In this document: one piece after another, positions 1 through 64,000 of the stretch
How the letters are laid out: every line of letters starts with the position of its first letter
How positions within the stretch are numbered: position 1 is the stretch's first letter
NCBI GenBank assembly: GCA_002327315.1
Contig: DCVI01000150.1
Coordinates: 2,114-66,113 of the forward strand
Source of the DNA: Syntrophaceae bacterium UBA2192
GTDB lineage: Bacteria; Desulfobacterota; Syntrophia; Syntrophales; UBA2192
DNA: 64,000 nucleotides
Direction of reading: 5' to 3'
Translations under genes and position numbers: made by a program
Notes under the pieces: model-generated
Told to the model about the DNA's origin: nothing
The model's database searches: none
What the model saw: the letters and a program-made list of their open reading frames with translations, nothing else

Positions 1-1
1 G

Positions 2-304
2 GTTGCGAAGATCTTCGATGTCATCGTCGTGGCCCTTGCAGGCTATTTCGCGAAGCGAATGTGGAGAACGGCGGCGATCGTCGGGCTAGTCATGATGGGT
101 CCGGAGTTGGTTTTTGCCCTGCCCGGCGGGGTTTCCTTCCGGCTGGCCTCGGCGGCCATCCTCACGCTCATGTTTGTCAACGCCACCCGGGGCTGCTTCC
201 TCTATCATCGGTATGCCCAGGCAAAGCCCGCCCAGCCGACGGTGGAGATATTGCCGCCGGAGCCTCCTCCAACCCAGGAAAAAGAAAACCCGCCACAAGC
301 CTAG
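2..304 (+). CDS. 3' part of a membrane protein gene that starts upstream of the window
   Basis: Frame is open from base 2 (VAKIFDVIVVALAGYF...). Hydrophobic helices (AAIVGLVMMGPELVFALPGG; ASAAILTLMFV) precede a Pro-rich tail. Stop at 302-304, with a hairpin terminator downstream. Confidence 0.4.
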   Translation, partial: VAKIFDVIVVALAGYFAKRMWRTAAIVGLVMMGPELVFALPGGVSFRLASAAILTLMFVNATRGCFLYHRYAQAKPAQPTVEILPPEPPPTQEKENPPQA

Positions 305-365
305 AAGAACTGCATAAGTGACGAAGTGTAGAAGTGTCTGAGTGAAGAGGGAAAAACGTATTATA

Positions 366-404
366 AAGAAGCCCGCCGGATTTCTCCGGCGGGCTTCTTG
401 TTTC
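366..404. terminator. bidirectional rho-independent terminator between convergent genes
   Basis: 14-bp stem AAGAAGCCCGCCGG / CCGGCGGGCTTCTT with loop atttct. A-rich on one side and T-rich on the other. Confidence 0.6.
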
Positions 405-407
405 GGC

Positions 408-2375
408 TCAGTGGGTGAGCTTGCCGCGGTATTTCGTCGAGGGGAGGACCGTGGCGGGGACAACTTCCTGGCTGACCCAGTACGTCGTGTCGATCGTGAA
501 GGCCCTGTTCGTGTAGATCATGTAGCTGCGGCCGGGTTCCAGGGTTTTCAGGTTGCCGACGGTCTTGTGTCCGTGCAGCAGGAGGTACTGCATCGGCCTC
601 TCGAAACTGAAGAAGAGGCTCGCGTAGGGACTGCCCGCGTATGTCCCGAAAACAGCGTTGACGGATCGGTCCCCGGCGGGGAGCTTCTCGAACCGGACGG
701 TGTTGTAGCCCTTGTGGAATGTCATCTCCGTCTTGACGACGATCTTTTCCATGTAGGTTGTCAGTGCCGCGGAGGGTGCCGTCTCGGTCACCGTCACCTC
801 GTCGGGGTCCACCTGGGCCTTGTAGCCGATCTTGAGTTTGTGGACGAAATACCTGCCTGCCTTGGTGACTTTCGAGGCAAACTGGCCCGCCGAGTCGGTG
901 AGGTAATCCCCCACGACCTGCCCGAGTTCGTCCTTCACGGTGACGCTGACGCTCTCCAGCCCCGAGCCGGAAGGAACCTCCCTGATGTTGCCGTTGATGA
1001 AAAATTCCGTCACGGGGGGCGGGACGGGCCCGTCCTTGTCGTACTTGATCAGGACGGCGTCGATGACGCCGGGTGCCTGCTCCCCCAGCACGCCCTCCGT
1101 GGCGCCGGCAAGGTAGACGGTCCCCGAGGGGTCCACGGCGATCCCATAGGCCCAGTCCTGGGCGGCCGTGCCGAGCTGCCGGGTGAAGAGCTTCCGGCCC
1201 TCCGGCGCGAGGCGCGTCAGGAAGATGTCGGAGGCGCCCAGATAGCTCTGCCCGTCGAGACCCGGGCCGCCGGGGTAACCGGTAATTCCGGTCAGGTAGA
1301 TACTACCCTCGGCATCGACGGCAACCCCGTAGGCGACGTCATTGGTCGTCGTTCCGTACTGGTAGGACCAGAGCTTGCTGAGGTTTGCAGTGTATTTGAC
1401 GACGACGATGTCCTCATTGCCCGACCAGGCGTTCCCGTCGAAGGCCCCCAGGGTCGAGCCGGCGACGATGACGTTGCCCTTGCTGTCGACGGTGATGGCC
1501 CTGCCGATGTCGTTATCGCTTCCGTTGTTGGGGCCCCCCACCGTAGCGAGCTTTTTCAGCGTGCACCAGGCATCGAACTTGGCGATGAAGAGGGATCCGT
1601 TTTCATAAGCCCGGGCCAGGCCCGTGACGTAGATGTAGTCATAGGCCGTGCTGCTGTCGACGGCCACGCCGTAGGCATAGGTGTCCAGGGGGCGCGTTGC
1701 GACGCTGAACTGGTTGACGGGCATATCGACTCCGGTGGCGCTGAGCTGCAACAGGAAGGCGTTGCTATAGTCGCCGGGGTCGGTCACGCCGTCCATGGCG
1801 CCCTTCGTCGCCCCTACCGCATAGACCAGGCCGCTGCGGTCGGCGGCTACCGCGTAGGCGAAATCATCTTTGTCCGTGCCGAACTGCTTGATCCAGCGAA
1901 TCGTCCCCCCGGTGTGAATCTTTGCAACGAATACATCGGCGAGGCCGGCGTTTGCGTTCTCCGGCGGGACAACGGGCTGCTCGGCGCCTCCCGGCATGCT
2001 CCCCATCGTCCAGCCTGCGACATAGAGGAAGCCATATCGGTCGAGGGTGATCCCCTCGATGAAATCATCAGCCCCTGAACCGAACTGGACGACCCAGAGG
2101 AGCGCTCCCTGGGGGTCGAACTTGGCCACGAAGGCATCGGTGCCGCCCTTGTTGGTGTTCGGGACGAGCTGAGTCTCTGCGTTGATCGCGCCATGGGTTG
2201 TGCCTGCCACGTAGACGTTTCCAGAGGCATCCGTGACAAGCTCCTTGGCGTAATCGATCTGGGTCGAACCGAACTGCTTGACCCACTGAGGTGGGACGGG
2301 CGCCGTGGCGGCGAAAGCGGACCCGGCCAGCATGATGAAAAGGATGACGGTGACGACGAAATGACGGGTTTTCAT
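408..2375 (-). CDS. secreted SBBP-type beta-propeller repeat protein with a C-terminal Ig/CarboxypepD_reg-like region
   Basis: AGGAGG RBS before ATG at 2375. Signal peptide MKTRHFVVTVILFIMLAGSAFA. At least 7 repeats of the type D-[FW]-A-Y-[GA]-[VI]-A-V-D-x-x-G-x-[VI]-Y-[VL]-[AT]-G. The track ORF start at 2564 is rejected as an upstream extension. Confidence 0.8.
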   Translation of the reverse strand: MKTRHFVVTVILFIMLAGSAFAATAPVPPQWVKQFGSTQIDYAKELVTDASGNVYVAGTTHGAINAETQLVPNTNKGGTDAFVAKFDPQGALLWVVQFGSGADDFIEGITLDRYGFLYVAGWTMGSMPGGAEQPVVPPENANAGLADVFVAKIHTGGTIRWIKQFGTDKDDFAYAVAADRSGLVYAVGATKGAMDGVTDPGDYSNAFLLQLSATGVDMPVNQFSVATRPLDTYAYGVAVDSSTAYDYIYVTGLARAYENGSLFIAKFDAWCTLKKLATVGGPNNGSDNDIGRAITVDSKGNVIVAGSTLGAFDGNAWSGNEDIVVVKYTANLSKLWSYQYGTTTNDVAYGVAVDAEGSIYLTGITGYPGGPGLDGQSYLGASDIFLTRLAPEGRKLFTRQLGTAAQDWAYGIAVDPSGTVYLAGATEGVLGEQAPGVIDAVLIKYDKDGPVPPPVTEFFINGNIREVPSGSGLESVSVTVKDELGQVVGDYLTDSAGQFASKVTKAGRYFVHKLKIGYKAQVDPDEVTVTETAPSAALTTYMEKIVVKTEMTFHKGYNTVRFEKLPAGDRSVNAVFGTYAGSPYASLFFSFERPMQYLLLHGHKTVGNLKTLEPGRSYMIYTNRAFTIDTTYWVSQEVVPATVLPSTKYRGKLTH

Positions 2376-2680
2376 GACTCCCCTCCTGAAAAGCCCTTTT
2401 GTTCGCGCCTGAGCGGTTGTGCAGGTAGCGGTGACGGGAAAAAGGCATCCGGGAAGCGATGAGGGGATCCGCGGCGGGGTGCCGAAGACAGCCCCCGGGC
2501 CCGGTACTCCGGAACCGGAGGGTGCTCGGCTCGCCTGGCAGCCCTGCAACCCTATCCCGCGCAAGCGGGACGTAGGCCGGTGGCTTTGCGCCCCATCCTT
2601 TCGGATGGTTTGCCCTTTTCAGGCTCGTCAATCCCTATATCGGCAGGTCAGCGGAAAACTTTAGCGGGATGTCTCCTGCA

Positions 2681-2740
2681 AATAGGTAATGTCACTCGGA
2701 AAAAGATATTGTCACTGTCAAAAAGATAATGTCATTAGAA
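2681..2740 (+). repeat. three tandem 20-bp direct repeats (AAWAGRTAWTGTCAYTnnnA)
   Basis: aataggtaatgtcactcgga / aaaagatattgtcactgtca / aaaagataatgtcattagaa are exactly contiguous. They lie at the left edge of the AT-rich island. Confidence 0.75.
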
Positions 2741-2914
2741 CCTTCAAGAGCCATCGGGCATTACCTTGATCCATCAAACAATCGGCCCCGTCCATCCTGA
2801 AATCGGAGCAAAGACAATCATTCTTTCGAATGGAAGCTGTCTTTAAACATATGGACCACTCCAGATAGTAATGAAATAAGGCAACTTGAATACAGTAGCA
2901 TGCAGGAGGATTCG

Positions 2915-3421
2915 ATGCACAGGCGACAGATCAATGAATTAGAGTTGCATGACCTTTTCGCGACGATCGGCCGAGGCATTTGGTATCTTCTCTACGTTGA
3001 GGAAGCTTTGAACACATTCATCACGCTGAAGCACGGCATAGGAACCCCGGGTGCGGTATCAGCGGCGGAAGGTGAAGCGATCTTGGAGAAGCACCGCAGA
3101 AATACCTTGGGAAAATCTCTGAAGCTGTCCCGCGATGCTTCCGTACTGAGTTCCTCGCTGCAGGCGCGGGCGGAAGGATTCCGTAATGAGAGGAACTGGC
3201 TTGTCCATTATCTTCACATGCATCGTGAAGACCTGTATATCGATGAGGGCCGCGCAAAGCTGATGATGCGCCTCGAATCATTCGTGGAGGAAGCTATGGC
3301 TCTACAGAAGCTCATCGCGGAGGAAACGGTAGCCTTCATTGAGTCGAAAGGCCTTAGCAGAGAGGCCGGACTCCGCCTGGCATTGGATCAGATCCGCGGA
3401 TCGAAGGGAGAGAATCCTTGA
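2915..3421 (+). CDS. hypothetical protein with a HEPN-like RNxxxH motif
   Basis: AGGAGG at 2903-2908 sits 6 nt before ATG 2915. The protein looks all-helical and contains FRNERNWLVHYLH, which fits the HEPN Rx4-6H motif (RNxxxHxY as in DUF86/HepT). I recognise no other family. Confidence 0.55.
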   Translation: MHRRQINELELHDLFATIGRGIWYLLYVEEALNTFITLKHGIGTPGAVSAAEGEAILEKHRRNTLGKSLKLSRDASVLSSSLQARAEGFRNERNWLVHYLHMHREDLYIDEGRAKLMMRLESFVEEAMALQKLIAEETVAFIESKGLSREAGLRLALDQIRGSKGENP

Positions 3422-3508
3422 TCCAGTCCGCTTCGCGCATCCCGGAAAACCGCATGGAAGACGAAAAACATCTTGCGTGTCATGTGCGTTATGTTATATT
3501 ACATAGCC

Positions 3509-3718
3509 ATGGCGAGAGGAAAATCCGGCCGGATCGTCATCGAGATCGATCCCAAGGCAAAAAGCGATATCTACGCATGTCTGGCCAGGGACAACATGAC
3601 TATGAAGGAGTGGTTCGAGGACAGCGTTGATCGATACCTGAAGACGAGGGGGCAGCAACAACTGTTCGGCGACGAAATGATGGCAAGGAGGCGACGCAAC
3701 AGCAAAACCCGGGAATGA
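3509..3718 (+). CDS. ribbon-helix-helix (CopG/Arc/ParG-like) DNA-binding protein
   Basis: MARGKSGRIVIEIDPKAKSDIYACLARDNMTMKEWFEDSVDRYLK fits a beta-alpha-alpha RHH layout with a basic tail. TTGCGT-16nt-TATATT sits just upstream, so the transcript may be leaderless. There is no SD sequence. Confidence 0.5.
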   Translation: MARGKSGRIVIEIDPKAKSDIYACLARDNMTMKEWFEDSVDRYLKTRGQQQLFGDEMMARRRRNSKTRE

Positions 3719-4001
3719 ACTGTCCTTCCCCATTCGTTATAACTACATAAAAATAAACAATATTTCTCGGCATGAAAAAACACATGAACAGACGTCACGA
3801 CTTGTCGGTACATGGTTACCGGCACAGGTTGACCGAATGGACAAGTGGGTCGAAAAAAACAAGCAGCATGCATTTCTCCCATTCAGACTTCCAGTCCACG
3901 AGCCCCCTTTTCTAAAAAAAAGTATTCATTGAAAAAAAGATGTATAAGCAATAAGAAAAGATCAGCGGTTTTCCACCCACTTAGAAATTCGCGAGGATAT
4001 C

Positions 4002-5084
4002 ATGCCTTACGCGCGAGCAGAGTCGGAACTCTTCACCTTTGATCAATACGATTTCACGCTCCCCCCACAGGCTGGACTGTACCCGGAATTTCGCTACATG
4101 GGCTCGAAGAGCCGCCTTTTGCCATGGATCTACAGTGTTCTGAAAAGCCTAGACTTTGAAACGGCGGCCGACCCCTTCCTTGGGAGCGGCTGCGTTGCCT
4201 ACTTGCTGAAAAGCATGGGGAAGGAGGTCCTAGGAGCCGATTTCCTCAACTTTCCTACCGTAATCGCGAAAGCCTCAATAGAAAACAACACAACCCAAGT
4301 TGATGAAAAATCGTTAAAGCGCCTTTTGTCCACCCGGAAGAAAGCGCCTGATTTCATCCAAAAGAAATTCTCAGGCATTTTCTTCGATGCCGAAGATCGG
4401 GTGTTTCTCGACCGGGTCTGCGGGAATATCGAAAGCTTGGGAGATGATTACCGGCAGGCTATCGCTAGAGCAGCCCTGATCCGGTCTTGCCTTAAAAAAC
4501 AGCCCCGGGGCGTATTCACGGTATCCGGAGATCCCTCCAGATATGACGACGGCCGGCGCGACCTGCGGCTTTCCATAGAGGAGCACTTCCTTGAACAGGT
4601 TCAGGTGCTCAACGAGATCGTATTCGACAACGGGCACCGGCATAAGATTTTTCACAGCGACGTTTTCGATCTTCCGGCGGAAGGAATCGATCTCGTTTAT
4701 TTCGATCCGCCTTACGTCCCGCGATCGGACGACAATTGCTACGTGAAGCGATATCATTTTCTGGAAGGACTCTCCTGTTACTGGAGGGGACTCGAAATTA
4801 TGGAAAATACCAAGGTCAAAAAGATCGCCAAGCAATATACCCCGTTCAGTTACAGACGAACGGCCGTCGATGCCTTCCACAGGCTGTTCCGGCAATTCAG
4901 AAATTCAATCATTGTCCTCTCATACAGTTCAAACGGCTTCCCCGATTTGGGAGAGCTTGAATCCATCATGGGTCAATATAAAAAACGAGTGGTCACTTAC
5001 AAAAAGCCACACCGCTACCATTTTGGGACGCACAGTCGGGTTGAGCGTGCCCTGGTTGAAGAATTTCTGATTGTTGGTTGTTGA
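4002..5084 (+). CDS. DNA N6-adenine methyltransferase (Dam/D12-class)
   Basis: YMGSKSRLLPWI N-terminal motif, SAM-binding DPFLGSGCVAY, and catalytic FDPPYV. Confidence 0.85.
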   Translation: MPYARAESELFTFDQYDFTLPPQAGLYPEFRYMGSKSRLLPWIYSVLKSLDFETAADPFLGSGCVAYLLKSMGKEVLGADFLNFPTVIAKASIENNTTQVDEKSLKRLLSTRKKAPDFIQKKFSGIFFDAEDRVFLDRVCGNIESLGDDYRQAIARAALIRSCLKKQPRGVFTVSGDPSRYDDGRRDLRLSIEEHFLEQVQVLNEIVFDNGHRHKIFHSDVFDLPAEGIDLVYFDPPYVPRSDDNCYVKRYHFLEGLSCYWRGLEIMENTKVKKIAKQYTPFSYRRTAVDAFHRLFRQFRNSIIVLSYSSNGFPDLGELESIMGQYKKRVVTYKKPHRYHFGTHSRVERALVEEFLIVGC

Positions 5085-5920
5085 TGAAGCGCACACAGCA
5101 GACATTATCCGAAATTCTGTCCTCACTGCAGCCTCTTCAAGTCGATTGGCAGGATGATGTTGCCCTCCGGGTTATCGACTATCTGAAAACGATCCCACAA
5201 AAGAAAAAATACGGCCGGCCGGATATCAAACGCATCCTGAATCACAACTTCGATGATGCCCTCCTGATCTTCCGCTTATTTCTCGGTTTGTCCAAAGACC
5301 AATTCATTCCGATGCTCAATTCCGAGCTGGGTGGAGGCGGCAGCGGGATCAAACGCTATAATCAAGACCAGGATGCTTATATTCAGGCCTTGGTTTCTCT
5401 GGAAGTCCCCCAAGCCATGGCGGCCTGCATCAACCGGGTTCCGCACTGGTCGGACATTCTGGTGGAGCGACTGCGCAGCGGGCGTGGCAGCGCGATCAGC
5501 GGCATGAAACGCGGGCGCACGGTGGAAGACTTCGTCGAGGCGATCGTAAAGAGGATCTTCACATCGTATGATGTCCGTTGTGATTTCAGCGGTATTTCCG
5601 GAAAGAAAGCAAAATGCGATTTCGCAATCCCCAGCCGCGACTTGCCTAAAATCATTATCGAGTCGAAAGGCTATGCCGCAACCGGCTCCAAGATGACGGA
5701 CATCATGGGCGATCTGGAAAAAATCATGACAGCCAAACGCCACGACACCACGCTTCTACTCTTCACCGACGGTTTGTCCTGGAACCAGCGCCAGAGTGAC
5801 CTCGCAAAGATTATCAAGTTCCAGAATGAAGGCTACATCGAGCGGATCTATACGTTAAAGATGGCGGAGCAGCTTGAAGAGGATCTGAAGAGTTTAAAGG
5901 CGGAACTTGGGCTTGAGTGA
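5084..5920 (+). CDS. type II restriction endonuclease, DpnII/MboI-like (GATC-type suspected)
   Basis: Its start overlaps the methyltransferase stop (TGATG). KCDFAIPSRDLPKIIIESKGYAATGSKMTD resembles the DpnII core as I recall it (RFDFVI...LIEVNFYSGSGSKLNE). GRTVEDFVEAIV resembles GDAMENIV. Confidence 0.6.
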   Translation: MKRTQQTLSEILSSLQPLQVDWQDDVALRVIDYLKTIPQKKKYGRPDIKRILNHNFDDALLIFRLFLGLSKDQFIPMLNSELGGGGSGIKRYNQDQDAYIQALVSLEVPQAMAACINRVPHWSDILVERLRSGRGSAISGMKRGRTVEDFVEAIVKRIFTSYDVRCDFSGISGKKAKCDFAIPSRDLPKIIIESKGYAATGSKMTDIMGDLEKIMTAKRHDTTLLLFTDGLSWNQRQSDLAKIIKFQNEGYIERIYTLKMAEQLEEDLKSLKAELGLE

Positions 5921-5970
5921 TCTTTGCGAAATAACAGGGCCCCCGGAGCCCACGGAGCAATGCTTAAGCA

Positions 5971-7098
5971 ATGAAAAGGAATCCGAATACTTTCATAAGC
6001 TACTCCCATGATTCCGAGGAGCTTAAACGGATCATATTGGCTTTCGCAAATCAACTAAGACAACAAGGGATTAACTGTAACCTTGATCAATATGAAGAAT
6101 CGCCGGAGAATGGCTGGATTTCATGGATGGAAGCCGAGATACGCAGTAGCGATTACGTCCTTGTTGTGTGTACCGAAGGCTATACAGCAAAACTTCAGCC
6201 CGGAACCAAAAGCCCGCAAGGGAAGGGGGTCAAATGGGAAGGGGCAATCATCACACAGGAACTTTACGAATCTGAAGGAAGAAACAGGAAATTCATTCCC
6301 GTATTGTTGCACGAAGACGATAAGCCATGTATTCCGCGACCGCTCAAATCGTACACCTATTACATCCTGACTGACACGGGTTATGAAAAATTATATCGGA
6401 GACTTACAAAGCAAATCGCTATCGAGAAACCACCAGTAGGGGGAATCCTAGAATTTCCAAGGACAGGGAAGAATATCTCAAATCAGGCTTCCACACCTAA
6501 TCTCCAGCCCAAGAGCCTATCCCAGAATATTGTCGGAAACAATAACATACAGATCGGTGAATTAAGCATGCGGGCTGGCGCTACGGTACGCATCGCACTA
6601 TTGCCAGCACCGGGGACAATAGGTGCCAACCATCTATTGAAACAAGCGATGATGGATCGGTTCAATAAGTTAGGAGAGGAGCGGGAAAAACGATTTGGCA
6701 AAAGTGCATATCCGGTTATGTATAGTCTTTTCAAAAGAGCATTCGGTATAAAAAAGAAAAGGTCGTGGACCGATATTTGGAATTGGCCCGAAGCTGCGGC
6801 AGATGAGATCACAAAGTATCTAGATGAAAAATTCGCAAATACCATAGCGGGGAGAGTAGAGAGTGCTGCTCAAAAGGGAAGACGAATACCCAGTAAAGGC
6901 GACCTGTTTAGAAGAGAAAAGGAGTTGCTGGCCCAGTTGGATCTGGAGATATCGAGTCCTAAAGTAACAAATGCTTTGGTGAAATATTTTGGCGTCAACA
7001 GCCACACGAAGCTGGACTCTCTGAAACATTGGCACTGGGTAATGTATTTGGAGGAACTAGTGAGACAAGCAATCGGAGAACGGCCTTCTCGCTTTTAA
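5971..7098 (+). CDS. SEFIR (TIR-like) domain protein with an uncharacterised C-terminal domain
   Basis: N-terminus TFISYSHDSEELKRIILAFANQLRQQGINCNLDQY...GWISWMEAEIRSSDYVLVVCTEGY matches the SEFIR pattern (FISYSH, W..E, hydrophobic strand + C/S). I do not recognise any family for residues from about 190 to 375. Confidence 0.75.
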   Translation: MKRNPNTFISYSHDSEELKRIILAFANQLRQQGINCNLDQYEESPENGWISWMEAEIRSSDYVLVVCTEGYTAKLQPGTKSPQGKGVKWEGAIITQELYESEGRNRKFIPVLLHEDDKPCIPRPLKSYTYYILTDTGYEKLYRRLTKQIAIEKPPVGGILEFPRTGKNISNQASTPNLQPKSLSQNIVGNNNIQIGELSMRAGATVRIALLPAPGTIGANHLLKQAMMDRFNKLGEEREKRFGKSAYPVMYSLFKRAFGIKKKRSWTDIWNWPEAAADEITKYLDEKFANTIAGRVESAAQKGRRIPSKGDLFRREKELLAQLDLEISSPKVTNALVKYFGVNSHTKLDSLKHWHWVMYLEELVRQAIGERPSRF

Positions 7099-7118
7099 TG
7101 ATTCATCGCTAAGGACGA

Positions 7119-8387
7119 ATGAGAACTATCCAAAAGGTTATAGATTATGAAAGCGAGGAGAGCATAGTCGCAGATGTTTTCTTCGCCAAAGATGAAGCCG
7201 ATGTCTTTACGCAACGGTCCGCACTGGAGAAGGCTTATCATCAGCATAGAAAAATTTGGGTCTGCCCTGTTTGCCGGCAGCCCGTTAAAATCAGGGGGAG
7301 AAAAAACGGCATTCAATCCATGCATTTCGCGCATTTCGCAGACCTGCGTGATTGTCCGATAAAGACAGGGAAGAATTATACCAAAGGTGAAATCCTTAGG
7401 ATGGTCTACAATGGGCAGAAAGAAAGCCCGAGACATGACAGGCTGAAGAATCTCATCGCGGAACAAATATCAAAGGATGAAAGGTTTAAAGAAATCAATG
7501 TAGAGAAACGGTTTGTGGGAATCTGTAAAGACTGGAGAAAACCAGATGTCTCAGCAATTTTCAACGGGAAGAAAGTCGTCTTTGAGCTTCAGCTTAATAC
7601 AACCTTTCTCAGCGTTATAACTGAACGAAATCTGTTTTACCAAGATAATCAAACATACATTCTCTGGGTCTTCGACCACAAGCGAAAGAATATTGATGAT
7701 ATGCGGTTTATGGAAAAAGATATTGTTTATCCCAATCACCATAACGCCTTTTTCATCAATGAAGCAGTGAATGATGGCCAATTCAAGCTGTTTTGTTACT
7801 ACGAAGAACCCAATATAGTTGATGGATCAATCGAGAATGTCTGGCAGTTAAAGGAAATTGATTTTGGCGATCTGACATTTAGCGCAGATTTTCAGGTTTA
7901 TTGGTTCCATTATGAAAAGAAAAAGAAATCGCTACTTGAAGAAATAGAGCAAAACAAGTTTTTAGAATTTGGAAAGGTATGGCGATCCGCTTCTTATGAA
8001 GAGCGATCTCACCTGCTTGATAGATACAGCCATATTCTCAGAGGCCAATGTAAGGATTTTAATTTTCATGAGCTGTCGAATCTTCTGGATTGTTTATACT
8101 CAATCAAATTTAAAGAGCCCATAGGATACAAGTATGTTCGGGTCGTGCAATTATTGCATCAATATCTTGGGAAAGACACGGGCCAAGATTCGCACTTTGG
8201 TGAATATGTCTTTAAATCAATAAGAGTATACGCGCACGATCATATCAAAAAAGAAGATCGAACAAAGAAATTATCCGCTAAGGCAATAGATTACAGAAAG
8301 AAAGGGTTTAAACAATCTGACAAATACGACCCTTTTCTGAAACGGCTGTTTCCGGAGTTATTTTTAGAGGAAATGAAGAATAGGTGA
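7119..8387 (+). CDS. CoiA-like zinc-ribbon / PD-(D/E)xK nuclease family protein
   Basis: The ordered motifs CPVCRQPV...HFAHF...ESPRHDRLKNLI...WRKPDVSAIF...VVFELQLN...ERNLFY...YILWVF match the CoiA family order (CPxC, HFxH, ESxxH..K, rPDV, E.Q.S, R..Y, ilWv). The gene lies 21 bp after the SEFIR gene. Confidence 0.75.
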   Translation: MRTIQKVIDYESEESIVADVFFAKDEADVFTQRSALEKAYHQHRKIWVCPVCRQPVKIRGRKNGIQSMHFAHFADLRDCPIKTGKNYTKGEILRMVYNGQKESPRHDRLKNLIAEQISKDERFKEINVEKRFVGICKDWRKPDVSAIFNGKKVVFELQLNTTFLSVITERNLFYQDNQTYILWVFDHKRKNIDDMRFMEKDIVYPNHHNAFFINEAVNDGQFKLFCYYEEPNIVDGSIENVWQLKEIDFGDLTFSADFQVYWFHYEKKKKSLLEEIEQNKFLEFGKVWRSASYEERSHLLDRYSHILRGQCKDFNFHELSNLLDCLYSIKFKEPIGYKYVRVVQLLHQYLGKDTGQDSHFGEYVFKSIRVYAHDHIKKEDRTKKLSAKAIDYRKKGFKQSDKYDPFLKRLFPELFLEEMKNR

Positions 8388-8584
8388 ATTCGCCAGCCGA
8401 TGGGATTCTGTCAAAAGTAGACCAGATCTGGGATTAATCAATCAGGGCAGGGAATGCGCATCTGTTGCGGGAAAATGCGAACAGCCGTTTCAGCGTCTGC
8501 ATAGATAGTCCCATATGCTCCTCCAGGAATTAAAAGACTGCGCGTTAAGAGCGAGGCGAAGCCGCGTCTGCGCTGATGCCCTTG

Positions 8585-9421
8585 TTAGTCCGGCATTGCG
8601 AAGTACCGACCGCCAAGATAAGCCATGTACTCCTGATGCGCCGCCCCGGAGCCGGTCTGCATCTCAGCGAACACTGACTGGTAGCTGAGAGCCCTGAACT
8701 CGATTCCGTCGGCGACAGCTATGCGGGCGAACTCCGCCGCCTCCGCAGCGTGTTCAGCTGTCGAGGTGCCGAGGATTTCATACCATAGGTACACAAGCGC
8801 CCACTGCTTCCCCGAAGTGGCCAGTCCGAGTATGTGCTTTAGCAACTGCGCCGCGTTCAACAGCCGGAACGCCGCTTTGTCCGAGTACAGCCGTTCGGCA
8901 AGCTCCTGGCACCTCGGGTAGCCCGCTACCCGCCACAAGCCGGACTCAGACTCGAAATACTTCGCCTTGAAGCCCGATGCCGAGCCGTGGCCATAATACG
9001 GCTCGAGGAATTTGGACTCGATCGCCGTCACAGAACCGGACGGCGACGTCAGAACAACGTCCAGGTTGGGTGCGTTGCCGGGCAGTCCCGTTGGGTACTT
9101 TCGCTCGAAATCGACTCCGACGATTGGCGCCGGCAGGCGGAGAGTGGAGGCGAGCGGGGAGGCGTCGCGTCCGCGCCAGTATTCGAAGAAGTTGTATGCC
9201 AGTGCCGAAGAGGAATGCAGAGCCCGCATCTTCCCGCGGTTTCCGGGTCGACCGAGTTCACCGCCGTCGCCACTGCCGAACTCCGCAAGCGCTTGGGGCG
9301 ACATCTGCAGGAACAGGTTATCCGCGAGATCAACGACGTAACCTTGCGAGTCGGTGGCAATCCCTCGCTCACTCGCCCAGGCGCGCTGCTGGATACGCAC
9401 GAGTTTCGCCGGGGAAGGCAT
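8585..9421 (-). CDS. hypothetical protein, candidate PD-(D/E)xK-fold nuclease
   Basis: 278-aa ORF. NLDVVLTSPSGSVTAIESKFLEPY gives a D...(E)SK arrangement, preceded by HSSSALAYNFFEYW. It is more GC-rich than its neighbours. Confidence 0.55.
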   Translation of the reverse strand: MPSPAKLVRIQQRAWASERGIATDSQGYVVDLADNLFLQMSPQALAEFGSGDGGELGRPGNRGKMRALHSSSALAYNFFEYWRGRDASPLASTLRLPAPIVGVDFERKYPTGLPGNAPNLDVVLTSPSGSVTAIESKFLEPYYGHGSASGFKAKYFESESGLWRVAGYPRCQELAERLYSDKAAFRLLNAAQLLKHILGLATSGKQWALVYLWYEILGTSTAEHAAEAAEFARIAVADGIEFRALSYQSVFAEMQTGSGAAHQEYMAYLGGRYFAMPD

Positions 9422-9475
9422 CTGTCACCTCCAGATCAAGTTGTAACTAGGCAATTCTGTCCCTTAGTTGCGGAA

Positions 9476-10531
9476 TCAAGTGGGTCCCGTCCCCGAAATA
9501 ATGGCGATTGTATTGATGAGTGAACGAGTAGCTTCCGCGCACAGGGCGGCGTCACGAAAGCCGGCTGTACGACGGTGTTGTAGGCTCACGGCAAGGTCAT
9601 ACAAGGCCTTCATGAATCTTCTCTGTGCATCGTGTGAGCCACCGCTTAGCTGTTTCGTGATGAAGCCGTCAAGCATCCGCTTGGCATCAGCCTCGCTGGG
9701 AGTTACTCCGTCAGACAAGGCGTGCTGTTCTCGATCATAGACTGCTTGGGCAAGGGAGATCATCGACTCACGGCACAGCAATCCGATCGATTGAAAATCC
9801 TCTTCATCAGTTGCTGTTTCCAGAGCTCTGACTATCTTCTCTACGTTTCTGTCGACGCGTGCCCATCCAGTTGGCTCTATGGGTTGTATTGGCTTGGCTC
9901 TTGTACTGAGCTGCAATGCGTCTAACAAGGATTGATAGAGGGACGAGATGTACATTCTGCGCGATTGATATGTCGGCAAGCTTCCGTCGCTCCACTTACC
10001 GTACCAAGTCCATAGATTCGGATACGGGTTTGGATCTCCGATAGACAACGCTGCTAAATTTTCTTTTATTTGAAGTCGCCTGTCTTCGTACTCCCGGGCC
10101 ACATCTTTGATTCTTGGCCCACCTGTTGCCACAGAAATCATGAGCGCCTTCTGGGCTTCAACTGTCTGAATTAATTCATTCATCTCGGCCTGCAGCAGCG
10201 GGGAATCTACAGTTGACGCATTAGCATAGCTGATTGCTATCGCCCGCGTGCGAATACCTTTCAGATAAGCTCCGCTCGGTAAGGTTGCGGTGATTGCTCG
10301 TTCAATGCTTTTGGTCAGAGGATCCCGCTGGTTTGTCAGAATGTCGTATGATTTTCGGGGGCAGCTCAATTCAATCAGGACACCGTCCAACTGCCGATTA
10401 CCGTCCATCCAATGGTCGACAATGTCCCAGTCCTCGACTGTGCATGTCCGCAAAAGATTCGCCGCTTCTGCTTCGCCACCGTCAAAAAGGAACTGAATCG
10501 ACTGCTTGAGTAATTCTTCGTCAATCTGCAT
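9476..10531 (-). CDS. hypothetical protein (351 aa), no recognised catalytic motif
   Basis: ATG at 10531 has a GAGGA RBS, whereas the track start at 10579 is TTG. Conserved-looking segments are NPYPNLWTWYGKWSDGSLPTYQSRRMYISSLY and the C-terminal helical bundle WARVDRNVEKIVRALETATDEEDFQSIGLLCRESM. Confidence 0.55.
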   Translation of the reverse strand: MQIDEELLKQSIQFLFDGGEAEAANLLRTCTVEDWDIVDHWMDGNRQLDGVLIELSCPRKSYDILTNQRDPLTKSIERAITATLPSGAYLKGIRTRAIAISYANASTVDSPLLQAEMNELIQTVEAQKALMISVATGGPRIKDVAREYEDRRLQIKENLAALSIGDPNPYPNLWTWYGKWSDGSLPTYQSRRMYISSLYQSLLDALQLSTRAKPIQPIEPTGWARVDRNVEKIVRALETATDEEDFQSIGLLCRESMISLAQAVYDREQHALSDGVTPSEADAKRMLDGFITKQLSGGSHDAQRRFMKALYDLAVSLQHRRTAGFRDAALCAEATRSLINTIAIISGTGPT

Positions 10532-10703
10532 CCTTATTCCTCGAATCCGATGAAGTTCATCTATCGTCTCGGAGCGCAACGGAAGTGGTCAGATGCACCG
10601 TCGTGCTCGATCGAAAAACGCTATAAGACGGCGCTGTTTTGTTGTCCCCACGACTCGACAAGAAAAATAGCCGCTGCGCCCGCCAGGTTTATCTATAACT
10701 CAT

Positions 10704-11099
10704 TCAGTCGTTGCGGAACGCATCGCCTTTCGTAGCGCGGGTCACGGCGAGTTCAACGATTCGGTCCATGACGCGGTTAATGTCTTTCCACTTCATGACA
10801 AGCTTGCCTGGGTCCATTCCATACTGTGCGACAATATCGCGTAGCTGATCGAGAGTGAGCATGCTGATTTTAGCTCGTAGTTCGCTTTCTCCCTGACGGG
10901 CGAGTTCCACGGGATCAAGCACGGCGGGGGTACGTCTTCCCCCTTTTCGCCTTTTCGCCCCCCCTGCTCGCGGCTGTGGCACGCCAAGCGAATCGTTGAT
11001 CCCAAGTACACGCTCGACGTTGGCCCGAAACGACTCGTTTTTTTCGGTTTCCTCTATGATGGCAGAAACGAGAGCGGAAAGTCTTTTTTTGAGAGTCAT
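10704..11099 (-). CDS. small protein translationally coupled to ParA (candidate ParB/ParG-type adaptor)
   Basis: ATGA start/stop overlap with the ParA gene. It has a basic unstructured middle (PRAGGAKRRKGGRRTP) and a helical C-terminus (LTLDQLRDIVAQYGMDPGKLVMKWKDINRVMDRIVE). Confidence 0.55.
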   Translation of the reverse strand: MTLKKRLSALVSAIIEETEKNESFRANVERVLGINDSLGVPQPRAGGAKRRKGGRRTPAVLDPVELARQGESELRAKISMLTLDQLRDIVAQYGMDPGKLVMKWKDINRVMDRIVELAVTRATKGDAFRND

Positions 11100-12151
11100 T
11101 CATCCATCTCCAATTTCTTGAGAAGCTCCTTCGCTAGATCGACACAGCGCTCTGCTAGATCGCCGTATCCGTATTTCTGCTTAAGCGTTCGCCGCCCACC
11201 AGTTTGAAACTCGGCGGCGGTGGCAAACTGATCCGCCTGACGAAGGATGGTATCGAATACAGGGGGAGCATTCTCCTTGCGAAGGTTGTCCGTAACGTTC
11301 ACATGAGTTTTTGAGTTCGCTTGAAACTTTGTGATAACGATTCCGAGTGGTGTGATCTCCTCTGCAATCTCACGGGAGAAGTTACGCACTCGTTTGACGA
11401 TCTGCGGGATACCGTATGTTGACAGGAAGTCGGCCACAGTCGGAATAATATATCCCTCCGAGATGCGGAGCCCGTTGAGTGTGATGATCCCAAGATTTGG
11501 AGGACAATCCACGAGCACCAAGTCGTAGATGTCATCGTCCAGCTTTGCCTTGACAGCGAGGCGGAGTAGATCAATCGGAGTCACCGAATAGAATTGACCG
11601 GAAGGGGCGCTGGCCAGTTTGTCCTGAACATCTATGAGATCGATGCTTGACGGCAGAAGATCAACCTTTTCCGCGCCCTGCACGTCTGACACCTTCCGCT
11701 GTAATGTTTTCTCCAGATCGAATGTTCTGTTCTGCGGGTCTAAAGCGTCTTTGAACAGGGTGGCAAGAGTCCAGCCCTTTTCGTTAATCTGCTTCCAGCG
11801 CGTCTCCCCGATTAGCATGACTGTGGCATTGGTCTGCGGGTCCAGATCAATTACTAATACACGTTTGCCGAATCGTGCAGCGAGCGTTTCGGCCAGCGCG
11901 ACTGTCGTCGTCGTCTTTGCGACACCACCCTTGAGATTGATGAGAGAAATAACACGAGCCATTGGAAATTTCCTCCTTCTTAGCCAGCCCTGGACTTGTC
12001 TCGTCCGGAAGACCGGCCCTGCTTTAAGATCAGCAATGGGTTTCGGGAAATCAGGGAAGCGAGCACGCCAATTGGCCACTGCTTGCCGCGATACTCCCGC
12101 CAGTTCAGCAATCTCATTAATACCTAATAGGTCATCTTCTAGAAGAGCCAA
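11096..12151 (-). CDS. parA: ParA/Soj-type P-loop ATPase with N-terminal HTH (type Ia ParA-like)
   Basis: N-terminal HTH INEIAELAGVSRQAVANWRARF. Deviant Walker A KGGVAKTTTTVALA, plus VLVIDLDPQ and LVLVDCPP motifs. The start codon is TTG. Confidence 0.85.
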   Translation of the reverse strand: MALLEDDLLGINEIAELAGVSRQAVANWRARFPDFPKPIADLKAGPVFRTRQVQGWLRRRKFPMARVISLINLKGGVAKTTTTVALAETLAARFGKRVLVIDLDPQTNATVMLIGETRWKQINEKGWTLATLFKDALDPQNRTFDLEKTLQRKVSDVQGAEKVDLLPSSIDLIDVQDKLASAPSGQFYSVTPIDLLRLAVKAKLDDDIYDLVLVDCPPNLGIITLNGLRISEGYIIPTVADFLSTYGIPQIVKRVRNFSREIAEEITPLGIVITKFQANSKTHVNVTDNLRKENAPPVFDTILRQADQFATAAEFQTGGRRTLKQKYGYGDLAERCVDLAKELLKKLEMDE

Positions 12152-12187
12152 GCCACCACATCCTTGTGAGCTACGTTAACACTTACT

Positions 12188-12202
12188 GTGTACAACGTAC
12201 AC
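12188..12202. promoter_or_regulatory. palindromic operator candidate upstream of the HTH-ParA operon
   Basis: GTGTAC-AAC-GTACAC is a perfect 6-bp inverted repeat 37 bp upstream of the parA start. Confidence 0.4.
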
Positions 12203-12349
12203 ATACTATTGTCAAGTATTTTTTGCCCCTTCGGGGGAAAGCTTCTAACTATTGACAAAACAATACATTTTATCCAGTAATCAGGCGCGGCTTGGGATCA
12301 AAGGTAGGCAATCTTAATAGTGGTCCGCCCCGGGCCTTATCTGCAAAAT

Positions 12350-12479
12350 GCAAAAAGTTAGCGTCATCAGACTGAAAGCCAGACATTGACTGACATTAAC
12401 TTTTTGCTCCCTCCCGATGGCTAACTCATTGATTTTGTAAGATCACGAAGGACAATAACTTTTTGCAGTTCACATGTGA
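12350..12479. repeat. cluster of inverted/direct 11-mers and a 10-bp palindrome at the right edge of the island
   Basis: GCAAAAAGTTA (12350-12360) is the reverse complement of TAACTTTTTGC (12397-12407 and 12456-12466). GACATTGACTGACATTAAC at 12382-12400 carries TAATGTCA-type motifs in inverted orientation. TCACATGTGA lies at 12470-12479. Confidence 0.7.
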
Positions 12480-12719
12480 CCGGGAAAAAGGGTGAAATGC
12501 GTGGTACGGATATTGCTATTCTGCACGGTGGAAACACGCGTGAGCGTATCCTCGCAAATCGCTGCAAGGTGAGAAAGAAACGGAACAGACATAACGATTC
12601 ATTGAGTTTCTGAAGTCCCGGCGCCCTGGCGGGGGAAATCCATAATCCCGGAATGCAGGTGGGATATGAATCTGAAAGAATCGACAGCTGCGCGAGCTCC
12701 GATAGCAAGGGGAGGAGTC

Positions 12720-13103
12720 ATGACCCAGCGACCCAAAGTGCTCATGATCGACGACAACAAGGAAATCTGCCGGCTCATGAAGGAATACCTGGAAAGATCG
12801 GGCAGATACGAAGTGACGGTCTTCACCGATGCGAGAATGGGAGTCCGCTATGCCCAGATCGAGAAGCCCGATGTGATCCTGATGGATCTCATGATGCCCG
12901 ACATGGACGGCACGGAGGCGGCCGAGCATCTCCTCGAAGACGAAGCGACCTGCAACATTCCCATTATCTTCATCACGGCGGCGATCAAGAAAGCCGAGGT
13001 TGACGATCGCCTTGGCCGGATTCACGGGCACCCCATCCTGGCAAAGCCCGTCACCCCCATCGAGGTCATGAACGAGATCGAAAAGGTGTTGGCCTTCACC
13101 TGA
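12720..13103 (+). CDS. single-domain response regulator (CheY-like receiver)
   Basis: GGAGG RBS before ATG 12720. VLMIDDN...DVILMDLMMPDMDG...ILAKP receiver signature with no output domain. Confidence 0.85.
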   Translation: MTQRPKVLMIDDNKEICRLMKEYLERSGRYEVTVFTDARMGVRYAQIEKPDVILMDLMMPDMDGTEAAEHLLEDEATCNIPIIFITAAIKKAEVDDRLGRIHGHPILAKPVTPIEVMNEIEKVLAFT

Positions 13104-13132
13104 GAGGGAGCATTCCAGTGATATAAAACGAA

Positions 13133-13162
13133 GGGCAGGGTCCATCGACCCTGCCCTTTTTT
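13133..13162 (+). terminator. rho-independent terminator
   Basis: GGGCAGGGTC-catc-GACCCTGCCC followed by TTTTTT. Confidence 0.75.
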
Positions 13163-13186
13163 ACCATCGCGATCGGCTCTTGCGTC

Positions 13187-16054
13187 TCAGATCATCACCG
13201 CCGTCACGGCATCCTCGAGGCTGATAACCCCCTGGAGCACCTTGTTGACGGCATCCTGTTTCAGGCTTCGGAACGTGCCGTACCGCTCGGCGGCGGCGCT
13301 TATCTCGGCGGCGGCGGCCCCCTTCAGGATCATCTCCTGGATCCCGTTGTCGTTGACAAGGACCTCGAAGAGGGCGGTGTGCCCCTTGAATCCCGTGTTC
13401 TTGCAGGCGGGACACCCCGCGCCCCGGAAGAATCGTCCGCCCGCCATCGATTCGAGCCCCAGGGAGGCCAGGACTTGTTCCGTTGGTTCGTAGGGTTCAC
13501 GGCAGGCGGGGCAGATTGTCCGCACGAGCCGCTGTCCGATCGAGGCCGACAGGGCGGAGGCAACGGGGAAGCGCTCCACGCCCATTTCGAGGAGGCGGGC
13601 AATGACGCCTGCCGCATCGGGCGACTGGATCGTGCTCAGGAAACGGCGGCTGGAGAGGGCCGTCTGCACGGCGAGCGCAGCCGCCTCGGCGTCACGGATC
13701 TCCTTGAGATAGACCACGTCGGGGTCCTGCTTCAAAATGAGCCGGAGATTGCCCGCAACGGTCAGACCGGCCTTGCGGTTGAACTCGATCTGGGTCACTC
13801 CCGCCAGGGGGTGTTTGACGGAGTCCTCCAGGGTGAAGATCTCCGTATCGGGCTTGATCATCCCGCGCAGCAGGGTATAAATGGTGGTGCTTTTTCCGCT
13901 TCCCTCGGGCCCCGACACGAGGATGAGCCCCTGCGGCTTTTCCAGGACGGAAGAGAGGCTGTCCAGGTCCTTCGGGGAGAGTCCCAGCTGCTCCAGGCCG
14001 AAGGTGTTTGCGCTCAGATCCGTCAGGTGCAGGATCAGGTTCTCGCCGTTGACGCCCGGGATGGTGGAGACGAGCACGCTCAGCTCCCTCTCGCCTACCC
14101 GTTCGACGAACCGGCCTTCCTGGGGAATACCCCGGGTGCTGCTGTCGATGTTGGCGATATCCTTGACCCAGGAGATCACCGGGAGGGACATCGACTTCGG
14201 CAGATCGGGCAGGTCGTGGGTCTTTCCGTTGACACGGAACCGGACGCGGACGTTCTTCGCCTGGGGAGTGATGTGGATATCCGTTGCCCCCTCTCGGACA
14301 GCCTGGACGAGCAGCATTTCAAGAAGCCGGTCGGCAGGGGCTCCATTTTCCTGGACAGGCGCGGCAGGTGCCGGCTGGGGATGGGCCGCGGCGGCCGCCA
14401 TGGAAGGCGACCCCATCTCCTGGGCCGCAGCCCGGGGACGAGCCTCGGAGGAATAGCTCCCCATGGGCATGTCGTAGATGATGCCCATGAGCCGGTCGAA
14501 CTCGCGCTCCGTGCAGATGACCGGTTCCACCCCTTCCTCCGACTGCATCCTCAGCAGGTCGAGGGCATAGCGGTTGGTCGGATCCGGCATGGCCACGACG
14601 AGGTGGCGGGTGGTCTTTCTCAAGGGAGCCGCCTGGTGTTTCCTGGCGAAATCCATGGGGAGGAGTCTCGAGAGGCTCAGATCGACAGGGTACTTGTCGG
14701 GCAGGTAACGCTCGATCCGAAGCTGGCGACTGAGGATGTCCACGATCTGCGAATCCCGGAGGAACCCCTGCTGGACGAGAAGCTTGCCGAGCCGCAGGCC
14801 GGTGTAGCGCTGTGCTGCAAGGGCCTCCTCGAGCTGCAGCTCGTCGAGAAGCCGGGCCTCCAGGAGGAGCTCACCCAGCCTCTTCCACTGCCCGTCGACG
14901 ACCTCCAGGTCCAGCGACTCGGCCTTCCTGGTCTCAATCTCGGCGATGAAGTCGGGGAAATCGCCTTCGATCAGGGTCTGCTCCTTGGCCACCGATGCGG
15001 CCCTCAGGAGGATTTTCTCCAGTTCCGCCACGTTACCCGGCCAGGTGTACTCGACGAAACGGTCCATCACCTCCCGGGTGACGCCGAGGATGTTCTTGCG
15101 GAATTCCTGGTTGATGAGCTGAATGAAGTAGTCGACCAGCAGCGGGATGTCTTCCTTGCGCTCCCTCAGCGGCGGCATGTAGAGGGTGACCACGTTGAGA
15201 CGATAGTAGAGATCGTCCCGGAAGGTCCCTTCCTTGATCATTCCGCGGATGTCCTTGTCGGTGGCCGCCATCACCCGTGCGCTCAGCGCGATCTTTTCCC
15301 GGCTCCCGATCCGCTGGAATTCACCGGTTTCGAGGACCCTCAGCAGGCGCGCCTGAAGGTTCAAGGACAGCTCGTGCACCTGGTGGAGGAAGAGCGTGCC
15401 GAGGCCCGCCTCTTCGAACTTGCCGACCTTGCGGCTCGTGGCGCCCGTAAAGGACCCTTTTTCGTAGCCGAACAGTTCGGTCTCAAGGACCTGCTCGGAT
15501 AAGTCCTCGCAGTTGACGATGACGAAGGGCTCGTTTTTCGCGGCAAAATTGTGGAAGGTCTTCGCCAGGAGCGACTTGCCTGTCCCCGTCTCGCCCAGGA
15601 GGAGCACGGTCCGGTCTTCGGGCTTGATCATCATGATCTGGTTGAAGAGGATCCGGACGCGCTTGCTCTGCCCGATGAATTCCGGGAACAGGACCTTGCC
15701 CTCCACCTTGCTGAGCAGATCGCTTACCTGTTCGAAGACGGCATTGAATTCCTTGATGTCATCGCCTTTGCCCTGCTTTTTGCCCCTCGCCTGTCGCGAC
15801 ACGGCAGGAATGAGCTTCATCTTGGTAATGAAATTCTTCATGGGCTTCAGCAAAAGCCACGTGATGAGGAGCGCGCACGCAAATGCGAAGATCCCGATTC
15901 CCAGGCCCCACCATTTCAGGTAGAGCTCCGGATCGGGAATGAGCCTCGTGTATTTCAGGATCTGGTGCGTCGTGATGACGGAAAGAAGGGCAATCCCCCC
16001 GAAGATGATGGGGACGAGCACATAGAGACTGATGTTGAAACGCGGGTGTTTCAT
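13187..16054 (-). CDS. membrane-anchored sigma-54 AAA+ / MshEN / GspE-like ATPase fusion protein without an HTH
   Basis: Two N-terminal TM helices. EBP core with GETGTGKS and a GSFTGA loop, but Walker B reads LFLHQV instead of LFLDEI. Two MshEN-type motifs: [53 protein letters not shown]. GspE core has [21 protein letters not shown] and CPAC..CPAC, but the His box is replaced by [12 protein letters not shown]. Confidence 0.85.
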
Positions 16055-16471
16055 GGCATTCTCACCTTGGGTACTTCCTGTTCATCCGCAACATTTCAGC
16101 CGGACCCTTTCGGGCCATCCCCCCGGAAACAGGGCCGCCGCACCAGCCGGAGGCCTCTCCCGGTGTTCGTGGAGGCCCAGGGGGTACGGGGTTCCTGTTT
16201 GAGCATTTCGTACGATAACAGAGCCGTCCCGTTTTGCAATACGACGCCAGTATGATTTTAAACTACGAGAATAGTATGGCTTTTTCCGTTTATCGGACGC
16301 GTTCTCCCTCGATGATGTCGCGGGGTTTACCGAACGGAAGTCGCACGAAAAAGAAGTGATGAGGAACGCCGGCGTCGCGCTCGAGAAACGAACCTGTCAG
16401 TCATGGCGAGAATATTTGCACGAAGCGTACCAAAAAGCATCTGTTTTCAAGAAGATGGGAGAGACCGCCCC

Positions 16472-16894
16472 TCATTCGGCCAGCTTGACGGCCGTGCCGG
16501 CCAGGATCACCCGGCCTGTTTTCAGCTGGGTCTTGCCGGGGATGAGCCCTTCGTGGCGGACGTTGACGACGGCATCGGCCCCCAGCGCCAGGGCCTTTTG
16601 CATGAGGCTCAGGAGTGCCCTTTTTTCCGCCACGCGCAGAAAGCCCACACCCGCCACCCCCTCGGCGGTGACGGCGCCAAGCTCTCTGGCCACTCTTTTT
16701 CCGGGTACTTCCGGCGTCGTTGCGATGGAGATCTTCTGCCGGAGAGCCCCGAGATCCTCGTCGAGGGCTTCCAGGACCACCTGTCGGGCCCTTATTTTCC
16801 GGCTCTCGCGCAAGGCGAGGGCGAAAATGAAAAGGACGAAGACCGTGATGAGAACTACCGCGCCGAGATGCTCGAGGATCGCTTCCAGATTCAC
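16472..16894 (-). CDS. membrane-anchored YbjQ/UPF0145-like domain protein
   Basis: N-terminal TM helix (GAVVLITVFVLFIFALAL). C-terminal ALALGADAVVNVRHE...GTAVKL resembles the YbjQ family. Confidence 0.55.
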   Translation of the reverse strand: MNLEAILEHLGAVVLITVFVLFIFALALRESRKIRARQVVLEALDEDLGALRQKISIATTPEVPGKRVARELGAVTAEGVAGVGFLRVAEKRALLSLMQKALALGADAVVNVRHEGLIPGKTQLKTGRVILAGTAVKLAE

Positions 16895-16932
16895 GGTCCA
16901 GATCCCTCTTTGGCCGGGTCGACCTTTCCCGA

Positions 16933-18141
16933 TCAGGAATTCTTGTTCTTCGGGGATTTTTTATTCATCATATCCCCCAGGGAGCCGAAACTCCGGGAGC
17001 CCTTCTGGAGATAGGGACTGTAAGAGTCCTCCCGCTCTTCCTCGGGTGCCACCGGGGAGAGAGACAGGCGCCTCTTTTCCCGGTCCGTCGACTCCACCAC
17101 GACCTCGATCGTGTCGCCCTGAACAAGGACCTCCCGCGGATGACGGATCTTCTTGCCTTTCGAGAGCCTGGAGATGGGGATGAGGCCGTCGATGCCGGAC
17201 TCCAGGGTGATAAAGGCCCCGAAGTCGGCCAGCCGCGCGACGGTCCCCTGGTGGCGGGAGCCCTCGGGGTATCTCGTTTCCACGTTTTCCCAGGGGTCTG
17301 GAAGCGTTTCCTTGATGCTCAAGGTGATGCGGTCCTTGACCCAGTCGAGGTTGAGGATGACCGCTTCGACGGTCTGGCCTGCGGTGAAGCGCTCGCGGAT
17401 GTCCTCAATGCGCCCCCAGCTGACCTCCGAAATGGGGAGAAGCGCCTCGATGCCGCCGATGTCGATGAAGGCGCCGAAATCTCGTACGGACCTGACCGTG
17501 CCCGTCACCCTCATGCCCACCTGGAGGGTCGACTTGATGGCTTCCTTTCTCTGGCGCTCTTCCTCTTCGAGGATCCTGCGCCGCGAAACGATGAGCTTCC
17601 GACCCCCTTCGCCGTACTCGATGACGATGAAGGGAAGCCGCTGCCCCAGGATGGTCGCTGCCGTTCCTCCCCGGCCAAGGCCTGCCTGCGAGAAGGGGCA
17701 GAATGCCCGGTAGCTCCCCGCGATCCGGACCTCGAGCCCCCCTTTGATTTCTTTCTCCACGATGCCTTCCACGGGGATGCCGTTCTGCCAGGCCTCTTCG
17801 AGATACTGGCGGGCCGCGTCCCCGGAGACCCTCGTCGTGAAGATCCGCTCGCCATGCCGCGATGAGAGGAAATAGGCCTTGACGGTGTCCCCCTCCTTCA
17901 CGGTCAGTTGCCCTTCCTTGTCGAGGAACTCGTTTTTCTCGACGATCCCCTCCGTTTTTCCCCCGAGGTCGATGAACACCCAGTCCGTCGAGATCTTGGC
18001 GATCACGGCTTCCACGCTCTCCCCGGGTTTGAGCCGGGCCGGCATTCGGTCCGTCGCCTCCAGGAGTTCAGCGAAACTTTTTTCTTCTTCCATGATGATT
18101 TTCCGTCCGAAATTATTTTTAATTGCCTTCGCCTGGGCCAT
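16933..18141 (-). CDS. S1 RNA-binding domain protein (four S1 repeats)
   Basis: Repeated G-x-x-V-x-G-x-V...FGAFI-type S1 modules, for example VTGTVRSVRDFGAFIDIGG and HQGTVARLADFGAFITL. The start is ambiguous between 18141 and 18093. Confidence 0.8.
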   Translation of the reverse strand: MAQAKAIKNNFGRKIIMEEEKSFAELLEATDRMPARLKPGESVEAVIAKISTDWVFIDLGGKTEGIVEKNEFLDKEGQLTVKEGDTVKAYFLSSRHGERIFTTRVSGDAARQYLEEAWQNGIPVEGIVEKEIKGGLEVRIAGSYRAFCPFSQAGLGRGGTAATILGQRLPFIVIEYGEGGRKLIVSRRRILEEEERQRKEAIKSTLQVGMRVTGTVRSVRDFGAFIDIGGIEALLPISEVSWGRIEDIRERFTAGQTVEAVILNLDWVKDRITLSIKETLPDPWENVETRYPEGSRHQGTVARLADFGAFITLESGIDGLIPISRLSKGKKIRHPREVLVQGDTIEVVVESTDREKRRLSLSPVAPEEEREDSYSPYLQKGSRSFGSLGDMMNKKSPKNKNS

Positions 18142-18350
18142 ATGGGCAGGCGGCAGTGCAGGGGACTACTAATAGTCTGACTTGCTCCATTTGTCAAATC
18201 CTCACTGCAGGGGCAGGCATCCATGGAAAATTAGCGCTTGAAAGGGGGGCGGATTAAGGATATCCATAGGATAGACCGATAGTAATAGGGAACGGGTCCC
18301 GGCAGGCCGGAAAAACCTGTCGGGGCAGACATGACAAAGGAGTTGCCCGA

Positions 18351-18824
18351 ATGCGAAAGACCCTCTTCTCAATTGCCCTCATCCTCGCGGCCGCCCTGTG
18401 CGTTGCGATGACCGTAACCGTTTCCGACGCTGCGACCCTTTATCGATGGGTCGATGAGCAGGGCGTCGTTCACATCTCCGGGAATCCTCCCGAAGGAAAG
18501 ATGGAGGTTGCCCAGGCCGTTGTCGGTGAGGCAGAAGACAAGGGGCCTGGGGCAGGACCCGCCGGGGAGAAGAAGGTATTTCAAGTCCGTCCCGGGGAAG
18601 TCACCATATACACGACGCCCACCTGCCCCTGGTGCCACAAGGCGAAGGCCTGGTTTCGGGACAAGAAAATCCGCTATAAAGAGGTCGACGTGACAACCGA
18701 TAAAAGCGGCCTCGAGGAGATGGTGCGCATTTCCGGCCAGACAGGTGTTCCCGTGATCGTCGCGGGTGGCGAGGTGATCGTGGGGTTCAATCAGAACCGG
18801 CTGAACGAAATTTTCAAGGATTGA
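18351..18824 (+). CDS. exported DUF4124-glutaredoxin fusion protein
   Basis: Signal peptide, then YRWVDEQGVVHISGNPP (DUF4124-like), then a glutaredoxin fold with a CPWC active site and GVPVIV. Confidence 0.8.
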   Translation: MRKTLFSIALILAAALCVAMTVTVSDAATLYRWVDEQGVVHISGNPPEGKMEVAQAVVGEAEDKGPGAGPAGEKKVFQVRPGEVTIYTTPTCPWCHKAKAWFRDKKIRYKEVDVTTDKSGLEEMVRISGQTGVPVIVAGGEVIVGFNQNRLNEIFKD

Positions 18825-18866
18825 TTTTCTACACGCCGCGTCCATACGGAATAAGACAAAAGAAAC

Positions 18867-18995
18867 ATCACCCTCACCTCAATCCTCTGCCGGGATGGAA
18901 AGGAATCATTCCCCCTCACCCTGCCCCTCTCCCTCGTAGGGGAGAGGGAAATCAAGGAACTGGGTTTTCATAGGGAGAGGAAGATCGAGGTAATG
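18867..18995 (+). repeat. family-B ~130-bp MITE/REP-like element
   Basis: 5' end ATCACCCTCACCTCAATCCTCT, core palindrome CCCCTCTCCCTCGTAGGGGAGAGGG, and 3' end CATAGGGAGAGGAAGATCGAGG. Related copies lie at 44369-44495 and 58105-58245. Confidence 0.7.
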
Positions 18996-19247
18996 GGTCT
19001 TCTTCGGGCGGTTTTTCGTTGACTTGTAGGCCGCCCGGCGGTAATAAATAATTACATCGTTTCACCGCAGTCACCTTTCCAAACTCACTTTCGTAACCAA
19101 GCAGTTCAATCCCGGTATTTTCCACTCGTCAGCGTCACAAAAGGTCAACTCACCAGCAAACGATTCCCCGTCATCGGGGAGCGGGGCTCTTTTCGGAACC
19201 CGTCCGTTGCGCCCGTGCCGGGGAGAAGTCAAAAGGGAGGTGGTCAT

Positions 19248-19514
19248 ATGCTGTTCATGATGCTTTGCACCTGGGATCCGCAGGACGAACGGGAGGTCAG
19301 AACCAAGCGGGCAAACTGGGAGTGGCCGAAGGAGGTTCGGGTGATCTCGGAGTATTTTGATCTCCAAGGCTGCCGGACCATCTACGTAGTCGACTGCGAT
19401 GCGGTGGGGCTCATCGCCTGCCGCGCAGCCTGGATCAATCTCCTGATGTTCGAAATCTTCCCCGTCTGGCCCATCGGAGCAACCAAGGAATTGGTAAAGA
19501 AACAGGGGGCCTGA
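19248..19514 (+). CDS. DUF3303-like small protein
   Basis: GGGAGG RBS before ATG 19248. MLFMMLCTWDP...AAWINLLMFEIFPV resembles the DUF3303 pattern. Confidence 0.6.
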   Translation: MLFMMLCTWDPQDEREVRTKRANWEWPKEVRVISEYFDLQGCRTIYVVDCDAVGLIACRAAWINLLMFEIFPVWPIGATKELVKKQGA

Positions 19515-19549
19515 GGACGGCAAGTCCGCCGTGAAAGGAGGTACAGGAC

Positions 19550-19732
19550 ATGGGAAATCTGGAACTGACGCCTGTAGAGGAGAAGGAGCTTCTCTCCTTT
19601 ATCGAGCGATATTACCACGACCTTCGAGTCGAGATCGCCAACACCGATGACCGGGAATTCCGACGCTCCCTCAAGAACAAGGAGGCCGTAATCCGGAACA
19701 TCCTGGATCGCATGAAAGTCATGACCATCTGA
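19550..19732 (+). CDS. small hypothetical protein (60 aa)
   Basis: AAAGGAGG RBS and a helical, charged sequence. A terminator follows directly. Confidence 0.5.
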   Translation: MGNLELTPVEEKELLSFIERYYHDLRVEIANTDDREFRRSLKNKEAVIRNILDRMKVMTI

Positions 19733-19761
19733 TGATTTTGATCATGATCTTCCTCTGTTGT

Positions 19762-19795
19762 AAAAAAAAGACCCCGTTTTCAACGGGGTCTTTTT
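19762..19795. terminator. rho-independent (bidirectional) terminator
   Basis: AAAAAAAA-GACCCCGTT-ttc-AACGGGGTC-TTTTT. Confidence 0.8.
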
Positions 19796-20182
19796 AGCAG
19801 GGGGGGGAGGGAGACGACCCTTTCAAGAGTCGCCTCCCTGGAGGAGATCGTTTGTTTCTGGTTAACTTGCTCTTTGCTTTTTTCGGTTTCCTATTTTAAC
19901 TCGCGCTGTCGAACGAGTTGACTATGGGTATTGCACCTTCCGTGCCGGCCAGGCCAAAGAAAAATAAACAATTGATATATCTACGTTATTTGCTATTTTC
20001 TCCGTTCTTTGGTCCATGAATAGAAAGCCGAAAACGGCAATAAATGTCGAAACAGAAAAGACCACAACAGGGGGAAACCTTCGCGGAGCGGTGAAAAACC
20101 GGAGGAAAACGGCTGGCTTGACAAAATTGACGATGAAATACCGGGATTTTCGAAACAGCAGGCGAATGTCGTTATCCGGGCG

Positions 20183-20212
20183 TTGACAGACCCATGCCGG
20201 TGTCACTAGAAT
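20183..20212 (+). promoter_or_regulatory. sigma-70-type promoter giving a probably leaderless archease-rtcB mRNA
   Basis: TTGACA (20183-20188), an 18-nt spacer, then TAGAAT (20207-20212). The ATG at 20219 is 6 nt after the -10 box and there is no SD sequence. Confidence 0.4.
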
Positions 20213-20218
20213 GATGTT

Positions 20219-20635
20219 ATGAAGCCATACACCAATTTTAACCACACGGCCGACCTCGGCCTTGCCATCACGGGCGCAAGCGAAGAGAAGCTTTTTGCCA
20301 ACGCCGCCTTTGCCGTTTTCGACATCCTCACCGATCTCGGTCGCGTGGAGCCGCGCGAGACCCGCCGGATCCTGGTGGAGGGGGACAGCCGTGAGGATCT
20401 TCTGATCAACTTCCTCCGGGAGATCCTCTACCTTTACAATGGGGAGCGATGGCTCCTGAAGGAAATCCGCGTCATCAAGATCGACCAAAAGGCCCTCGAG
20501 GCGGAGGCCCGCGGCGAGCCCTTCGACGAGCATAAACACGAAATCTGCAAGGAAATCAAGGCCGTGACCTACCACCAGGCGGAAGTTCGCAAGTCCCCTG
20601 ATGGCTGGGCGGCCAGGGTGATCTTCGATGTCTGA
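20219..20635 (+). CDS. archease (RtcB activator)
   Basis: FNHTADLGL N-terminal motif and C-terminal KAVTYHQAEV...W. The gene overlaps the rtcB start. Confidence 0.9.
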   Translation: MKPYTNFNHTADLGLAITGASEEKLFANAAFAVFDILTDLGRVEPRETRRILVEGDSREDLLINFLREILYLYNGERWLLKEIRVIKIDQKALEAEARGEPFDEHKHEICKEIKAVTYHQAEVRKSPDGWAARVIFDV

Positions 20636-22070
20636 TATAAAGCTGCGACGCATCGACGAGTACCGATGGGAAATCCCGCGGGAGGGGGCCATGCGCGTCC
20701 CGGGGATTATCTACGCGAGCGACAAGCTCATGAAGGCCATGGGGAAGGATGAAAGCCCGAAACAGGTGGCCAACGTGGCCCAGTTGCCGGGGATCGTGAA
20801 GCACTCGCTAGCCATGCCCGATATGCACTGGGGTTACGGCTTTCCGATAGGCGGGGTGGCCGCTTTTGATATCGACGGCGGCATCGTCTCGCCGGGGGGT
20901 GTTGGTTACGACATCAACTGCGGCTGCCGCCTCGCGGTGACAAGCCTCCGCCGGGACGAGATCCGCCCGCAGATGGCGAAGATTGTCAATGCGCTGTTCC
21001 AGCATGTGCCTTCAGGCGTCGGCTCCAGGGGGGCTCTGAAACTCTCCCGCAGCGAGGAGAAGCGGGTTCTTGTCGAGGGGGCCCGATGGGCGGTGAAAAA
21101 CGGCTACGGCTCCCGGGGCGACCTGGAGTCCATGGAGGACGGGGGGTGTCTGCCCGGGGCAGACCCGGAGGCGGTGAGCGAAAGGGCCCTCGAGAGGGGG
21201 AAGGACCAGGTGGGCACCCTGGGCTCCGGCAACCATTTTCTCGAGGTGGAGATCGTCGAGGAGATCTTCGACAGGGACGTGGCCTCGGTCCTGGGGATCG
21301 AAGTCGGCCAGGTGGCCGTCATGATCCACAGCGGCTCCCGGGGCCTCGGTCACCAGGTCTGCGACGACTACCTGGCGAAGCTGGTGAAGCACGTCGACAA
21401 GATAGGCATCAAACTTCCCGACCGGCAGCTTGCCTGCGCCTATATTCAGTCGCCCGAGGGGCAGCAGTACCTCACGGCCATGGCCTGCGCGGCAAACTAT
21501 GCCTGGGCAAACCGGCAGATGCTCATGCACTGGACGGGCGAAGCCCTCGAGAAGGCCCTCGGCATGGGGCCCCGCGAGCTGGGCATGCGCCTTGTCTACG
21601 ATGTCTGCCACAACATTGCCAAGATCGAGGAGCACATCGTCGACGGGAAGAAGATGACCCTCTGCGTCCACCGCAAGGGGGCGACCCGCGCATTCCCTCC
21701 CGGGCACCCGGCCCTTCCGCAGAAATTCCGCAAGACGGGACAGCCCGTGCTGATCCCCGGTGACATGGGGACGGGCTCTTACGTTCTCGTGGGGACCGAG
21801 AAGTCCATGGAAATGACCTTCGGGAGCACCTGCCACGGTGCGGGGCGGGTGCTGAGCCGTGCCGCGGCCATCAAGGCGAGCAAGGGCCGGTCGATCCGCC
21901 GGGAGATGGAGGACCGCGGGGTCCTCGTCATGTCCGCCGCCAAGGGCACTCTCGCCGAGGAGATCCCCGAGGCCTACAAGGACATCGACGAGGTCGTCAA
22001 CGTTGTACACGGCGCAGGACTTTCAAGGAAAGTCGCCAGGCTCCGCGCCGTCGGCTGCATCAAGGGGTGA
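20628..22070 (+). CDS. rtcB: RNA-splicing ligase RtcB
   Basis: MPDMHWGYGFPIGG, GYDINCG, GSGNHFLE and HSGSRGLGHQ motifs, at the full 480-aa length. Confidence 0.95.
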   Translation: MSDIKLRRIDEYRWEIPREGAMRVPGIIYASDKLMKAMGKDESPKQVANVAQLPGIVKHSLAMPDMHWGYGFPIGGVAAFDIDGGIVSPGGVGYDINCGCRLAVTSLRRDEIRPQMAKIVNALFQHVPSGVGSRGALKLSRSEEKRVLVEGARWAVKNGYGSRGDLESMEDGGCLPGADPEAVSERALERGKDQVGTLGSGNHFLEVEIVEEIFDRDVASVLGIEVGQVAVMIHSGSRGLGHQVCDDYLAKLVKHVDKIGIKLPDRQLACAYIQSPEGQQYLTAMACAANYAWANRQMLMHWTGEALEKALGMGPRELGMRLVYDVCHNIAKIEEHIVDGKKMTLCVHRKGATRAFPPGHPALPQKFRKTGQPVLIPGDMGTGSYVLVGTEKSMEMTFGSTCHGAGRVLSRAAAIKASKGRSIRREMEDRGVLVMSAAKGTLAEEIPEAYKDIDEVVNVVHGAGLSRKVARLRAVGCIKG

Positions 22071-22170
22071 GCCACGAGCCACTAGCCGCAAGCCACGAGG
22101 CATCAAATGCCACGAATAGAAAATCTTGTTCTGCCTTGCGGCTTGAGGCTGAGCCCTGCAGACTGCAGGG
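22069..22170. repeat. long imperfect hairpin with AGCCRCRAG arms plus the CCCTGCA/TGCAGGG stem-loop
   Basis: Left arm GAGCCACGAGCCACTAGCCGCAAGCCACGAGGCA; right arm TGCCTTGCGGCTTGAGGCTGAGCC. Then CCCTGCA-gac-TGCAGGG at 22154-22170, between convergent genes. Confidence 0.6.
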
Positions 22171-22182
22171 CGACTATACGTC

Positions 22183-22389
22183 TCACGTCCCGCCGTACCC
22201 CACCGTCACCTTCCCCGCCTCGACGATGACGGGGACGGCGCGCCTGCCGCCGGAGAGCTTCAGCATCTCGGGAAGTCTCGCCGCATCCTTTTTCACGTCC
22301 ACATACTCCGCCTTGTCGCCATAGGCCGACCTGGCCTTGTCCGTGTAAGGTCAGCCGACCTTGCCGTAGATGATCAACTTGTCTGCCAT
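22183..22389 (-). CDS. glutaredoxin-like selenoprotein candidate (UPYT in place of CPYC), Sec codon at 22351-22353
   Basis: GGAGGG RBS. Translation: MADKLIIYGKVG-U-PYTDKARSAYGDKAEYVDVKKDAARLPEMLKLSGGRRAVPVIVEAGKVTVGYGGT. The UGA falls exactly where the Grx CxxC first Cys sits. The frame stays open for 55 more codons and carries the Grx VPVI motif. Confidence 0.7.
22323..22337 (-). promoter_or_regulatory. candidate SECIS hairpin
   Basis: AGGCC-AGGUC-GGCCU begins 13 nt after the UGA. The loop contains GGU. Confidence 0.35.
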
Positions 22390-22435
22390 GAGTGCACCCT
22401 CCATCATCTTTTTGCTGTTATCCCCGTGCCTCCTG

Positions 22436-23152
22436 CTAAGGCCGGACGGGTCCCGCGATCGGATCCTGGTACCCGTGATCGAAGAACGCCCCGTCCAGGG
22501 CAGGATTGATCCTGTAGTTGCTGAAAATCGTGAACTCCAGGGCAGTGCCAGCCAGGTCGAACCGCTCGAACCGTGCAGGGAGCCAGAGCCTGCTGTCGAT
22601 ATAAATGCGGTATCGTTCCGGCACCTGCCCCTTGACGTAATCCTTTGCATTGAGCCGGAAGGACAGAATCTCCCCGTCGAATTTGAAATCGGCGTTTTCC
22701 TGGGGCAGGTTCCTGGCATTATCGCGCAGGAAGCCCAGGAAGTAACGGAGGTGCAGCTGGTTTACGGCCTGTCCCGAGGGGGACTTGAACAGCGGGTTGT
22801 TGACCGAAAGACGGAACTGGACCGAAGGGAACACGGCAAGGGGCCTTGAGGTCACTTCATTCTCCCCCTCGGTGTAGAAGATCGTCACCCCCGGGTAAGG
22901 GCTTCGGAACTCGATCCGAAAGCGGTCCGGCTTCCGGAAATAGAACCTGAAGTCGTAGCGTTCGGACTCCCTGCTTGACTTGAAATAGATCCCTTCGATA
23001 TCGCAGGCGTAGGAGCGGAGCTTGCCGTATGCCTCCTCGATCCGGTTTGCCACCTCGAGGATCCGCTCCCGGTCCATACCGCCCTGGGCCCGGCAGTCCA
23101 GGGGATGCAGGGTCAGCAGGGCTATTGCAATCATAAGGATGCAGCGCTTCAT
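22436..23152 (-). CDS. LolA-like / outer-membrane lipoprotein-sorting-fold protein
   Basis: Signal peptide MKRCILMIAIALLTL. DRFRIEF...TIFYTEG resembles the LolA/DUF1571-like beta-sheet pattern. The start abuts the upstream stop. Confidence 0.55.
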   Translation of the reverse strand: MKRCILMIAIALLTLHPLDCRAQGGMDRERILEVANRIEEAYGKLRSYACDIEGIYFKSSRESERYDFRFYFRKPDRFRIEFRSPYPGVTIFYTEGENEVTSRPLAVFPSVQFRLSVNNPLFKSPSGQAVNQLHLRYFLGFLRDNARNLPQENADFKFDGEILSFRLNAKDYVKGQVPERYRIYIDSRLWLPARFERFDLAGTALEFTIFSNYRINPALDGAFFDHGYQDPIAGPVRP

Positions 23153-23153
23153 C

Positions 23154-24692
23154 TCACCTGAACACGAAGTAATGCTCGAACAGACCCGGTTCATCAAAAA
23201 GGGTCCGCCCCGACAGGGTGATGGCGTGGTGGCCCCGCTGCCTCATGCTCCCGATGGAAGGAATGCCCGTGGGGAAGAAGATAAACCGCTCGACCCTCCC
23301 GGAACCTTTGGCAATGCCCTCGGCGTCGAAGATGCTTGCGCCCCGGCCGTCCCCCCGGGGCAGGGCCTCCAGCATCTCGTAGGGGAGCAGCTCATAGGGA
23401 GTGCCTTCGGGCGGAGGTGCCAGGGCCAGGAGCCTCTGGACCTGGTGCCATCCCGAGATGATCCGTACGGCGGGGGATTGTCCCGCCGCCATCTCCGGGA
23501 GTCCCTGGGGGGCGAAGGGGTCGTTTGGGTAATAGCGCTGGATCGTCCGGAGCACCCGGTCCTTCGCCGGGATGAATACGTGATAGCAGCCGCAGTTGTT
23601 CATGAGATCGATCATGAACAGCCGTCCCCCTGGTTCGAAGGACAGGCGAAGGGTGAGGCCGTCGAGACGGCCGTGCTCGATTGAAGGCGCCCGGTCTCCC
23701 GCCCAGGCCGGGTACCAGAAGGCATAATTGATCTGGAGGACCGGTTCGCCCTTCACGCGGGCATGGGAGAGGTAATAATAGACCGCGGGCTTGTCCCCGT
23801 CGACGGTCAGTTCATCGCCCTTCCAGGTGATCCGCCCGACGCGGTCATAGGGGGCTGCCTCGTCCTGGATGATGACGGGCGCGTAGTGCACCGCGAGCTC
23901 CCTTGCCTCGCTGGCGGAGGGCCTGGGGATGTTGAGGGGGTTGTGCCTCGAGGCCGCGATCACCTCGCGGGCATCCCTGCCGGTGCCCTGCGGCGGCCTG
24001 TAGAAACGCAGCCTCCCCTCCACGGGGAGTTTTTCGTAAGGCATTTCGTACCAGGCGCGGAAGCGTTCGCGCACCCTCTCGGTGATTTTGTACTCGGGGA
24101 TCGTGACCAGGGGATAGAGCCCGGCGATCCGCAGGGCATTGGAGTACTCGTCGGGGACCTCGACACGGGGCGTGAGCTCGTCGTAAAAATCGGGCCGTAC
24201 CCGGTCGGCATCGTAAAGAGACTGCGAACAGGCCGCCACCCGCCGGGCAAGCTCTTCACGGCTCGCCGCGAGCGTCCTTGCGGCAACGTCGGGCAGGGTT
24301 GCAATTTCCCGATTCCTTGCCTCCAGGTCGAGCTCCCGCATCCACTGCACCCAATCCGTTTTCGCGGCCGGTTCTGAAAGACCTCCCGCAAGCGATGCCA
24401 CGAAACGATTCGCCCTCAGGTAGGGAAAGCCGGGGACGGGCGCATCCGCCGCGTTGTGCACCCCCCTCTCGAGGACGACGGCATCGAGTCTCTCGAAAAA
24501 CGCCCGGCACCCGTCAGGGCGCTCTGTCTCCCAGGGGACCCTCGTTGCCGAAAGGGTCCCGCAGCCGGCGAGGGAGAGGATCAGCAGGACGGAAAAAAGT
24601 GCACTCAGCGACGAGCATCCGCAGACCCTCGTGCCGAGGGGGTTACGGGGGGACGCCTTTAAATTTTTGTTCAACACCGTTGAACGTTCCAT
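23154..24692 (-). CDS. lipoprotein of unknown function (512 aa)
   Basis: Lipobox LILSLAGCGT. Long uninterrupted ORF with native codon bias. No recognised domain. Confidence 0.65.
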   Translation of the reverse strand: MERSTVLNKNLKASPRNPLGTRVCGCSSLSALFSVLLILSLAGCGTLSATRVPWETERPDGCRAFFERLDAVVLERGVHNAADAPVPGFPYLRANRFVASLAGGLSEPAAKTDWVQWMRELDLEARNREIATLPDVAARTLAASREELARRVAACSQSLYDADRVRPDFYDELTPRVEVPDEYSNALRIAGLYPLVTIPEYKITERVRERFRAWYEMPYEKLPVEGRLRFYRPPQGTGRDAREVIAASRHNPLNIPRPSASEARELAVHYAPVIIQDEAAPYDRVGRITWKGDELTVDGDKPAVYYYLSHARVKGEPVLQINYAFWYPAWAGDRAPSIEHGRLDGLTLRLSFEPGGRLFMIDLMNNCGCYHVFIPAKDRVLRTIQRYYPNDPFAPQGLPEMAAGQSPAVRIISGWHQVQRLLALAPPPEGTPYELLPYEMLEALPRGDGRGASIFDAEGIAKGSGRVERFIFFPTGIPSIGSMRQRGHHAITLSGRTLFDEPGLFEHYFVFR

Positions 24693-24748
24693 TCAACTGC
24701 AGCCCCTTTTTTCGTGAAGTTACCCGGAATGCCCCGGGGGTGCCATCA

Positions 24749-24819
24749 ATAATTGTTTAATGATATTGAACAATTATAAATTTTCTTTTCGACATCCCCG
24801 AATTGGCACGATCGTTTCA
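24749..24819 (+). promoter_or_regulatory. 9-bp inverted repeat plus a sigma-54-like -24/-12 element
   Basis: ATAATTGTT (24749-57) and AACAATTAT (24769-77) are perfect reverse complements. TGGCAC-gatcg-TTTCA at 24804-24819 has a perfect -24 box and TC instead of GC at -12. It lies 53 nt upstream of ATG 24872. Confidence 0.35.
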
Positions 24820-24871
24820 ATATCATAAGGCAAAGATCGGAAATAAACCAGTCGCAAGGAGGACATAAAAA

Positions 24872-25147
24872 ATGAAAAAGTCGCTTTCGATGCTGGCCCT
24901 GACCGCTTTGATCGTTCTCATCACCGGAACCTTCAGCTATGCCGAGTACGCTGCAGCCGGCGCCGACAACTTCCCCTACTTCCACCTTGGCGCCATCGTG
25001 ATCGGCGGGCTCACGATCCTCTCGCTCAAGCAGAAGTATGAGAAGATCTACCTGAGCGAAGCCGCCGGGTCCTTCGCCCTCTACGCGGTGATGATCGCCC
25101 TGTTCACCTCCCCGGTTTCCGAGGCGATCAAGAACCTGATCGGTTAA
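24872..25147 (+). CDS. small membrane protein (91 aa)
   Basis: AAGGAGG RBS, a signal/TM segment and two further hydrophobic helices. Confidence 0.6.
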
Positions 25148-25350
25148 GAAAGAAAATCCGGGGCTCCCCGCTCGATAAGGCGGGGAGCCTGCAATGCAGG
25201 AATCAAAATGAAACGCCTCGAACGCCACATGGAAAAAACAATCCGCAAGCTCCAGTCGCAGCCGCTTCTGCTGCTTCTCGTCGCGATCTTTTTCATGGGC
25301 GGCATGATGAAGCAGGTAAAGAAGAGCTTGCCGAGCTGGGCCGTCCAGGC

Positions 25351-25494
25351 ACTATAACGACTTTCCCCTATCTGCTGAACCTTTCGCCGTCCACCGTGGA
25401 TTTCCACCGGAACAACATCCGCTCCAAGCTCGGCCTGAAAAACAAGGAAGAAAGCCTGAAGGCCCGCCTGCTGTCGCTGTCGCGGGAAGCGTAG
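25351..25494 (+). pseudogene. remnant of a LuxR-type HTH C-terminal domain
   Basis: The frame reads ...[44 protein letters not shown], which matches the LuxR/GerE recognition helix pattern (LS..TV..H..NI..KLG). No start codon or N-terminal domain exists in this frame. Confidence 0.35.
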
Positions 25495-25500
25495 AAATAC

Positions 25501-25594
25501 AAATCCCCCTTCCTCCCCCTTTATAAAAGGGGGAAAGAGGGGGATTTTCTCTTGTTACTCTTTCCTTGTGGCTTGCGGCTCGTGCCTTGAGGCT
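25501..25594 (-). repeat. family-A repeat (GGGGGATTT palindrome + AAGCCRCAAG arm), inverted copy
   Basis: Its reverse complement is nearly identical to 28032-28113 and 47647-47724. It overlaps, and supplies, the last 12 codons and the stop of CDS 25555-26283. Confidence 0.75.
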
Positions 25595-26283
25595 CTCCGG
25601 AGGTATTTCCGTGTCCACGGGCAGGCCTCGATGCAGATGCCGCAGATCGTCGAATCGATTTGCTCCCTCTCGCAGAATTCCGTTGCCTTGCGGCAGCAGG
25701 CCCAGGCGTCGAAGAACTCGTCCCGGTCAAGCCCCAGGCGCCAGTTCGTCCCCGACGGGGCCGCCGCGGGGCAGATCTCGACGCAGGCCGAGCAGGTCCC
25801 GCATCTCGACTCGTCGAGGGGATGGCCTGTCTCGAGAGGGGCGTCGGTGAGGACCGTCGTAAGCCGGATTGCCGAACCGAAGGGCTTGGTGATCACCAGG
25901 GCATTCTTCCCGATCCAGCCCAACCCCGAGCGCGTCGCGGCGATCTTGTGGGAAAGCCCCGCGCGAAGCTGAACCGCATCGAATTCCTCCGTCGTCGGTT
26001 CAAGCGCGACGGCCGCAAACCCCCGCTCCCGCAGCAGCGTTGCCGCCCGGTGCGAGAGCTCCGAGAGCTGGGTGTTTGCCCGTTGGTATTCCCGGAAGTA
26101 CTCCTTCGTCGGCCCTTTCGTGATCCGTGAGACGATCCCGGGGCTGAGGGCCACGGCAATCGAGAGGGCGCGGCCCATATCCCTGCGGTCCTCTGCCGGG
26201 ACGGCCGTCATGTCGGCAAAGCCCACGAGGGCTGCCCCGTTTTCGATAAGCATTTTCCGGATCTTTTCAGAAGAACCTGCCAT
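25555..26283 (-). CDS. QueG-related 4Fe-4S ferredoxin-domain protein
   Basis: CGTCSACVEICP and CGICIEACP cluster motifs. The N-terminal LVGFADM...SHKIAATRSGLGWIGKN resembles epoxyqueuosine-reductase-like proteins. Confidence 0.65.
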   Translation of the reverse strand: MAGSSEKIRKMLIENGAALVGFADMTAVPAEDRRDMGRALSIAVALSPGIVSRITKGPTKEYFREYQRANTQLSELSHRAATLLRERGFAAVALEPTTEEFDAVQLRAGLSHKIAATRSGLGWIGKNALVITKPFGSAIRLTTVLTDAPLETGHPLDESRCGTCSACVEICPAAAPSGTNWRLGLDRDEFFDAWACCRKATEFCEREQIDSTICGICIEACPWTRKYLRRASRHEPQATRKE

Positions 26284-26286
26284 CGG

Positions 26287-27177
26287 TCACGACCCCTTCT
26301 TCCGGCTTGCGTACTGCTGGATGACAACGCCCGCCACGATGAGGACAAGCCCCACCACGGTGGAGGGAAAGATCTCCTCGCCGACGATGAAGTGGATGAG
26401 GAAAAGCGACAGGAATGGCGAGGCGTAGACGAGGTTGCTCACCTGTGCCGTCGTGCGGGAGAGCTGCAGGGCCTTGAGCCATGTGACGAAGGTTATCCCC
26501 ATCTCGAAGAGCCCCACCCAGATGACCCCCAGGATGCCGGCCGCCGGCGGGACGCGGATCTCCCCGAAGAGAAGAACGGCAGCGAGTGTGAAGATCGAGC
26601 CGAAGACGAAATTGAGGAAGAGCTTGACGATCTCGTCGCGCCTGTCCTTCACGTTGTAGATCCAGAAGAGGGCCCAGATGACGGAGCTTCCAAGCGCAAG
26701 CAGCGCCCCCGGGAGGTTCGTGAACCTGAAGCCCAGCACATCGCCCCGGGTGGAGATGACGAGGACGCCTAAAAAGCTGACGACGATGGCCAGCACGCTG
26801 GCCCAGCGGATGGGCTGCTTGAGAATCGCGATGGAGAGCAGCACCAGCATGATGGGCCAGGTCCAGTTCAGGGGCTGGGCCTCCTGGGCGGGCAGCAACG
26901 AGTAGGCCTTGAAGAGGATGACGTAGTAGAGAAAGGGGTTGAGAAACCCGAGGGCCGCCGAGCGTGCAAGATCGGCCCCCGTGCAGGTCCTGACGGCGGC
27001 GAGTTTCCCCTGGGCAAGAAGGATGATGAACAGGACCGCCAGGGACACGAGGGATGCCCCCAGGAGCATCTCGATGAAGCTCAGATGGGCCAAGGTGAGC
27101 TTGAAGGCGGAGGCCACGGTGGACCAGAGCAGAACGGTGGCACCGGCGTAGAGATAGGCCTTCGTCTGTCGCTCCAT
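26287..27177 (-). CDS. DMT-superfamily (EamA) transporter
   Basis: About 10 TM helices in two EamA-like halves. ATG at 27177; the track start at 27201 is TTG. Confidence 0.8.
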   Translation of the reverse strand: MERQTKAYLYAGATVLLWSTVASAFKLTLAHLSFIEMLLGASLVSLAVLFIILLAQGKLAAVRTCTGADLARSAALGFLNPFLYYVILFKAYSLLPAQEAQPLNWTWPIMLVLLSIAILKQPIRWASVLAIVVSFLGVLVISTRGDVLGFRFTNLPGALLALGSSVIWALFWIYNVKDRRDEIVKLFLNFVFGSIFTLAAVLLFGEIRVPPAAGILGVIWVGLFEMGITFVTWLKALQLSRTTAQVSNLVYASPFLSLFLIHFIVGEEIFPSTVVGLVLIVAGVVIQQYASRKKGS

Positions 27178-27199
27178 CGGCAGGGTCCTTTTCCGGATC

Positions 27200-27236
27200 A
27201 AATCCCCCTTTTACAAAGGGAAAAAGAGGGGGAATT
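27200..27236. repeat. family-A palindrome core (short copy)
   Basis: AAATCCCCCTTTTACAAAGGGAAAAAGAGGGGGAATTT. Confidence 0.6.
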
Positions 27237-27356
27237 TTTCTTCAATCTGCTAATCACAGAACGAAACCGGAAGCAACGGGAATGTGGAGAATGCCCTTGT
27301 CTTCGATCCGTCTATCGGCTATAGACTTGACGATTGCACAGCATAAGGAGATGCCA

Positions 27357-28022
27357 ATGAAACTTGCCGACAGCCTCTATGTCTACGAGTGGACGAACTA
27401 CTTCGAGAACAACTGCAACAGCTTCTTCATCGGGGGCACCATCGGGGCGCTCGTCGACCCGGGGCTCAGTAAGCACCTGCCCGATCTGCTGAAGCGGATG
27501 GCCAAGGACGGGATTAAAAAGGAAGACATTCATTACGTCGTCAATACCCACTCGCACCCCGATCACTACGAGGCCTCGGCGCTTTTTGACAGCTCGCAGG
27601 TGAAGATTGCCCTTTCGGAAATCGAGATGGAATTCATGCAGGGCCCCGGCGCACACCTCTACCAGCTCTTCGGCCTGAAAGCCCCGGTCGTGGACGTGAA
27701 CCTGCCCCTCAAGGAAGGGGAGGTGAAACTGAACGGCGAGACCTTCGAGATCTCCATCGTGCCGGGCCATTCGCCGGGATCCATCGGCCTTTACTGGCCG
27801 GCGAAGAAGGCCCTCTTCCCCGGGGACGTGATCTTCCAGATGAACGTGGGCCGCTCCGATTTCCCCGGCGGCGACAGCAAGCTCCTGAAGAAGAGCATCC
27901 AGAATCTCGCCAAGCTCGACGTGAAATACCTGCTCCCTGGCCACATGGGCATGGTCACGGGCAAGGCGAACGTGAAGAAGAATTTTGAAAAGGTGATCGA
28001 GGGGATATTCCCGTATCTTTGA
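27357..28022 (+). CDS. MBL-fold metallo-hydrolase
   Basis: AAGGAG RBS. THSHPDH zinc motif, plus GHSPGS and LLPGH downstream. Confidence 0.8.
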   Translation: MKLADSLYVYEWTNYFENNCNSFFIGGTIGALVDPGLSKHLPDLLKRMAKDGIKKEDIHYVVNTHSHPDHYEASALFDSSQVKIALSEIEMEFMQGPGAHLYQLFGLKAPVVDVNLPLKEGEVKLNGETFEISIVPGHSPGSIGLYWPAKKALFPGDVIFQMNVGRSDFPGGDSKLLKKSIQNLAKLDVKYLLPGHMGMVTGKANVKKNFEKVIEGIFPYL

Positions 28023-28031
28023 GAAATAGGC

Positions 28032-28113
28032 AAAAGCCACAAGCCGCAAGCATCAAGGCAAAAGAAAATCCCCCTCTTTCCCCCTTTTGCAAAGGGGGAA
28101 GAAAGGGGGATTT
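28032..28113 (+). repeat. family-A repeat
   Basis: AAAGCCACAAGCCGCAAGCATCAAGGCAAAAG followed by the palindrome AAATCCCCCTCTTTCCCCCTTTTGCAAAGGGGGAAGAAAGGGGGATTT. Confidence 0.75.
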
Positions 28114-28153
28114 GATTTTCCAGCCCGAATCCGGAAGCCCGCGGCGTCAGCCG

Positions 28154-28558
28154 CTATTTCCATCCGATCGGCTCGTACCCTTTCTCCCTCAGGCACCGCT
28201 CGACAAATTGCTTGTGGACGGGGCTTGGCTCTGCGGCCTGAAAGAGCCCGCCGAAAAATCCCCAGATGCCGCCGCTCGAGGCCCCGATCGCCAGTCCCTG
28301 GCCGAAGTCGCCTGTGATGGCGCCGACGGCGGCCCCCACGGTGGCCCCGACAACGGCGCCCGTCGCGGTGCTTTTCGCCACGTCCCCGGCGGGATTTTCT
28401 TTCACGTAGGCCTCGGCCTTCCGGGTGCACTCGTCGATGTCCTGCTGGGCCCGTGCCTCACCGGCCTGCTGCACCTGCATATTGGGGTACAGGACGGGGC
28501 GGGCAGTCCCGCATCCCGCAAGGATCAACGCAATAATCGGGATCAGAGCTTTTTTCAT
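28154..28558 (-). CDS. glycine-zipper lipoprotein
   Basis: Lipobox LILAGCGT, Gly-zipper GAVVGATVGAAVGAITG and C-terminal RCLREKGYEPIGWK. It is a paralogue of the next gene. Confidence 0.7.
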   Translation of the reverse strand: MKKALIPIIALILAGCGTARPVLYPNMQVQQAGEARAQQDIDECTRKAEAYVKENPAGDVAKSTATGAVVGATVGAAVGAITGDFGQGLAIGASSGGIWGFFGGLFQAAEPSPVHKQFVERCLREKGYEPIGWK

Positions 28559-28601
28559 GACATCGTCTTCCCGTTGTTCCTGCTAAGTCTGCCAGGTCAC
28601 G

Positions 28602-29018
28602 CTATTGCCAGCCCATCGGCTCGTAGCCCTTTTCCTTGAGACAGCGGTTCGTGAACTGCTTGAAAACAGGGCTTGGCTCGGCCGCCTTGAACAGCCCGTA
28701 CGTTGCACCGCCTGCCGCACCGCCTGCCGCTCCCGCGGCAAGCCCCCTGCCGAAGTTTCCCGTCACGGCCCCTACTGCGGCGCCCGTCGCGGCGCCAACG
28801 GCGCCTCCCTTTACGGCACCTTCGGCCACCTTGGAGTCCTGGTTTTTCTTGACGTAGGTCTCCGCCGTCTGCATGCAGTCGTTGATGTCCCGATCGGCCT
28901 GCGCACTTCCCACAGTCTTCAGGTAGTTGTTGGGGTACAGGACGGGCCTTTGCGAGGCGGCGCAGCCGATGAGGGTCAGGGCGAAAAGAAACAGGACGGG
29001 CAAGGCGATTTTTCTCAC
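28602..29018 (-). CDS. glycine-zipper lipoprotein (paralogue)
   Basis: Lipobox LTLIGCAAS, GGAVGAATGAAVGAVTG and C-terminal RCLKEKGYEPMGWQ. Confidence 0.7.
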   Translation of the reverse strand: MRKIALPVLFLFALTLIGCAASQRPVLYPNNYLKTVGSAQADRDINDCMQTAETYVKKNQDSKVAEGAVKGGAVGAATGAAVGAVTGNFGRGLAAGAAGGAAGGATYGLFKAAEPSPVFKQFTNRCLKEKGYEPMGWQ

Positions 29019-29022
29019 GATC

Positions 29023-29397
29023 TTATTCCTTTTCGATGCGGATTTTCGAAGCCCCTTTGGCCTTTTTAAGTATTAACGCATCACCGGCAATTTGGCCGAC
29101 AAGGTTCACCTCGCTTGCCGGCACGGGGTCCGGGCCCGTGCTCATGGGCGTGCGGCCAAAGAAAAGGGCCAGGGCCTGTCCCGGGGGCCAGTAGCCGATG
29201 TCCCCGATTTTTACCTTCCCCGTGGCCGTTGCGTCAAGGGGAAGCTTCACGGGGATCGTGAAGTAGAATTCGTCGCCCCACTCGTTGGGGACGGCCTCGA
29301 TGGGGAGTTTCCCGGCGATGGCTTTTGCGCAGTCCGTGTCGGACAGCTCCGCCGAAACGGTAACCGGGCCGATAATGATCCTTATTTTTTGCGGCAT
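29023..29397 (-). CDS. cyclophilin-like-fold protein
   Basis: GDEFYF...GDIGYWPPGQALALFFG is the pattern of the cyclophilin-like (PF04126-type) family. Confidence 0.6.
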   Translation of the reverse strand: MPQKIRIIIGPVTVSAELSDTDCAKAIAGKLPIEAVPNEWGDEFYFTIPVKLPLDATATGKVKIGDIGYWPPGQALALFFGRTPMSTGPDPVPASEVNLVGQIAGDALILKKAKGASKIRIEKE

Positions 29398-29411
29398 GGC
29401 AATCTTTCCTT

Positions 29412-30137
29412 TTACTTCGAATCGGCGATGGCGTAAGTCACCGTCACGGTGACGCTGAATGTCTGCTCCCCCGGTGCGATCGGCACCGCAGAGGCCGCAG
29501 CGGCTTCCATGCGCGCAACAGGGTACGGACCCGGACGGCCGCCTGCCTGCTCGTCGATCCGTATCGGCTTTCCGAGCTTCAGACCCGCCGCTTCCGCATA
29601 GACCCGGGCGCGGCGTTGCGCATCGGCAATGGCCTTCTTGCGCGCCTCGTCCGTGAGCTGCACAGGATCGGCAACCCCGAAGCTGATCCCCCGGACCTGG
29701 TTGGCCCCCTGGGAAACCGTTTCATCCAGAAAGGCCCCCAGCGCCAGGAGATTTCGGACCTTCACGTGGACCTCGTTTGTGACCCGGTAGCCGGCGATCT
29801 TCGGGGGCTCCTGCTGGGTCTTGTCATACTTGTAGCGGGGCGAGACGTTGAACTGGACGGTCTGCAGGTCCCTGTCCTCGATCCCGCGCTTGCGGATCAT
29901 GACGATGAGCTGGCTCACGGCCTCGTTGTTTTTCCTGAGCGCCTCGGCTGCCGTGGGGGCCTCGGTGACAACGCCCACCTGGACCTGGGCGAAGTCCGGT
30001 TTGCCGTGGGATTCGCCTGTGCCGGCCACGGTGATGGAGGACGGTCGGGCGCCTGTGAGATCCGACGTCTGCGCAATTGCCGTAACTGCCGCGAAAACGG
30101 CCAGTACCAGGACAACAAAGGCGGACAAATTCTTCAT
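29412..30137 (-). CDS. SIMPL (DUF541) periplasmic protein
   Basis: Signal peptide. Overall SIMPL pattern, with GKPDFAQVQVGV..., ...RKKAIADAQRRARVYAEAAGLKLGKPIRI... and a TVTVTY end. Confidence 0.75.
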   Translation of the reverse strand: MKNLSAFVVLVLAVFAAVTAIAQTSDLTGARPSSITVAGTGESHGKPDFAQVQVGVVTEAPTAAEALRKNNEAVSQLIVMIRKRGIEDRDLQTVQFNVSPRYKYDKTQQEPPKIAGYRVTNEVHVKVRNLLALGAFLDETVSQGANQVRGISFGVADPVQLTDEARKKAIADAQRRARVYAEAAGLKLGKPIRIDEQAGGRPGPYPVARMEAAAASAVPIAPGEQTFSVTVTVTYAIADSK

Positions 30138-30369
30138 GATGCCCCCCCCTCCGGAAGGTTTTTAGGACGGTGCCCCGTCCGGGAATCCTTTAGTGAACGG
30201 CCCCGACAACAGGGTCAATGCGAGGAGCAAAGCGACGCGGCAATCCCGTGATATTGCTTCACTTCGCTTGCAGTGACCCCTCGATTCATCTATGGTGCTG
30301 ACTATATCACAGCCCCGTCCGATGCAAAAAGTTTTTCACGGGCATGGTTTCACAGCTCAATACCTCGCC

Positions 30370-30618
30370 CTAGGCCTTCTTCATGGCGAAGAAGGTCCCC
30401 AGACTGTTTCCCCCCGCAAAGGCCATGATGCTGAAGGCGCCGTCCATGGCGCTGTCCTTGAGGATCACGGTGAGCAGAAGGAAATTGGCGACCGTGATCA
30501 ACCCGCTCAAAACCGTTGCCCGCCCGATGCGTTTCTCGGCGACGTCTCCCGTGTACTTGGTGATGAGCAGGTCGATGACAAACCCCGCGATGAAGATCAA
30601 AAGAAGCTTCGTGATCAT
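30370..30618 (-). CDS. DUF5698/UPF0316-like small membrane protein
   Basis: GGAGG RBS 9 nt before ATG 30618. FVIDLLITKYTGDVAEKRIGRATVLSGLITVANF...FAGGNSLGTFF resembles the UPF0316 N-terminal domain. Confidence 0.55.
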   Translation of the reverse strand: MITKLLLIFIAGFVIDLLITKYTGDVAEKRIGRATVLSGLITVANFLLLTVILKDSAMDGAFSIMAFAGGNSLGTFFAMKKA

Positions 30619-30952
30619 GACACACACCTCCCCTGAAGAAACATGCGGTTTGGATGGGATTCCGGGAGGACGGGAAAGACAATCCCGTGCCGGGCGGGCA
30701 CAACTCTGCCGTCCGGTGAAGAGTTCAGAAAGTTTCTCAGAAGGTTACGGGCGGGAAAGATCCCGGTAATGGAAGGGAAAGACAGGCGGCCCGGGCTTAC
30801 ACCCCGTAACCTGCCGGTTGCTCACCAGCGCTCACTCCAGCCTCCCTCAATTGAGTTGCCTATATGATCCCCCGGGCGAGGGGGAAAAGTCAAGGCGGAG
30901 ATTGTTGAGCAATTTCAATTAAATAAGGCCAAACCTGTGCAGGGGATATGCT

Positions 30953-31237
30953 TCAGTCGGCTATGGTGTCCTGCATGGACCTCACTTGATTCAGGGCCTT
31001 CTCGACGATGGTCATGAAGAACTCGTAGCTCTCCCGGCAGGCCCGGTGAACGACAGGCGTGACGAGGTCCTGGTTCTCCTCGTAGAACTGGTCCACCAGC
31101 TGCTGGTACTCCAGCGTGTCGAAGACGATCGGCGTTGCATCCGCCGAAAAGGCGTAGCCATGCAGGTACAACCCCCTGAGCTTGATGTCCTCGAGGGCCT
31201 CGATGCGTTCCTTCGGAGACTGCGTTTTCTTTTCCAT
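30953..31237 (-). CDS. hypothetical protein (94 aa)
   Basis: ORF with native codon usage and an acidic, helical sequence. No recognised motif. Confidence 0.45.
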   Translation of the reverse strand: MEKKTQSPKERIEALEDIKLRGLYLHGYAFSADATPIVFDTLEYQQLVDQFYEENQDLVTPVVHRACRESYEFFMTIVEKALNQVRSMQDTIAD

Positions 31238-31255
31238 GTCGAACTCCTTGCTTCA

Positions 31256-31298
31256 AATCCCCCCTGCCCCCCTTTGCGAAAGGGGGGAAATGGGGAGT
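31256..31298. repeat. family-A palindrome core (variant)
   Basis: AAATCCCCCCTGCCCCCCTTTGCGAAAGGGGGGAAATGGGGAG. Confidence 0.55.
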
Positions 31299-31304
31299 GT
31301 TCGT

Positions 31305-32012
31305 TCATCCGCCCAGGTAGGCCTTCTGGACCTCGGGGTTGGTCAGCAGCGCCGCCGCCGAGTCCTCCAGGACGATGTTCCCCACTTCCATGATATAGCC
31401 CCGGTTGGCGAGTTTGAGGGCTGCCTTCGCATTCTGTTCGACGAGCACGATGGTCACGCCCGCCTTGTTGATCTGCTCGAGCGTCCGGAAGATGGCCCTC
31501 GCCAGAAGCGGTGCAAGACCGAGCGAGGGCTCGTCGAGAAGCAGGATCTTCGGCTCGGCCATGAGGCCCCGGGCGATGGCCAGCATCTGCTGCTCTCCGC
31601 CGGAAAGGGTCCCGCCAAGCTGATCGCGCCTTTCCTTCAGAATGGGGAAAAGCTCGTAGATCCACTCCCTGGTCTTTGCGATCCCTGCGGTGCCGGTGCG
31701 CACGAAGGAGCCCAGAGCGAGGTTTTCCTCGACGGTGAGGGTGCCGAAGATTCGCCTTCCCTCGGGAACCTGGATCACGCCCTCTTTGACGACATCGTGG
31801 GCCTTGAGCCTGTGCAGCGCCTTGCCGCCGAATTCGATGGATCCTGCCGAGGACTTCACGATTCTGCTGATGGCCATCAGCGTCGTCGATTTCCCCGCCC
31901 CGTTGGCCCCCAGGATGGCGACGATCTCCCCCTCATTGACCGCGAGGTGGATCCCGTGGAGGACTTCCACGTTGCCGTATTTGACTCGAAGGTCCCGGAT
32001 TTCGAGCAGCAT
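31305..32012 (-). CDS. livF: branched-chain amino acid ABC transporter ATP-binding protein
   Basis: GANGAGKST Walker A, LSGGEQQMLAI signature and LLLDEPS Walker B. Confidence 0.9.
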   Translation of the reverse strand: MLLEIRDLRVKYGNVEVLHGIHLAVNEGEIVAILGANGAGKSTTLMAISRIVKSSAGSIEFGGKALHRLKAHDVVKEGVIQVPEGRRIFGTLTVEENLALGSFVRTGTAGIAKTREWIYELFPILKERRDQLGGTLSGGEQQMLAIARGLMAEPKILLLDEPSLGLAPLLARAIFRTLEQINKAGVTIVLVEQNAKAALKLANRGYIMEVGNIVLEDSAAALLTNPEVQKAYLGG

Positions 32013-32015
32013 CGG

Positions 32016-32777
32016 CTAGTCCTCCATCCCCAGGTAGGCCTCGATGACCTTCGGGTCGCCCTTGATGGCTTCCGGCGCGCCTTCGGCGATCTTGGAGCCG
32101 AACTCCAGAACGACGATCTTCTCGCAGGCCTTCATGACGAGCGACATGTCGTGCTCGATGAGCAGGGTCGTGATCCCCCTGTTCTGGATCCTGCGAATCG
32201 TGCCAATCAGTGCCGCCGTCTCCTGCTCGTTCATCCCGCCTGCGGGTTCGTCGAGAATGACGAGCCGGGGCTCCGATGCCAGGGCCCGGGCGATCTCGAG
32301 GAGCCGCTGGCTGCCGTAGGAGAGATTTTTTGCCAGCTGCATCTCCTGGCCCTGCAGGCCCACGAAGGCAAGCTCGTCGAGGGCCCTGGCGAGGGCCGCG
32401 CGCTCTTCCCTGCGCTCGCCCGGCATGCGGAGCATGGCCGTGAAGGAGCCCGATTTCATCCGGCAGTGGCAGCCGGCCAGCACGTTCTCGAGCACGGAGA
32501 GATTCTGGAAGAGGCGAATCGTCTGGAAGGTCCGGGCGATGCCGAGCTTGACGATGCGGTAGGTGGGCCAGTTCGTGATGTCTTTGCTTTCGAAGCGGAC
32601 AGCTCCGCTGTCGGAGCGGTGATTGCCGGTGATGAGGTTGAATACGGTCGTCTTGCCCGCCCCGTTCGGGCCGATGAGCCCGACGATGGCCCGTTCCTCC
32701 ACGTCGAAGGAGACTTCGTTTACGGCCATCAGTCCGCCGAAGGACTTGGTAATGCTCTCAAGCTCCAGCAGGCTCAT
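32016..32777 (-). CDS. livG: branched-chain amino acid ABC transporter ATP-binding protein
   Basis: GPNGAGKTT, LSYGSQRLLEIA and LVILDEPAGG motifs. ATG at 32777 overlaps the livM stop (ATGA). The longer track ORF extending to 33491 is rejected. Confidence 0.9.
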   Translation of the reverse strand: MSLLELESITKSFGGLMAVNEVSFDVEERAIVGLIGPNGAGKTTVFNLITGNHRSDSGAVRFESKDITNWPTYRIVKLGIARTFQTIRLFQNLSVLENVLAGCHCRMKSGSFTAMLRMPGERREERAALARALDELAFVGLQGQEMQLAKNLSYGSQRLLEIARALASEPRLVILDEPAGGMNEQETAALIGTIRRIQNRGITTLLIEHDMSLVMKACEKIVVLEFGSKIAEGAPEAIKGDPKVIEAYLGMED

Positions 32778-33733
32778 GGGGCCCCCCCGGCATTGCGTGC
32801 CTCGGGAAGCGCGTATGTCCGCGGCCGCTGCGGCAGGATGCCCTCGGTCCGGACGATCATCATGACGACCATGGCGGCGCCGAAGATCAGCATGCGTGCA
32901 TCGGCGAAGTCCCGGAAGACCTCGGGCAGGCCCACGAAGAGTACCGCCCCGAGCAGCACACCGGGGATGCTCCCCGATCCGCCCAGGATGACGATGGCGA
33001 ACATGACGACGGATTCCCAGAAGTTGAAGGACTCGGGGGCGATGATGGTCATCTTGGCGGCGAAGATGTCGCCGGCCATTCCCGCCCAGGCGGCGCCCAG
33101 GACGAATACGGCGAGCTTGTAGTGCGACGTGTTGATCCCGCTTCCCTCGGCGGCGGTCTCGTCCTCGCGAAGGTAGTTGACGGCCCGGCCGAAGCGCGAG
33201 TTCTCCAGGCGGTGGAAGAGAAAGATCGTGACCATGAGGAATGCCCCGATGAGGTAGTAGAACTCGTGGGGCCTGCGGATCACGTACCCGAAGACGGTGG
33301 GCCTCGAGATGCCGAAGATGCCGTTGGGCCCGCCGGTGATCCCGAAAAGATCGTTGGTCAGGGCGATGCGCAGGATCTCGCCTACGCCGATCGTGACGAT
33401 GCACAGGTAGTCGCCGCGCAGGTGGATGATGGGCCGGGCGATGATACCGGCGAAAAGGCCCGCCGTAAGAGCGCAGACGGGAAGGAGCCACAGCACGGGG
33501 ATTGCGAACTGCGTGTTGAGGATGGCCGCCGTGTAGGCCCCCACGGCGAAGAAGGCCGCGTGCCCCAGGTTGAAAAGCCCCGCGTGGCCCACGATGAGGT
33601 TGAGCGAGAGCCCCAGGATGGCATAGAGGCCCACGTTGTTGAGCACATCCACCCAGTAGGGGTTGAGAAAAGTTGGGGCCACGGCCAGCACGGCGAATAT
33701 GACCCCGTAGATGTACATGCTCTTATTTTTCAT
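32774..33733 (-). CDS. livM: branched-chain amino acid ABC transporter permease
   Basis: Polytopic BPD_transp_2-type permease. LSLNLIVGHAGLFNLGHAAFFAVGAY motif. Confidence 0.9.
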   Translation of the reverse strand: MKNKSMYIYGVIFAVLAVAPTFLNPYWVDVLNNVGLYAILGLSLNLIVGHAGLFNLGHAAFFAVGAYTAAILNTQFAIPVLWLLPVCALTAGLFAGIIARPIIHLRGDYLCIVTIGVGEILRIALTNDLFGITGGPNGIFGISRPTVFGYVIRRPHEFYYLIGAFLMVTIFLFHRLENSRFGRAVNYLREDETAAEGSGINTSHYKLAVFVLGAAWAGMAGDIFAAKMTIIAPESFNFWESVVMFAIVILGGSGSIPGVLLGAVLFVGLPEVFRDFADARMLIFGAAMVVMMIVRTEGILPQRPRTYALPEARNAGGAP

Positions 33734-33765
33734 TGTGCCGTCTGTTTCGTTCCTTCTTTTCCTGC

Positions 33766-33796
33766 CTACACGCTACACCCTACGCCCTACACGCTA
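33766..33796 (+). repeat. tandem heptamer CTACRCS x4.4
   Basis: ctacacg ctacacc ctacgcc ctacacg cta, in the livM-livH spacer. Confidence 0.7.
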
Positions 33797-33801
33797 TCTT
33801 T

Positions 33802-34707
33802 TCAGACTTTCTCCGCCACCCTCTCGCCCAAAAGCCCCGTGGGCCTCACGATGAGAATGAGGATGAGGACGAAGAAGGCGATGGCGTCCTTCCAGGCAAT
33901 CGAGATGTAGGCCGACCCCATGGCCTCGATGACCCCGAGAAGCAGTCCGCCCAGCATGGCGCCGGGGATGTTCCCGATTCCGCCCAGGATGGCCGCCGTG
34001 AAGGCCTTCATGCCGTAGGTCCAGCCCATGGTGAAGTTAATCTGCCCGTACTGGAGCCCCACCATGAGCCCCGCGGCGCCTCCCAGGGCCGGGCCGATCA
34101 GGAAGACGAGCAGGATCACCCGGGTGACGTCGATTCCCATGAGCCTTGCCGCGTCCTGGTCAATGGCGGCGGCCCGGATGGCCGTCCCGATCCGCGTTTT
34201 CTGGATGAAGGTGTAGAGTGCGGCCATGAGGACGAGCGACGCGGCGAGGACGAGGATTCGTACCAGGGGTACGTAGAGGCCGAAGAGGTCGATGGCGGTC
34301 TCCGGGATGAGGTCCTCGGGGTAGACCTGGAAGCGGGCCCCGTAGATGAGCATGACGGCGTTCTGCAGGAAGATGGAGGCCCCGAGGGCCGAGACGACGG
34401 CGGAGAGACGCGGAGATTCGCGCAGCGGCCTGTAGGCCGTCCGTTCCACGATGGCCCCCAGGATCGCCACGAGCCCCATCACCATGAGGGCGAGAACGAC
34501 GAGACCGATGAAAGGCCCGATGGTCTCGTGGAGCGCAAAGGAGGCCAGCAGGGTCATCCCCAGGTAGGCACCGATCGTGAAGAGGTCCCCGTGGGCGAAG
34601 TTGATGAGCTTCAGCACCCCGTAGACCATGGTATAGCCCAGCGCAATGAGCGCGTAGATGCTCCCCACCGCGAGGCCGTTTGTCAATTGCTGGAAAAACT
34701 CTTCCAT
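33802..34707 (-). CDS. livH: branched-chain amino acid ABC transporter permease
   Basis: The LTNGLAVGSIYALIALGYTMVYG N-terminal motif is typical of LivH. Confidence 0.9.
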   Translation of the reverse strand: MEEFFQQLTNGLAVGSIYALIALGYTMVYGVLKLINFAHGDLFTIGAYLGMTLLASFALHETIGPFIGLVVLALMVMGLVAILGAIVERTAYRPLRESPRLSAVVSALGASIFLQNAVMLIYGARFQVYPEDLIPETAIDLFGLYVPLVRILVLAASLVLMAALYTFIQKTRIGTAIRAAAIDQDAARLMGIDVTRVILLVFLIGPALGGAAGLMVGLQYGQINFTMGWTYGMKAFTAAILGGIGNIPGAMLGGLLLGVIEAMGSAYISIAWKDAIAFFVLILILIVRPTGLLGERVAEKV

Positions 34708-34712
34708 AAAAA

Positions 34713-34802
34713 TGGCTTATGGCTAAGGGCATATGGCAAAAGGAATGAAAAGACCCCTCAAAATTGACTTATGCCTTTAGCCTTAAGCCCTATGCCTTTC
34801 CT
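34713..34802. repeat. long imperfect hairpin (GGCWWAKGGC arms)
   Basis: GGCTTATGGCTAAGGGCATATGGCAAAAGG ... CTTATGCCTTTAGCCTTAAGCCCTATGCCTTTCC, in the livH-livK spacer. Confidence 0.6.
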
Positions 34803-34922
34803 TGATTCAACCTCCGTGTCAGGGGCTCAGGGGGATTCGATGTCCCGGCGACTCTCGCCGGCAGGGCCGATGAAAAAGACGGTCCATGGGGCCGGAGCCC
34901 CATGGACCGGTCGCCTTTTCCT

Positions 34923-36041
34923 TTACTTCTGCAGTACGATTTCTCCCTTGGAATCGAACTTGAAATACCGATAGACATCGCCGACCCGGTCGCCCTTGGC
35001 GTTGAAGGAAATCGTGCCCGTCAGGGCGTCCTTGTCCTTGAACTGGGTCTTCATGTAGTTGGCGAGCTTGTCGGGATCCGTCGTCTTTGTCTGGGCGATG
35101 GCCGCCGCAACCACGCGGAACCCGTCACCGGCCAGGACGGAATAGGGGGAAGAAGGCTCGTTGCCGTACTTTTTCTTGAAGTCAGCCAGGAAGGATTTCG
35201 CCTGCTTCGAAGGCAGGTATTTGGGCAGGGGGGGCATGACGAAGGAGAAGCCCGTAACCGCCTCTCTGCCGGCCAGCTTCACCAGGTCGGTATTGTAAGT
35301 GGCATCGCCGCCCAGGAAGGGGACCTTCCAGTTCATCTGCTTGGCCTGCTTCAGCAGAAGCCCGGCCTCGCTGTAGTAGCCCGTGAAGAAGACGAGATCG
35401 GGGCCGGCGCCCTTCATCTTGGTGAGCACCGCCGTGTAGTCGCTCTGCTTCGGGGTGAGGGCGTCGAAGAATACGATCTTGATGCCCTTCTTCTCGAGCT
35501 GCGGCTTCACCTCGTCGGCAAGCCCCTTGGCATAGGTGCTGTTGTCGTGCAGGATAGCCACTTTTTTCGCCTTGGTCTTCACGATGGCGTCGACGGCCAC
35601 CTTGCCCTGCTCGTCGTCGCGGGGGCATGTCCGGAAGAAGTACTTGAGACCCTTTTCAGTGAGCCGGATGGCCGTGGAGCCGTTGGCGACCTGTATGATC
35701 TTGGCCTCGTTGAAGATGTTCTGGCTGGCCTCGGTTACGGAGGAGCCGTAGGTGCCGATAACGGCCACGACACCCTTTGTCGTGAGTCTCTGGGCCGCCA
35801 GGGCCGCCGTGCGGGCATCGCTGCCGTCATCATCGGTGATAAGCTCTACTTTCTTGCCGAGAAGGCCTCCCTTGGCATTCAGCTCGGCGTTGAGCAGCTC
35901 GAGGACCTGCTTCATCTCCGCGCCCTCGCTGGCGAAAGAGCCCGTCAGCGGAGCCATCAGGCCGATCTTGATCGTGTCCTGGGCGTAGGCTGTTGCGGTG
36001 AGCAGGCAGACCGTCATCAGGACGAAAACGATTTTTTTCAT
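34923..36041 (-). CDS. livK: branched-chain amino acid ABC transporter substrate-binding protein
   Basis: AAGGAGG RBS and signal peptide MKKIVFVLMTVCLLTATAYA. Type-I periplasmic binding pattern IKIGLMAPLTGSFA. Confidence 0.9.
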   Translation of the reverse strand: MKKIVFVLMTVCLLTATAYAQDTIKIGLMAPLTGSFASEGAEMKQVLELLNAELNAKGGLLGKKVELITDDDGSDARTAALAAQRLTTKGVVAVIGTYGSSVTEASQNIFNEAKIIQVANGSTAIRLTEKGLKYFFRTCPRDDEQGKVAVDAIVKTKAKKVAILHDNSTYAKGLADEVKPQLEKKGIKIVFFDALTPKQSDYTAVLTKMKGAGPDLVFFTGYYSEAGLLLKQAKQMNWKVPFLGGDATYNTDLVKLAGREAVTGFSFVMPPLPKYLPSKQAKSFLADFKKKYGNEPSSPYSVLAGDGFRVVAAAIAQTKTTDPDKLANYMKTQFKDKDALTGTISFNAKGDRVGDVYRYFKFDSKGEIVLQK

Positions 36042-36125
36042 GAATTCCCCTCCTTGAGAAATCGGGTTGATAAGGGCTTGATGCTTGGTTTGCAACCTGC
36101 GGGACTGGCGGAAAATAGCAGAGAA

Positions 36126-36584
36126 TCATGCACCTGTCAACGGTCCGCCTCTTTTCTTAAATTGCGGGCAGATCTCCGACGAACCGGGCTCGAATTCGCG
36201 GCAGACCCGGGGCCGCGTCTCATAGATCGTACAGGCAAAGGAACCTTCCCGGAAGTCCAGAAACGGGCAGTCGTGGATGGTCATGCCCGTGGTGACGGAC
36301 ACGAAGTGATCGCCCACCCAGCGCGCGTCTCGGTATCTTTGCAGGATGTCGTCTCGGCCTTCGCACCTCCAGCGCTCGAGGTCCTCGGCGTCGGCATCGG
36401 CGATCATGTCGGCCATGCAGCACGTCCCGCAGCGCAGGCAGGGGATGTGTGGGTTGTCGGTCAATGAATCCTCCGGGCTTGACGGGGGGATGCGGATCTT
36501 GATATGGCGTGAAAAGGTATTTGCCGTACATTTCCTATACACCCGCACCTCGCCGTGACGAAAGGAAAAAGGTCGCCGCCGCAA
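36126..36584 (-). CDS. YkgJ-family (UPF0153) cysteine-cluster protein
   Basis: CLRCGTCC motif and a second cluster CPFL...CTIYETRPRVCREF. The start is uncertain. Confidence 0.6.
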   Translation of the reverse strand: MRRRPFSFRHGEVRVYRKCTANTFSRHIKIRIPPSSPEDSLTDNPHIPCLRCGTCCMADMIADADAEDLERWRCEGRDDILQRYRDARWVGDHFVSVTTGMTIHDCPFLDFREGSFACTIYETRPRVCREFEPGSSEICPQFKKRGGPLTGA

Positions 36585-37492
36585 TGCCCTCCCTTCACGA
36601 CACCCGCCATTACCACCTCCACCACCCCATCGATCTCATGACGGAATTCACCATCTGCGAGTCCCTGGGCCATCCCCGGTCACCTTATCTCCCTGCGCTG
36701 GCGATGGAGAGAACCTACGGTGCAGTCCTGGGCGATCGCCTGCGGGAGAAAGGACTTCTCCGGCAGGGGTGCCGCCTCTGCGAGATCGGCGGCGGGTATG
36801 GAAGCCTCATGCGGGGACTTGTGGAAGCCCACGGGGATCTCGTGGAACGGGTGGTCATGGTGGATCTTTCCCGGGCCCTTCTCGGGAGGCAGCAGCGCGC
36901 ACTCAATCCCTGGATAGACCGTGTGAGATTCGTCCTGGGCGATGCCCTCGAAGTCCTGCCGGCCATTTCCGGCGTGGATCTTTTCCTGATCAACGAGATG
37001 ATCGGCGACCTGCCGGTCTGGACGGACTTCCACCCGAGAGGTCTTCCTCCCGAAGCGGCGGCCCTTATCGAACGCTACCGGCTGGCCATCCCGGAAGACG
37101 GGTTATTCCATTTCAACATCGGGGCGATACGGCTCGTCGAGGCTGTCTGCCTAAAGAACATCCCGGCATTTATCTCGGAGCATGCAAGCGATCCCATCAT
37201 CCCCCGGGAAATGCCTTTTCTCGTGAAGGGTCTCGCAACGGGCGGCTGGCCCCGGGAGATCCGGCTTACGGCCCACTCGGAATACACCATCCGGTTTTCC
37301 CATCTCGAACAGGTTGCCCGCGCCCTGGGCCGGAAGGTCGAGACGGGGAGCCTCCTCGAGTTCATCGGGTATACCAACGTGGAGAAGGCCCGCTTCATCT
37401 TCAACGCCCGGGCGTGCGCCACGGACGAGCAGGCACTCGTGTTCGAATTTCTGGATCATGTGAGGGAATACCGCTGGCTCATCATCAGTTAG
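36584..37492 (+). CDS. class I SAM-dependent methyltransferase
   Basis: Motif I LCEIGGGYGSL, an acidic loop VVMVDLS and post-I GDALE. The start is uncertain (36584 or 36638); the track start at 36509 overlaps the divergent gene. Confidence 0.6.
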   Translation: MPSLHDTRHYHLHHPIDLMTEFTICESLGHPRSPYLPALAMERTYGAVLGDRLREKGLLRQGCRLCEIGGGYGSLMRGLVEAHGDLVERVVMVDLSRALLGRQQRALNPWIDRVRFVLGDALEVLPAISGVDLFLINEMIGDLPVWTDFHPRGLPPEAAALIERYRLAIPEDGLFHFNIGAIRLVEAVCLKNIPAFISEHASDPIIPREMPFLVKGLATGGWPREIRLTAHSEYTIRFSHLEQVARALGRKVETGSLLEFIGYTNVEKARFIFNARACATDEQALVFEFLDHVREYRWLIIS

Positions 37493-37612
37493 GCTGTTGA
37501 AAAACGCCCATCTGCGGCGTTCCCTCATCCCTCGTCGCTCGACGTACACCCAAAGTAAGCCTGCGCTCCTCGGGATTTCGGAGGCCTTGCATCTGGGCAT
37601 TTTTGAACAGCC
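37492..37612. mobile_element. 121-bp MITE-like element with imperfect terminal inverted repeats (family C)
   Basis: GGCTGTTGAAAAACGCCCATCTGC ... GCATCTGGGCATTTTTGAACAGCC. A partial copy of one end lies at about 54345-54392. Confidence 0.6.
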
Positions 37613-37717
37613 TAATAAGGCGCTCCCGTTGGGTAACCTGCGTTTGTAACCAGCAGGAAGTCTCGTGTTGAGCGTTCTAGGATTAGACGAAATACAAGAA
37701 GAGAGGTTGAGGGAGTA

Positions 37718-39091
37718 TCAGACTTTGATGCCGTATTTTTCGATGCGGTAGATCATGGTGGGGCGCGACATGCCCAGAAGCTTTGCCGCCTTGGCCCTGT
37801 TCCCGCCACTGCGCTCCAGGGCCTGGACAATGAGATCCCGGTCCAGCTCGTCGAGGATGAGGCCTTCCGGCGGGATCTTCCACGTCGTACTGTCCGTCTC
37901 GCCGGAAAGTGGGGCCGCTTTCGTCAGGAAGTCCAGATGGCCCTTCGTGATCTCGGGCCCCTCCTCCATCAGCATGACCCGCTCAATGGCGTTGCGAAGC
38001 TCCCGGACATTGCCCGTCCAGGGGTGCTCCATGAGAAGGCGTCCGGCATCATCCGTGACTTTCTGGAAATTCTTCCGGAATCGCTGGTTGAACTTGTCCA
38101 TGAAAAAAAGAGTGAGCGCCGCGATGTCCTCCTTGCGCTCCCTCAGGGGCGGGATGGTGATCCGGGCGACGTTGAGGCGGTAATAGAGATCCTCGCGGAA
38201 GGAGCCTTCCCGGATGCACTCTTCGAGGCTCTTGTTCGTGGCGGCGATGATCCGCACGTCGACGTGCTTCTTCTCGGAGCCGCCCACGGGGTAGAAGGCC
38301 TTTTCCTCCAGAAAGGTCAGCAGCTTGACCTGTGCCGCAGGCAGAAGCTCGCTGATCTCGTCGAGGAGCACCGTGCCCCCGTTTGCCGCCTCGAACTTCC
38401 CCTTCTTCCCCTCCTGGAGCCCGCCGGTGAAGGTGCCCTTTTCGTAGCCGAAGAGCTCGCTCTCCACGAGGTCCTTGCTGATGGCCCCGCAGTTGATGCT
38501 CACGAAGGGCTTGTCGAAGCGGTCGCTGCGATGGTGGATGAGACGCGCGATGACCTCCTTGCCCGTGCCCGTTTTCCCCTCGATGAGGACCGTCGTGTCG
38601 TAGCTTCGGGCGATGGTGTCGGCCAGCCGCAGGGCGAGCTTCATGGTCGGGCTCTGGGCGACGATGTTCTCGAGGTTGTAGTCCTTGACGAATTGTTTCC
38701 GGAGCTCTTCCACCTCCCGCTTGAGCTTGAGGGTCTCCAATGAGCGCTCGATGATGAGATCGAGTTCCTCGATGTCGAGGGGCTTCACCAGGTAGTCGAA
38801 AGCGCCCAGCTTCATGGAGCTGATGACGGACTTCACGTCCTCGTAGGCCGTCATCATGATCACCACGGCTTCCCCGTTGAGCTGCCGGATGCGGCGGAGG
38901 GTCTCGATGCCGTTGATGCCCGGCAGGCGGATGTCCAGCAGGACGAGGTCAAAATTGTGCGACGGGATCAGCCGCAGGGCCTCCTCACCGCTTCCGGCGA
39001 TCCGCGTGTCGTATTTCTCCGACAGGATCGTGTCCAGGGAGTTTTGAAGAAGCTTGTCGTCATCGACGATGAGGATCTTATACCGGTACAT
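37718..39091 (-). CDS. sigma-54-dependent response regulator (NtrC family)
   Basis: Receiver domain (ILIVDDD, LVLLDIRLP). AAA+ domain (GKTGTGKE, GTFTGG loop, canonical VLLDEISEL). Fis-type HTH (AKAAKLLGMSRPTMIYRIEKYGI). Confidence 0.9.
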   Translation of the reverse strand: MYRYKILIVDDDKLLQNSLDTILSEKYDTRIAGSGEEALRLIPSHNFDLVLLDIRLPGINGIETLRRIRQLNGEAVVIMMTAYEDVKSVISSMKLGAFDYLVKPLDIEELDLIIERSLETLKLKREVEELRKQFVKDYNLENIVAQSPTMKLALRLADTIARSYDTTVLIEGKTGTGKEVIARLIHHRSDRFDKPFVSINCGAISKDLVESELFGYEKGTFTGGLQEGKKGKFEAANGGTVLLDEISELLPAAQVKLLTFLEEKAFYPVGGSEKKHVDVRIIAATNKSLEECIREGSFREDLYYRLNVARITIPPLRERKEDIAALTLFFMDKFNQRFRKNFQKVTDDAGRLLMEHPWTGNVRELRNAIERVMLMEEGPEITKGHLDFLTKAAPLSGETDSTTWKIPPEGLILDELDRDLIVQALERSGGNRAKAAKLLGMSRPTMIYRIEKYGIKV

Positions 39092-40757
39092 GGCCCCTCC
39101 CGTCGTCGATGGGGAACCGCAGCGTGAACGTCGTTCCCTGCCCTTCACGGCTTTTGACCTCGATCACGGCGCGGTGCTGCTCCAGGATCTTGTGGGCGAT
39201 CGAGAGCCCCAGCCCCGTCCCCTCGGGTTTGGTCGTGAAGAAGGGGTCGAAGATCTTCGAGAAATCATCCTTCGGAATCCCGACACCGCTGTCGCTGATG
39301 GTGACACAGAGCTGCCGGCGCGGTTTTTTCGCATCCCGCTCGATGCGGCTCTCCACCCGGACGGTGCCTCCCTTCGGCATGGCCTGCATGGCGTTGAGCA
39401 GGATGTTGACGAAGACCTGGTGGATCTGCTGGTTGTCGAAGACGATGTCGGGGGCGTCCTGTACGAGGGACAGCAGCACGCGGATTTCGTGCTTCCGGAA
39501 CTGGGACTCCAGCAGGGAGACGGCATCCTCGATGCACTGGCGGATGGAGTCGCTCTTCAGCTTCGGGGGGGCCGGCCGGCAGAAATCCAGCATGCCCTTG
39601 ACGAGATCCTTGATCCTGTCGACTCCGGTCAGCGTGTCGTCGATGATCCTTCGGGTCTTTTCGTCCGGGTCGAGCTGCCTGGCGAGGAACTGGACGTTGA
39701 AATTGATGCTGGCCAGGGGGTTGCGGATCTCGTGGGCGATGCCGGCCGAAAGCTGTCCCAGCGATGTGAGCCGGTCCATCCGCCTCATCCACTCCTCCGA
39801 TCGCTTGGCCTCCGTGAGATCGCGGGCAATCAATACGGCACCCAGTATGGTCCCGTCCCGGCTCTTAAGCTGGGAGGAGCTGACGCCGAGGACGGCCCTG
39901 CCCCCCTGCTTTCGCCTGATGATGAGCTCCCTGCTTTCCGTGATCTGGCCGTTGATGGCCTCCCGGATGATCGCGGCGACGGGTCCCTCGAAGACCTCCG
40001 AGGCGGCCCTGCCCTGCACCTGCTCCTTTTCCAGTCCGAAGAAGTCCCCCGTCATCTCGTTGATGGTGCGGATCGTTTCGTCGCAGTTCACGACAAAGAT
40101 GCAGTTCGGCGAGCTCTCCACGACATTTTCCGCGAAGTTGCGCTCGTTGACGAGCTGCTCGTAGAGGCGCGTGTTTTCGATGATGATGCTTGCCTGGTTG
40201 GCGAAGATGGACAGGTGCTGGATGTCCTCCTCGGTGAGGACCAGGGGGTACCCGCCCCGGTCCGCCTCGATAAGGCCGATGACGGACTCCCTTAAATGCA
40301 GGGGAACGGCGATGGTGGCAAAACGGTTCTGTTTTGCGCTGACCTTCCGGTCCAGATAGGTCACCCGGCTGTCGGCATCGTAGTCCCGGATATAAACGGT
40401 CTGGCCGGTCTTGACCACCAGGGTTTCGATGCACTCGTGGCGCACCAGATGAAAGGGGCGCTGAAAGGCAATCTCCATCTCCTCGGGCGTGAAGCCGATC
40501 TCATACTTGCACTCGAGTAGCTTGCGGTCCTTGTTGACCAGGTAGATTGCCACGCGGTCATAACCGAAGACATGCGCGGTTTCCTCGACGATGGCGGTCA
40601 GGACGGTGTCAAGGGCTACAGGTCGGGTGAGCAGGCTGCTGATCTTGTGGACGGAGGAGAGGAGCCGGTCCTTTGCATGAAGATCGCCCTGATACTCCTG
40701 GGGCTTCCAGGACGATGTCTCCTGATTATTTTTTGAAGTTTCGGATGTACGGCTCAT
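39078..40757 (-). CDS. GAF-like/PAS sensor histidine kinase
   Basis: H-box SAGIAHEIRNPL, N-box NILLNAMQAM and G-boxes DSGVGIP and GTGLGLSI. It overlaps the RR gene by 14 bp. The alternative TTG start is at 40787. Confidence 0.85.
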   Translation of the reverse strand: MSRTSETSKNNQETSSWKPQEYQGDLHAKDRLLSSVHKISSLLTRPVALDTVLTAIVEETAHVFGYDRVAIYLVNKDRKLLECKYEIGFTPEEMEIAFQRPFHLVRHECIETLVVKTGQTVYIRDYDADSRVTYLDRKVSAKQNRFATIAVPLHLRESVIGLIEADRGGYPLVLTEEDIQHLSIFANQASIIIENTRLYEQLVNERNFAENVVESSPNCIFVVNCDETIRTINEMTGDFFGLEKEQVQGRAASEVFEGPVAAIIREAINGQITESRELIIRRKQGGRAVLGVSSSQLKSRDGTILGAVLIARDLTEAKRSEEWMRRMDRLTSLGQLSAGIAHEIRNPLASINFNVQFLARQLDPDEKTRRIIDDTLTGVDRIKDLVKGMLDFCRPAPPKLKSDSIRQCIEDAVSLLESQFRKHEIRVLLSLVQDAPDIVFDNQQIHQVFVNILLNAMQAMPKGGTVRVESRIERDAKKPRRQLCVTISDSGVGIPKDDFSKIFDPFFTTKPEGTGLGLSIAHKILEQHRAVIEVKSREGQGTTFTLRFPIDDGRGHVPV

Positions 40758-41012
40758 GAGTGCCTTGGGGCCGTGGGTTCCCGGCAATGCGAAGAAATAA
40801 TACGCTTTTTACCGCATTGTGCAAGGGTTTTCTGGTCCGGGTATCCCTGTGCAGGTCACTGAGAAGTGCTGTGATCCGATGGCAGGTGCGTGCCTGGAGG
40901 GGTGAGGCGATTGCGACTTCAGCGGCCCCTTCAAGGGGGTGTCCGGGGCTCTTGGTGGCGCTCCCCCAACCGCCGGCCCCTCCGTAAAAATGCTCTTAAA
41001 GTGGAGATTCTT

Positions 41013-41135
41013 TCAGTGGATCTCCCCATCCTGGATCATCCGCTCGAGTTGGGCCATGGCCTTCCTCATATCTTCCAGGTATTTTTCCAGCTCCCTTTGT
41101 TTTTGAACTCTTCTCGCCGCTTCGTAAAAGCTCAT
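41013..41135 (-). CDS. small helical protein (40 aa)
   Basis: Strong RBS (AGGAGGAAACC-ATG). MSFYEAARRVQKQRELEKYLEDMRKAMAQLERMIQDGEIH. Confidence 0.4.
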   Translation of the reverse strand: MSFYEAARRVQKQRELEKYLEDMRKAMAQLERMIQDGEIH

Positions 41136-41217
41136 GGTTTCCTCCTGCTTTGCCGCATTGCCTCCCGTCGCTCCGCGGAGAGTTTTCCGCCCCGCAGTTA
41201 TTGCTCCGGGCCTGCCC

Positions 41218-41433
41218 TCAGCGAATGGGAAGCGAGGCAAAAAGCCCGTTCAGGGTGTATATGGCTACAGCCTGGATATCCTTGTCCCTTTCGACCTCGT
41301 CGAGCAGGGCGTCGATCTCGTCGTAGACTTCGCCTACATTTTGTACCTTCGCGGTGATGATCCCGAGATGGCCCCTCTTTTCATAACGGACGAACCGGCC
41401 GGCTGCCTTCCGTAACCCCTCCGGCGGGAACAA
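41218..41433 (-). CDS. small ORF (71 aa, TTG start), possibly the C-terminal half of a frameshifted gene
   Basis: The coding-looking sequence GHLGIITAKVQNVGEVYDEIDALLDEVERDKDIQAVAIY has no ATG. It overlaps ORF 41381-41560. Confidence 0.35.
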   Translation of the reverse strand: MFPPEGLRKAAGRFVRYEKRGHLGIITAKVQNVGEVYDEIDALLDEVERDKDIQAVAIYTLNGLFASLPIR

Positions 41434-41560
41434 AGATTCTTCCCGGGATGGGATCGGCTACCATGACTTCGGCCACGCGGGCTCTCGTCTGTCCAAGGCA
41501 AGCTTTTGTCGGGTCGTTCACGAGTTGAAGGATTATCGAGGGTTTGTTCGGCGCTTTCAT
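41381..41560 (-). CDS. small ORF (59 aa, below the track threshold), possibly the N-terminal half of a frameshifted gene
   Basis: AAAGGGGG RBS before ATG 41560. MKAPNKPSIILQLVNDPTKACLGQTRARVAEVMVADPIPGRIF... Confidence 0.3.
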   Translation of the reverse strand: MKAPNKPSIILQLVNDPTKACLGQTRARVAEVMVADPIPGRIFVPAGGVTEGSRPVRPL

Positions 41561-41775
41561 GATGCCGCCCCCTTTCGCGTTATTCTATTCAACCCCAGAT
41601 AGAGCAATCGCCGTGCCTGGATGGACAATATTGTAACATGCTGAAATAACTAATAATTATTGTTGTGCTCCTCGCGCGCCAGCCGTGGAAAATGAAGCAC
41701 ATCCTTTGTTTGGAGGAGGGTCCGAAGAGAAGGCAGGGGAAATATGTTATAAATCGGCAAGTTACGGCGATGCAA

Positions 41776-41801
41776 CATTTGCTTCACCTGCGAAGCAAAT
41801 G
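41776..41801 (+). promoter_or_regulatory. 10-bp perfect inverted repeat with an overlapping alternative hairpin
   Basis: CATTTGCTTC-acctgc-GAAGCAAATG. Its 3' arm also forms GAAGCA-aa-TGCTTC with the following bases. Confidence 0.4.
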
Positions 41802-41908
41802 CTTCGCCTTTGTAACCCCTGTCCAGAGCCGGGGGGATGTGGTATGGGAAAAACAGGCTCAAGGCTAAAGGCTAAAGGCGGGGAGAAGGCATCTCTTCTT
41901 TAAATACG

Positions 41909-42232
41909 ATGAAGTATGCTGATGGAGAGGAATATCCAGTGCAGAGAATGGAGGTTCTGGAGAGGCAGATCGCTGCCATCGGAGCGTTAACGGGGAAATC
42001 TGTTGCGTCGGGGGAATTTGGCCAGTGGCGAAGACAGACGGAGGATATCCTCAAGGTCTTTTTTGGGGAAAATTCCGCCGAGGTCCAGGAATTCAACGCG
42101 ATCTACTACACGCCCGTCTTTCTCACCTGCCGCATGGGCGACGAGGCCTTTGACGAGGCGTTTCGCGGCGGCCTTGCAGAAGCCCGCCTTTTTCTTCAGT
42201 CGTTAATGGAAAAAATCAGGCGGCCCGATTGA
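41909..42232 (+). CDS. hypothetical protein (107 aa)
   Basis: ORF in a locally AT-rich patch. No motif recognised and no clear RBS. Confidence 0.4.
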   Translation: MKYADGEEYPVQRMEVLERQIAAIGALTGKSVASGEFGQWRRQTEDILKVFFGENSAEVQEFNAIYYTPVFLTCRMGDEAFDEAFRGGLAEARLFLQSLMEKIRRPD

Positions 42233-43163
42233 CGGTCTTCCGGCGAAAGGACACCCATAGCGTGAGAAGCCGGGTGGCCGCCATGGCTGTGATCAGCCTC
42301 GGCACCCAGAGCCACAAGGCGCTGATTCCGAAGGGCATGAACAGGAAGGGGTCCTCGACCATGGAGTGGTTGATCCCGATGGAGAGCTGAAGCTCCTCGA
42401 GTTCCTCCCGCGAGATGTGTCCCTGCCGCGCCTCCTCGACGATCACCGCCCCGCCATAGGTCAGACCGAAGACAACGGCCGTCATCCAGAGGATCCCCAC
42501 CTTCTCGCTCAGCCCCAGGATTCTCAGGAAGGGCGACAGGGCCTTCACGACGGGCATGACCCAGTCCATGCTCTTGGCGATCTCGAGGAGCGTGAGGATT
42601 GTCATGATGATGAAAAAGACCTTCACGGACAGGTCCAGCGTCGAGACCCCCCAGTCGGCCACCATCAGCTGAAAAGACTGCGCGGAGGCACCCAGGGCGC
42701 CCGCCTGCATCGCGGCGGCGGGATCGGTCTTGATGAAAAAAGTCATGGCATAAACGGTGATCACGGCGGCGGCAATCCGGAACAGGGTTGCCTTGACGGG
42801 GTTGAGACCGGATTTGGCCTGGATGACCCCTTCCTGGATGAGGTTGTGGCTGATGAGCAGGAAGTTGGCCAGCAGCGTCATCTCCGCGACGGTGAAGGGC
42901 AGAACCGCCATGGCCGCAATACCGCCGTAGATGCCCGTGAGCGCCCCGATCACGATGGGAAGGGTCGCCATGGACGGCAGACCCATGAACCCCATGAGGG
43001 GCGCAAGCAGAAAATCAATCCTGCCGAGCCAGCCGGTCCAGGCGAGCACGGCCGTCAGAAAAGACATGGGGATGACGATCTTCATGAGCCAGAGAAACGC
43101 GCTCCACCCCCGCTTCAATCCGTTGAGAAACCCTTCCTTGAGCTTATACCGAGTATCGTTCAC
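42216..43163 (-). CDS. nucleoside-recognition (Gate) domain membrane protein
   Basis: A polytopic membrane protein with two Gate-like halves (LAPLMGFMGLP...; ALSPFLRILGLSEK...). Confidence 0.7.
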   Translation of the reverse strand: MNDTRYKLKEGFLNGLKRGWSAFLWLMKIVIPMSFLTAVLAWTGWLGRIDFLLAPLMGFMGLPSMATLPIVIGALTGIYGGIAAMAVLPFTVAEMTLLANFLLISHNLIQEGVIQAKSGLNPVKATLFRIAAAVITVYAMTFFIKTDPAAAMQAGALGASAQSFQLMVADWGVSTLDLSVKVFFIIMTILTLLEIAKSMDWVMPVVKALSPFLRILGLSEKVGILWMTAVVFGLTYGGAVIVEEARQGHISREELEELQLSIGINHSMVEDPFLFMPFGISALWLWVPRLITAMAATRLLTLWVSFRRKTVNRAA

Positions 43164-43636
43164 GACAGCTTGATGATCCCTTTCAGCCCCCGCTCGATTT
43201 CATCGCCCGACTGGACACCGACCATCCTCTTGAGGAGTTTTCCCTCGCGGAACAGCAGCAGCGTGGGGACTCCTTGAATGCCGTACTGCGCAGACACGAC
43301 GGGATTCACGGTGGTGTTGAGACGCGCGATGAGGGCGGCCCCCTCGAATTTGACGGCAAGCTGATCGATGACCGGAGACAGCATCCGGCAATAAGGACAG
43401 CTCGGTGAGTAAAAGAAGACCAGGACAGGCTCCGCCGCAGCCAGAACATCCCGGGCGAAGGTCCCGTCGGCCGTTTCCAGCGGCCTGATCGCAAAGGCCT
43501 CCAAAGATAGCGGTGCGTGGCACTGCCCGCAGCTCGGCCGGTCATGGATGCGCGACCGGGGGACGCGGTTTTTCGTCCCGCAGCGCAGGCACTCGATGAT
43601 TACCGTTTCCTGATCCATGGCTTTTTTGAACTTCAT
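43160..43636 (-). CDS. thioredoxin with an N-terminal zinc-finger (Trx2/TrxC-like), SCPYC active site
   Basis: CLRCGTKNRV...CGQCHAPL zinc ribbon. Thioredoxin fold with FYSPSCPYCRML and GIQGVPTLLLF. Confidence 0.85.
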   Translation of the reverse strand: MKFKKAMDQETVIIECLRCGTKNRVPRSRIHDRPSCGQCHAPLSLEAFAIRPLETADGTFARDVLAAAEPVLVFFYSPSCPYCRMLSPVIDQLAVKFEGAALIARLNTTVNPVVSAQYGIQGVPTLLLFREGKLLKRMVGVQSGDEIERGLKGIIKLS

Positions 43637-43678
43637 CGGTACGCCCGGTCTACCTTCTTTACAGCGTATAAGGGTCAC

Positions 43679-43773
43679 GAAGGTGAGAGGGTAAGAAGGT
43701 TGGATAAGCCTGCGGTATCCGCTTGGTCTCCGCCCCTCCAACCTTCATATCTTCTTACCTTCTCAACTTCTCA
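43679..43773. repeat. long imperfect purine/pyrimidine-arm hairpin
   Basis: GAAGGTGAGAGGGTAAGAAGGTTGG ... CCAACCTTCATATCTTCTTACCTTCTCAACTTCTC. Confidence 0.6.
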
Positions 43774-43777
43774 TTTT

Positions 43778-44260
43778 TCAGCGTGCCACCCTTACCGGCG
43801 TCGCTTGCAGAATCCGCACGAGCTCCGCGGGTGTCATCTCCACGAGGAGCCCCTTGCGGCCCGCGTTGATGTAGATAACGGGAAGACGCAGGATCGTTTC
43901 CTCCACGTAGACTGGCAAGGCCTTCTTCGTGCCGAAGGGCGACGTCCCCCCCACGATGTAGCCTGTGTGGCGGTTGGCCGCGGCCGGCTCGCAGGGTTGA
44001 ACCGTCTTCACGCCGAGGACGCGCGCGAGCTCCTTCGTGGAGACCTCCCTGTCGCCGTGCATGAGGACGATGAAGGGTGCCTTTTTCTCGTCTTCCATGA
44101 CAAGCGTCTTTACGGTGAGGTGCTCGTCGACGCCGAGCTCCCTCGCGGCCACCTCCGTGCCGCCCCTCTCTTCGTACTTGTAGGGTCGCGGGACGAAGTC
44201 GACCTGCTTGTCCTTGAGGACCCGGATGGCCGGCGTTGCCGGGAGATGATCCTTGCTCAT
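43778..44260 (-). CDS. ybaK: Cys-tRNA(Pro)/Cys-tRNA(Cys) deacylase YbaK
   Basis: Overall YbaK/EbsC pattern including KTLVM and GYIVGGTSPFG. Confidence 0.85.
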   Translation of the reverse strand: MSKDHLPATPAIRVLKDKQVDFVPRPYKYEERGGTEVAARELGVDEHLTVKTLVMEDEKKAPFIVLMHGDREVSTKELARVLGVKTVQPCEPAAANRHTGYIVGGTSPFGTKKALPVYVEETILRLPVIYINAGRKGLLVEMTPAELVRILQATPVRVAR

Positions 44261-44368
44261 GGGCTGCCCCGGTGCATCGAAAACTCCGAAATCTCCAAAT
44301 CACTTAACACGTTTCAGGGCGGTTTTGCCATCGCTGAATCGCTGTGCATGCGCCAAGGGATGCGATAA

Positions 44369-44495
44369 ATCACCCTCACCTCGATCCTCTCCTGGAAAAG
44401 GAACGGGATCCTTCCCCCTCCTCCACTTCCTCCTCCCACCAGGGGAGGAGAACAGAGGAAAAGGTCTCCATAGGGAGAGGAAGATCAAGGAAGGG
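44369..44495 (+). repeat. family-B ~130-bp MITE/REP-like element
   Basis: ATCACCCTCACCTCGATCCTCTCC ... CCTCCTCCCACCAGGGGAGGAG ... CATAGGGAGAGGAAGATCAAGG. Confidence 0.7.
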
Positions 44496-45576
44496 GTTTT
44501 TTACAGGACGGGAGCGCCTTCAGGATCTTCTTCTCGAGCCTTGAGACGGCAAGGCGGGAAATACCCGTTATCCCGACCCAGCGCAATTGCACATCGCCCC
44601 CGGAATCAGGGATGGCCCCCCGGATCCTGCAGGGAAAGACGTGCACGGTAACGGAGAAGTGGGAATATCCGTGTTCGACGGAGAACATTTCCCTGCCGGG
44701 GATTGCCTTCAGGGCCAATTCCTCCCGCAGCGACCTGCGCAGGCCTGCGGAAGGTGCATCCCCTTCCTTGAGGAAGCCCCCCGGAAAACTCCAGAGACCC
44801 CCGAGAAGCCCCCTCCCCGGCCTCTTGACGAGGAGGATCTCCCCCCGGTCATTGCGAATCACCGCAACGGCGGCCTCGCGGTGAGGGACTGCGGCCGCCT
44901 TCTTTTTTGCGGGAATCGATTCCTGATTCCCTTTCTTTCGGGCCCTGCACGCCGCGGCCAGGGGGCAGGCCGGGCAGGCGGGGCTCCGGGGCGTGCAGAT
45001 GCCGGAGCCGAGATCCATGAGGGCCTGGTTGTAATGGCCGGGCTCGCTCGCCGGGACGAGCCTCTCCGCGATTGCCCCGATCCGGTTTTTTGCCGTGCTC
45101 CCGTCGACGGGGTCCTCGATCGCGAAGAGTCGGGCGATGACGCGGATCACATTGCCGTCGACGGCCGCAAAGCGCCTTCCGAAAGCGATGCTCAGGATCG
45201 CCCCGGCGGTGTAGGCGCCCACGCCGGGCAGTTTCCGAAGATCCTCCATCTCTTCGGGGATCGTCCCGCCGAATTTTTTCACGACGACGCCGGCCGCCTC
45301 ATGGAGCTGTCGGGCGCGGGAATAGTAGCCGAGGCCTTCCCAGGCCTTGAGGACGTCGTCCACGCGGGCCCGGGCGAGCGCCCTCACGTCGGGAAACCTC
45401 TTCAGGAACCGCTCATAGTAGGGGATGACCGTGTCGACCCGGGTCTGCTGGAGCAGGACCTCGGCCACCCAGGTCCTGTAAGGGTCTCTCGTCTTCCGCC
45501 AGGGAAGATCTCTTTTATTCTTCTTGTACCAGTCGAGAAGCAGGCGGGGGATTTCCGTGTCGCGGTTGCTTGGCAT
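44485..45576 (-). CDS. mutY: A/G-specific adenine DNA glycosylase MutY
   Basis: LPWR...DPYRTWVAEVLLQQT, HhH LPGVGAYTAGAI, four-Cys cluster CTPRSPACPACPLAAAC and a C-terminal Nudix-like domain. Confidence 0.9.
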   Translation of the reverse strand: MPSNRDTEIPRLLLDWYKKNKRDLPWRKTRDPYRTWVAEVLLQQTRVDTVIPYYERFLKRFPDVRALARARVDDVLKAWEGLGYYSRARQLHEAAGVVVKKFGGTIPEEMEDLRKLPGVGAYTAGAILSIAFGRRFAAVDGNVIRVIARLFAIEDPVDGSTAKNRIGAIAERLVPASEPGHYNQALMDLGSGICTPRSPACPACPLAAACRARKKGNQESIPAKKKAAAVPHREAAVAVIRNDRGEILLVKRPGRGLLGGLWSFPGGFLKEGDAPSAGLRRSLREELALKAIPGREMFSVEHGYSHFSVTVHVFPCRIRGAIPDSGGDVQLRWVGITGISRLAVSRLEKKILKALPSCKKPLP

Positions 45577-45580
45577 GACG

Positions 45581-45669
45581 GTAAGGATAAAGGATAAAGG
45601 TGAAAGGACAAAGTAAAAAGGCGGGACAAGAATTTTTCGCCTTTAACCTTTTTCCTTTAGCCTTTGACC
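45581..45669. repeat. long imperfect hairpin (AAAGGNNA arms)
   Basis: GTAAGGATAAAGGATAAAGGTGAAAGGACAAAGTAAAAAGGCG ... CGCCTTTAACCTTTTTCCTTTAGCCTTTGAC. Confidence 0.6.
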
Positions 45670-45682
45670 TGGCGCTTCGCGC

Positions 45683-46639
45683 CTAGACGTGGTTGCGGAG
45701 CATCAGCTCCGAGGGGTGCGGGTTCAAATAGGTCTGCTCTTTCAGGTAGGGTTGGTTGTACTTCCGGACATAGTGGCCAAGCAGGGTGACGGGGACGATC
45801 AGAGGGATGAGCCCTCTCTTGTATTCAGTGATGATCTCCAGGAGCTCCCGCTTCTCGTCTGCACTGAGATCTTTCTTGAAGTAGCCCATGATGTGCATCA
45901 GGACATTCTCGTGCTTGGCCGCCGTGGGCTTGAGCGCCATGGCCTCCATGAGATGCCCCTCGTAGCGCTCGACAAGTTCACGGACCGGAATCTCCTTCGC
46001 ATGGGCCACGAGGCTTCCCATTTCCTTGAGGTGCCTGGGGCTGTGTGCCATGAGGAGAAGTTTGTTCTTCGCGTGGAAGTTCATCAGGCGCCTCGCCTGC
46101 TTCGTGCCCTCCATGATGTCGCAGTAACGCTTGCAGGTGAAGATGCGCTCGATGAAGTTCTCCCGAAGGACGGGGTCGTGGAGACGCCCTTCCTCTTCCA
46201 CGGGAGTGAGCGGAAAGTGCTCCATGAAGATACGGGCGAACACCCCCACGCCGACCTTCGACGGGATGCCCTTGTCGCCGTACACCTTGACGCGCTCCAT
46301 GCCGCTCGAAGGCGAATCGCTCTTGAAGACGTAGCCGCAGAGGTCTTCCTTCTCCAGCTCCTCAACGCGCTTGCGTGCCCAGGCCTCCATCCTCTCTGTG
46401 TGATCGGCACCGGTCTTGTGGATCACGAGTCGCGGCCGCTTCGGGTCGCCGATGAGACGGAAGGTGTCACGAGGGATGCCGAAACCGCACTCCACCTCGG
46501 GGCAGACGGGGACATACTCAACGTACTTGCCCAGGGTGTAGGCGAGGAACCGGTCCAAGGCGTGCCCGCCGTTCCAGCGGACATTCTGGCCGAGCAGTCA
46601 GCTGCTGATTCCGAGACGGATCTTGTCCATGTTGGTCAT
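45683..46639 (-). CDS. DUF523(TudS-like)-DUF1722(YbgA-like) fusion protein, selenoprotein candidate; Sec codon at 46598-46600
   Basis: Reading through the UGA gives MTNMDKIRLGISS-U-LLGQNVRWNGGHALDRFLAYTLGKYVEYVPVCPEVECGFGIPRD. This matches the DUF523 N-terminus (kIgiSACLLGe.vRydGgh ... vCPEv) with U at the conserved Cys. The track ORF starts only at an internal TTG (46558). Confidence 0.65.
46563..46583 (-). promoter_or_regulatory. candidate SECIS hairpin
   Basis: UGUCCGC-UGGAACG-GCGGGCA (7-bp stem including one G.U pair) begins 14 nt after the UGA. Confidence 0.35.
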
Positions 46640-46779
46640 GGTAGCACACATCGACTCGAAGGAAAACCAAATCATGGGTTGAACACCGATTCCCCCCGGA
46701 TTGTCTTTCTTGCCTCGAAGGTCGGAGGCATGCTAGAAATGGAGCCGAATGAAACGCTGACGGGACACGGAGGAGGCGC

Positions 46780-47154
46780 ATGGCGAAGATCAGGCGCGTT
46801 GCGATCGGGGACAGGGCATGGACGGATGCCAGGGGTTGGGTTCTCAACCCGCTTCCCCTGGCGGGGCTCGAGGGAAGACCCCTTGGGAATCTTCACGTGG
46901 CGTCCATGCAGCCCGGGGCCGTCCGGGGAAACCATGCCCACGCCGGCGCCGCGGAGTGGATTCTTTTCTGCGGGGGCCCGGCGTCGCTGACTACGGGGAC
47001 GGAGGAGATCCTCGTCGGCGGCGGGGAGCCGGAGCTTTTCGAAATCCCGGCAGGCCTTCCCCACGCCATCTTGAACCGCTCCGAGCGGGAGATCTTCCTG
47101 GTCGTTTTCTATGAAGAGAAGGAACTGGAGACGACGCCCGCGAAGGTTCTCTGA
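46780..47154 (+). CDS. cupin-fold protein (WxcM/FdtA-like)
   Basis: VRGNHAHAGAAEWILFCGG and FEIPAGLPHA are cupin motifs. Confidence 0.55.
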   Translation: MAKIRRVAIGDRAWTDARGWVLNPLPLAGLEGRPLGNLHVASMQPGAVRGNHAHAGAAEWILFCGGPASLTTGTEEILVGGGEPELFEIPAGLPHAILNRSEREIFLVVFYEEKELETTPAKVL

Positions 47155-47206
47155 GAGGGCCCGCACCCCGAACTTTTTCTTACGACTGTTTCCGTGGAGG
47201 AATCCC

Positions 47207-47644
47207 ATGCTCAAGAAGATGAAGAAGCTCGTGAAGGACAAGGATGTCTGCGTGCTCGCAACCGTGATGGACAACGTTCCCCACTGCTCGCTCATGTCCT
47301 ACGTGCCCGACAGAGACTGCCGCGAGATCTACATGATGACCCGAAAGGGGACGAAGAAGTTCCGCAACCTCGCCGCCAACAGGACGGTGAGCCTCCTCAT
47401 CGACACCCGCGAGGAGGACTGCGGGGCCGATCGCGCCCGGATCAAGGCCCTCACGGTAAGCGGCGTCTTTAAAACCATCGGCGACAAAGCCAAAAAGAAA
47501 CTCGTCCGGCAGAAGCTGCTGAAAAAACACCCTCAGCTCAAACCGTTTGCGGAAGACCCCGACACAGAGATATTCGCCGTGAAGGTAAAGACCTTCCAAC
47601 TTCTCGACGGGGTGATGGACTCCTACTTTGAAAAGGTAAAGTAA
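47207..47644 (+). CDS. pyridoxamine 5'-phosphate oxidase-family FMN-binding protein
   Basis: GGAGG RBS before ATG 47207. The VCVLATVMDNVPHCSLMSY...RTVSLLID split-barrel pattern is present. Confidence 0.7.
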   Translation: MLKKMKKLVKDKDVCVLATVMDNVPHCSLMSYVPDRDCREIYMMTRKGTKKFRNLAANRTVSLLIDTREEDCGADRARIKALTVSGVFKTIGDKAKKKLVRQKLLKKHPQLKPFAEDPDTEIFAVKVKTFQLLDGVMDSYFEKVK

Positions 47645-47646
47645 AA

Positions 47647-47724
47647 AAGCCGCAAGCCTCAAGCCACAAGGCAAAATAGAATCCCCCTCTTTCCCCCTTT
47701 TGCAAAGGGGGATGAAGGGGGATT
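47647..47724 (+). repeat. family-A repeat
   Basis: AAGCCGCAAGCCTCAAGCCACAAGGCAAAATAG plus the palindrome AATCCCCCTCTTTCCCCCTTTTGCAAAGGGGGATGAAGGGGGATT. Confidence 0.75.
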
Positions 47725-47741
47725 TGTATAATTATAGCTGT

Positions 47742-48470
47742 TCAGGACCGGAGCTTCAGGAGGGCCGCCTCGTATTCCTGCATGAGCTGCGGGGGCCGAG
47801 TAGCGCCCAGCGCTTCCCGGAGCACCCCTTCGGCCCGCGATGGATCGATTGCTGCCAGGGTCTTGACGGCAAGGACTTCCCTCAGGGTCCGAGGTGGGAA
47901 GACCCGGGTGACGGTCTTTTTCTCCGGGTCGAAGAACTGGATGTAACCCTGGCGGATCGTTTTCCCGTATACGTTGATGCTCGCGGCGATCCCGTCGGTG
48001 GGGTTGTCCATGGCGTGGATGCCCTTGTTGAGGGGCCGGACAAAGGTCGTCTCCCCGGGCCCGCACACCCCGTGCCCGGTCTCGCGAAGCTCCGCGCAGC
48101 CCTCACGCTTCCCGTCGTCGGTCCGCTCGTACTTCCTTTCCCCCAGCTTTCCGCAAAGCGTGCCGATGATGCCCCAGGAGCCGTGGTCATGGATGATGTC
48201 GGCAAGCTTCGCATCCCAGATGTAGGCCAGGACAACGAAAGACCTCTCGGGGCTGCGGTAGAGTGTGTACTCGTTGGGCCATATGCCGGGCCTGCGGCTT
48301 TCGAAAGAGGACGGCTCGAGAATCATTTTTTTCAGATACTCGAAAAACCAGTCCTGCCGGGACAGGAGTTCCGACACCAGCTCGCGGCCGTTTTCGATCT
48401 TTCGGGACATGGTCTTCTCGTCGGCGATCATCCTCTGGATCCGCCCGCAGAAGGCCTCGAACCGCTCCAT
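47742..48470 (-). CDS. cysteine-dioxygenase-like cupin protein
   Basis: AAGGAG RBS before ATG 48470. Cupin His motif DIIHDHGSWG, with NKGIHAMDNP downstream. Confidence 0.55.
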   Translation of the reverse strand: MERFEAFCGRIQRMIADEKTMSRKIENGRELVSELLSRQDWFFEYLKKMILEPSSFESRRPGIWPNEYTLYRSPERSFVVLAYIWDAKLADIIHDHGSWGIIGTLCGKLGERKYERTDDGKREGCAELRETGHGVCGPGETTFVRPLNKGIHAMDNPTDGIAASINVYGKTIRQGYIQFFDPEKKTVTRVFPPRTLREVLAVKTLAAIDPSRAEGVLREALGATRPPQLMQEYEAALLKLRS

Positions 48471-48474
48471 GGCG

Positions 48475-49341
48475 CTACTCCTTGTCTTTGCTTTTTTCCC
48501 TGGGCTTTTGCGGTGCCCCATATTTGCGGATGTGGGTCCACGATTTGTACTCGGGCGCATCGGGGTTGGCCGCCAGGGTCTCCTGCTCTTTCCCGTATTT
48601 CTTCCGGATTCCCTTGCTCTTGTAGAGCAGCCTGTCTTTTCCGATGGGGCAGACCTTCGTGCAGATGCCGCAGGGGTAGCAGCGCCGCTTCACCAGCTCC
48701 TCGTGCATCTCCAGGCAGGCCGTCTTGTCGTAGTCCCCGACGACACGGTCCTCTCTCGGCTTGATGGCATTCTTGGGGCAGCACTCGGCGCAGAGCTTGC
48801 AATGGATGCACAGCTCCTTGCCCTGCATCGGGTCGGGCGGGATCTCGGCGGCAGTGAGAACGGAAACAAAACGGACACGGGGCCCGAACTCGGGAGTGAG
48901 GATGCACTGGTTCATCCCGATCGTGCCCAGGCCGGCATACTTTGCCGCCGGGACGTGGCCGAAGGCGGCCAGGTTATTCTCCCGGAGGGCCCGCATGGTG
49001 GTGTAGGTGTCGCGGGTGAAGGGGAACGAGGCGTGCCCCATGCGGTTGAGATAGCGTGTGAGCTCCACGGCCAGGTCGTCGAGCTGGCGGTTCGTCGTCG
49101 TGTAGAGCTCCTGGTGGAGTGCCGACGGTGTCGTCTCCACGACGGGCAGCGGCATGGACATGCCGATGACGATGACGGTGCGCGCCTGCGGGAAGATCGC
49201 CCTGGGCCGGAAATCCGGCGGCACTTCTCCGTACTCGTCCCAGCGCTCCACGGGGGCAAACCCCACGAGATCCGTGTTTCGGTCCCTGCAGAATCGGATG
49301 ACGTCGTCCTTGAGTGCCTGGTCCTTGAGGGGGATAGTCAT
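48475..49341 (-). CDS. QueG/reductive-dehalogenase-related 4Fe-4S protein
   Basis: CIHCKLCAECCP and CYPCGICTKVCP motifs. N-terminal LVGFAPVERW...AAKYAGLGTIGMN. Confidence 0.65.
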   Translation of the reverse strand: MTIPLKDQALKDDVIRFCRDRNTDLVGFAPVERWDEYGEVPPDFRPRAIFPQARTVIVIGMSMPLPVVETTPSALHQELYTTTNRQLDDLAVELTRYLNRMGHASFPFTRDTYTTMRALRENNLAAFGHVPAAKYAGLGTIGMNQCILTPEFGPRVRFVSVLTAAEIPPDPMQGKELCIHCKLCAECCPKNAIKPREDRVVGDYDKTACLEMHEELVKRRCYPCGICTKVCPIGKDRLLYKSKGIRKKYGKEQETLAANPDAPEYKSWTHIRKYGAPQKPREKSKDKE

Positions 49342-49455
49342 TTCAGTTCTCCGTGAATAATGATATTAACGCATTTTCCCCTCAAAGGAAAGTTGATGTC
49401 TCGAAGGTGAAGAATTGCTTAAGTTGATACCTCTTCGGGTCGATAATTTAGACAG

Positions 49456-49479
49456 GACCGGAAATTTGCCGGTCTTTTT
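49456..49479 (+). terminator. orphan rho-independent terminator-like hairpin
   Basis: GACCGG-aaatttg-CCGGTC-TTTTT. There is no plus-strand gene upstream. Confidence 0.4.
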
Positions 49480-49621
49480 ACTGCAAAAAAAGTAATGTAT
49501 GCAATTGATATCGTTCAGCAATTAATTTTTATCTTGATTTTTCTTTTCTGGCCGGGGTAAAAGAGCATCACTTTTGCGTCATTGGCGCATGCTTTCTAAG
49601 GAAAAAGCAAAGGAGGGGACG

Positions 49622-50299
49622 ATGCGTTCCTTTAGAAAACATGGCGATCTTCTTTGCCAGCCGTTCAGCCGCCGCTCCTTTCTCAAGATAGGCATCTTCA
49701 GCGCCGCCATGCTGGCGCTGCCCCATAAGGTCCTTGCATCTCTCGAAGAAACTCCCGCACCGGAGTTGATCACCCCGGACTGGCGGGAAGGCGCCGGCCT
49801 TATTCTCGAACCCTGCGAGGAACGCAGGCTCCATCTGTACAGCACCAATACGGGCGAGACGTTCAACCGGGTTTACTGGGCCGATGGGGATTACGTACCC
49901 GAGGCGCTTGCGGAGGTTAATCACCTCCTGCGCGATTACCGGGCCAACCAGATCAAGGAAATCGACCCCAACCTGCTCGACCTGCTCTACACTCTCAACC
50001 AGAAGCTGGAATGCGACAGCCCCTACCACGTCATCTCGGGCTACCGTTCGCCCAGGACCAATGCGGCCCTTCGCAAGCGCAACCGCAAGGTTGCCCGCAA
50101 CAGCCTGCACATGTCCGGGATGGCCGTCGATCTGCGGGTGCCTGATGTGCATGTCAAGAACATCTGCAATGCGGCTCTGGAAATGCGCGGCGGCGGTGTC
50201 GGCTACTACGCGAGGCGCGGGTTCGTCCACCTCGACGTGGGTGACGTACGCACGTGGCAGGACAGCAAGAAGAGAAAGAAGAAGGTGAAGAAGACCTAA
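49622..50299 (+). CDS. DUF882 / peptidase M15A family murein endopeptidase (YcbK/MepK-like), Tat-exported
   Basis: AGGAGG RBS. Twin-arginine-type signal FSRRSFLKIG. SGYRSP, HMSGMAVD and FVHLDVG metal-ligand motifs. Confidence 0.85.
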   Translation: MRSFRKHGDLLCQPFSRRSFLKIGIFSAAMLALPHKVLASLEETPAPELITPDWREGAGLILEPCEERRLHLYSTNTGETFNRVYWADGDYVPEALAEVNHLLRDYRANQIKEIDPNLLDLLYTLNQKLECDSPYHVISGYRSPRTNAALRKRNRKVARNSLHMSGMAVDLRVPDVHVKNICNAALEMRGGGVGYYARRGFVHLDVGDVRTWQDSKKRKKKVKKT

Positions 50300-50373
50300 C
50301 GCGGCCTGAAGGCCGCAGGCATCGGGCGCCAGGCTTCAGGCGTCAGGAAGAAAGAAAAAACCATATCGGCCTG

Positions 50374-52071
50374 CTAGGGTTTTACTGCCTTGGCAGGCTT
50401 TATTTTGGGCTGGAGGGCCCTGTCGAGCCGCTCGTCGCGGCGGTAGATGTCTTCCAGGAAGTGGGTCGCCCCGTCGCCGTTTCCCCAGGCCGTGAAGTAG
50501 AGGATATGCACGGGTATGGGCTTCGGCAGGTTGGCCACCGTCGTCTCTTTCGTCTTCAGAACCGCCTTGATTTTCTCAATCGGCCACTCCTTGCTGCCCC
50601 TCATGACGAAGGCCGCCATCTCCATGGGCTTCTCGATCCGGATGCAGCCGTGGCTGAACTCGCGCCGTTCCTTGCGGAAGAGCTGGGGGTCGGAGGTGTC
50701 ATGCAGGTAGACACTGTGCTTGTTGGGGAACATGAACTTGATCCGGCCCAGGGGGTTCCGGGGGCCTGGTTCCTGGCGAAGCCTGTAGGGAAAGTTGTTC
50801 TCCGAATGCTGCGACCAATCGATGGTGGCGGGGCTCACCTCCTCGCCGTTTTGCCCTGCCGTGAAGACCCTCATGTTCTCCTTGGCGAAGAATTCCGGGT
50901 TCTGCCGGATCTTTTTGAGGGTTTCCTCCGTGGCGATGCTGTGGGGGACGTTCCAGTAGGGATTCATCTCGATGTAGGTCATCTTCCCGCTGAAGACGGG
51001 CGTTTTCTGGTAGGCCGTTCCAACGATGATCTTCATGGTCAGGACGGGGGACTCGTTTTCGACGACCTCGAGGCCGTAGCCCGCGATGTTGACCATGATG
51101 TAAGGGTTCCCCATGTTCTGGGGCAGCCAGCGCCAGCGCTCCATGTTGAGCTCGATCTGACGGATGCGCTTTTCAACGGGTACGTTGAGGGCCCGAAGTG
51201 TCCGGGTGCCCACGATCCCGTCATCGAATAGACCATGGCTCAGCTGGAACCGCTTCACCGCCTCTTCAACGGCCTCGTCGAAGAGATCGCTTGCGCTGTC
51301 CGCCGATGCCGGCATATCGCCGGTGACCTTCAACCGGCTGCGGAGCACGGGGACCCGGTCGCTTTTCATGCCCTTCTCGAGCCTGCCGTCTCCCGGGATG
51401 ACGGGCCAGCCGCCCCGTTCGGCAAGTCCCCGGTAAACGATCAGCGCTGTCTTGAGCCTGCCGTAGCCCTGCTGAGCCTGCAGGAGGCCCTTCAGGCTTC
51501 CTTCGACATCCCCGCCGTTCAGTGCCGTCGAGAGATGGCGCACCAGGTTGAAGCGCGCGGGATAGATCGTCCACTCGTCGGCATGGAGCGTCTCGGGGTT
51601 GACACGGCCGTTGAGCAGATGGGCCGCGTAGACGAGGTAGGCATCGGACAGGAGAAATTCCATCTCGAGGATCTTTCCCGTATCCGGCCGCTCACTGCGG
51701 GCCAGGTCCTGCCGGATATTGCCGAGGGAGGATTCGATGCGCTCCAGGTGATAGTTCTTAGGCTGCAGGCCCTCGGCATCGGCCCCTTTAACGGCCTTCG
51801 CCAGGGCTTCCGCGACGGGCAGCGGGTAGCCGTCCCGAGTCCAGGCCGGCTCGTACTTGCGCATCTGGTAAAAACGGGCAACCGATGAGGGGTTGCAGTA
51901 GGGCGACTGCGGGCATACGGTTTTCTGGATTGCGCCGGACTTGACGGCCCTCTCCAGGCTTTTTCGGACATCCTCAGGCGGGGCTTGGGCCTGGGCGTTG
52001 CTTGCTAAGCATGCGAGCAGGGCGATGAGCAGCAGGAGCCGGATCAGTTTTCGAGAATGTGGGGGAATCAT
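50374..52071 (-). CDS. L,D-transpeptidase (YcbB-type) with a peptidoglycan-binding domain
   Basis: Signal peptide. PG_binding_1 (VKRFQLSHGLFDDGIVGTRTLRALN). YkuD catalytic FSHGCIRI. Confidence 0.85.
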   Translation of the reverse strand: MIPPHSRKLIRLLLLIALLACLASNAQAQAPPEDVRKSLERAVKSGAIQKTVCPQSPYCNPSSVARFYQMRKYEPAWTRDGYPLPVAEALAKAVKGADAEGLQPKNYHLERIESSLGNIRQDLARSERPDTGKILEMEFLLSDAYLVYAAHLLNGRVNPETLHADEWTIYPARFNLVRHLSTALNGGDVEGSLKGLLQAQQGYGRLKTALIVYRGLAERGGWPVIPGDGRLEKGMKSDRVPVLRSRLKVTGDMPASADSASDLFDEAVEEAVKRFQLSHGLFDDGIVGTRTLRALNVPVEKRIRQIELNMERWRWLPQNMGNPYIMVNIAGYGLEVVENESPVLTMKIIVGTAYQKTPVFSGKMTYIEMNPYWNVPHSIATEETLKKIRQNPEFFAKENMRVFTAGQNGEEVSPATIDWSQHSENNFPYRLRQEPGPRNPLGRIKFMFPNKHSVYLHDTSDPQLFRKERREFSHGCIRIEKPMEMAAFVMRGSKEWPIEKIKAVLKTKETTVANLPKPIPVHILYFTAWGNGDGATHFLEDIYRRDERLDRALQPKIKPAKAVKP

Positions 52072-52100
52072 CGTTGCTACACGCAGTGAGGGATTACCAT

Positions 52101-52127
52101 AAAAAAAACCGCCAGTCGCCACTGGCG
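52101..52127 (-). terminator. rho-independent terminator after the photolyase gene
   Basis: On the minus strand: CGCCAGT-ggcg-ACTGGCG followed by GTTTTTTTT. Confidence 0.7.
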
Positions 52128-52209
52128 ATCGCAGCGGTTAAGGGCCTACGACGCTCGTGCAAGCTTTATACCGGCATCGAAGGGAAAAGTCGACAGGTAT
52201 TTTCAAATC

Positions 52210-53580
52210 TCACCGGCTTTTGCGCTCCAGGGCGGACACCTTTTTCAGGTAGGCATCCATGTCGAACTTGCGCTTGAGCCCCGCATCGTTCATGTAGCGA
52301 ATCTTTCCGAAGACCTTCCGCTCGGACCAGGCCCGGTCGTGCTTGCCGAAGCACCAGGCCACGCCGGCAAACCCGTTGGGGTCCCTTCCGTCGAGTTCGT
52401 AGCGGTTGTTGAGGGTAATGGCCGTCCGGAAGGCCTCCGCCGGGGTCCGGCTCCACTCGAGGATCTTCTTCCCCCAGTACATGCGCATGTAATTGTGCAT
52501 CTTGCCGGTGATCATCATCTCCCGCTGGGCGGCGTTCCAGTAAGGGTCATGGGTCCCGGCGCGCTCCCACTGTTCAGGGCCATAGATAACTTCGCGGCGG
52601 TCCTTTGCGTGCTCGGCGAGGGTCTTTCTCGCCCAGTCCGGCAGGCACTCGTACTCGTCGTAGCGGTCGTTGTAAAAAACGAAGTTCATGCCGAGCTCGC
52701 GCCGCACGATGAGCTCTTCCAGGAAGGACTCCCTTGCCGCGGCGGGGACCGATCTCTCACCGGATATGCGAAGGGCGACGGCGAGCGGTGAGATCTGCCC
52801 AAAGTGCAGGTAGGGGCTCAGATGGGAGGAGTAGTCGAGGCCCGGGTCGTTCCGAAGCTTGTCGTAGTGGCGGATCTTCTTTGCGATGAATCCCTCCAGC
52901 AGGGCGTTGGCCCGGGCCGTACCGCCCCGGAAGGCCATCACGGGCGAAACGCTGCGGTCGATTTTCATTTTCTTGAGCAAAGACGTGAGCTCCCCTTCCG
53001 AGTCCACGTCGAGGCGAAGGGAGAGAGAGTCCTTCCTGACCGTTTTTTCCTTCAGCGGGACGAGGTATCCCTCGAGGATTCGCTGGAGCTTGGGCCTCAG
53101 GGTCCCCGCGGTGTATTCCTCCTTCGGCGAGGCCGTCTCCACGGGGACGACAGTCTCGGACTCCACCTGCACGACGGAGCAGGGGGCGTTTTTTGCGACG
53201 TGGTTTCTCCACTGCCGCTGGATGCGCAGATAGCCCCGGTCGGCGACGACAAGGGCCGCCTCCTCGGCCATCGCCGTTGCGGCCAGCTCGGGCGAGCGGT
53301 GAACGAGCACGAAACGGATGCCCCGGCTGTTCAGCCTCTTTCGGACCTCCTCGAGCCCTTCCACCATGAAGGCGTAGTGGCGCAGGTTGGCCTCGGGGAA
53401 CTGCCCGGTGAGGCCGAAGACGACAACGACGGGAAGGTTGCGCTCGTTTGCCTCTCCCACGGCGTATTCGAGGGCATGGTTGCACTCGACCCTCTGGGAG
53501 GCCTGCATCCAGTAAAGGATGTAGCGGCCGTCCTGGATGCTTCGGCTGTTGAGCGGCTGGATACGCGAGGCATGGATCAT
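52210..53580 (-). CDS. phr: class II CPD deoxyribodipyrimidine photolyase
   Basis: YILYWMQASQRVECNHAL N-terminus and C-terminal GKMHNYMRMYWGKKILEW. Confidence 0.9.
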   Translation of the reverse strand: MIHASRIQPLNSRSIQDGRYILYWMQASQRVECNHALEYAVGEANERNLPVVVVFGLTGQFPEANLRHYAFMVEGLEEVRKRLNSRGIRFVLVHRSPELAATAMAEEAALVVADRGYLRIQRQWRNHVAKNAPCSVVQVESETVVPVETASPKEEYTAGTLRPKLQRILEGYLVPLKEKTVRKDSLSLRLDVDSEGELTSLLKKMKIDRSVSPVMAFRGGTARANALLEGFIAKKIRHYDKLRNDPGLDYSSHLSPYLHFGQISPLAVALRISGERSVPAAARESFLEELIVRRELGMNFVFYNDRYDEYECLPDWARKTLAEHAKDRREVIYGPEQWERAGTHDPYWNAAQREMMITGKMHNYMRMYWGKKILEWSRTPAEAFRTAITLNNRYELDGRDPNGFAGVAWCFGKHDRAWSERKVFGKIRYMNDAGLKRKFDMDAYLKKVSALERKSR

Positions 53581-53598
53581 CAGCGGAACGCCTTACCC

Positions 53599-54171
53599 TT
53601 ATCGGAGGTACGTCGTTTTTTCACGGAAGTCCTTCCGTTTCGTCGCGCCAGTAGAAACGGGCTTTCCGATGCACAGAAGTGCTACGGGTTCCTTTCCCGC
53701 ATCCATACTGAGGATCTGCCGCACCACCCCCGCCTCGTAGAGGCTGAACCAAAGGCTCCCCAGCCCCAGGGCGTGAGCAGCGAGCATCATGTTCTGAACG
53801 GCGGCCGAGCAGCCCTCCAGGTATCCCCGGCCGGCGCCTTCGTCGAGAAACATGTCGGCGCCGCTCTTTTTCGGGTCGCCCGCCACCACGATGATGACAG
53901 GGGCGTCCTTTACGAAGTCGAGGGGGAACTTCTCGAGCCATTTCCAGCCGCTGCGTTCGAAGAGCTTCTTCTTGCACACCTCGCTTTCGGAAAAGATCCT
54001 TTCCTTGATGCCCGTGTTCGTGATGACGATGAATTCCCAGGGCTGCTGATTGGCGGGCGATGGGGCCCAGTTGCCTGCCTCGAGGATTTTTTCGATTTCC
54101 GCATCGCTCACCGCTTCGGGATGGAATTTCCGGCAGCTTCTCCTGCCGCTGATCGCTGTGAAGACATCCAT
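53599..54171 (-). CDS. nitroreductase-family protein
   Basis: AAGGAGG RBS before ATG 54171. ISGRRSCRKF, APSPANQQPWEF and GLGSLW motifs. The track start at 54393 runs through a repeat and is rejected. Confidence 0.85.
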   Translation of the reverse strand: MDVFTAISGRRSCRKFHPEAVSDAEIEKILEAGNWAPSPANQQPWEFIVITNTGIKERIFSESEVCKKKLFERSGWKWLEKFPLDFVKDAPVIIVVAGDPKKSGADMFLDEGAGRGYLEGCSAAVQNMMLAAHALGLGSLWFSLYEAGVVRQILSMDAGKEPVALLCIGKPVSTGATKRKDFREKTTYLR

Positions 54172-54242
54172 ACGTTCCTCCTTTTCTTCAGGTCGTCGGA
54201 ATCCTTTCTTTTTACCTTGTGCCAGCTTTGAGCTTCGGGCAT

Positions 54243-54392
54243 GCGAAGATCGGAAGAGCAGAAGTGAGGAAGAGCGGATCAGAGAAGAAAAGAATCCCCC
54301 ATCCACTCCGATCTTCCGCTCTTCATAACTTCCTCGCTTCGCAAGCCTGTGCAGGGGGCCTTGCATCCAGGCATTTTCAAATAGCCCGGGCA
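54243..54392. repeat. purine/pyrimidine-arm hairpin (GAAGAGCGG family) followed by a partial family-C end
   Basis: GCGAAGATCGGAAGAGCAGAAGTGAGGAAGAGCGG ... CCGATCTTCCGCTCTTCATAACTTCCTCGCTTCGC. This is followed by CCTTGCATCCAGGCATTTTCAAATAGCC; compare 37586-37612. Confidence 0.6.
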
Positions 54393-54409
54393 TGTTATTT
54401 ACTCCGGGT

Positions 54410-55243
54410 TCAGATGAAACCGTGACTTTTCAAAAATTCCGTGACGACCTCCCGAAACCCGTCCGGGTTGTCCAGATGGGCGGGGTGGGTTGCCCTGGGA
54501 ATCTCCACCATCTCGCCTGCCGGGATGGCCCCGGCCATCTGCTGTGCGGCCTGGCGTCCGAGAACGCGGCTTTCGGCGCCGCGGACGACAAGGGCGGGAC
54601 AGCGGATGTCGGAGAGATTCCCCAGCAGGTCGTAGTGGTCAAACCGGGCAAGGATCTCCCGGTCATAAGTCCTGTACCACCGGGCATCCCTCTGGATAAG
54701 GGATTTTTCGGCCAGGCGCCGCAAGTGTTCCGGCCGGGCGTAGGGGGCATTTTTCTCGATCTCTGCGATGAAATCCTCCGGGGCGGCGTACGAGTCGGGG
54801 AGGTTTTTGTAGAGCCCGAGAAGGTATTTCCGGTTCCAGTCCGGCGGGCGGGGCTCGATGTCGACGTGGATGAGGGCGGCCACCCTGTCGGGGTTGAGCG
54901 CGGCATAGAGGCTGGCGTGCAGGGCCCCCATGGAGTGCCCCAGCAGGATCATGCCTTCCAGGCCGAGAGAATCGATCAAGGCGGCCAGATCAAGCATATA
55001 ATCAGCGCATTGGTAAGACGGTGGCACGGCCCAGCCGCTCTTGCCGTGTCCGCGCTGATCCAGGGCGATGACCCGGAAGCCCGATGCCAGACGAGGAGCG
55101 ATCAGGTCCCATGTGCGGGCATTGTCCCCGGTGCCGTGAAGGAAGACCATGGGCCGTCCGTCCACCGGGCCCCGCTCGAGGAATCGGAGCCGGAGGCCGT
55201 TAAGCATGAGGGTTTGCTCCCTCGGGGCCTCATCGACGGGCAT
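54410..55243 (-). CDS. alpha/beta-fold hydrolase
   Basis: VFLHGTGDN oxyanion motif, nucleophile elbow LLGHSMGAL and C-terminal catalytic His (ATHPAHLD). Confidence 0.8.
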   Translation of the reverse strand: MPVDEAPREQTLMLNGLRLRFLERGPVDGRPMVFLHGTGDNARTWDLIAPRLASGFRVIALDQRGHGKSGWAVPPSYQCADYMLDLAALIDSLGLEGMILLGHSMGALHASLYAALNPDRVAALIHVDIEPRPPDWNRKYLLGLYKNLPDSYAAPEDFIAEIEKNAPYARPEHLRRLAEKSLIQRDARWYRTYDREILARFDHYDLLGNLSDIRCPALVVRGAESRVLGRQAAQQMAGAIPAGEMVEIPRATHPAHLDNPDGFREVVTEFLKSHGFI

Positions 55244-55246
55244 CGC

Positions 55247-55666
55247 TTACATCCCTTCAATCAGAAGTTTCGCAATCGGGATATCGGCCGCGGAAAAATC
55301 ATGGGAGGCAAGGTCAGCCGGCGATACCCAGCGGATTTCCTCGTGATCATGGAGTTGAAAATCCCCGGAGAGATGGATGACCCGGTAGGCCAAGAGCTCG
55401 ATCTCCCCGTGGGGGTAACAATAACAGCTGCGGCCGACAAAGCCGACCACGACGACGTCGATGCCTAACTCCTCCTGCAGCTCTCTCCGGAGGCACGCCT
55501 CCGGGGTCTCTCCCTCCTCGAGCTTCCCGCCGGGGAATTCCCATTTGTCCGCCAGTCGGTCCCCGCGTTTGCGGCGGGCGATGAGGACCCTGCCGTCCTT
55601 TTCGAGGACGGCGGCAGTGACGGTGATTCTTTTGATATCGGAGCTCGAGAATGTCATCCGTTTCAA
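55247..55666 (-). CDS. Nudix hydrolase (MutT / 8-oxo-dGTP diphosphatase-like)
   Basis: Nudix box GGKLEEGETPEACLRRELQEELGI. Confidence 0.8.
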   Translation of the reverse strand: MKRMTFSSSDIKRITVTAAVLEKDGRVLIARRKRGDRLADKWEFPGGKLEEGETPEACLRRELQEELGIDVVVVGFVGRSCYCYPHGEIELLAYRVIHLSGDFQLHDHEEIRWVSPADLASHDFSAADIPIAKLLIEGM

Positions 55667-55782
55667 ACCCTAACAACTCGCCTCAACAGCGTCAAGGCGA
55701 AAACCCTTGAATCGGGGCGCATTCTATGGAATAAAAGGCCTTCCTTTTGGAGAAAACCCTACAAAAAATGTAGGAGCGGCAC

Positions 55783-56280
55783 ATGAGAAAGTGGATCTGG
55801 GGGCTTCTTTACCTCCTGAGCATCCTTCTGGGCAATGCCTTCGTCATCTGGTTCGGCATCGTGACCATAGCCGGACTCACCTTTCCGGCCGGCGTGGTCT
55901 GGATCGGGTTGACATTTTCCTTTCGGGATTTTGTTCAGCGCTACTGGGGCGACCGGGCCACCTGGGGCTGGATGGTTGCAGCGTCGGTCATCACTCTTTT
56001 CTTCAATATGGATATAGCGTTAGCCTCGATGGCGGCCTTCTTCGTATCGGAGAGCCTCGACTGGCTCTTATTCAGGGTGCTCAAGCGCTCCTTTTCCTCC
56101 CGGATCATCTGGTCCAACCTCGTCTCCTGCCCGGTCGATTCTCTTGTTTTTGTCCTGCTTGCCTTTGGGCCTGTCTGGCCTGCCATCATCGGGCAGGCTG
56201 TTATCAAGTATCTCTCGGGACTTGTCGTTCTTCCTTTCCTGGCGACCCAGCGACCGACACCCGCGATCCCTTCCACGTAA
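55783..56280 (+). CDS. VUT-family (YhhQ/DUF165-like) membrane protein
   Basis: TAGGAG RBS and 5-6 TM helices. PAGVVWIGLTFSFRDFVQRYWG resembles the queuosine-precursor transporter family. Confidence 0.6.
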   Translation: MRKWIWGLLYLLSILLGNAFVIWFGIVTIAGLTFPAGVVWIGLTFSFRDFVQRYWGDRATWGWMVAASVITLFFNMDIALASMAAFFVSESLDWLLFRVLKRSFSSRIIWSNLVSCPVDSLVFVLLAFGPVWPAIIGQAVIKYLSGLVVLPFLATQRPTPAIPST

Positions 56281-56330
56281 CCGGAGAATCCCACGTCCTT
56301 CAATCCAATCACGGCCATCGCCAGATGCTA

Positions 56331-56416
56331 GTGAAGATCGGAAGATAGGAGGCGCGGAAGAGCGGAACTTGGAGTAGTTTTTCCGATTTTCTGCTCTTCC
56401 TCACTTCATAACTTCA
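56331..56416. repeat. purine/pyrimidine-arm hairpin related to 54243-54341
   Basis: GTGAAGATCGGAAGATAGGAGGCGCGGAAGAGCGGAA ... TTCCGATTTTCTGCTCTTCCTCACTTCATAACTTCA. Confidence 0.6.
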
Positions 56417-56484
56417 TGATCGCTGACCTCCAAACGAGAGTTCATGGCGACATTTCTGCGAGCCCCAAAATTATTTTGGCCGGC

Positions 56485-56605
56485 TGGCACAAGTTGTCAC
56501 ACTTGTTGCATAATCAATAAAGCGAATTCGATAACTTGAAACCCCATTTATCTCTCTCTGGGTGCCAGTTTCCCCTCCTTCACCTGGCACCCAATCTTTT
56601 TTTTT
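56485..56605 (+). ncRNA. candidate small RNA: promoter-like element plus a strong orphan terminator
   Basis: TGGCAC/TGTCAC-N5-TTGCA and CATAAT at 56485-56514. About 45 nt further is TGGGTGCCAG-tttcccctccttcac-CTGGCACCCA followed by a T9 run. No ORF is present. The loop CCCCUCCUU is anti-SD-like. Confidence 0.4.
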
Positions 56606-56888
56606 GCCCTTTTTATTTTCCCTTCCCTTTTGTCTTTACAAGCTCAGGGTTTTGTCAGATATAGGTATTGTCGCGCACGATGCGCGTCAGTACAGGGACA
56701 TCAACGGCGGGAATCGTGGGGCTTCTGGAGAAGATAGAAAAACGTCTGGTCCTCCGGCTGATGAAGAGTTCGGGCAAGCAGCCATTTCTCCTCGTGTTCA
56801 TCATCGTGTTTCTGTCCATGAACAAGAAGGGAAAGAAAAAGGTCGAGCCCGAAAAGGACGAAAACTACTGGCGGGTGCTCGGAGGATT

Positions 56889-56906
56889 GTGACGGAATTC
56901 CGTCAC
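56889..56906. repeat. perfect 18-bp palindrome
   Basis: GTGACGGAATTCCGTCAC. Confidence 0.8.
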
Positions 56907-57110
56907 TTCAACCGTTCAACTTGCCGGAAATTTGACTCTTTCCTGCCCACCGCCAACACTTTCAATGCGCCAGCAAGGAATCCGAAAGGTGCATTTCGGC
57001 GTTTTCCGGTAACCACTCTTATATCGAAGCCCTTCGGCACCCTTCGCTGAACTCAGGACAGGCGCTCAGGGTAAACTCCGCATCCGCTGTTTATGTCCGA
57101 TACCGGGTGT

Positions 57111-57177
57111 CATGGTGAGCAGCCATCGTGAGCGGTCATGGTGAGCCTGCCGAACCACGAACGACGAACCATGAGCC
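57111..57177. repeat. CATGGTGAGC / GAACCATGAGC-type repeat cluster
   Basis: catggtgagcagccatcgtgagcggtcatggtgagcctgccgaaccacgaacgacgaaccatgagcc. The related GTGAGCCTGTCGAACGG lies at about 58212. Confidence 0.5.
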
Positions 57178-57271
57178 CGCAGGGCGAGTTTTTGAGCCGC
57201 AGCGAAGCGAGAGTTAGAGTGGTCGGAAAATGTCGACGCGTCCGAGGGTTGCTTGCTGACGCCTTTCCCTG

Positions 57272-58102
57272 CTAACGCATCATGATGCACTTCGTGTTCA
57301 GAAGCCGCGCCACGGCATCCTCCGCGACGGGCTTGCGGAACATCTCCTTGCCTTCCCGGCAGACGAATTGCTCATCCCGCCAGAAAATTCCGATAGGGAT
57401 CCGCTCGCCCCAGGTCTGTGCCGTCCGTATGGCTTCGCTCCGTTCTCGCAGAGGTTCCTCCACCCGGTAGACTCTTTCGCGGTACCAGGGATAGGTGTTT
57501 ACCTTGTTGAAGCTCACGCAGGGCTGCAGGATATCGACGACGGAGGTGCCCTTGAAGAGGATCGCCTCGCGGAAGACCTTCTCCATGTGCTGGGGGTCGC
57601 CGGCAAAGGTCCGCGCGACGAAGGGGGCCCCTACGATGAGAGCCACGGCCAGCGGATCGAGGGGGGTGTTGAGGTTTCCCTGGGGGTCCAGGGCGTTTTT
57701 CATGCCCGCATCCGTCGTGGGGGAGCTCTGCCCCTTTGTGAGGCCGTATACCTTGTTGTCGCAGGCGAGGATCGTGATGTCGAGCCGGCGCCGTATCGTG
57801 TGGATGAAGTGATTTCCGCCTTCTCCATACTGGCACCCGTCACCGGAGACGGCAATCACGGTCAGCTCCGGGCGAGCCAGCTTGATGCCCACGGCGAGCG
57901 GCAATGACCGGCCGTGAAGGCCGTTGAAGTAGCTGTACGGCAGATAGTGGGGCATCTTGGCCGCCTGGCCGATCCCCGAAGTCAGGACGATGTCCTTTCC
58001 CGGGAGTGGCAGCTCTTTCAGAACTTTTTCCAGGGTGGCCCGGATGGGGAAATCCCCGCAGCCCGGGCACCAGGCGATGTCCTGTCTAGACACGGGAACC
58101 AT
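57272..58102 (-). CDS. korB: 2-oxoacid:ferredoxin oxidoreductase beta (TPP-binding) subunit
   Basis: WCPGCGDF N-terminus and TPP motif VSGDGCQYGEGGNHF. Confidence 0.9.
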   Translation of the reverse strand: MVPVSRQDIAWCPGCGDFPIRATLEKVLKELPLPGKDIVLTSGIGQAAKMPHYLPYSYFNGLHGRSLPLAVGIKLARPELTVIAVSGDGCQYGEGGNHFIHTIRRRLDITILACDNKVYGLTKGQSSPTTDAGMKNALDPQGNLNTPLDPLAVALIVGAPFVARTFAGDPQHMEKVFREAILFKGTSVVDILQPCVSFNKVNTYPWYRERVYRVEEPLRERSEAIRTAQTWGERIPIGIFWRDEQFVCREGKEMFRKPVAEDAVARLLNTKCIMMR

Positions 58103-58104
58103 CC

Positions 58105-58245
58105 TTTCAGTTCCCTCTCCCTTGAGGGGAGAGGGCTAGGGTGAGGGTGATGTTTTCCTTTCCTCTCAGGCTCCCTGTCCCCGCCGAGGGAGAGCGGTGT
58201 CGTGAGCCTGTCGAACGGGATTGAGGTGAGGGTGAAATTCTTCCT
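58105..58245 (-). repeat. family-B element (inverted copy) inside the korA-korB spacer
   Basis: CCCTCTCCCTTGAGGGGAGAGGGCTAGGGTGAGGGTG ... GGATTGAGGTGAGGGTGAAAT, which is the reverse complement of the ATTTCACCCTCACCTCAATCC end. Confidence 0.7.
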
Positions 58246-58248
58246 CCT

Positions 58249-59871
58249 TCAGCCGACAATCTTCCTGACCTTCTCGACCAGTTCCGCGACGGTGAAGCAC
58301 TCGCCGTTGTATTTAAGGATCCGATGATTCACCTTCAAACCCAGTTCGCGCCTGAGCAACTGCGCGAACTGGCCTGTCGCATTGTTCTCGATGCATATCA
58401 AGCGCTTGCGGGAAAGCCCTCTCGCCATTTTCGGCGCCAGGGGGTAGACCTGGCCGAAATGCAGGGCCGCCACTGCGATCCTTTCGGCCTGGAGGGCCTC
58501 GACAGCCTCCTGGACAATGAGGTGGTTCGATCCCCACGAGATGAGAACCGTAGCGGCCTTTCGATCCCCGAAGCGGGAGGGCATGACGGCTTCCTGTTTG
58601 ATTCCTTCCATCTTCCGGAGCCGCTTTTCGACCATCCGGACCCTCAGATCGAGATCTTCCGTGATTTTCCCATCCTCGGTGTGCTCGTCGGAGTCGACCT
58701 CGACGCGTGCCTCCGAAAGGCCGGGGTAAGTCAGGGGCGAGACCCCGTCGGCCGTGATCGCATAGCGTTTGTATCCGGCCTCGAAGACGGGGTACTCCCG
58801 GCGAAGCATTTTTGTCGGGACCCGTCCATCCATGACCTGGACGGAGTCGGCGAGGTACTGGTCCGTCAGGATGAAGACGGGAACCTGCCATCGGTCGGCC
58901 AGATCAAAGCCCTTCCGCGCCAGTGCGATGGCCCCCTCGATGGATCCCGGGGCGAAGATCACCCTGGAAAACTCGCCGTGGCCCGCGTGAAGGACGAAAT
59001 TCAGGTCGGCCTGCTCGGTCCTGGTCGGAAGCCCCGTTGCCGGTCCCGGCCGCTGGGCGTCGATGATGACGATCGGCGTCTCCGTCATGCCGGCAAGCGA
59101 GACGGCCTCCGTCATGAGGGCAAATCCCCCGCCCGAGGTGGCCACCATGGAACGCAGCCCTGCGTACGAGGCGCCCAGGGCCATGTTCAGGGCCGCGATC
59201 TCGTCTTCGGCCTGCTCGAAATGCACGGGAATCTCCGCCGCAACGGTTGCGAAGTAATGCAGGATCGACGTGGCGGGCGTCATGGGGTAGCCGGCCATGA
59301 ACTGACAGCCGCCGAGAAGCGCCCCCAGGGCGAGGGCCTGGTTCCCGTCGAGTTTGCAGTGATCGCCCGCCTTCGGGGCTATGACCATGCGGCCCGCAAG
59401 CTCCCAGCGGGCGGCAAAATCCCGGCCCTTCGCCAGGGCGCTGCGAGCCGGTTCATCGGCGGCCGACTTCGTTTCTGCGGGGTCCGCACCGATGAACGCG
59501 AGGATGAGGCCGACGAGGATGGTGCTTGTGGCCGAAACATCCTGGAAAGAACCCTTTGCCTCCGCCTCGATCTGCCCCACCCGGTCGGCGCCGATGAAGA
59601 CGCCGCCCGTCCCCAAAGAGGGGCGGTGCCTTCGCTCCGTCTCGCCGTCGTCCATGGCGACGATCAAGTCCCAGGGTCTGCCGCTCAATGCATGAACGGG
59701 CTTGTCAGCCACACGGATCATGTGGAAGTTGTGGCCGCCCCGTATGCGCGACATGTAGTTCTTCGTGGCGAAGAAATGGTAGCCCATCTCGGAGAGAAGC
59801 TCCGAGAGCTCCATCTCGACGGAAAACATCCCCTGCCCGGCTTCCCCACCGATCAGTACATTGAATTCCAT
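58249..59871 (-). CDS. korA: 2-oxoacid:ferredoxin oxidoreductase alpha subunit with a fused N-terminal gamma domain
   Basis: Gamma-type N-terminus LIGGEAGQGM...RGGHN, then alpha GNQALALGALLGGCQFMAGYPMTP. Confidence 0.9.
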   Translation of the reverse strand: MEFNVLIGGEAGQGMFSVEMELSELLSEMGYHFFATKNYMSRIRGGHNFHMIRVADKPVHALSGRPWDLIVAMDDGETERRHRPSLGTGGVFIGADRVGQIEAEAKGSFQDVSATSTILVGLILAFIGADPAETKSAADEPARSALAKGRDFAARWELAGRMVIAPKAGDHCKLDGNQALALGALLGGCQFMAGYPMTPATSILHYFATVAAEIPVHFEQAEDEIAALNMALGASYAGLRSMVATSGGGFALMTEAVSLAGMTETPIVIIDAQRPGPATGLPTRTEQADLNFVLHAGHGEFSRVIFAPGSIEGAIALARKGFDLADRWQVPVFILTDQYLADSVQVMDGRVPTKMLRREYPVFEAGYKRYAITADGVSPLTYPGLSEARVEVDSDEHTEDGKITEDLDLRVRMVEKRLRKMEGIKQEAVMPSRFGDRKAATVLISWGSNHLIVQEAVEALQAERIAVAALHFGQVYPLAPKMARGLSRKRLICIENNATGQFAQLLRRELGLKVNHRILKYNGECFTVAELVEKVRKIVG

Positions 59872-59974
59872 GGTTTCCTCCCGCGGTCTTTCATGAACCT
59901 GCGATCGGTAATGTGTGCTGGGGTTTGCCGCCCCCGGAATGGGTCATTTACCGGTGGCGACGGGAACTCAGTCC

Positions 59975-60217
59975 TCAGGAAAGGCCCTCGCGCTCCATCT
60001 CGGCGATGAGGTCCAGGTAGGTCTTTGCAAGCAGGTCCTCGAGGATCTGGCTTTTCTTCCACGAAGGAAACCAGTCGATCTCGGATGCGTTGTCCGCCTC
60101 GATTTGTTCCCTGCTCTGCCAGAATTTTTCCTGGATGGCCGAGGCCTTCTCCTGGCCGAATCTTTCCTGGTACTGCATCAAGGCGTGGAGGAATCTTTCT
60201 CGAGTAGAGCCTTCCAT
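59975..60217 (-). CDS. hypothetical protein (80 aa)
   Basis: Acidic, helical ORF downstream of the selenoprotein pair. No motif recognised. Confidence 0.45.
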   Translation of the reverse strand: MEGSTRERFLHALMQYQERFGQEKASAIQEKFWQSREQIEADNASEIDWFPSWKKSQILEDLLAKTYLDLIAEMEREGLS

Positions 60218-60310
60218 GGGATGCCTGCCTGCAAGAAGAAGTTACGAAAGTGGAAAGAGGCACAGGGACGGAGGCCGTCTTTCGGCCCCCGCCCCGGCGA
60301 GTTGTGCGAA

Positions 60311-60619
60311 TTACTGCAGAATCTTCGGCGGCCCGGAGAGCGGAAACCCCGCCTTTTCGAGGGCATCGACGATCTTTTCGATACTGGTTACTTCGTCATC
60401 GAAGTGGATGATCGCCATGTGGGTGAACTCATTGACATCCGACTTTCCGGCCTTTGCAACGTTTGTGAGGGTCCAACTGACCCTGTCCCGGGTGAAGGGT
60501 CACTCGCAGTTCGGCAGCATGACCTGGATGATCCGCTCCTTGGCCATGGCGGTTGAGGCGCCGATCAGGATGACAAGCACAACCGTGAACAGCACCAGGA
60601 GAATCGATCTTGATCTCAT
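60311..60619 (-). CDS. exported HMA-like ferredoxin-fold selenoprotein candidate (C-E-U motif); Sec codon at 60500-60502; absent from the ORF track
   Basis: AAGGAGG RBS. MRSRSILLVLFTVVLVILIGASTAMA signal peptide. KERIIQVMLPNCE-U-PFTRDRVSWTLTNVAKAGKSDVNEFTHMAIIHFDDEVTSIEKIVDALEKAGFPLSG follows the HMA layout (metal-binding loop, ...V.fD....s.e.i..ai..aGf). Confidence 0.6.
60468..60484 (-). promoter_or_regulatory. candidate SECIS hairpin
   Basis: AGGGUC-AGUUG-GACCCU (6-bp stem) begins 15 nt after the UGA. Confidence 0.4.
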
Positions 60620-60682
60620 GGATGAACCTCCTTTTCAATTTGCATTATTTTAATCACTCCGGCGGCCAAAATCCACTCAAAT

Positions 60683-61222
60683 CTATTTGCCTCCGTTGAG
60701 GTCTTTCAGCACCCTGAGGATCTCTTCATAGTCGGGCGACCCGTCCCGCACGTAGCGGATGGTTGCCTTTTTGTCGATAATGACGGTTCGCCGCTCAAAG
60801 GGGAACCTACCCTCCTTCACGACTCCAAAGGAGCTTCCCAGGTAACCGGAGATGTTCGACAGCAGGGGAAAGGACAGTCTTAAATGTTTTTTCCAGTATT
60901 GGAGGGTCTGCACGTCGTCACGGCTGACGCCCACGACCTGGGCGTTGAGGGACCTGTAGGCTTCCAGGTTCGCCTGGTGTCCCTGCATCTCGCCCGTTCA
61001 GGTGGGGGTGTAGGCTGCCGGGAAGAATGTGACGATCAGGAAGGCCTTGTCGTAGTATTCCGGTCCGTAGTTGATCGCCCGGTCCTCCGTTGAGGAGAGG
61101 GTGAAATTGACGGTCTGCTTGCCGATCAGGGGATCCTGCTGACCGGCTGCCCGGATCGTCAGAGGGATCATCAGCAGCGCGACCAGAAGGAGAAGCCCAA
61201 CGGTAAATCGCCGAGTCATCAT
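60683..61222 (-). CDS. exported PrxQ/Bcp-type peroxiredoxin, selenoprotein candidate; Sec codon at 60998-61000
   Basis: AAGGAGG RBS. Signal peptide MMTRRFTVGLLLLVALLMIPLTIRA. FLIVTFFPAAYTPT-U-TGEMQGHQANLE matches F-[YF]-P-x3-T-P-x-C-T-x-E, with U at the peroxidatic Cys. Both track ORFs are in the same frame across the UGA. Confidence 0.75.
60964..60977 (-). promoter_or_regulatory. weak candidate SECIS hairpin
   Basis: CCAGG-CGAA-CCUGG lies 20 nt after the UGA. A wider AGGGAC...GUCCCU pairing is also possible. Confidence 0.25.
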
Positions 61223-61281
61223 GGGATACCTCCTTTGCGGGTTGATGGGACACAGTTGCGGAGTTGACGGGATGCCCGATA

Positions 61282-62571
61282 TCAGGTCGGGGGCTTTGCC
61301 TTTCGCACCACGGCCTCGAAAAAAGCCGAGCGAAGAGGATCGATGGCCATGAGCGCCCGGGCCGGCGGAGTTTTTTCCAGGGCGGCCGCAATGCGTCCGA
61401 AGGCGCGCCAGCCCCACTGCTCGTGGCCTTCGAAAACGAGGTTGGCGAGCTTGCCGCGCTCGATGGCCATGGCGATCACCTTGTCGAAGGTCGTCTCCGG
61501 CGTGAACACCCTCTTGGGCCGGGGCTTCATCCGGATCGCCCCGGTCTTGCATCCCGTGTAGCACACGCCGCAGCCGAGGCAGAACTCCTCCTGGTGACGG
61601 GCCTTCTTCGCGTTCTTTTTCCCGCCCTCGGCCTCAACGGGGACCATGTCGATCAGCTCGACGGGGCAGAGTTTGGCGCACTTGCCGCAGCCCTTGCATT
61701 TTGTCTCGTCGATCTCGACGGTCCAGTTCGACGTGACGATGGCGTTGCGCTGACCCATGACCCGGATGGCCTTCATCATCTCGCAGCAGCAACCGCAGCA
61801 GTTACAGATGTAGGCGGCGTTTTTCCGGACATTGTCGCCCGTCTGGGCAAGCCCCAGCTCCTTGCACTGCTCGAGGATCTTGAGCGCCTCCGCCGTCGAA
61901 ACGGGCCGGGCAAAACCGTTTTTCACGAGGATCTCCGCCCCCATGTTGAGGGCAATGCAGTTCTCCATGGGCCTGTCGCATGCCTTCCCCAGGTGGGAGG
62001 CCTTGTGCCGGCAGGCGCAAAGCGACACGGAGGCCGCCGAGGCCGATTCGATGAGCCGGGTGGCCCGCTCCCAGTCGAGGATCTCCGTGTGGTCCCCCTC
62101 CGGGAGGGCCTCCTCGCGCACGAGCGATCGGCCGATCTGTGTGTCGGCCCCGAAGACGGACCGGGCGAAGCGGTCATCGCCGTGCATGTAGGCATCGAAG
62201 AGTCGCGCCAGCTCCTTCAGGGGGAGCTTGTCGTCGGCGCGCATGAAGGTGTACTCGAAGAAGCCGATGACGACGGGTGCCAGCGACACGTAACGGCGCC
62301 CGCCCCTGCCGATGTCGATGACGAGCCCCCGATGGGCCATCTCGGTGATCCAGCCATCGAGGGCCGCGGGCTCCATGCCCAGCTTCTTGGCGAGCCGTCC
62401 CACGGTGGTAAAGCGCGTCGGAATCTGCCGGGCGATATTGGCATCCTCAGGCGAGAAGAGAATTTTCAGGATCTCCATGAAATGGGGCGAGTCGGGCGCA
62501 CCGGTCACGTTGCGGTCGAGGCGCTGCTGGAGGAGGCGGTATTCGCGGTCAGGGTTAACGATGTGTCCCAT
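61282..62571 (-). CDS. Fe-S protein with a CCGCCC motif and two 4Fe-4S ferredoxin motifs
   Basis: ICNCCGCCCEMM, CKGCGKCAKLCP and CLGCGVCYTGC. Confidence 0.75.
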   Translation of the reverse strand: MGHIVNPDREYRLLQQRLDRNVTGAPDSPHFMEILKILFSPEDANIARQIPTRFTTVGRLAKKLGMEPAALDGWITEMAHRGLVIDIGRGGRRYVSLAPVVIGFFEYTFMRADDKLPLKELARLFDAYMHGDDRFARSVFGADTQIGRSLVREEALPEGDHTEILDWERATRLIESASAASVSLCACRHKASHLGKACDRPMENCIALNMGAEILVKNGFARPVSTAEALKILEQCKELGLAQTGDNVRKNAAYICNCCGCCCEMMKAIRVMGQRNAIVTSNWTVEIDETKCKGCGKCAKLCPVELIDMVPVEAEGGKKNAKKARHQEEFCLGCGVCYTGCKTGAIRMKPRPKRVFTPETTFDKVIAMAIERGKLANLVFEGHEQWGWRAFGRIAAALEKTPPARALMAIDPLRSAFFEAVVRKAKPPT

Positions 62572-62731
62572 AGGAAATACTTATCATCCTGGGCTGTTGA
62601 CCGGGGGCGCGTCCCGTCAGGGGGCGCAATCATGTCCTGTTTAGGACCTTGCCGGGAAGCACCGCAGGTGCTTCAAAATAAACCCATCTGCAGTTTCTTG
62701 CAACCTTTCCTTAATCTCCCTCTCCCTTGAG

Positions 62732-64000
62732 AGACTGTGTCACAACAGCCAGGAGGGAACCGGGGGTCGGTTGTTTAAGCGTTCTTTGACAACAAAATAT
62801 CCGTAACGTCTATCCGCGAACTGCCCGGCGGGCAGGTAAGGATGGTTCAGGGCCCTTCGGCGAGTGCCGTTGAGTCTTATGCCGGGGTGAAGCAGGGTCT
62901 TCCGAGGACCCGGAGCTTCTCGATGAGCCCGTTGACCCCCAGGATCCCGATCAGGCGCGCCACATTGAAGCAACTGGCCAGCACCGAGATCTCGGCTCGC
63001 GCCCCCTCGAGTTCCCGCAGCAGGAAGGCATCGACCTTGAGGTTGCGTTTGATGTGCCCGAAGGGATGCTCCGCCCGGGTTTTTCGCCTCTCGTAGACGG
63101 CCTGGGAGGCGGCCTCCTCGTACTGGGCCTCCAGCTTGAGCTTGACCTCTTCGTTGGACAGCCGGATGATCTTGCGCCCCTTGCGCGCCTTGGTGCAGGT
63201 TCCGTAGTGCCGGCACCTCTGGCAGATCGTCCCGTTGGCGATCACGTAGTGCCGCTTGCCCGTGCGCTTCTCCGTCGTTTCGTAGCGAAGCCGATGACCT
63301 TCGGGGCAGAGGTAGACATCGAGCTCGGGGTCGTAGGTAAAATGACTCTTGCTGAAGGGCCCCTCGGGCTCCTTCAGGGCCTGCCGCTGCGAGGGGACGA
63401 TCACCCGGATGCCCTGGTTGTCGATCTTCTCGAGTTCCGTCGTGTCGGCATAGCCGGCATCGGCGCAGGCCGTCTCGCAGGGGGTCCGCAGTAGGGCATT
63501 GGCCGCTTCGATCTGCCGGGCGAACTGGTTGACATCGCTGACCTGCTCGACCGCGTCGGCCTGCAGCAGAAGCCCCTGCTTGTCATCCACCACCAACTGT
63601 ACGTTGTAGGCCGCGTGGCTGCCCTGGACGCTCTTCATGAGGGCACAGTCCGGATCGGTCTGGTTGACGTACCTGCGGGTGCTTCCCTCGAAGCCCCGCA
63701 GGGCCCCCTGGACCCGGTCCTTGAGCGTGCGGCTCCGGGTCAGCTCCTTCTGCATCCGCACCCAGGAGCCCTGCTGCTGCTCCCGGCGGTCGATGGCCTC
63801 GCAGTCCTTCAGCAACTGCTCGATGCGCCGATCCGGATCGGCCAGCTTCTTCTCGTACCAGGCCCGCTCATGGCTGCGGTACCGCGAGGCGTTGGCCCGG
63901 ATCTTCGTGCCGTCCACAAACAGCACGTTGCCCGCGATCAGGTCCAGCCGGATGCAGAGCCGGGCGCAGTGCCGAAGCACCTGCTTGAGGGCCGGCTTGT
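62732..64000 (-). mobile_element. IS1182/IS5-type insertion sequence (one end only; it continues past the window)
   Basis: A family-B palindrome is truncated at 62731/62732 (TCCCTCTCCCTTGAG|agactgtg versus the intact CCCTTGAGGGGAGAGGG). The transposase gene follows. Confidence 0.6.
62877..64000 (-). CDS. IS1182-family DDE transposase (N-terminus outside the window)
   Basis: FVDGTKIRANAS, DAGYADT and the Cys-rich YLCPEGH...CQRC...C segment, plus C-terminal RKTRAEHPFGHIK. The frame is still open at 64000. Confidence 0.85.
   Translation of the reverse strand, partial: KPALKQVLRHCARLCIRLDLIAGNVLFVDGTKIRANASRYRSHERAWYEKKLADPDRRIEQLLKDCEAIDRREQQQGSWVRMQKELTRSRTLKDRVQGALRGFEGSTRRYVNQTDPDCALMKSVQGSHAAYNVQLVVDDKQGLLLQADAVEQVSDVNQFARQIEAANALLRTPCETACADAGYADTTELEKIDNQGIRVIVPSQRQALKEPEGPFSKSHFTYDPELDVYLCPEGHRLRYETTEKRTGKRHYVIANGTICQRCRHYGTCTKARKGRKIIRLSNEEVKLKLEAQYEEAASQAVYERRKTRAEHPFGHIKRNLKVDAFLLRELEGARAEISVLASCFNVARLIGILGVNGLIEKLRVLGRPCFTPA

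What the first reader, a model, noticed from the sequence alone, without database searches (positions are those of the whole stretch)
22183..61222. Four UGA-at-cysteine genes in 64 kb imply a very selenoprotein-rich organism, and ORF-based annotation will systematically break them
The four candidates are Grx-like (22351), DUF523/TudS-like (46598), HMA-like (60500) and PrxQ (60998). In all four the UGA aligns with a conserved redox or metal Cys and coding continues in frame. A stem-loop also lies 13-20 nt downstream. Four independent Cys-to-stop pseudogenisations at exactly these residues seem unlikely. No sel genes are in this window.
Basis: inference. Interest (0 to 1): 0.55.

Follow-up and report, generated by a model that had tools for sequence, protein, structure and literature searches.

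The report
Four selenoprotein genes, five Sec codons
Four genes in this piece of an uncultured Syntrophales bacterium use the stop codon UGA to insert selenocysteine at catalytic or metal-binding cysteine positions, five times in all. This is normal for this selenium-using lineage, but two of the genes are forms missing from current selenoprotein catalogues.

Summary
All four in-frame TGAs lie at the stated coordinates on the minus strand and align with a functional Cys in homologues. Coding continues in frame after each. A whole-window scan finds no fifth gene of this kind. Orthologues from independent assemblies keep every TGA under purifying selection (dN/dS 0.08-0.20). Downstream hairpins co-vary or track the Sec state. 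TGA is also the commonest true stop here (35 of 59 model genes), so decay, sequencing error and codon reassignment are all rejected.

The Grx-like gene's "stop" at 22183 is followed by GAC GTA TAG, the U-x-x-stop tail of NCBIfam "UXX-star selenoprotein family 1". Its SECIS lies in the 3' UTR.

The Prx is the known TxxU type. The DUF523 gene is a RudS-type tRNA 4-thiouridine desulfidase with Sec at the first [4Fe-4S] ligand. That is a different position and architecture from the only published DUF523 selenoprotein. The HMA gene belongs to an exported MerP-like C-x-U family with no curated model.

No sel genes or tRNA-Sec are in the window. "Very selenoprotein-rich" fits the lineage but remains an extrapolation. 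Public gene callers do break or mistranslate these genes.

The parts
22174..22389 (-). Glutaredoxin-like double selenoprotein gene, 71 codons plus TAG stop. It is a member of UXX-star selenoprotein family 1.
   Evidence: Scores 103.2 bits on NF041114 (cut-off 72) and 1.4e-6 on Pfam Glutaredoxin. Translation. A GGAGGG Shine-Dalgarno sequence lies 8 nt upstream of the ATG. dN/dS is 0.12-0.20 against five orthologues.
22351..22353 (-). Sec codon 1 of the Grx-like gene (U13), in the motif U-P-Y-T at the CxxC-equivalent active site.
   Evidence: The same column is TGA in 48 and TGC/TGT in 24 distinct related sequences.
22323..22337 (-). SECIS candidate for Sec 1: AGGCC-AGGUC-GGCCU. It starts 13 nt after the UGA, and the loop starts 18 nt after.
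   Evidence: The core GGCCAGGUCGGCCU is invariant in all 7 close orthologues, L093-L099. Its energy is -7.4 kcal/mol, just short of the -7.5 threshold of the bSECIS model. Its rank in the window is unremarkable, top 13.5%.
22183..22185 (-). Sec codon 2 of the Grx-like gene (U69). The tail is GGT-U-D-V-stop, the 'UXX-star' form.
   Evidence: Every full-length member among the 80 metagenome loci ends G-G-[TS]-U-x-x-stop. The NCBIfam family definition agrees. Table 1 of the review lists this family with 2 Sec.
22153..22171 (-). SECIS for Sec 2, located in the 3' UTR: GCCCUGCA-GUC-UGCAGGGC. It starts 11 nt after the UGA, which is 2 nt after the TAG stop.
   Evidence: Energy is -13.8 kcal/mol, in the top 1% of all TGA triplets in the window. 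69 of 74 distinct orthologous sequences have a perfect hairpin of at least 6 bp starting 9-16 nt after the UGA. All 69 have G in the first two loop positions, and they carry 47 different 5' arms. No U-run follows the hairpin, so it is not a typical terminator.
45683..46639 (-). RudS-type gene, a TudS/DUF523 desulfidase domain fused to DUF1722, 318 codons. The start may instead be the ATG at 46630.
   Evidence: Pfam 2-thiour_desulf 2.7e-40 and DUF1722 2.7e-48. Aligns to TudS structure 6z92. The RudS architecture and function are from PMC11417400. dN/dS is 0.11-0.18 against six TGA-bearing orthologues.
46598..46600 (-). Sec codon of the RudS-like gene (U14, GISSULLG). It is the position of the first [4Fe-4S] ligand, TudS Cys10 or RudS_KT Cys17.
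   Evidence: Alignment. The column is Cys in 99 of 99 full-length homologues. TGA is confirmed in L009-L011 and in 6 of 78 species-representative genomes, all Syntrophales-type MAGs.
46563..46583 (-). SECIS candidate of the RudS-like gene: UGUCCGCUG-GAA-CGGCGGGCA. It starts 14 nt after the UGA.
   Evidence: Energy is -12.8 kcal/mol, top 1% in the window. The core is kept in all 10 TGA-bearing sequences, with one U.G to U-A change in L016 and L021. It is also present in the nearest Cys forms (L012, L017, L018), so it is permissive rather than diagnostic.
60311..60619 (-). Exported MerP/HMA-like selenoprotein gene, 102 codons plus TAA. It has a signal peptide ending AMA|KE.
   Evidence: Sequence matches to MerP structure 1osd (2.8e-5) and to TIGR02052 MerP (34.5 bits, below cut-off). 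The AlphaFold model of the 87%-identical orthologue has pLDDT 87 and a beta-alpha-beta-beta-alpha-beta fold. Its best PDB match is MerP 1osd, with TM 0.87 and rmsd 1.5 A. An AAGGAGG Shine-Dalgarno sequence lies upstream.
60500..60502 (-). Sec codon of the HMA-like gene (U40), in the motif C-E-U-P-F-T. It sits at the first Cys position of MerP's GMTCxxC, at the N-terminus of helix 1.
   Evidence: Alignment. TGA is confirmed in DNA of five relatives in four lineages with GC 38-56%: L007, L008, L092, L173/174 and L175. Other family members have Cys there.
60468..60484 (-). SECIS of the HMA-like gene: AGGGUC-AGUUG-GACCCU. It starts 15 nt after the UGA.
   Evidence: The hairpin is in the same register in all four lineages. 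92.9% of cells are paired, against 21-43% when the 3' arm is slid. 4 of 7 pairs show changes on both sides, and 0 of 500 shuffles reach the covariation score. The 38 nt after the UGA carry one change among three orthologues, although 52 of 102 codons differ overall between the window and L008.
60683..61222 (-). Exported AhpC/TSA-family peroxiredoxin selenoprotein gene, 179 codons plus TAG. It has a signal peptide and no Cys anywhere in the protein.
   Evidence: Pfam AhpC-TSA 2.4e-22. The PxxxTxxU motif matches the known Prx selenoprotein family in Table 1 of PMC13188914. dN/dS is 0.08-0.14. The Prx and HMA genes are adjacent in L007, L008 and L178.
60998..61000 (-). Sec codon of the Prx (U75), at the peroxidatic Cys position.
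   Evidence: PAAYTPT-U-TGE aligns to PADFTPV-C-TTE of solved peroxiredoxins. TGA is kept in L007 and L008.
60940..60995 (-). Stem-loop region downstream of the Prx UGA. The inner hairpin CCAGG-CGAA-CCUGG lies at 60964-60977, 20 nt after the UGA, inside a longer imperfect helix.
   Evidence: The whole 63-nt UGA-containing segment folds at -26.9 kcal/mol. The inner hairpin alone is -6.3 kcal/mol and fails a strict version of the bSECIS model. A hairpin is kept at this place in L008 only by a register shift, and the outer helix keeps pairing through a C-to-U (G.U) change. The exact SECIS is therefore not resolved.

Best explanation
The window comes from an uncultured Syntrophales-type bacterium (Thermodesulfobacteriota). 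It carries four selenoprotein genes with five UGA codons decoded as selenocysteine.

Mechanism (established knowledge of bacterial Sec decoding; inferred here): each UGA is followed 11-20 nt later by an mRNA hairpin, the bacterial SECIS. SelB-GTP carrying Sec-tRNA(Sec) binds the hairpin and delivers Sec to the ribosome before release factor 2 can act. For the C-terminal Sec of the Grx-like protein, the hairpin lies just past the real stop codon, in the 3' UTR.

The proteins:
1. A glutaredoxin-fold 'UXX-star family 1' protein. One Sec sits in the active-site motif UPYT and a second sits three residues from the C-terminus. The tail Sec probably acts as the partner of the active-site Sec, by forming a diselenide or by binding a metal (inferred).
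2. A RudS-type tRNA 4-thiouridine desulfidase. Sec replaces the first of the three cysteine ligands of the catalytic [4Fe-4S] cluster. The canonical third ligand is Ser, and Cys51 is the likely substitute (inferred).
3. An exported MerP-like HMA-fold protein with a C-x-U site in the metal-binding loop. It most likely binds a soft metal or metalloid in the periplasm (inferred).
4. An exported peroxiredoxin with Sec as the peroxidatic residue and no resolving Cys. It must therefore be recycled by an external thiol or selenol, possibly the neighbouring C-x-U protein (speculative).
For: Shown here:
- Exact sites, and reading frames that continue past each TGA.
- Only these four loci pass a whole-window scan.
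- Each U aligns with a functional Cys.
- TGA is conserved in orthologues at 75-91% identity from JGI, ENA, Logan and NCBI assemblies, with dN/dS 0.08-0.20 over the full frames.
- C-terminal UXX-star SECIS: 69 of 74 distinct sequences carry a perfect hairpin at a fixed distance, with 47 different 5' arms and G in the first two loop positions in all 69. Only 7.6% of the window's TGA triplets meet the same criteria.
- Grx N-terminal site: 42 of 48 Sec forms have a stem of at least 6 bp, mostly at a fixed spacing of 12 nt. Only 7 of 24 Cys forms do, at scattered positions.
- HMA SECIS: compensatory changes in 4 of 7 pairs across four lineages, and suppressed synonymous change after the UGA.
- Three of the five hairpins pass a strict form of the published bSECIS model, which only 7.1% of TGA triplets pass (model constraints from PMC13188914).
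- TGA terminates 35 of 59 model genes.
- NCBIfam equivalog hit above cut-off for the Grx-like gene.
- The HMA fold is confirmed by a confident model matching MerP.
- Lineage: the nearest genomes are Syntrophaceae/Syntrophales MAGs, in a phylum described as most enriched in selenoproteins.
Against: - No selA, selB, selD or tRNA-Sec lies in the window or in 8.5 kb beyond it, so the machinery is inferred, not seen.
- No experimental data exist. Sec cannot be told from Cys or another amino acid inserted at UGA.
- The Prx and Grx-N hairpins are no better than about 13% of random TGA contexts in this 58% GC sequence. They narrowly fail a strict energy threshold.
- The RudS hairpin is also present in the nearest Cys-form genes, so it does not by itself mark Sec.
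- Only three Prx sequences with TGA were examined.
- The roles proposed for the Sec residues (cluster ligand, metal ligand, diselenide) rest on alignment and fold, not on tests.
Confidence: 0.9

Rival explanations
1. The TGAs are inactivating Cys-to-stop mutations, and the four genes are decaying pseudogenes.
For: TGC/TGT to TGA is a single-base change. The nearest RudS homologue with Cys is 91% identical. Gene callers report the genes as fragments.
Against: - The same TGA is kept in many diverged orthologues.
- Sequence on both sides of the TGA is under purifying selection, with dN/dS 0.08-0.20.
- There are no further stops or frameshifts.
- The short N-terminal peptides upstream of the TGA are conserved, for example M[ED]KIRLGIS[ST].
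- RNA hairpins after the TGA co-vary.
Confidence: 0.02
2. UGA is reassigned in this organism to Trp (code 4) or Gly (code 25), as some public gene calls imply by printing W at these sites.
For: JGI and ENA protein predictions for orthologues show W at the site.
Against: - TGA is the most frequent terminator of well-scoring genes here, in 35 of 59.
- In-frame TGAs occur only at Cys-aligned positions, never at conserved Trp or Gly columns.
- The window is 58% GC. From background knowledge, it is unlike the known code-4 and code-25 lineages.
- The W calls occur only on short contigs, where the caller fell back to code 4. The tool reports 'translates to query: no' under table 11 for them.
Confidence: 0.01
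3. Sequencing or assembly errors created the in-frame stops.
For: The window derives from a metagenome assembly.
Against: Identical TGAs appear in contigs from at least seven independent samples and four assembly pipelines for the Prx/HMA locus. They also appear in separate MAGs and metagenomes for the other genes.
Confidence: 0.01
4. UGA is read through, but with Cys or another standard amino acid rather than Sec. Alternatively, the genes are expressed as two separate polypeptides by termination and re-initiation.
For: Nothing here measures selenium. From background knowledge, Cys insertion at Sec-UGA is known under selenium limitation in some systems. Start codons exist downstream of some TGAs; callers used TTG, CTG and ATG.
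Against: - The position-specific hairpins fit the SelB-dependent model.
- The TGA splits the active-site motif itself (UPYT, TxxU, GISxU), so separate halves would lack the catalytic residue.
- For the UXX-star tail, only three codons follow the UGA, which cannot be a separate product.
Confidence: 0.05

Closest known systems
UXX-star selenoprotein family 1 (NCBIfam NF041114), listed as 'Distant Grx-like protein 1' in Table 1 of PMC13188914 with motif UxxT and 2 Sec
   Same: The HMM score is above the equivalog cut-off. The protein has a Grx fold, the active-site motif U-P-Y-T, the C-terminal G-G-T-U-x-x-stop tail, and two Sec residues.
   Different: Nothing material. The window copy uses a different short hairpin (AGGCC-AGGUC-GGCCU) for the first UGA than most family members, which use GCCGCC...GGCGGC.
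Peroxiredoxin selenoproteins (PF00578, motif PxxxTxxU). The family is listed as experimentally verified in PMC13188914.
   Same: AhpC/TSA domain, with Sec at the peroxidatic position in PxxxTxxU.
   Different: The protein is exported (it has a signal peptide), has no Cys at all, and is paired with an exported HMA-fold selenoprotein. It scores only 30 bits on the PrxU model NF040737, whose cut-off is 270. The subfamily (BCP/PrxQ versus Prx6-like) is not resolved.
RudS, the TudS-DUF1722 tRNA 4-thiouridine desulfidase (PMC11417400), and the DUF523 selenoprotein of Desulfosarcina sp. BuS5 (deep-Sep, PMC12013277)
   Same: It has the same two-domain architecture as RudS. The catalytic Glu (CPE), Arg and Ser-x-Ser and the R-[WY]-N-G tRNA-contact motif are conserved. 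Like the BuS5 protein, it is a DUF523 protein with Sec at a cluster-ligand position.
   Different: - The BuS5 protein is a 148-aa stand-alone TudS with Sec at the third ligand (SPSUG) and Cys at the first (VSACLLG).
- Here Sec is at the first ligand (ISSULLG) and the third ligand is Ser (SPSSG).
- The deep-Sep paper found no TGA-containing homologue in other organisms. This form occurs in the window plus at least 6 species-level MAGs and several metagenome contigs.
MerP and other HMA-fold metal-binding proteins. Selenoprotein relatives are NF041115 'UxxU metal-binding (seleno)protein', NF045683 MerT/CopZ fusion selenoprotein, and 'Mercuric transport protein MerP' in the GOS selenoproteome table (PMC2398784).
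   Same: Signal peptide plus a beta-alpha-beta-beta-alpha-beta HMA fold. The reactive residue sits at the start of helix 1, where MerP has its first Cys. HMA-fold selenoproteins are already on record.
   Different: - The motif is C-x-U-x-x-T, not C-x-x-C or U-x-x-U. MerP's second Cys position is Thr.
- All curated models score far below cut-off: MerP 34.5 vs 92.55, NF041115 14.5 vs 95.
- No mer genes are nearby.
- The gene is paired with a Sec-peroxiredoxin in the window's clade.
Bacterial SECIS consensus (the bSECISearch model as summarised in PMC13188914). The E. coli fdhF SECIS comparison is from memory.
   Same: The hairpins lie immediately 3' of the UGA. The apical loop is 3-5 nt with G in the first or second position, followed by G or U in three of the five. 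The distance from UGA to loop is 18-25 nt.
   Different: The Prx and Grx-N upper stems are only 5 bp and fall just short of the -7.5 kcal/mol threshold when taken alone. The UXX-star C-terminal element sits beyond the stop codon rather than within coding sequence.

Membership tests
Bacterial selenoprotein gene (general definition) | In-frame UGA at a position where homologues have Cys, with coding continuing in frame | tested here: met
   Met at all four reader sites. The fifth, C-terminal site is U in every family member seen, so no Cys pairing was observed there.
Bacterial selenoprotein gene (general definition) | SECIS hairpin after the UGA that fits the bSECIS model: loop 3-9 nt, G in the first two loop positions, 16-37 nt from UGA to loop, energy at or below -7.5 kcal/mol | tested here: inconclusive
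   The geometry is met by all five. The strict energy test on the upper stem alone is met by three: GrxC -13.8, RudS -12.8 and HMA -8.5. It is narrowly missed by GrxN (-7.4) and Prx (-6.3). The background pass rate is 7.1%.
Bacterial selenoprotein gene (general definition) | TGA and hairpin conserved or co-varying in orthologues, with the frame under purifying selection | tested here: met
   The evidence is weakest for Prx, with three sequences and a register shift.
Bacterial selenoprotein gene (general definition) | Genome encodes selA, selB, selC (tRNA-Sec) and selD | not testable with these tools
   None is present in the window or in 8.5 kb beyond it. The rest of the genome could not be retrieved.
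Bacterial selenoprotein gene (general definition) | Selenium actually incorporated at the site | not testable with these tools
   This needs 75Se labelling or mass spectrometry.
[quoted passage not shown] | Equivalog HMM score above the curated cut-off | tested here: met
   103.2 bits against a cut-off of 72, even without the last three residues.
[quoted passage not shown] | C-terminal Sec followed by exactly two residues and a stop | tested here: met
   TGA GAC GTA TAG at 22185-22174. The same layout is seen in all full-length relatives.
[quoted passage not shown] | N-terminal UxxT (or CxxT) motif in a Grx fold | tested here: met
   The motif is G-U-P-Y-T, and Pfam Glutaredoxin scores 1.4e-6. 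The fold itself was not modelled.
Peroxiredoxin selenoprotein (PF00578, TxxU) | AhpC/TSA domain above the gathering score | tested here: met
   79.6 bits against 26.
Peroxiredoxin selenoprotein (PF00578, TxxU) | PxxxTxxU with U at the peroxidatic Cys | tested here: met
   P-A-A-Y-T-P-T-U aligns to P-A-D-F-T-P-V-C of solved Prx structures. The motif is as cited in PMC13188914.
RudS (TudS-DUF1722 tRNA s4U desulfidase) | TudS/DUF523 domain fused to DUF1722 | tested here: met
   PF04463 2.7e-40 and PF08349 2.7e-48.
RudS (TudS-DUF1722 tRNA s4U desulfidase) | Three conserved Cys holding the [4Fe-4S] cluster (RudS_KT Cys17, Cys49, Cys114; TudS Cys10, Cys43, Cys104) | tested here: not met
   The first is Sec (U14), the second is Cys46, and the third is Ser112 (SPSSG). 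The same Ser occurs in 118 of 120 close homologues, and Cys51 is conserved in 98 of 100 as a possible substitute. The protein is filed as RudS-like, not as a proven RudS.
RudS (TudS-DUF1722 tRNA s4U desulfidase) | Catalytic Glu, Arg and two Ser (RudS_KT Glu51, Arg60, Ser111, Ser113) | tested here: met
   CPE48, R57, S109 and S111 line up in the TudS alignment. The residue roles are from PMC11417400.
RudS (TudS-DUF1722 tRNA s4U desulfidase) | tRNA 4-thiouridine desulfidase activity | not testable with these tools
   This needs an enzyme assay.
DUF523 selenoprotein as published (deep-Sep; motif SxSUG) | Sec at the SPSxG (third-ligand) position of a stand-alone DUF523 protein | tested here: not met
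   The published sequence has VSACLLG ... SPSUG and is 148 aa. The window protein has ISSULLG ... SPSSG and is 318 aa with a DUF1722 domain.
HMA domain / MerP | Sequence model above the curated cut-off (PF00403; TIGR02052 MerP) | tested here: not met
   PF00403 scores 16.6 against 24.8. TIGR02052 scores 34.5 against 92.55. Precomputed PF00403 hits exist for some relatives.
HMA domain / MerP | beta-alpha-beta-beta-alpha-beta ferredoxin-like fold with the metal site at the loop before helix 1 | tested here: met
   The model of orthologue P0001 has pLDDT 87, with elements E28-34, H41-53, E59-63, E68-74 and H80-89. Its best PDB match is MerP 1osd, TM 0.87 and rmsd 1.5 A.
HMA domain / MerP | GMTCxxC metal-binding motif with two Cys | tested here: not met
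   The motif is N-C-E-U-P-F-T. U sits at the first Cys, Thr sits at the second, and an extra Cys lies two residues upstream.
HMA domain / MerP | mer operon context (merR, merT, merA) | tested here: not met
   The neighbours are a Sec-Prx, a polyferredoxin-like protein, an 80-aa unknown protein and 2-oxoacid:ferredoxin oxidoreductase subunits.
NF041115 UxxU metal-binding (seleno)protein and NF045648 MbdU | HMM score above cut-off | tested here: not met
   NF041115 scores 14.5 against 95. No MbdU hit was found for any of 22 family members.

The most novel reading that the evidence does not exclude
Two of the four genes may represent selenoprotein subfamilies that are not yet catalogued.

(a) A RudS-type tRNA 4-thiouridine desulfidase in which selenocysteine, not cysteine, is the first ligand of the catalytic [4Fe-4S] cluster, and the canonical third ligand has moved. 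This form is present in the window and in at least six Syntrophales species. It interleaves with Cys forms at about 90% identity.

(b) A widespread family of small exported MerP-fold proteins with a C-x-U (or C-x-x-U) site. Its SECIS hairpin is in the same register across bacteria with 38-56% GC. In the window's clade it is paired with an exported, Cys-free Sec-peroxiredoxin, which suggests a two-selenoprotein periplasmic system.
Probability: 0.55. Interest if true: 0.45.

Novelty: new member of a known kind. Interest (0 to 1): 0.36.

Why it matters
- Annotation: these genes are currently split, truncated or mistranslated with Trp in public protein sets, including an NCBI-named record. Catalogues of redox and metal-handling proteins in Syntrophales are therefore systematically incomplete.
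- RudS form: it supplies the TGA-bearing homologues that the only published DUF523 selenoprotein lacked. It also puts Sec at a different cluster ligand. That makes it a natural test case for what a Se-Fe bond does to a non-redox [4Fe-4S] enzyme that is known to be oxygen-labile.
- MerP-like C-x-U family: it has clean cross-lineage SECIS covariation and could be turned into a curated model. Its pairing with a Cys-free Sec-peroxiredoxin suggests a testable periplasmic peroxide or metal system.
- None of this changes how Sec decoding is understood.

Tried and rejected
- Rfam at gathering thresholds found no SECIS family in the window, only a c-di-GMP-I riboswitch. As far as I know, Rfam has no bacterial SECIS model, so this says nothing either way.
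- Hairpin strength alone was tested as a discriminator. It was rejected for Prx and Grx-N, which rank only in the top 13.5%.
- The extra scan hit at 26287 was rejected. It is the TGA stop of an EamA transporter gene followed two codons later by the ATG of a QueG/RDH-like Fe-S protein gene.
- The hit at 38741(+) is the antisense shadow of a sigma-54 activator gene. The hit at 58249 is an ordinary stop.
- All 35 TGA-terminated model genes were checked for further U-x-x-stop style tails. None was convincing.
- The exported Cys-Grx at 18351-18824 scores above cut-off on the Uxx_star subfamily model. It has a CPWC site and no GGT-U tail, so it is not a selenoprotein.
- Searching genome contigs with broad HMA alignments failed because no block was conserved enough. 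The single genome scan was therefore spent on the RudS-like protein.
The 87%-identical orthologue P0001 was used instead.
- The Haft & Tolstoy 2025 paper that defines several UXX-star families is not in the held library. Its content is known here only through NCBIfam names and the 2026 review.
- The idea that Prx and the HMA protein are always paired was rejected. The pairing is seen only in the window's clade. A Cys-form relative instead sits near ArsD/ArsA genes.

Full report
**1. The observation**

All four candidates lie on the minus strand at the coordinates given.
- Grx-like gene: 22389 down to the TGA at 22183. U13 is at 22351-22353 in the motif ...YGKVG-U-PYT...
- DUF523+DUF1722 gene: 46639-45683. 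U14 is at 46598-46600 in the motif ...RLGISS-U-LLGQNVRWNGGH...
- HMA-like gene: 60619-60311. U40 is at 60500-60502 in the motif ...LPNCE-U-PFT...
- Peroxiredoxin: 61222-60683. U75 is at 60998-61000 in the motif ...FFPAAYTPT-U-TGE...

The window is 58.5% GC with a strong GC3 signal. I trained a codon log-odds score on long ORFs. I then scanned every TGA in all six frames for coding potential on both sides.
- With strict or relaxed thresholds, the same four sites come out.
- The only additional hits are two adjacent same-frame genes (26287), an antisense shadow (38741) and an ordinary stop (58249).

**2. Each U sits on a functional Cys**
- The Prx U aligns with the peroxidatic Cys of solved peroxiredoxins: PAAYTPT-U-TGE against PADFTPV-C-TTE.
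- The DUF523 U aligns with Cys10 of TudS, PDB 6z92. That residue is one of the three [4Fe-4S] ligands according to PMC11417400.
- The same DUF523 column is Cys in 99 of 99 full-length homologues. It is TGC or TGT in 72 of 78 species-representative genomes.
- The HMA U aligns with the first Cys of MerP's CxxC. Family members carry Cys there.
- The Grx U is replaced by Cys (CPYT) in 24 of 72 distinct related sequences.

**3.

NCBIfam places the Grx-like protein in NF041114, 'UXX-star selenoprotein family 1', at 103 bits against a cut-off of 72.

The supposed terminal TGA at 22183-22185 is followed by GAC GTA TAG, which gives U-D-V-stop. In 80 related metagenome loci, every full-length member ends G-G-[TS]-U-x-x-stop. 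The 2026 review lists this family with two Sec residues and the motif UxxT. The gene therefore ends at 22174 and holds two Sec codons.

**4. Not pseudogenes, not errors, not a reassigned codon**

The Prx-HMA pair is found with both TGAs in contigs 87% and 75% identical at the HMA protein level.

The RudS-like TGA is present in:
- three further contigs, including a Syntrophales MAG in NCBI;
- six of the closest GTDB species representatives, where it interleaves with Cys forms.

Nei-Gojobori dN/dS over the whole frames, against TGA-bearing orthologues, is as follows.

| Gene | dN/dS |
|---|---|
| RudS-like | 0.11-0.18 |
| Prx | 0.08-0.14 |
| Grx-like | 0.12-0.20 |
| HMA-like | 0.20 at the informative distance |

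The locus appears in at least seven independent samples from JGI, Logan and ENA.

TGA terminates 35 of 59 well-scoring model genes, so it is a working stop codon. The 'W' printed at these sites in some JGI and ENA proteins is a code-4 artefact. In all five cases I checked, the DNA has TGA.

**5. SECIS evidence**

The five hairpins in the window are shown below.

| Site | Spacer after UGA (nt) | Hairpin | Energy (kcal/mol) |
|---|---|---|---|
| Grx-N | 13 | AGGCC-AGGUC-GGCCU | -7.4 |
| Grx-C | 11 | GCCCUGCA-GUC-UGCAGGGC | -13.8 |
| RudS | 14 | UGUCCGCUG-GAA-CGGCGGGCA | -12.8 |
| HMA | 15 | AGGGUC-AGUUG-GACCCU | -8.5 |
| Prx | 20 | CCAGG-CGAA-CCUGG, inside a longer helix | -6.3 |

All five have G in the first or second loop position and lie 18-25 nt from UGA to loop. 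This matches the published bacterial SECIS geometry (PMC13188914).

Three pass a strict energy version of that model, which 7.1% of the window's 1,979 TGA triplets pass. The Prx and Grx-N hairpins are unremarkable on their own, ranking in the top 13.5%.

The comparative data are much stronger.
- **UXX-star C-terminal UGA.** 69 of 74 distinct sequences carry a perfect hairpin of at least 6 bp starting 9-16 nt after the UGA, just past the real stop. All 69 have G early in the loop, and they carry 47 different 5' arms.
- **Grx N-terminal site.** 42 of 48 Sec forms have a stem of at least 6 bp, mostly at a fixed spacing of 12 nt. Only 7 of 24 Cys forms do, at scattered positions.
- **HMA family.** Four lineages with 38-56% GC place the hairpin in exactly the same register. 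92.9% of cells are paired, 4 of 7 pairs show compensatory changes, and no shuffle reaches the covariation score. The 38 nt after the UGA are almost invariant, while half of all codons differ elsewhere in the gene.
- **RudS.** The hairpin is kept in all TGA forms but also in the nearest Cys forms. It reads as a pre-existing structure, encoded by V-R-W-N-G-G-H, that permitted Cys/Sec switching. It is not a marker of Sec.

**6. What the proteins are**

(a) **Grx-like.** It is a known curated family.

(b) **Prx.** It is the known PxxxTxxU type. This copy has a signal peptide and no Cys at all, so it needs an external reductant.

(c) **DUF523 gene.** It has the TudS+DUF1722 architecture of RudS, the tRNA 4-thiouridine desulfidase.
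- The catalytic Glu, Arg and Ser-x-Ser are conserved.
- The canonical third cluster Cys is Ser (SPSSG), here and in 118 of 120 close homologues.
- Cys51 in CPEVEC is nearly invariant.
- The only published DUF523 selenoprotein (Desulfosarcina sp. BuS5, deep-Sep 2025) is a 148-aa stand-alone TudS. It has Sec at the third ligand (SPSUG), and no TGA homologue was reported elsewhere.
- The form here is thus a different Sec position in a different architecture. No paper in the held library links RudS with selenocysteine in this way.
- An NCBI-named record for an orthologue is truncated at the TGA.

(d) **HMA-like gene.** It belongs to a family of about 100-aa proteins with signal peptides.
- An exhaustive HMMER search recovered 28 representatives at E of 0.001 or better. 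Many are split fragments or 'W' forms.
- The site is C-x-[U/C] or C-x-x-[U/C].
- The AlphaFold model of the 87%-identical orthologue is confident (pLDDT 87). Its best PDB match is MerP, with TM 0.87.
- No curated NCBIfam selenoprotein model reaches cut-off for any of 22 members.
- A 'Mercuric transport protein MerP' selenoprotein entry, with two sequences, already appears in the 2008 GOS study. An HMA-fold periplasmic selenoprotein is therefore not new in kind.
- A Cys-form relative sits near ArsD/ArsA genes. This favours a metal or metalloid role over a purely redox one.

**7. The organism and the 'selenoprotein-rich' claim**

The window is part of ENA contig k141_20108, which is 114.7 kb. 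The closest genomes for the RudS-like gene are Syntrophaceae/Syntrophales MAGs, at up to 91.5% DNA identity. The lineage is Thermodesulfobacteriota, Syntrophia. The 2026 review names this phylum among the most selenoprotein-enriched, with record genomes holding 57-63 selenoprotein genes.

No tRNA, SelA, SelB or SelD is in the window. The next 8.5 kb holds no further candidate.

As an inference, consider three independent loci in 64 kb.
- With about 40 selenoprotein genes in a 4-Mb genome, a Poisson model gives roughly 3% for three or more loci in 64 kb.
- With about 5 genes, it gives below 0.01%.

The density does favour a large selenoproteome. It is still an extrapolation, and it may be biased by how the window was chosen.

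**8. Verdict**

One correction is needed: five Sec codons, not four. One caveat remains: genome-wide richness and the sel genes are untested. The finding is an ordinary feature of this lineage. It contains two Sec forms that appear to be uncatalogued, which gives modest interest.

Noticed in passing
window 2534-2624 (-), with ORF 408-2564 (-): A c-di-GMP-I riboswitch (74 bits, gathering score 35) lies directly upstream of a 718-aa secreted-type protein with SBBP beta-propeller repeats. The longest-ORF start overlaps the riboswitch, so the real start is probably further downstream.
   Followed up: no
window ~2900-12150: A low-GC island with poor codon scores carries defence-type genes. These are a Dam-class methyltransferase plus a DpnII-like endonuclease, a TIR/SEFIR protein, a DUF6035/CoiA-like nuclease, an REase-ARP nuclease and a ParA-like ATPase. 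It is probably a horizontally acquired defence island.
   Followed up: partly
window 13187-16054 (-): A 955-aa protein fuses a sigma-54-interaction AAA+ domain to an MshEN domain and a type II/IV secretion ATPase (T2SSE) domain. This is an unusual combination.
   Followed up: no
window 45683-46639 (-) and homologues P0006-P0125: In this RudS-like subfamily the canonical third [4Fe-4S] cysteine (SPSCG in TudS and RudS) is serine (SPSSG) in 118 of 120 close homologues. Cys51 in CPEVEC is conserved in 98 of 100. This suggests a relocated cluster ligand in a large group of Thermodesulfobacteriota enzymes, independent of the Sec question.
   Followed up: partly
window 44485-45576 (-) and 52210-53580 (-): A MutY-like glycosylase gene lies directly downstream of the RudS-like gene, here and in L009 and L011. 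A DNA photolyase gene lies 5.6 kb away. From background knowledge, the DUF1722-only gene ybgA of E. coli sits next to the photolyase gene phr. The association with light or UV-damage genes may be meaningful.
   Followed up: no
window 18351-18824 (+): An exported Cys-type glutaredoxin has a signal peptide, a DUF4124 domain and a CPWC active site. It scores above the cut-off of the 'Uxx_star' subfamily model NF041212 (77 vs 66 bits) although it has no GGT-U-x-x tail. That model does not separate Sec-tailed proteins from ordinary relatives.
   Followed up: yes
loci L007, L008, L092, L173-L175; proteins P0001, P0002, P0128, P0132, P0137: Public gene callers (JGI, ENA) translate Sec-TGA as Trp on short contigs, apparently by falling back to genetic code 4. 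Protein databases therefore contain full-length selenoproteins with a spurious W at the Sec position. These 'W' forms were useful here for finding Sec-containing orthologues.
   Followed up: yes
window 20219-22070 (+): An archease-RtcB (RNA ligase) gene pair converges on the Grx-like selenoprotein gene. The Grx-like gene itself is the last gene of an apparent three-gene minus-strand unit. The other two proteins (512 aa and 253 aa) have no Pfam or NCBIfam family.
   Followed up: no
locus L176 (Cys-form HMA relative P0133): The Cys-form member of the MerP-like family lies beside a sigma-54 response regulator and near ArsA and ArsD genes. This hints at a metalloid-handling role for the family.
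   Followed up: no
window 62877-63998 (-), full copy in L178 8241-9695: An IS element (DDE transposase, 484 aa in the full copy) lies immediately upstream of the polyferredoxin / Sec-Prx / Sec-HMA gene group.
   Followed up: no

What the first reader, a model, noticed from the sequence alone, without database searches (positions are those of the whole stretch)
45683..46639. DUF523(TudS-like)-DUF1722 protein with UGA replacing the conserved N-terminal SACLLG cysteine
The track ORF begins at an internal TTG. The frame upstream reads MTNMDKIRLGISS-UGA-LLGQNVRWNGGH, and this continues seamlessly into the ORF. It reproduces the DUF523 N-terminal signature (GiSACLLGe.vRydGgh) with the stop codon at the Cys. 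In the DUF523 enzyme TudS, as I recall, this Cys is one of three ligands of a catalytic [4Fe-4S] cluster. Sec here would therefore be a selenolate Fe-S ligand or a catalytic selenol, which is unusual. I do not remember DUF523 among listed selenoprotein families. A 7-bp hairpin starts 14 nt after the UGA.
Basis: partly seen in the sequence, partly recalled or inferred. Interest (0 to 1): 0.7.

Follow-up and report, generated by a model that had tools for sequence, protein, structure and literature searches.

The report
Selenocysteine-containing RudS tRNA desulfidase gene
A gene for a tRNA 4-thiouridine desulfidase (RudS type) carries an in-frame UGA, very probably read as selenocysteine, exactly where its relatives have an iron-sulfur-binding cysteine; it is a solid but incremental addition to the list of bacterial selenoproteins.

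Summary
On the minus strand, a 315-codon ORF (46630..45683) encodes a TudS(DUF523)-DUF1722 fusion of the RudS type. It has one in-frame TGA (46600..46598), aligned with TudS Cys10.

- **Codon use at that site:** across 154 orthologous loci the codon is only TGC (76), TGT (58) or TGA (20).
- **TGA genes are functional:** they come from different Syntrophaceae/Syntrophales MAGs and metagenomes. They are intact, syntenic and diverged (dS up to 0.86), and under purifying selection (dN/dS about 0.13).
- **Upstream codons are translated:** the 10 codons before the TGA are 95% conserved, against 51% for the DNA before the ATG.
- **Hairpin:** a hairpin meeting the published bacterial SECIS criteria is intact in 20/20 TGA genes. 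It is invariant, so there is no covariation.
- **Normal stop codon:** TGA still ends neighbouring genes.

So this is very probably a genuine selenoprotein that public annotation truncates.

Two corrections apply. DUF523 was already reported as a selenoprotein in 2025, but as a stand-alone protein from one organism, with Sec at the third ligand position. Also, this whole clade has Ser (SPSSG) where TudS has its third cysteine ligand, so the claim that Sec is one of three cluster ligands is inferred, not shown. No Sec machinery could be checked.

The parts
45683..46630 (-). Full coding sequence of the RudS-type protein (315 aa plus TAG stop), read through one UGA at codon 11
   Evidence: Translation. 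The ATG at 46630 is the conserved start. Orthologues are 315 codons long.
46637..46639 (-).
   Evidence: In relatives this codon is ATA, GTA, CTA, CCT and others.
46598..46600 (-). In-frame TGA, the predicted selenocysteine codon (Sec11), aligned with TudS Cys10 and RudS_KT Cys17
46563..46583 (-). SECIS-like hairpin UGUCCGC-UGGAACG-GCGGGCA. The stem starts 14 nt after the UGA and the apical loop 21 nt after it. It lies within codons V17-H23.
   Evidence: Fold (-12.8 kcal/mol). Intact in 20/20 TGA orthologues. Meets the bSECIS criteria quoted.
46190..46612 (-). TudS / DUF523 (PF04463) catalytic domain, residues about 7-147
   Evidence: Pfam E=2.7e-40. phmmer hit to TudS 6z92. Foldseek best hit TudS, probability 1.0.
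45713..46063 (-). DUF1722 (PF08349) domain, residues about 190-306. In RudS this is the tRNA-binding domain.
   Evidence: Pfam E=2.7e-48. Role taken from PMC11417400.
46502..46504 (-). Cys43 codon (CPEV motif), the second cluster ligand, invariant in 151/151 sequences
46304..46306 (-). Ser109 codon (SPSSG), the position of the third TudS cluster ligand Cys104 and of the Sec in the Desulfosarcina sp. BuS5 DUF523 selenoprotein
46556..46558 (-). Internal TTG used as the start by mechanical or public gene calls, giving the truncated 291-aa product
46638..46646 (-). Conserved TGnTAnnAT-like motif (TGCTACCAT) ending 7 nt before the conserved ATG; a possible extended -10 box (speculative)
   Evidence: Alignment of upstream regions. 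The strict sigma-70 scan found nothing.
45617..45644 (-). Terminator-like hairpin followed by a T-rich run, between the stop codon and the downstream mutY
   Evidence: It was reported on the + strand; the palindromic stem reads on the - strand too, followed by TTTTACTTT.

Best explanation
The gene encodes a RudS-type enzyme: a TudS desulfidase domain fused to a DUF1722 tRNA-binding domain. The characterised homologues remove sulfur from 4-thiouridine in tRNA.

**Proposed decoding (inferred).** Codon 11 is a UGA decoded as selenocysteine. The hairpin in codons 17-23 has its apical loop 21 nt downstream of the UGA. It acts as a bacterial SECIS that recruits SelB with Sec-tRNA(Sec), so translation continues to give a 315-aa selenoprotein.

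**Proposed role of Sec (inferred).** Sec11 occupies the position of the first cysteine ligand of the catalytic [4Fe-4S] cluster, so the cluster would be held by a selenolate (Sec11) and Cys43. The third ligand would be Ser109 or the nearby Cys48.

**What is shown.** The catalytic residues of the TudS mechanism are retained: Glu45, Ser106, Ser108, Arg54, Arg18 and Asn20. The Cys/Sec toggling, the intact ORFs, the purifying selection, the conserved hairpin and the domain identity are all shown here.

**What is not shown.** Sec insertion, Fe-Se ligation and tRNA s4U desulfidation by this protein are inferred.
For: 1. **Codon pattern.** In 154 orthologous loci the codon is TGC 76, TGT 58, TGA 20 and never anything else.
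2. **TGA genes span real divergence.** They come from at least 19 other assemblies and share down to 79% nt identity, with dS up to 0.86. Median dN/dS is 0.13, and 0.11 in the TudS domain. Of the 20 TGA genes, 18 including the window's are intact 315-codon ORFs. One of the remaining two is cut by a contig end and the other has an in-frame deletion.
3. **Upstream codons are translated.** The 10 codons between the ATG and the TGA are 94.6% identical, and 4 of 6 variable sites are at third positions. The 30 nt before the ATG are 51% identical.
4. **Hairpin fits the published bSECIS model.** The criteria quoted from PMC13188914 are a loop of 3-9 nt, a stem of 4-16 bp, G in the first two loop positions, 16-37 nt spacing and MFE <= -7.5. 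Here the loop is UGGAACG, the stem 7-9 bp, the spacing 21-23 nt and the energy -12.8 kcal/mol.
5. **Hairpin is better kept in TGA genes.** It is intact in 20/20 TGA genes, and the only stem changes preserve pairing (U-G to U-A, G-C to G-U). Two of 12 Cys genes in the same clade carry disruptive changes. Mean fold energy is -14.2 in TGA genes against -8.3 kcal/mol in Cys genes outside the clade.
6. **Link to Trp19.** TGA occurs only together with Trp19 (VRWNGG), whose TGG codon supplies the GG of the apical loop.
7. **Ligand position.** The UGA aligns with TudS Cys10 / RudS_KT Cys17, a cluster ligand whose mutation abolishes RudS activity.
8. **TGA is not reassigned.** It is the ordinary stop of 9 of 18 neighbouring genes.
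9. **Sec use in the family.** The cultured relative Syntrophus aciditrophicus has 19 selenoproteins (PMC1794560).
10. **Precedent in the fold.** A TudS-family protein with Sec at another cluster-ligand position has been predicted.
Against: - No selA, selB, selC or selD, no tRNA-Sec and no other selenoprotein gene was found in the 64-kb window or in the held flanks.
- The hairpin is nearly invariant, so there is no covariation.
- The hairpin also encodes highly conserved residues, and similar stems exist in some Cys-only relatives such as L015, L016 and L019. Its stability is only in the 5-6.5% tail for this G+C-rich DNA.
- The proposed lower stem is not conserved.
- The third canonical Cys ligand is Ser in this clade, so cluster binding as in TudS is not assured.
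- The AlphaFold model has low confidence around the active-site loops, and no coordinates were available to check distances.
Confidence: 0.8

Rival explanations
1. The TGA is a true stop. The gene is a pseudogene, or it is expressed only as an N-terminally truncated protein starting at the downstream TTG, CTG or ATG (residue 25 of the 315-residue numbering; Leu28 of the first reader's MTNM... numbering), as public annotation has it.
For: Gene callers annotate it this way: 291-, 304- and 270-aa products. A GGCGGG stretch lies just upstream of the TTG. Four relatives have ATG at that codon. No Sec machinery was seen in the window.
Against: - The 10 codons upstream of the TGA are conserved as coding sequence (95% identity, against 51% for the DNA before the ATG).
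- The stop is always TGA, never TAA or TAG, and it alternates only with Cys codons.
- dN/dS is 0.11 in the TudS domain across dS up to 0.86.
- A truncated product would lack the first beta-strand and a residue essential for RudS activity.
- The alternative start is CTG in most relatives.
Confidence: 0.07
2. The UGA is read through, but Sec11 is not a passive cluster ligand. In this clade the third Cys ligand has been lost, and the Cys/Sec at position 11 acts as a catalytic chalcogen. It might accept the sulfur of s4U as a Se-S adduct, or form a redox couple with Cys43 or Cys48. The Fe-S cluster would be reduced in role or absent.
For: - SPSSG replaces SPSCG in 271/274 members.
- In characterised RudS the corresponding Cys114 is required for activity.
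- Bacterial Sec typically evolves from redox-active Cys (title and thesis of PMC1794560).
- An extra Cys48 (CPEVEC) is 93% conserved.
Against: - All residues of the Fe-S-dependent TudS mechanism are invariant: Glu45, Ser106, Ser108, Arg54 and Cys43.
- RudS_TT C47A stays active with two Cys ligands, so two ligands can suffice.
- The BuS5 TudS selenoprotein keeps all three ligand positions with Sec at one of them, which shows that Sec is tolerated as a ligand in this fold.
- Cys48 is absent in two TGA genes, L008 and L083.
Confidence: 0.12
3. Sequencing or assembly error, or a general reassignment of TGA in this organism.
For: None beyond the fact that the window is from a metagenome-assembled genome.
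Against: The same TGA is present in 20 independent assemblies. TGA terminates 9 of 18 neighbouring genes, including mutY, ybaK and the photolyase gene.
Confidence: 0.01

Closest known systems
RudS (TudS-DUF1722 fusion; tRNA 4-thiouridine desulfidase; e.g. Pseudomonas putida PP_0741, Salmonella STM1389), PMC11417400
   Same: - Same two-domain architecture.
- Same N-terminal C-L-L-G-x-x-V-R-aromatic-N/D-G-G, CPEV and SPS-x-G motifs.
- Catalytic Glu, two Ser and Arg are conserved.
- The gene lies in a DNA-repair neighbourhood, with mutY adjacent and a class-2 photolyase 5.6 kb away. RudS genes are often in light-responsive operons.
   Different: - The first cluster ligand is encoded by UGA (Sec) rather than Cys.
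- The third ligand Cys is replaced by Ser (SPSSG).
- Tyr25 of RudS_KT is Trp here.
- Activity has not been tested.
TudS ([4Fe-4S] thiouracil / 4-thio-UMP desulfidase; PDB 6Z92, 6Z93, 6Z96)
   Same: The N-terminal domain is homologous: phmmer E=0.0055, with the motifs aligned, and it is the best Foldseek hit at probability 1.0. Sec11 aligns with Cys10 and Cys43 with Cys43.
   Different: TudS is a stand-alone domain of about 150-166 aa with three Cys ligands. Here there is a fused DUF1722 domain, Sec at ligand 1 and Ser at ligand 3.
DUF523 selenoprotein of Desulfosarcina sp. BuS5 (deep-Sep 2025, PMC12013277; WP_419761712.1; motif SxSUG)
   Same: Same Pfam family (PF04463). Sec replaces a [4Fe-4S]-ligand cysteine. 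Both are from sulfate-reducer/syntroph-type Deltaproteobacteria (Thermodesulfobacteriota).
   Different: - The BuS5 protein is stand-alone (148 aa). It keeps Cys at the first ligand (SACLLG) and has Sec at the third (SPSUG).
- It was reported from one organism only, with no TGA homologues.
- Here Sec is at the first ligand and the third is Ser.
- Here the protein is a RudS fusion, and at least 19 further TGA orthologues exist.
Selenoproteins in which Sec ligates a metal: FdhA (Mo/W) and [NiFeSe] hydrogenase (Ni). Also predicted Sec at Fe-S motifs (FDH3 beta / HybA, Fe-S oxidoreductase-like GlpC, 2Fe-2S proteins)
   Same: Sec sits at a metal-ligand position rather than in a thiol-disulfide redox motif. 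The review estimates that about 20% of selenoprotein families have predicted ligand-binding Sec, mostly for metals or Fe-S clusters.
   Different: Those are redox enzymes or electron carriers. TudS/RudS chemistry is a non-redox desulfuration at a substrate-binding cluster.

Membership tests
Bacterial selenoprotein gene (Sec-UGA plus bSECIS) | In-frame UGA aligned with Cys in homologues (a Sec/Cys pair) | tested here: met
   The codon is TGC 76, TGT 58 and TGA 20 in 154 loci. The closest full-length proteins read GISSCLLG.
Bacterial selenoprotein gene (Sec-UGA plus bSECIS) | TGA-containing orthologues in other organisms, with conserved flanks on both sides of the TGA | tested here: met
   There are 19 further TGA loci. 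The 10 upstream codons are 95% identical, the ORFs are intact and dN/dS is 0.13.
Bacterial selenoprotein gene (Sec-UGA plus bSECIS) | Stem-loop meeting the bSECIS model: loop 3-9 nt, stem 4-16 bp, G in the first two loop positions, 16-37 nt from the UGA to the loop, MFE <= -7.5 kcal/mol | tested here: met
   Criteria quoted. The hairpin has a 7-9 bp stem, a loop of UGGAACG (or GAA), 21-23 nt spacing and -12.8 kcal/mol. It is kept in 20/20 TGA genes, but without covariation.
Bacterial selenoprotein gene (Sec-UGA plus bSECIS) | selA, selB, selC and selD present in the same genome | not testable with these tools
   None is present in the 64-kb window or the held flanks, and whole MAGs cannot be fetched. 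A cultured member of the family, Syntrophus aciditrophicus, has 19 selenoproteins.
Bacterial selenoprotein gene (Sec-UGA plus bSECIS) | Selenium actually incorporated at the UGA | not testable with these tools
   Needs 75Se labelling or mass spectrometry.
RudS (TudS-DUF1722 tRNA s4U desulfidase) | TudS (PF04463) domain fused to DUF1722 (PF08349) | tested here: met
   (E=2.7e-40 and 2.7e-48). Fold hit to TudS.
RudS (TudS-DUF1722 tRNA s4U desulfidase) | Three conserved cysteines ligating the [4Fe-4S] cluster (RudS_KT Cys17, Cys49, Cys114) | tested here: not met
   Position 1 is Sec (Cys in relatives) and position 2 is Cys43. Position 3 is Ser109, with SPSSG in 271/274 clade members.
RudS (TudS-DUF1722 tRNA s4U desulfidase) | Catalytic Glu (CPE), two Ser (SPS) and Arg residues | tested here: met
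   E45, S106, S108, R54 and R18 are invariant in alignment A1, where they appear as E48, S109, S111, R57 and R21 in P0001 numbering.
RudS (TudS-DUF1722 tRNA s4U desulfidase) | Desulfidation of s4U in tRNA | not testable with these tools
   Needs a biochemical assay.
RudS (TudS-DUF1722 tRNA s4U desulfidase) | Frequent placement in light-responsive or photolyase operons | tested here: inconclusive
   mutY is immediately downstream, and a phr2 photolyase lies 5.6 kb away on the same strand but not adjacent. The RudS-mutY-ybaK synteny is conserved.
DUF523 selenoprotein as published (deep-Sep; SxSUG) | Sec in the SPS-U-G motif (third ligand) of a stand-alone DUF523 protein | tested here: not met
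   Here that residue is Ser, Sec is in the SS-U-LLG motif, and the protein is a DUF1722 fusion.

The most novel reading that the evidence does not exclude
In a large RudS-like clade that has lost the third cysteine ligand (SPSSG), residue 11 may be a working chalcogen rather than a spectator ligand. Sec11 (Cys11 in relatives) might take the sulfur from tRNA 4-thiouridine as a Se-S intermediate, or it might cycle with Cys43/Cys48. That would make this a selenol-dependent tRNA 'eraser' whose chemistry differs from the [4Fe-4S]/[4Fe-5S] mechanism of TudS. A milder version is also open: a catalytic, non-redox [4Fe-4S] cluster held by Sec, Cys and Ser, which would be a ligand set not described so far.
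Probability: 0.15. Interest if true: 0.75.

Novelty: new variant of a known kind. Interest (0 to 1): 0.5.

Why it matters
- **Annotation.** Public annotation truncates these genes to 270-304 aa, so a whole set of Syntrophales RudS proteins is mis-annotated. No NCBIfam model covers the TudS (DUF523) domain or flags the protein as a selenoprotein; the only hit is a below-cutoff YbgA/DUF1722 model.
- **Second Sec site in the TudS fold.** Together with the BuS5 case, Sec now appears at two different cluster-ligand positions of the same enzyme family. That suggests selenolate ligation of a catalytic, non-redox [4Fe-4S] cluster can be advantageous.
- **A natural experimental system.** Sec and Cys alleles differ by one nucleotide in otherwise more than 90% identical proteins. 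This allows a direct test of what Se does at an Fe-S site, for example whether it confers oxygen tolerance on a cluster known to be oxygen-labile.
- **A separate question about RudS.** The clade-wide Cys-to-Ser change at the third ligand raises the question of how RudS cluster binding works in this group.
- **Link between selenium and tRNA modification.** It would connect selenium use to erasure of a tRNA modification in strict anaerobes.

Tried and rejected
- **tRNA-Sec and Rfam.** ARAGORN found no tRNA in the window and no tRNA-Sec in about 1 Mb of held loci. Rfam found only a c-di-GMP-I riboswitch at gathering threshold, and nothing SECIS-like at E<=10 around the site. Rfam has no general bacterial SECIS model, so this is uninformative.
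- **Other selenoprotein genes in the window.** I screened for ORFs interrupted only by TGA. The best candidate, 25555-27210(-), is two adjacent genes: an EamA-type transporter and a QueG-like Fe-S protein. None was confirmed.
- **Covariation in the hairpin.** None is available, because the stem is invariant. A longer lower stem predicted by RNAfold is not conserved among TGA genes and was dropped.
- **Fold-energy z-score.** For the 66-nt region it is not significant, at -0.5.
- **Promoter scan.** The strict sigma-70 scan found no promoter.
- **AlphaFold model.** It reached pLDDT 81, with active-site loops below 50, and no coordinates are exposed. I could not test whether Cys48 or Ser109 can reach the cluster site.
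- **Cys48/Cys98 complementarity.** No sequence lacks both, but only about 1.3 such sequences are expected by chance, so this carries no weight.
Full report
**1. The observation**

The gene is on the minus strand.
- Translating 46660..45683 gives ...MTNMDKIRLGISS*LLGQNVRWNGGHALDRF..., running on to a TAG at 45683 with no other stop. The TGA is at 46600..46598.
- The mechanical ORF list starts the gene at an internal TTG (46558), giving 291 aa. Public databases hold this same truncated product (P0002/P0003, 100% identical, 291 aa).
- With the stop read as Cys, Pfam gives PF04463 (2-thiouracil desulfurase, formerly DUF523; E=2.7e-40, residues 10-150) and PF08349 (DUF1722; E=2.7e-48, residues 193-309).

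One correction concerns the start codon. In relatives, the three codons before the second ATG are unconserved and are often ATA, GTA or CTA. The conserved start is therefore ATG 46630, giving a 315-aa protein with the recoded residue at position 11.

**2. What the protein is**

A TudS domain fused to DUF1722 is the architecture named RudS. RudS is a tRNA 4-thiouridine (s4U) desulfidase. Its TudS domain holds a catalytic [4Fe-4S] cluster bound by three cysteines, and the fourth iron binds the substrate sulfur (PMC11417400).
- phmmer against PDB sequences finds only TudS (6z92, E=0.0055). The UGA residue aligns with TudS Cys10, CPEV Cys43 with Cys43, and SPS-S-G with SPS-C104-G.
- An AlphaFold model of the 91%-identical Cys homologue P0001 (pLDDT 81) has TudS as its best PDB match (probability 1.0, TM 0.54-0.59 on the target).
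- The catalytic Glu, the two Ser, and the Arg residues of the RudS/TudS mechanism are invariant in the family alignment.

**3. Is the UGA a selenocysteine codon?**

I fetched 80 loci from species-representative genomes and 80 from metagenomes.

*Codon pattern.* At the aligned codon, 154 loci have TGC (76), TGT (58) or TGA (20 including the window). There is no other codon and no other stop. The TGA genes come from Syntrophaceae/Syntrophales MAGs and from sediment, wetland and digester metagenomes.

*The TGA genes are not decaying.*
- Among the 20 TGA genes, 18 (the window's included) are exactly 315 codons with a single TGA. One of the other two is cut by a contig end and the other has an in-frame deletion.
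- They share the same neighbourhood: QueG-like, hypothetical, PNPOx-like, cupin, RudS, mutY, ybaK.
- They share down to 79% nucleotide identity, and dS reaches 0.86.
- Median dN/dS is 0.13 overall and 0.11 in the TudS domain. This excludes pseudogene decay.

*The stretch before the TGA is translated.* The 30 nt between the ATG and the TGA are 94.6% identical among TGA genes, with 4 of 6 variable sites at third codon positions. The 30 nt before the ATG are only 51% identical.

*TGA is not reassigned.* It terminates 9 of 18 neighbouring genes.

*Phylogeny.* A neighbour-joining tree shows one clade in which TGA predominates, with Cys alleles nested inside it (for example L004). This implies several Sec/Cys switches.

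**4. The SECIS candidate**

The published bacterial SECIS model requires a 3-9 nt apical loop, a 4-16 bp stem, a G in the first two loop positions (pattern N1-G-[G|U]-N-N2...), 16-37 nt between the UGA and the loop, and MFE <= -7.5 kcal/mol (PMC13188914).

The hairpin here has a 7-bp stem and loop U-G-G-A-A-C-G. RNAfold alternatively gives 9 bp with a GAA loop. The loop starts 21 (or 23) nt after the UGA, and the energy is -12.8 kcal/mol. All four criteria are met.

Evidence that the hairpin matters:
- It is intact in 20/20 TGA genes. The only stem changes keep pairing (U-G to U-A in three genes, G-C to G-U in one).
- Among the 12 Cys genes of the same clade, two carry pair-breaking synonymous changes (L087 GTA, L092 GGA).
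- Mean folding energy of the 36-nt segment is -14.2 kcal/mol in TGA genes, -12.8 in Cys genes of the clade and -8.3 in the other 122 Cys genes.
- Synonymous variation in codons 1-26 is among the lowest in the gene for the TGA group.
- TGA occurs only with Trp19 (VRWNGG instead of VRY[ND]GG). The TGG codon supplies the two G's of the loop.

Limits of this evidence:
- There is no covariation, because the stem never varies.
- The stem encodes conserved residues, and some Cys-only relatives have a similar stem.
- Its stability lies only in the 5-6.5% tail of random segments of this window.
- A predicted lower stem is not conserved.

**5. Sec machinery**

No tRNA-Sec or sel gene is in the window or in the held flanks, and whole MAGs cannot be retrieved here. 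Indirectly, the cultured relative Syntrophus aciditrophicus has 19 selenoproteins (PMC1794560). This remains the main untested requirement.

**6. What Sec would do**

By homology, residue 11 is the first ligand of the catalytic cluster. RudS Cys-to-Ala mutants at this position lose activity.

The clade departs from the canonical picture. The third ligand cysteine (TudS Cys104, RudS_KT Cys114) is serine (SPSSG) in 271 of 274 sequences, in both Sec and Cys forms. Only position 11 (Cys/Sec) and Cys43 are universal. Cys48 (CPEVEC) is 93% conserved and Cys98 is 88% conserved. Two TGA genes lack Cys48.

The RudS paper notes that one Thermus mutant lacking a ligand cysteine stayed active, so two thiolates may suffice. 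My best reading is therefore a [4Fe-4S] cluster held by Sec11, Cys43 and a third ligand that is Ser109 or Cys48. This part is inference. The rival, a catalytic selenol with a reduced or absent cluster, cannot be excluded; I give it about 0.12-0.15.

A rationale would be protection of an oxygen-labile cluster in an enzyme that sits in a DNA-damage and light-stress neighbourhood. mutY is adjacent, and a class-2 photolyase lies 5.6 kb away. This rationale is also inferred.

**7. Comparison with what is known**

The 2026 review lists it with motif SxSUG.

Its sequence is a stand-alone 148-aa TudS-like protein with Cys at the first ligand (SACLLG) and Sec at the third (SPSUG). Alignment A3 shows that its Sec column is Ser109 here, and its first Cys column is Sec11 here.

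The present case is therefore a different Sec site, in a different architecture (RudS fusion), with many TGA orthologues.
- No paper in the library links RudS with selenocysteine as a residue.
- No NCBIfam model covers the N-terminal TudS domain or marks the protein as a selenoprotein; the one hit is a below-cutoff YbgA/DUF1722 model.
- Sec at metal-ligand positions is itself not new. It is known in FdhA and [NiFeSe] hydrogenase, and predicted in several Fe-S proteins.

**8. Verdict**

- The interpretation as a Sec codon at the conserved ligand cysteine is well supported by comparative evidence (confidence about 0.8 to 0.85).
- The role as a selenolate Fe-S ligand is plausible but unproven, and it is complicated by the Ser at the third ligand position.
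- Novelty: a new variant of a known kind, namely a new Sec site and subfamily within a family that has one prior predicted selenoprotein.
- Interest is moderate (0.5). It is a clean natural Sec/Cys pair at a catalytic non-redox Fe-S cluster and a correction to annotation, but new bacterial selenoprotein families are found regularly.

Noticed in passing
window 46304-46306 (-), and the same column in L001-L160: The whole RudS-like clade (down to about 61% identity; Thermodesulfobacteriota, some Acidobacteriota and others) has SPSSG instead of SPSCG. The third [4Fe-4S] ligand cysteine, which is required in characterised RudS, is serine in 271/274 sequences. This holds whether position 11 is Sec or Cys.
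   Followed up: partly
window 46574-46576 (-) (Trp19 codon TGG): TGA at codon 11 occurs only in genes with Trp19 (VRWNGG), whereas other relatives have Tyr or Phe. The TGG supplies the GG of the putative SECIS apical loop. An amino-acid change at a residue important in RudS_KT (Tyr25) may therefore have been driven by the RNA element.
   Followed up: partly
window 46638-46646 (-): The conserved motif TGCTACCAT (TGnTAnnAT-like, extended -10?) ends 7 nt before the conserved ATG, and there is no Shine-Dalgarno sequence. The mRNA may be leaderless or have a very short leader. The strict sigma-70 scan found nothing.
   Followed up: partly
window 44485-45576 (-), 43778-44260 (-), 52210-53580 (-): The neighbours are mutY (A/G-specific adenine glycosylase, TIGR01084 above cutoff), ybaK (Cys-tRNA(Pro) deacylase) and a class-2 CPD photolyase (TIGR00591). 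The RudS-mutY-ybaK order is conserved in the TGA loci.
   Followed up: partly
window 2534-2624 (-): A c-di-GMP-I riboswitch (RF01051, 74 bits, E=1.2e-12) lies upstream of a long minus-strand ORF (408..2564).
   Followed up: no
window 25555-27210 (-): Two ORFs in the same frame are separated only by a TGA. Translation shows two separate genes, an EamA-type transporter followed by a QueG-like Fe-S protein, not a selenoprotein.
   Followed up: yes
window 48475-49341 (-) and 47742-48560 (-): A QueG / reductive-dehalogenase-like 4Fe-4S protein and an overlapping or adjacent 272-aa protein with no Pfam or NCBIfam hit are conserved next to the RudS locus in the TGA-bearing relatives.
   Followed up: no
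L104:2001-2870: One TGA-bearing orthologue (PDVJ01001362.1) is 25 codons shorter through an in-frame deletion in the TudS domain. This may be an assembly artefact or a decaying copy.
   Followed up: no
window 45617-45644: A terminator-like hairpin with a T-rich tail sits in the 106-nt spacer between the RudS stop codon and mutY, suggesting that the RudS gene is transcribed on its own.
   Followed up: no
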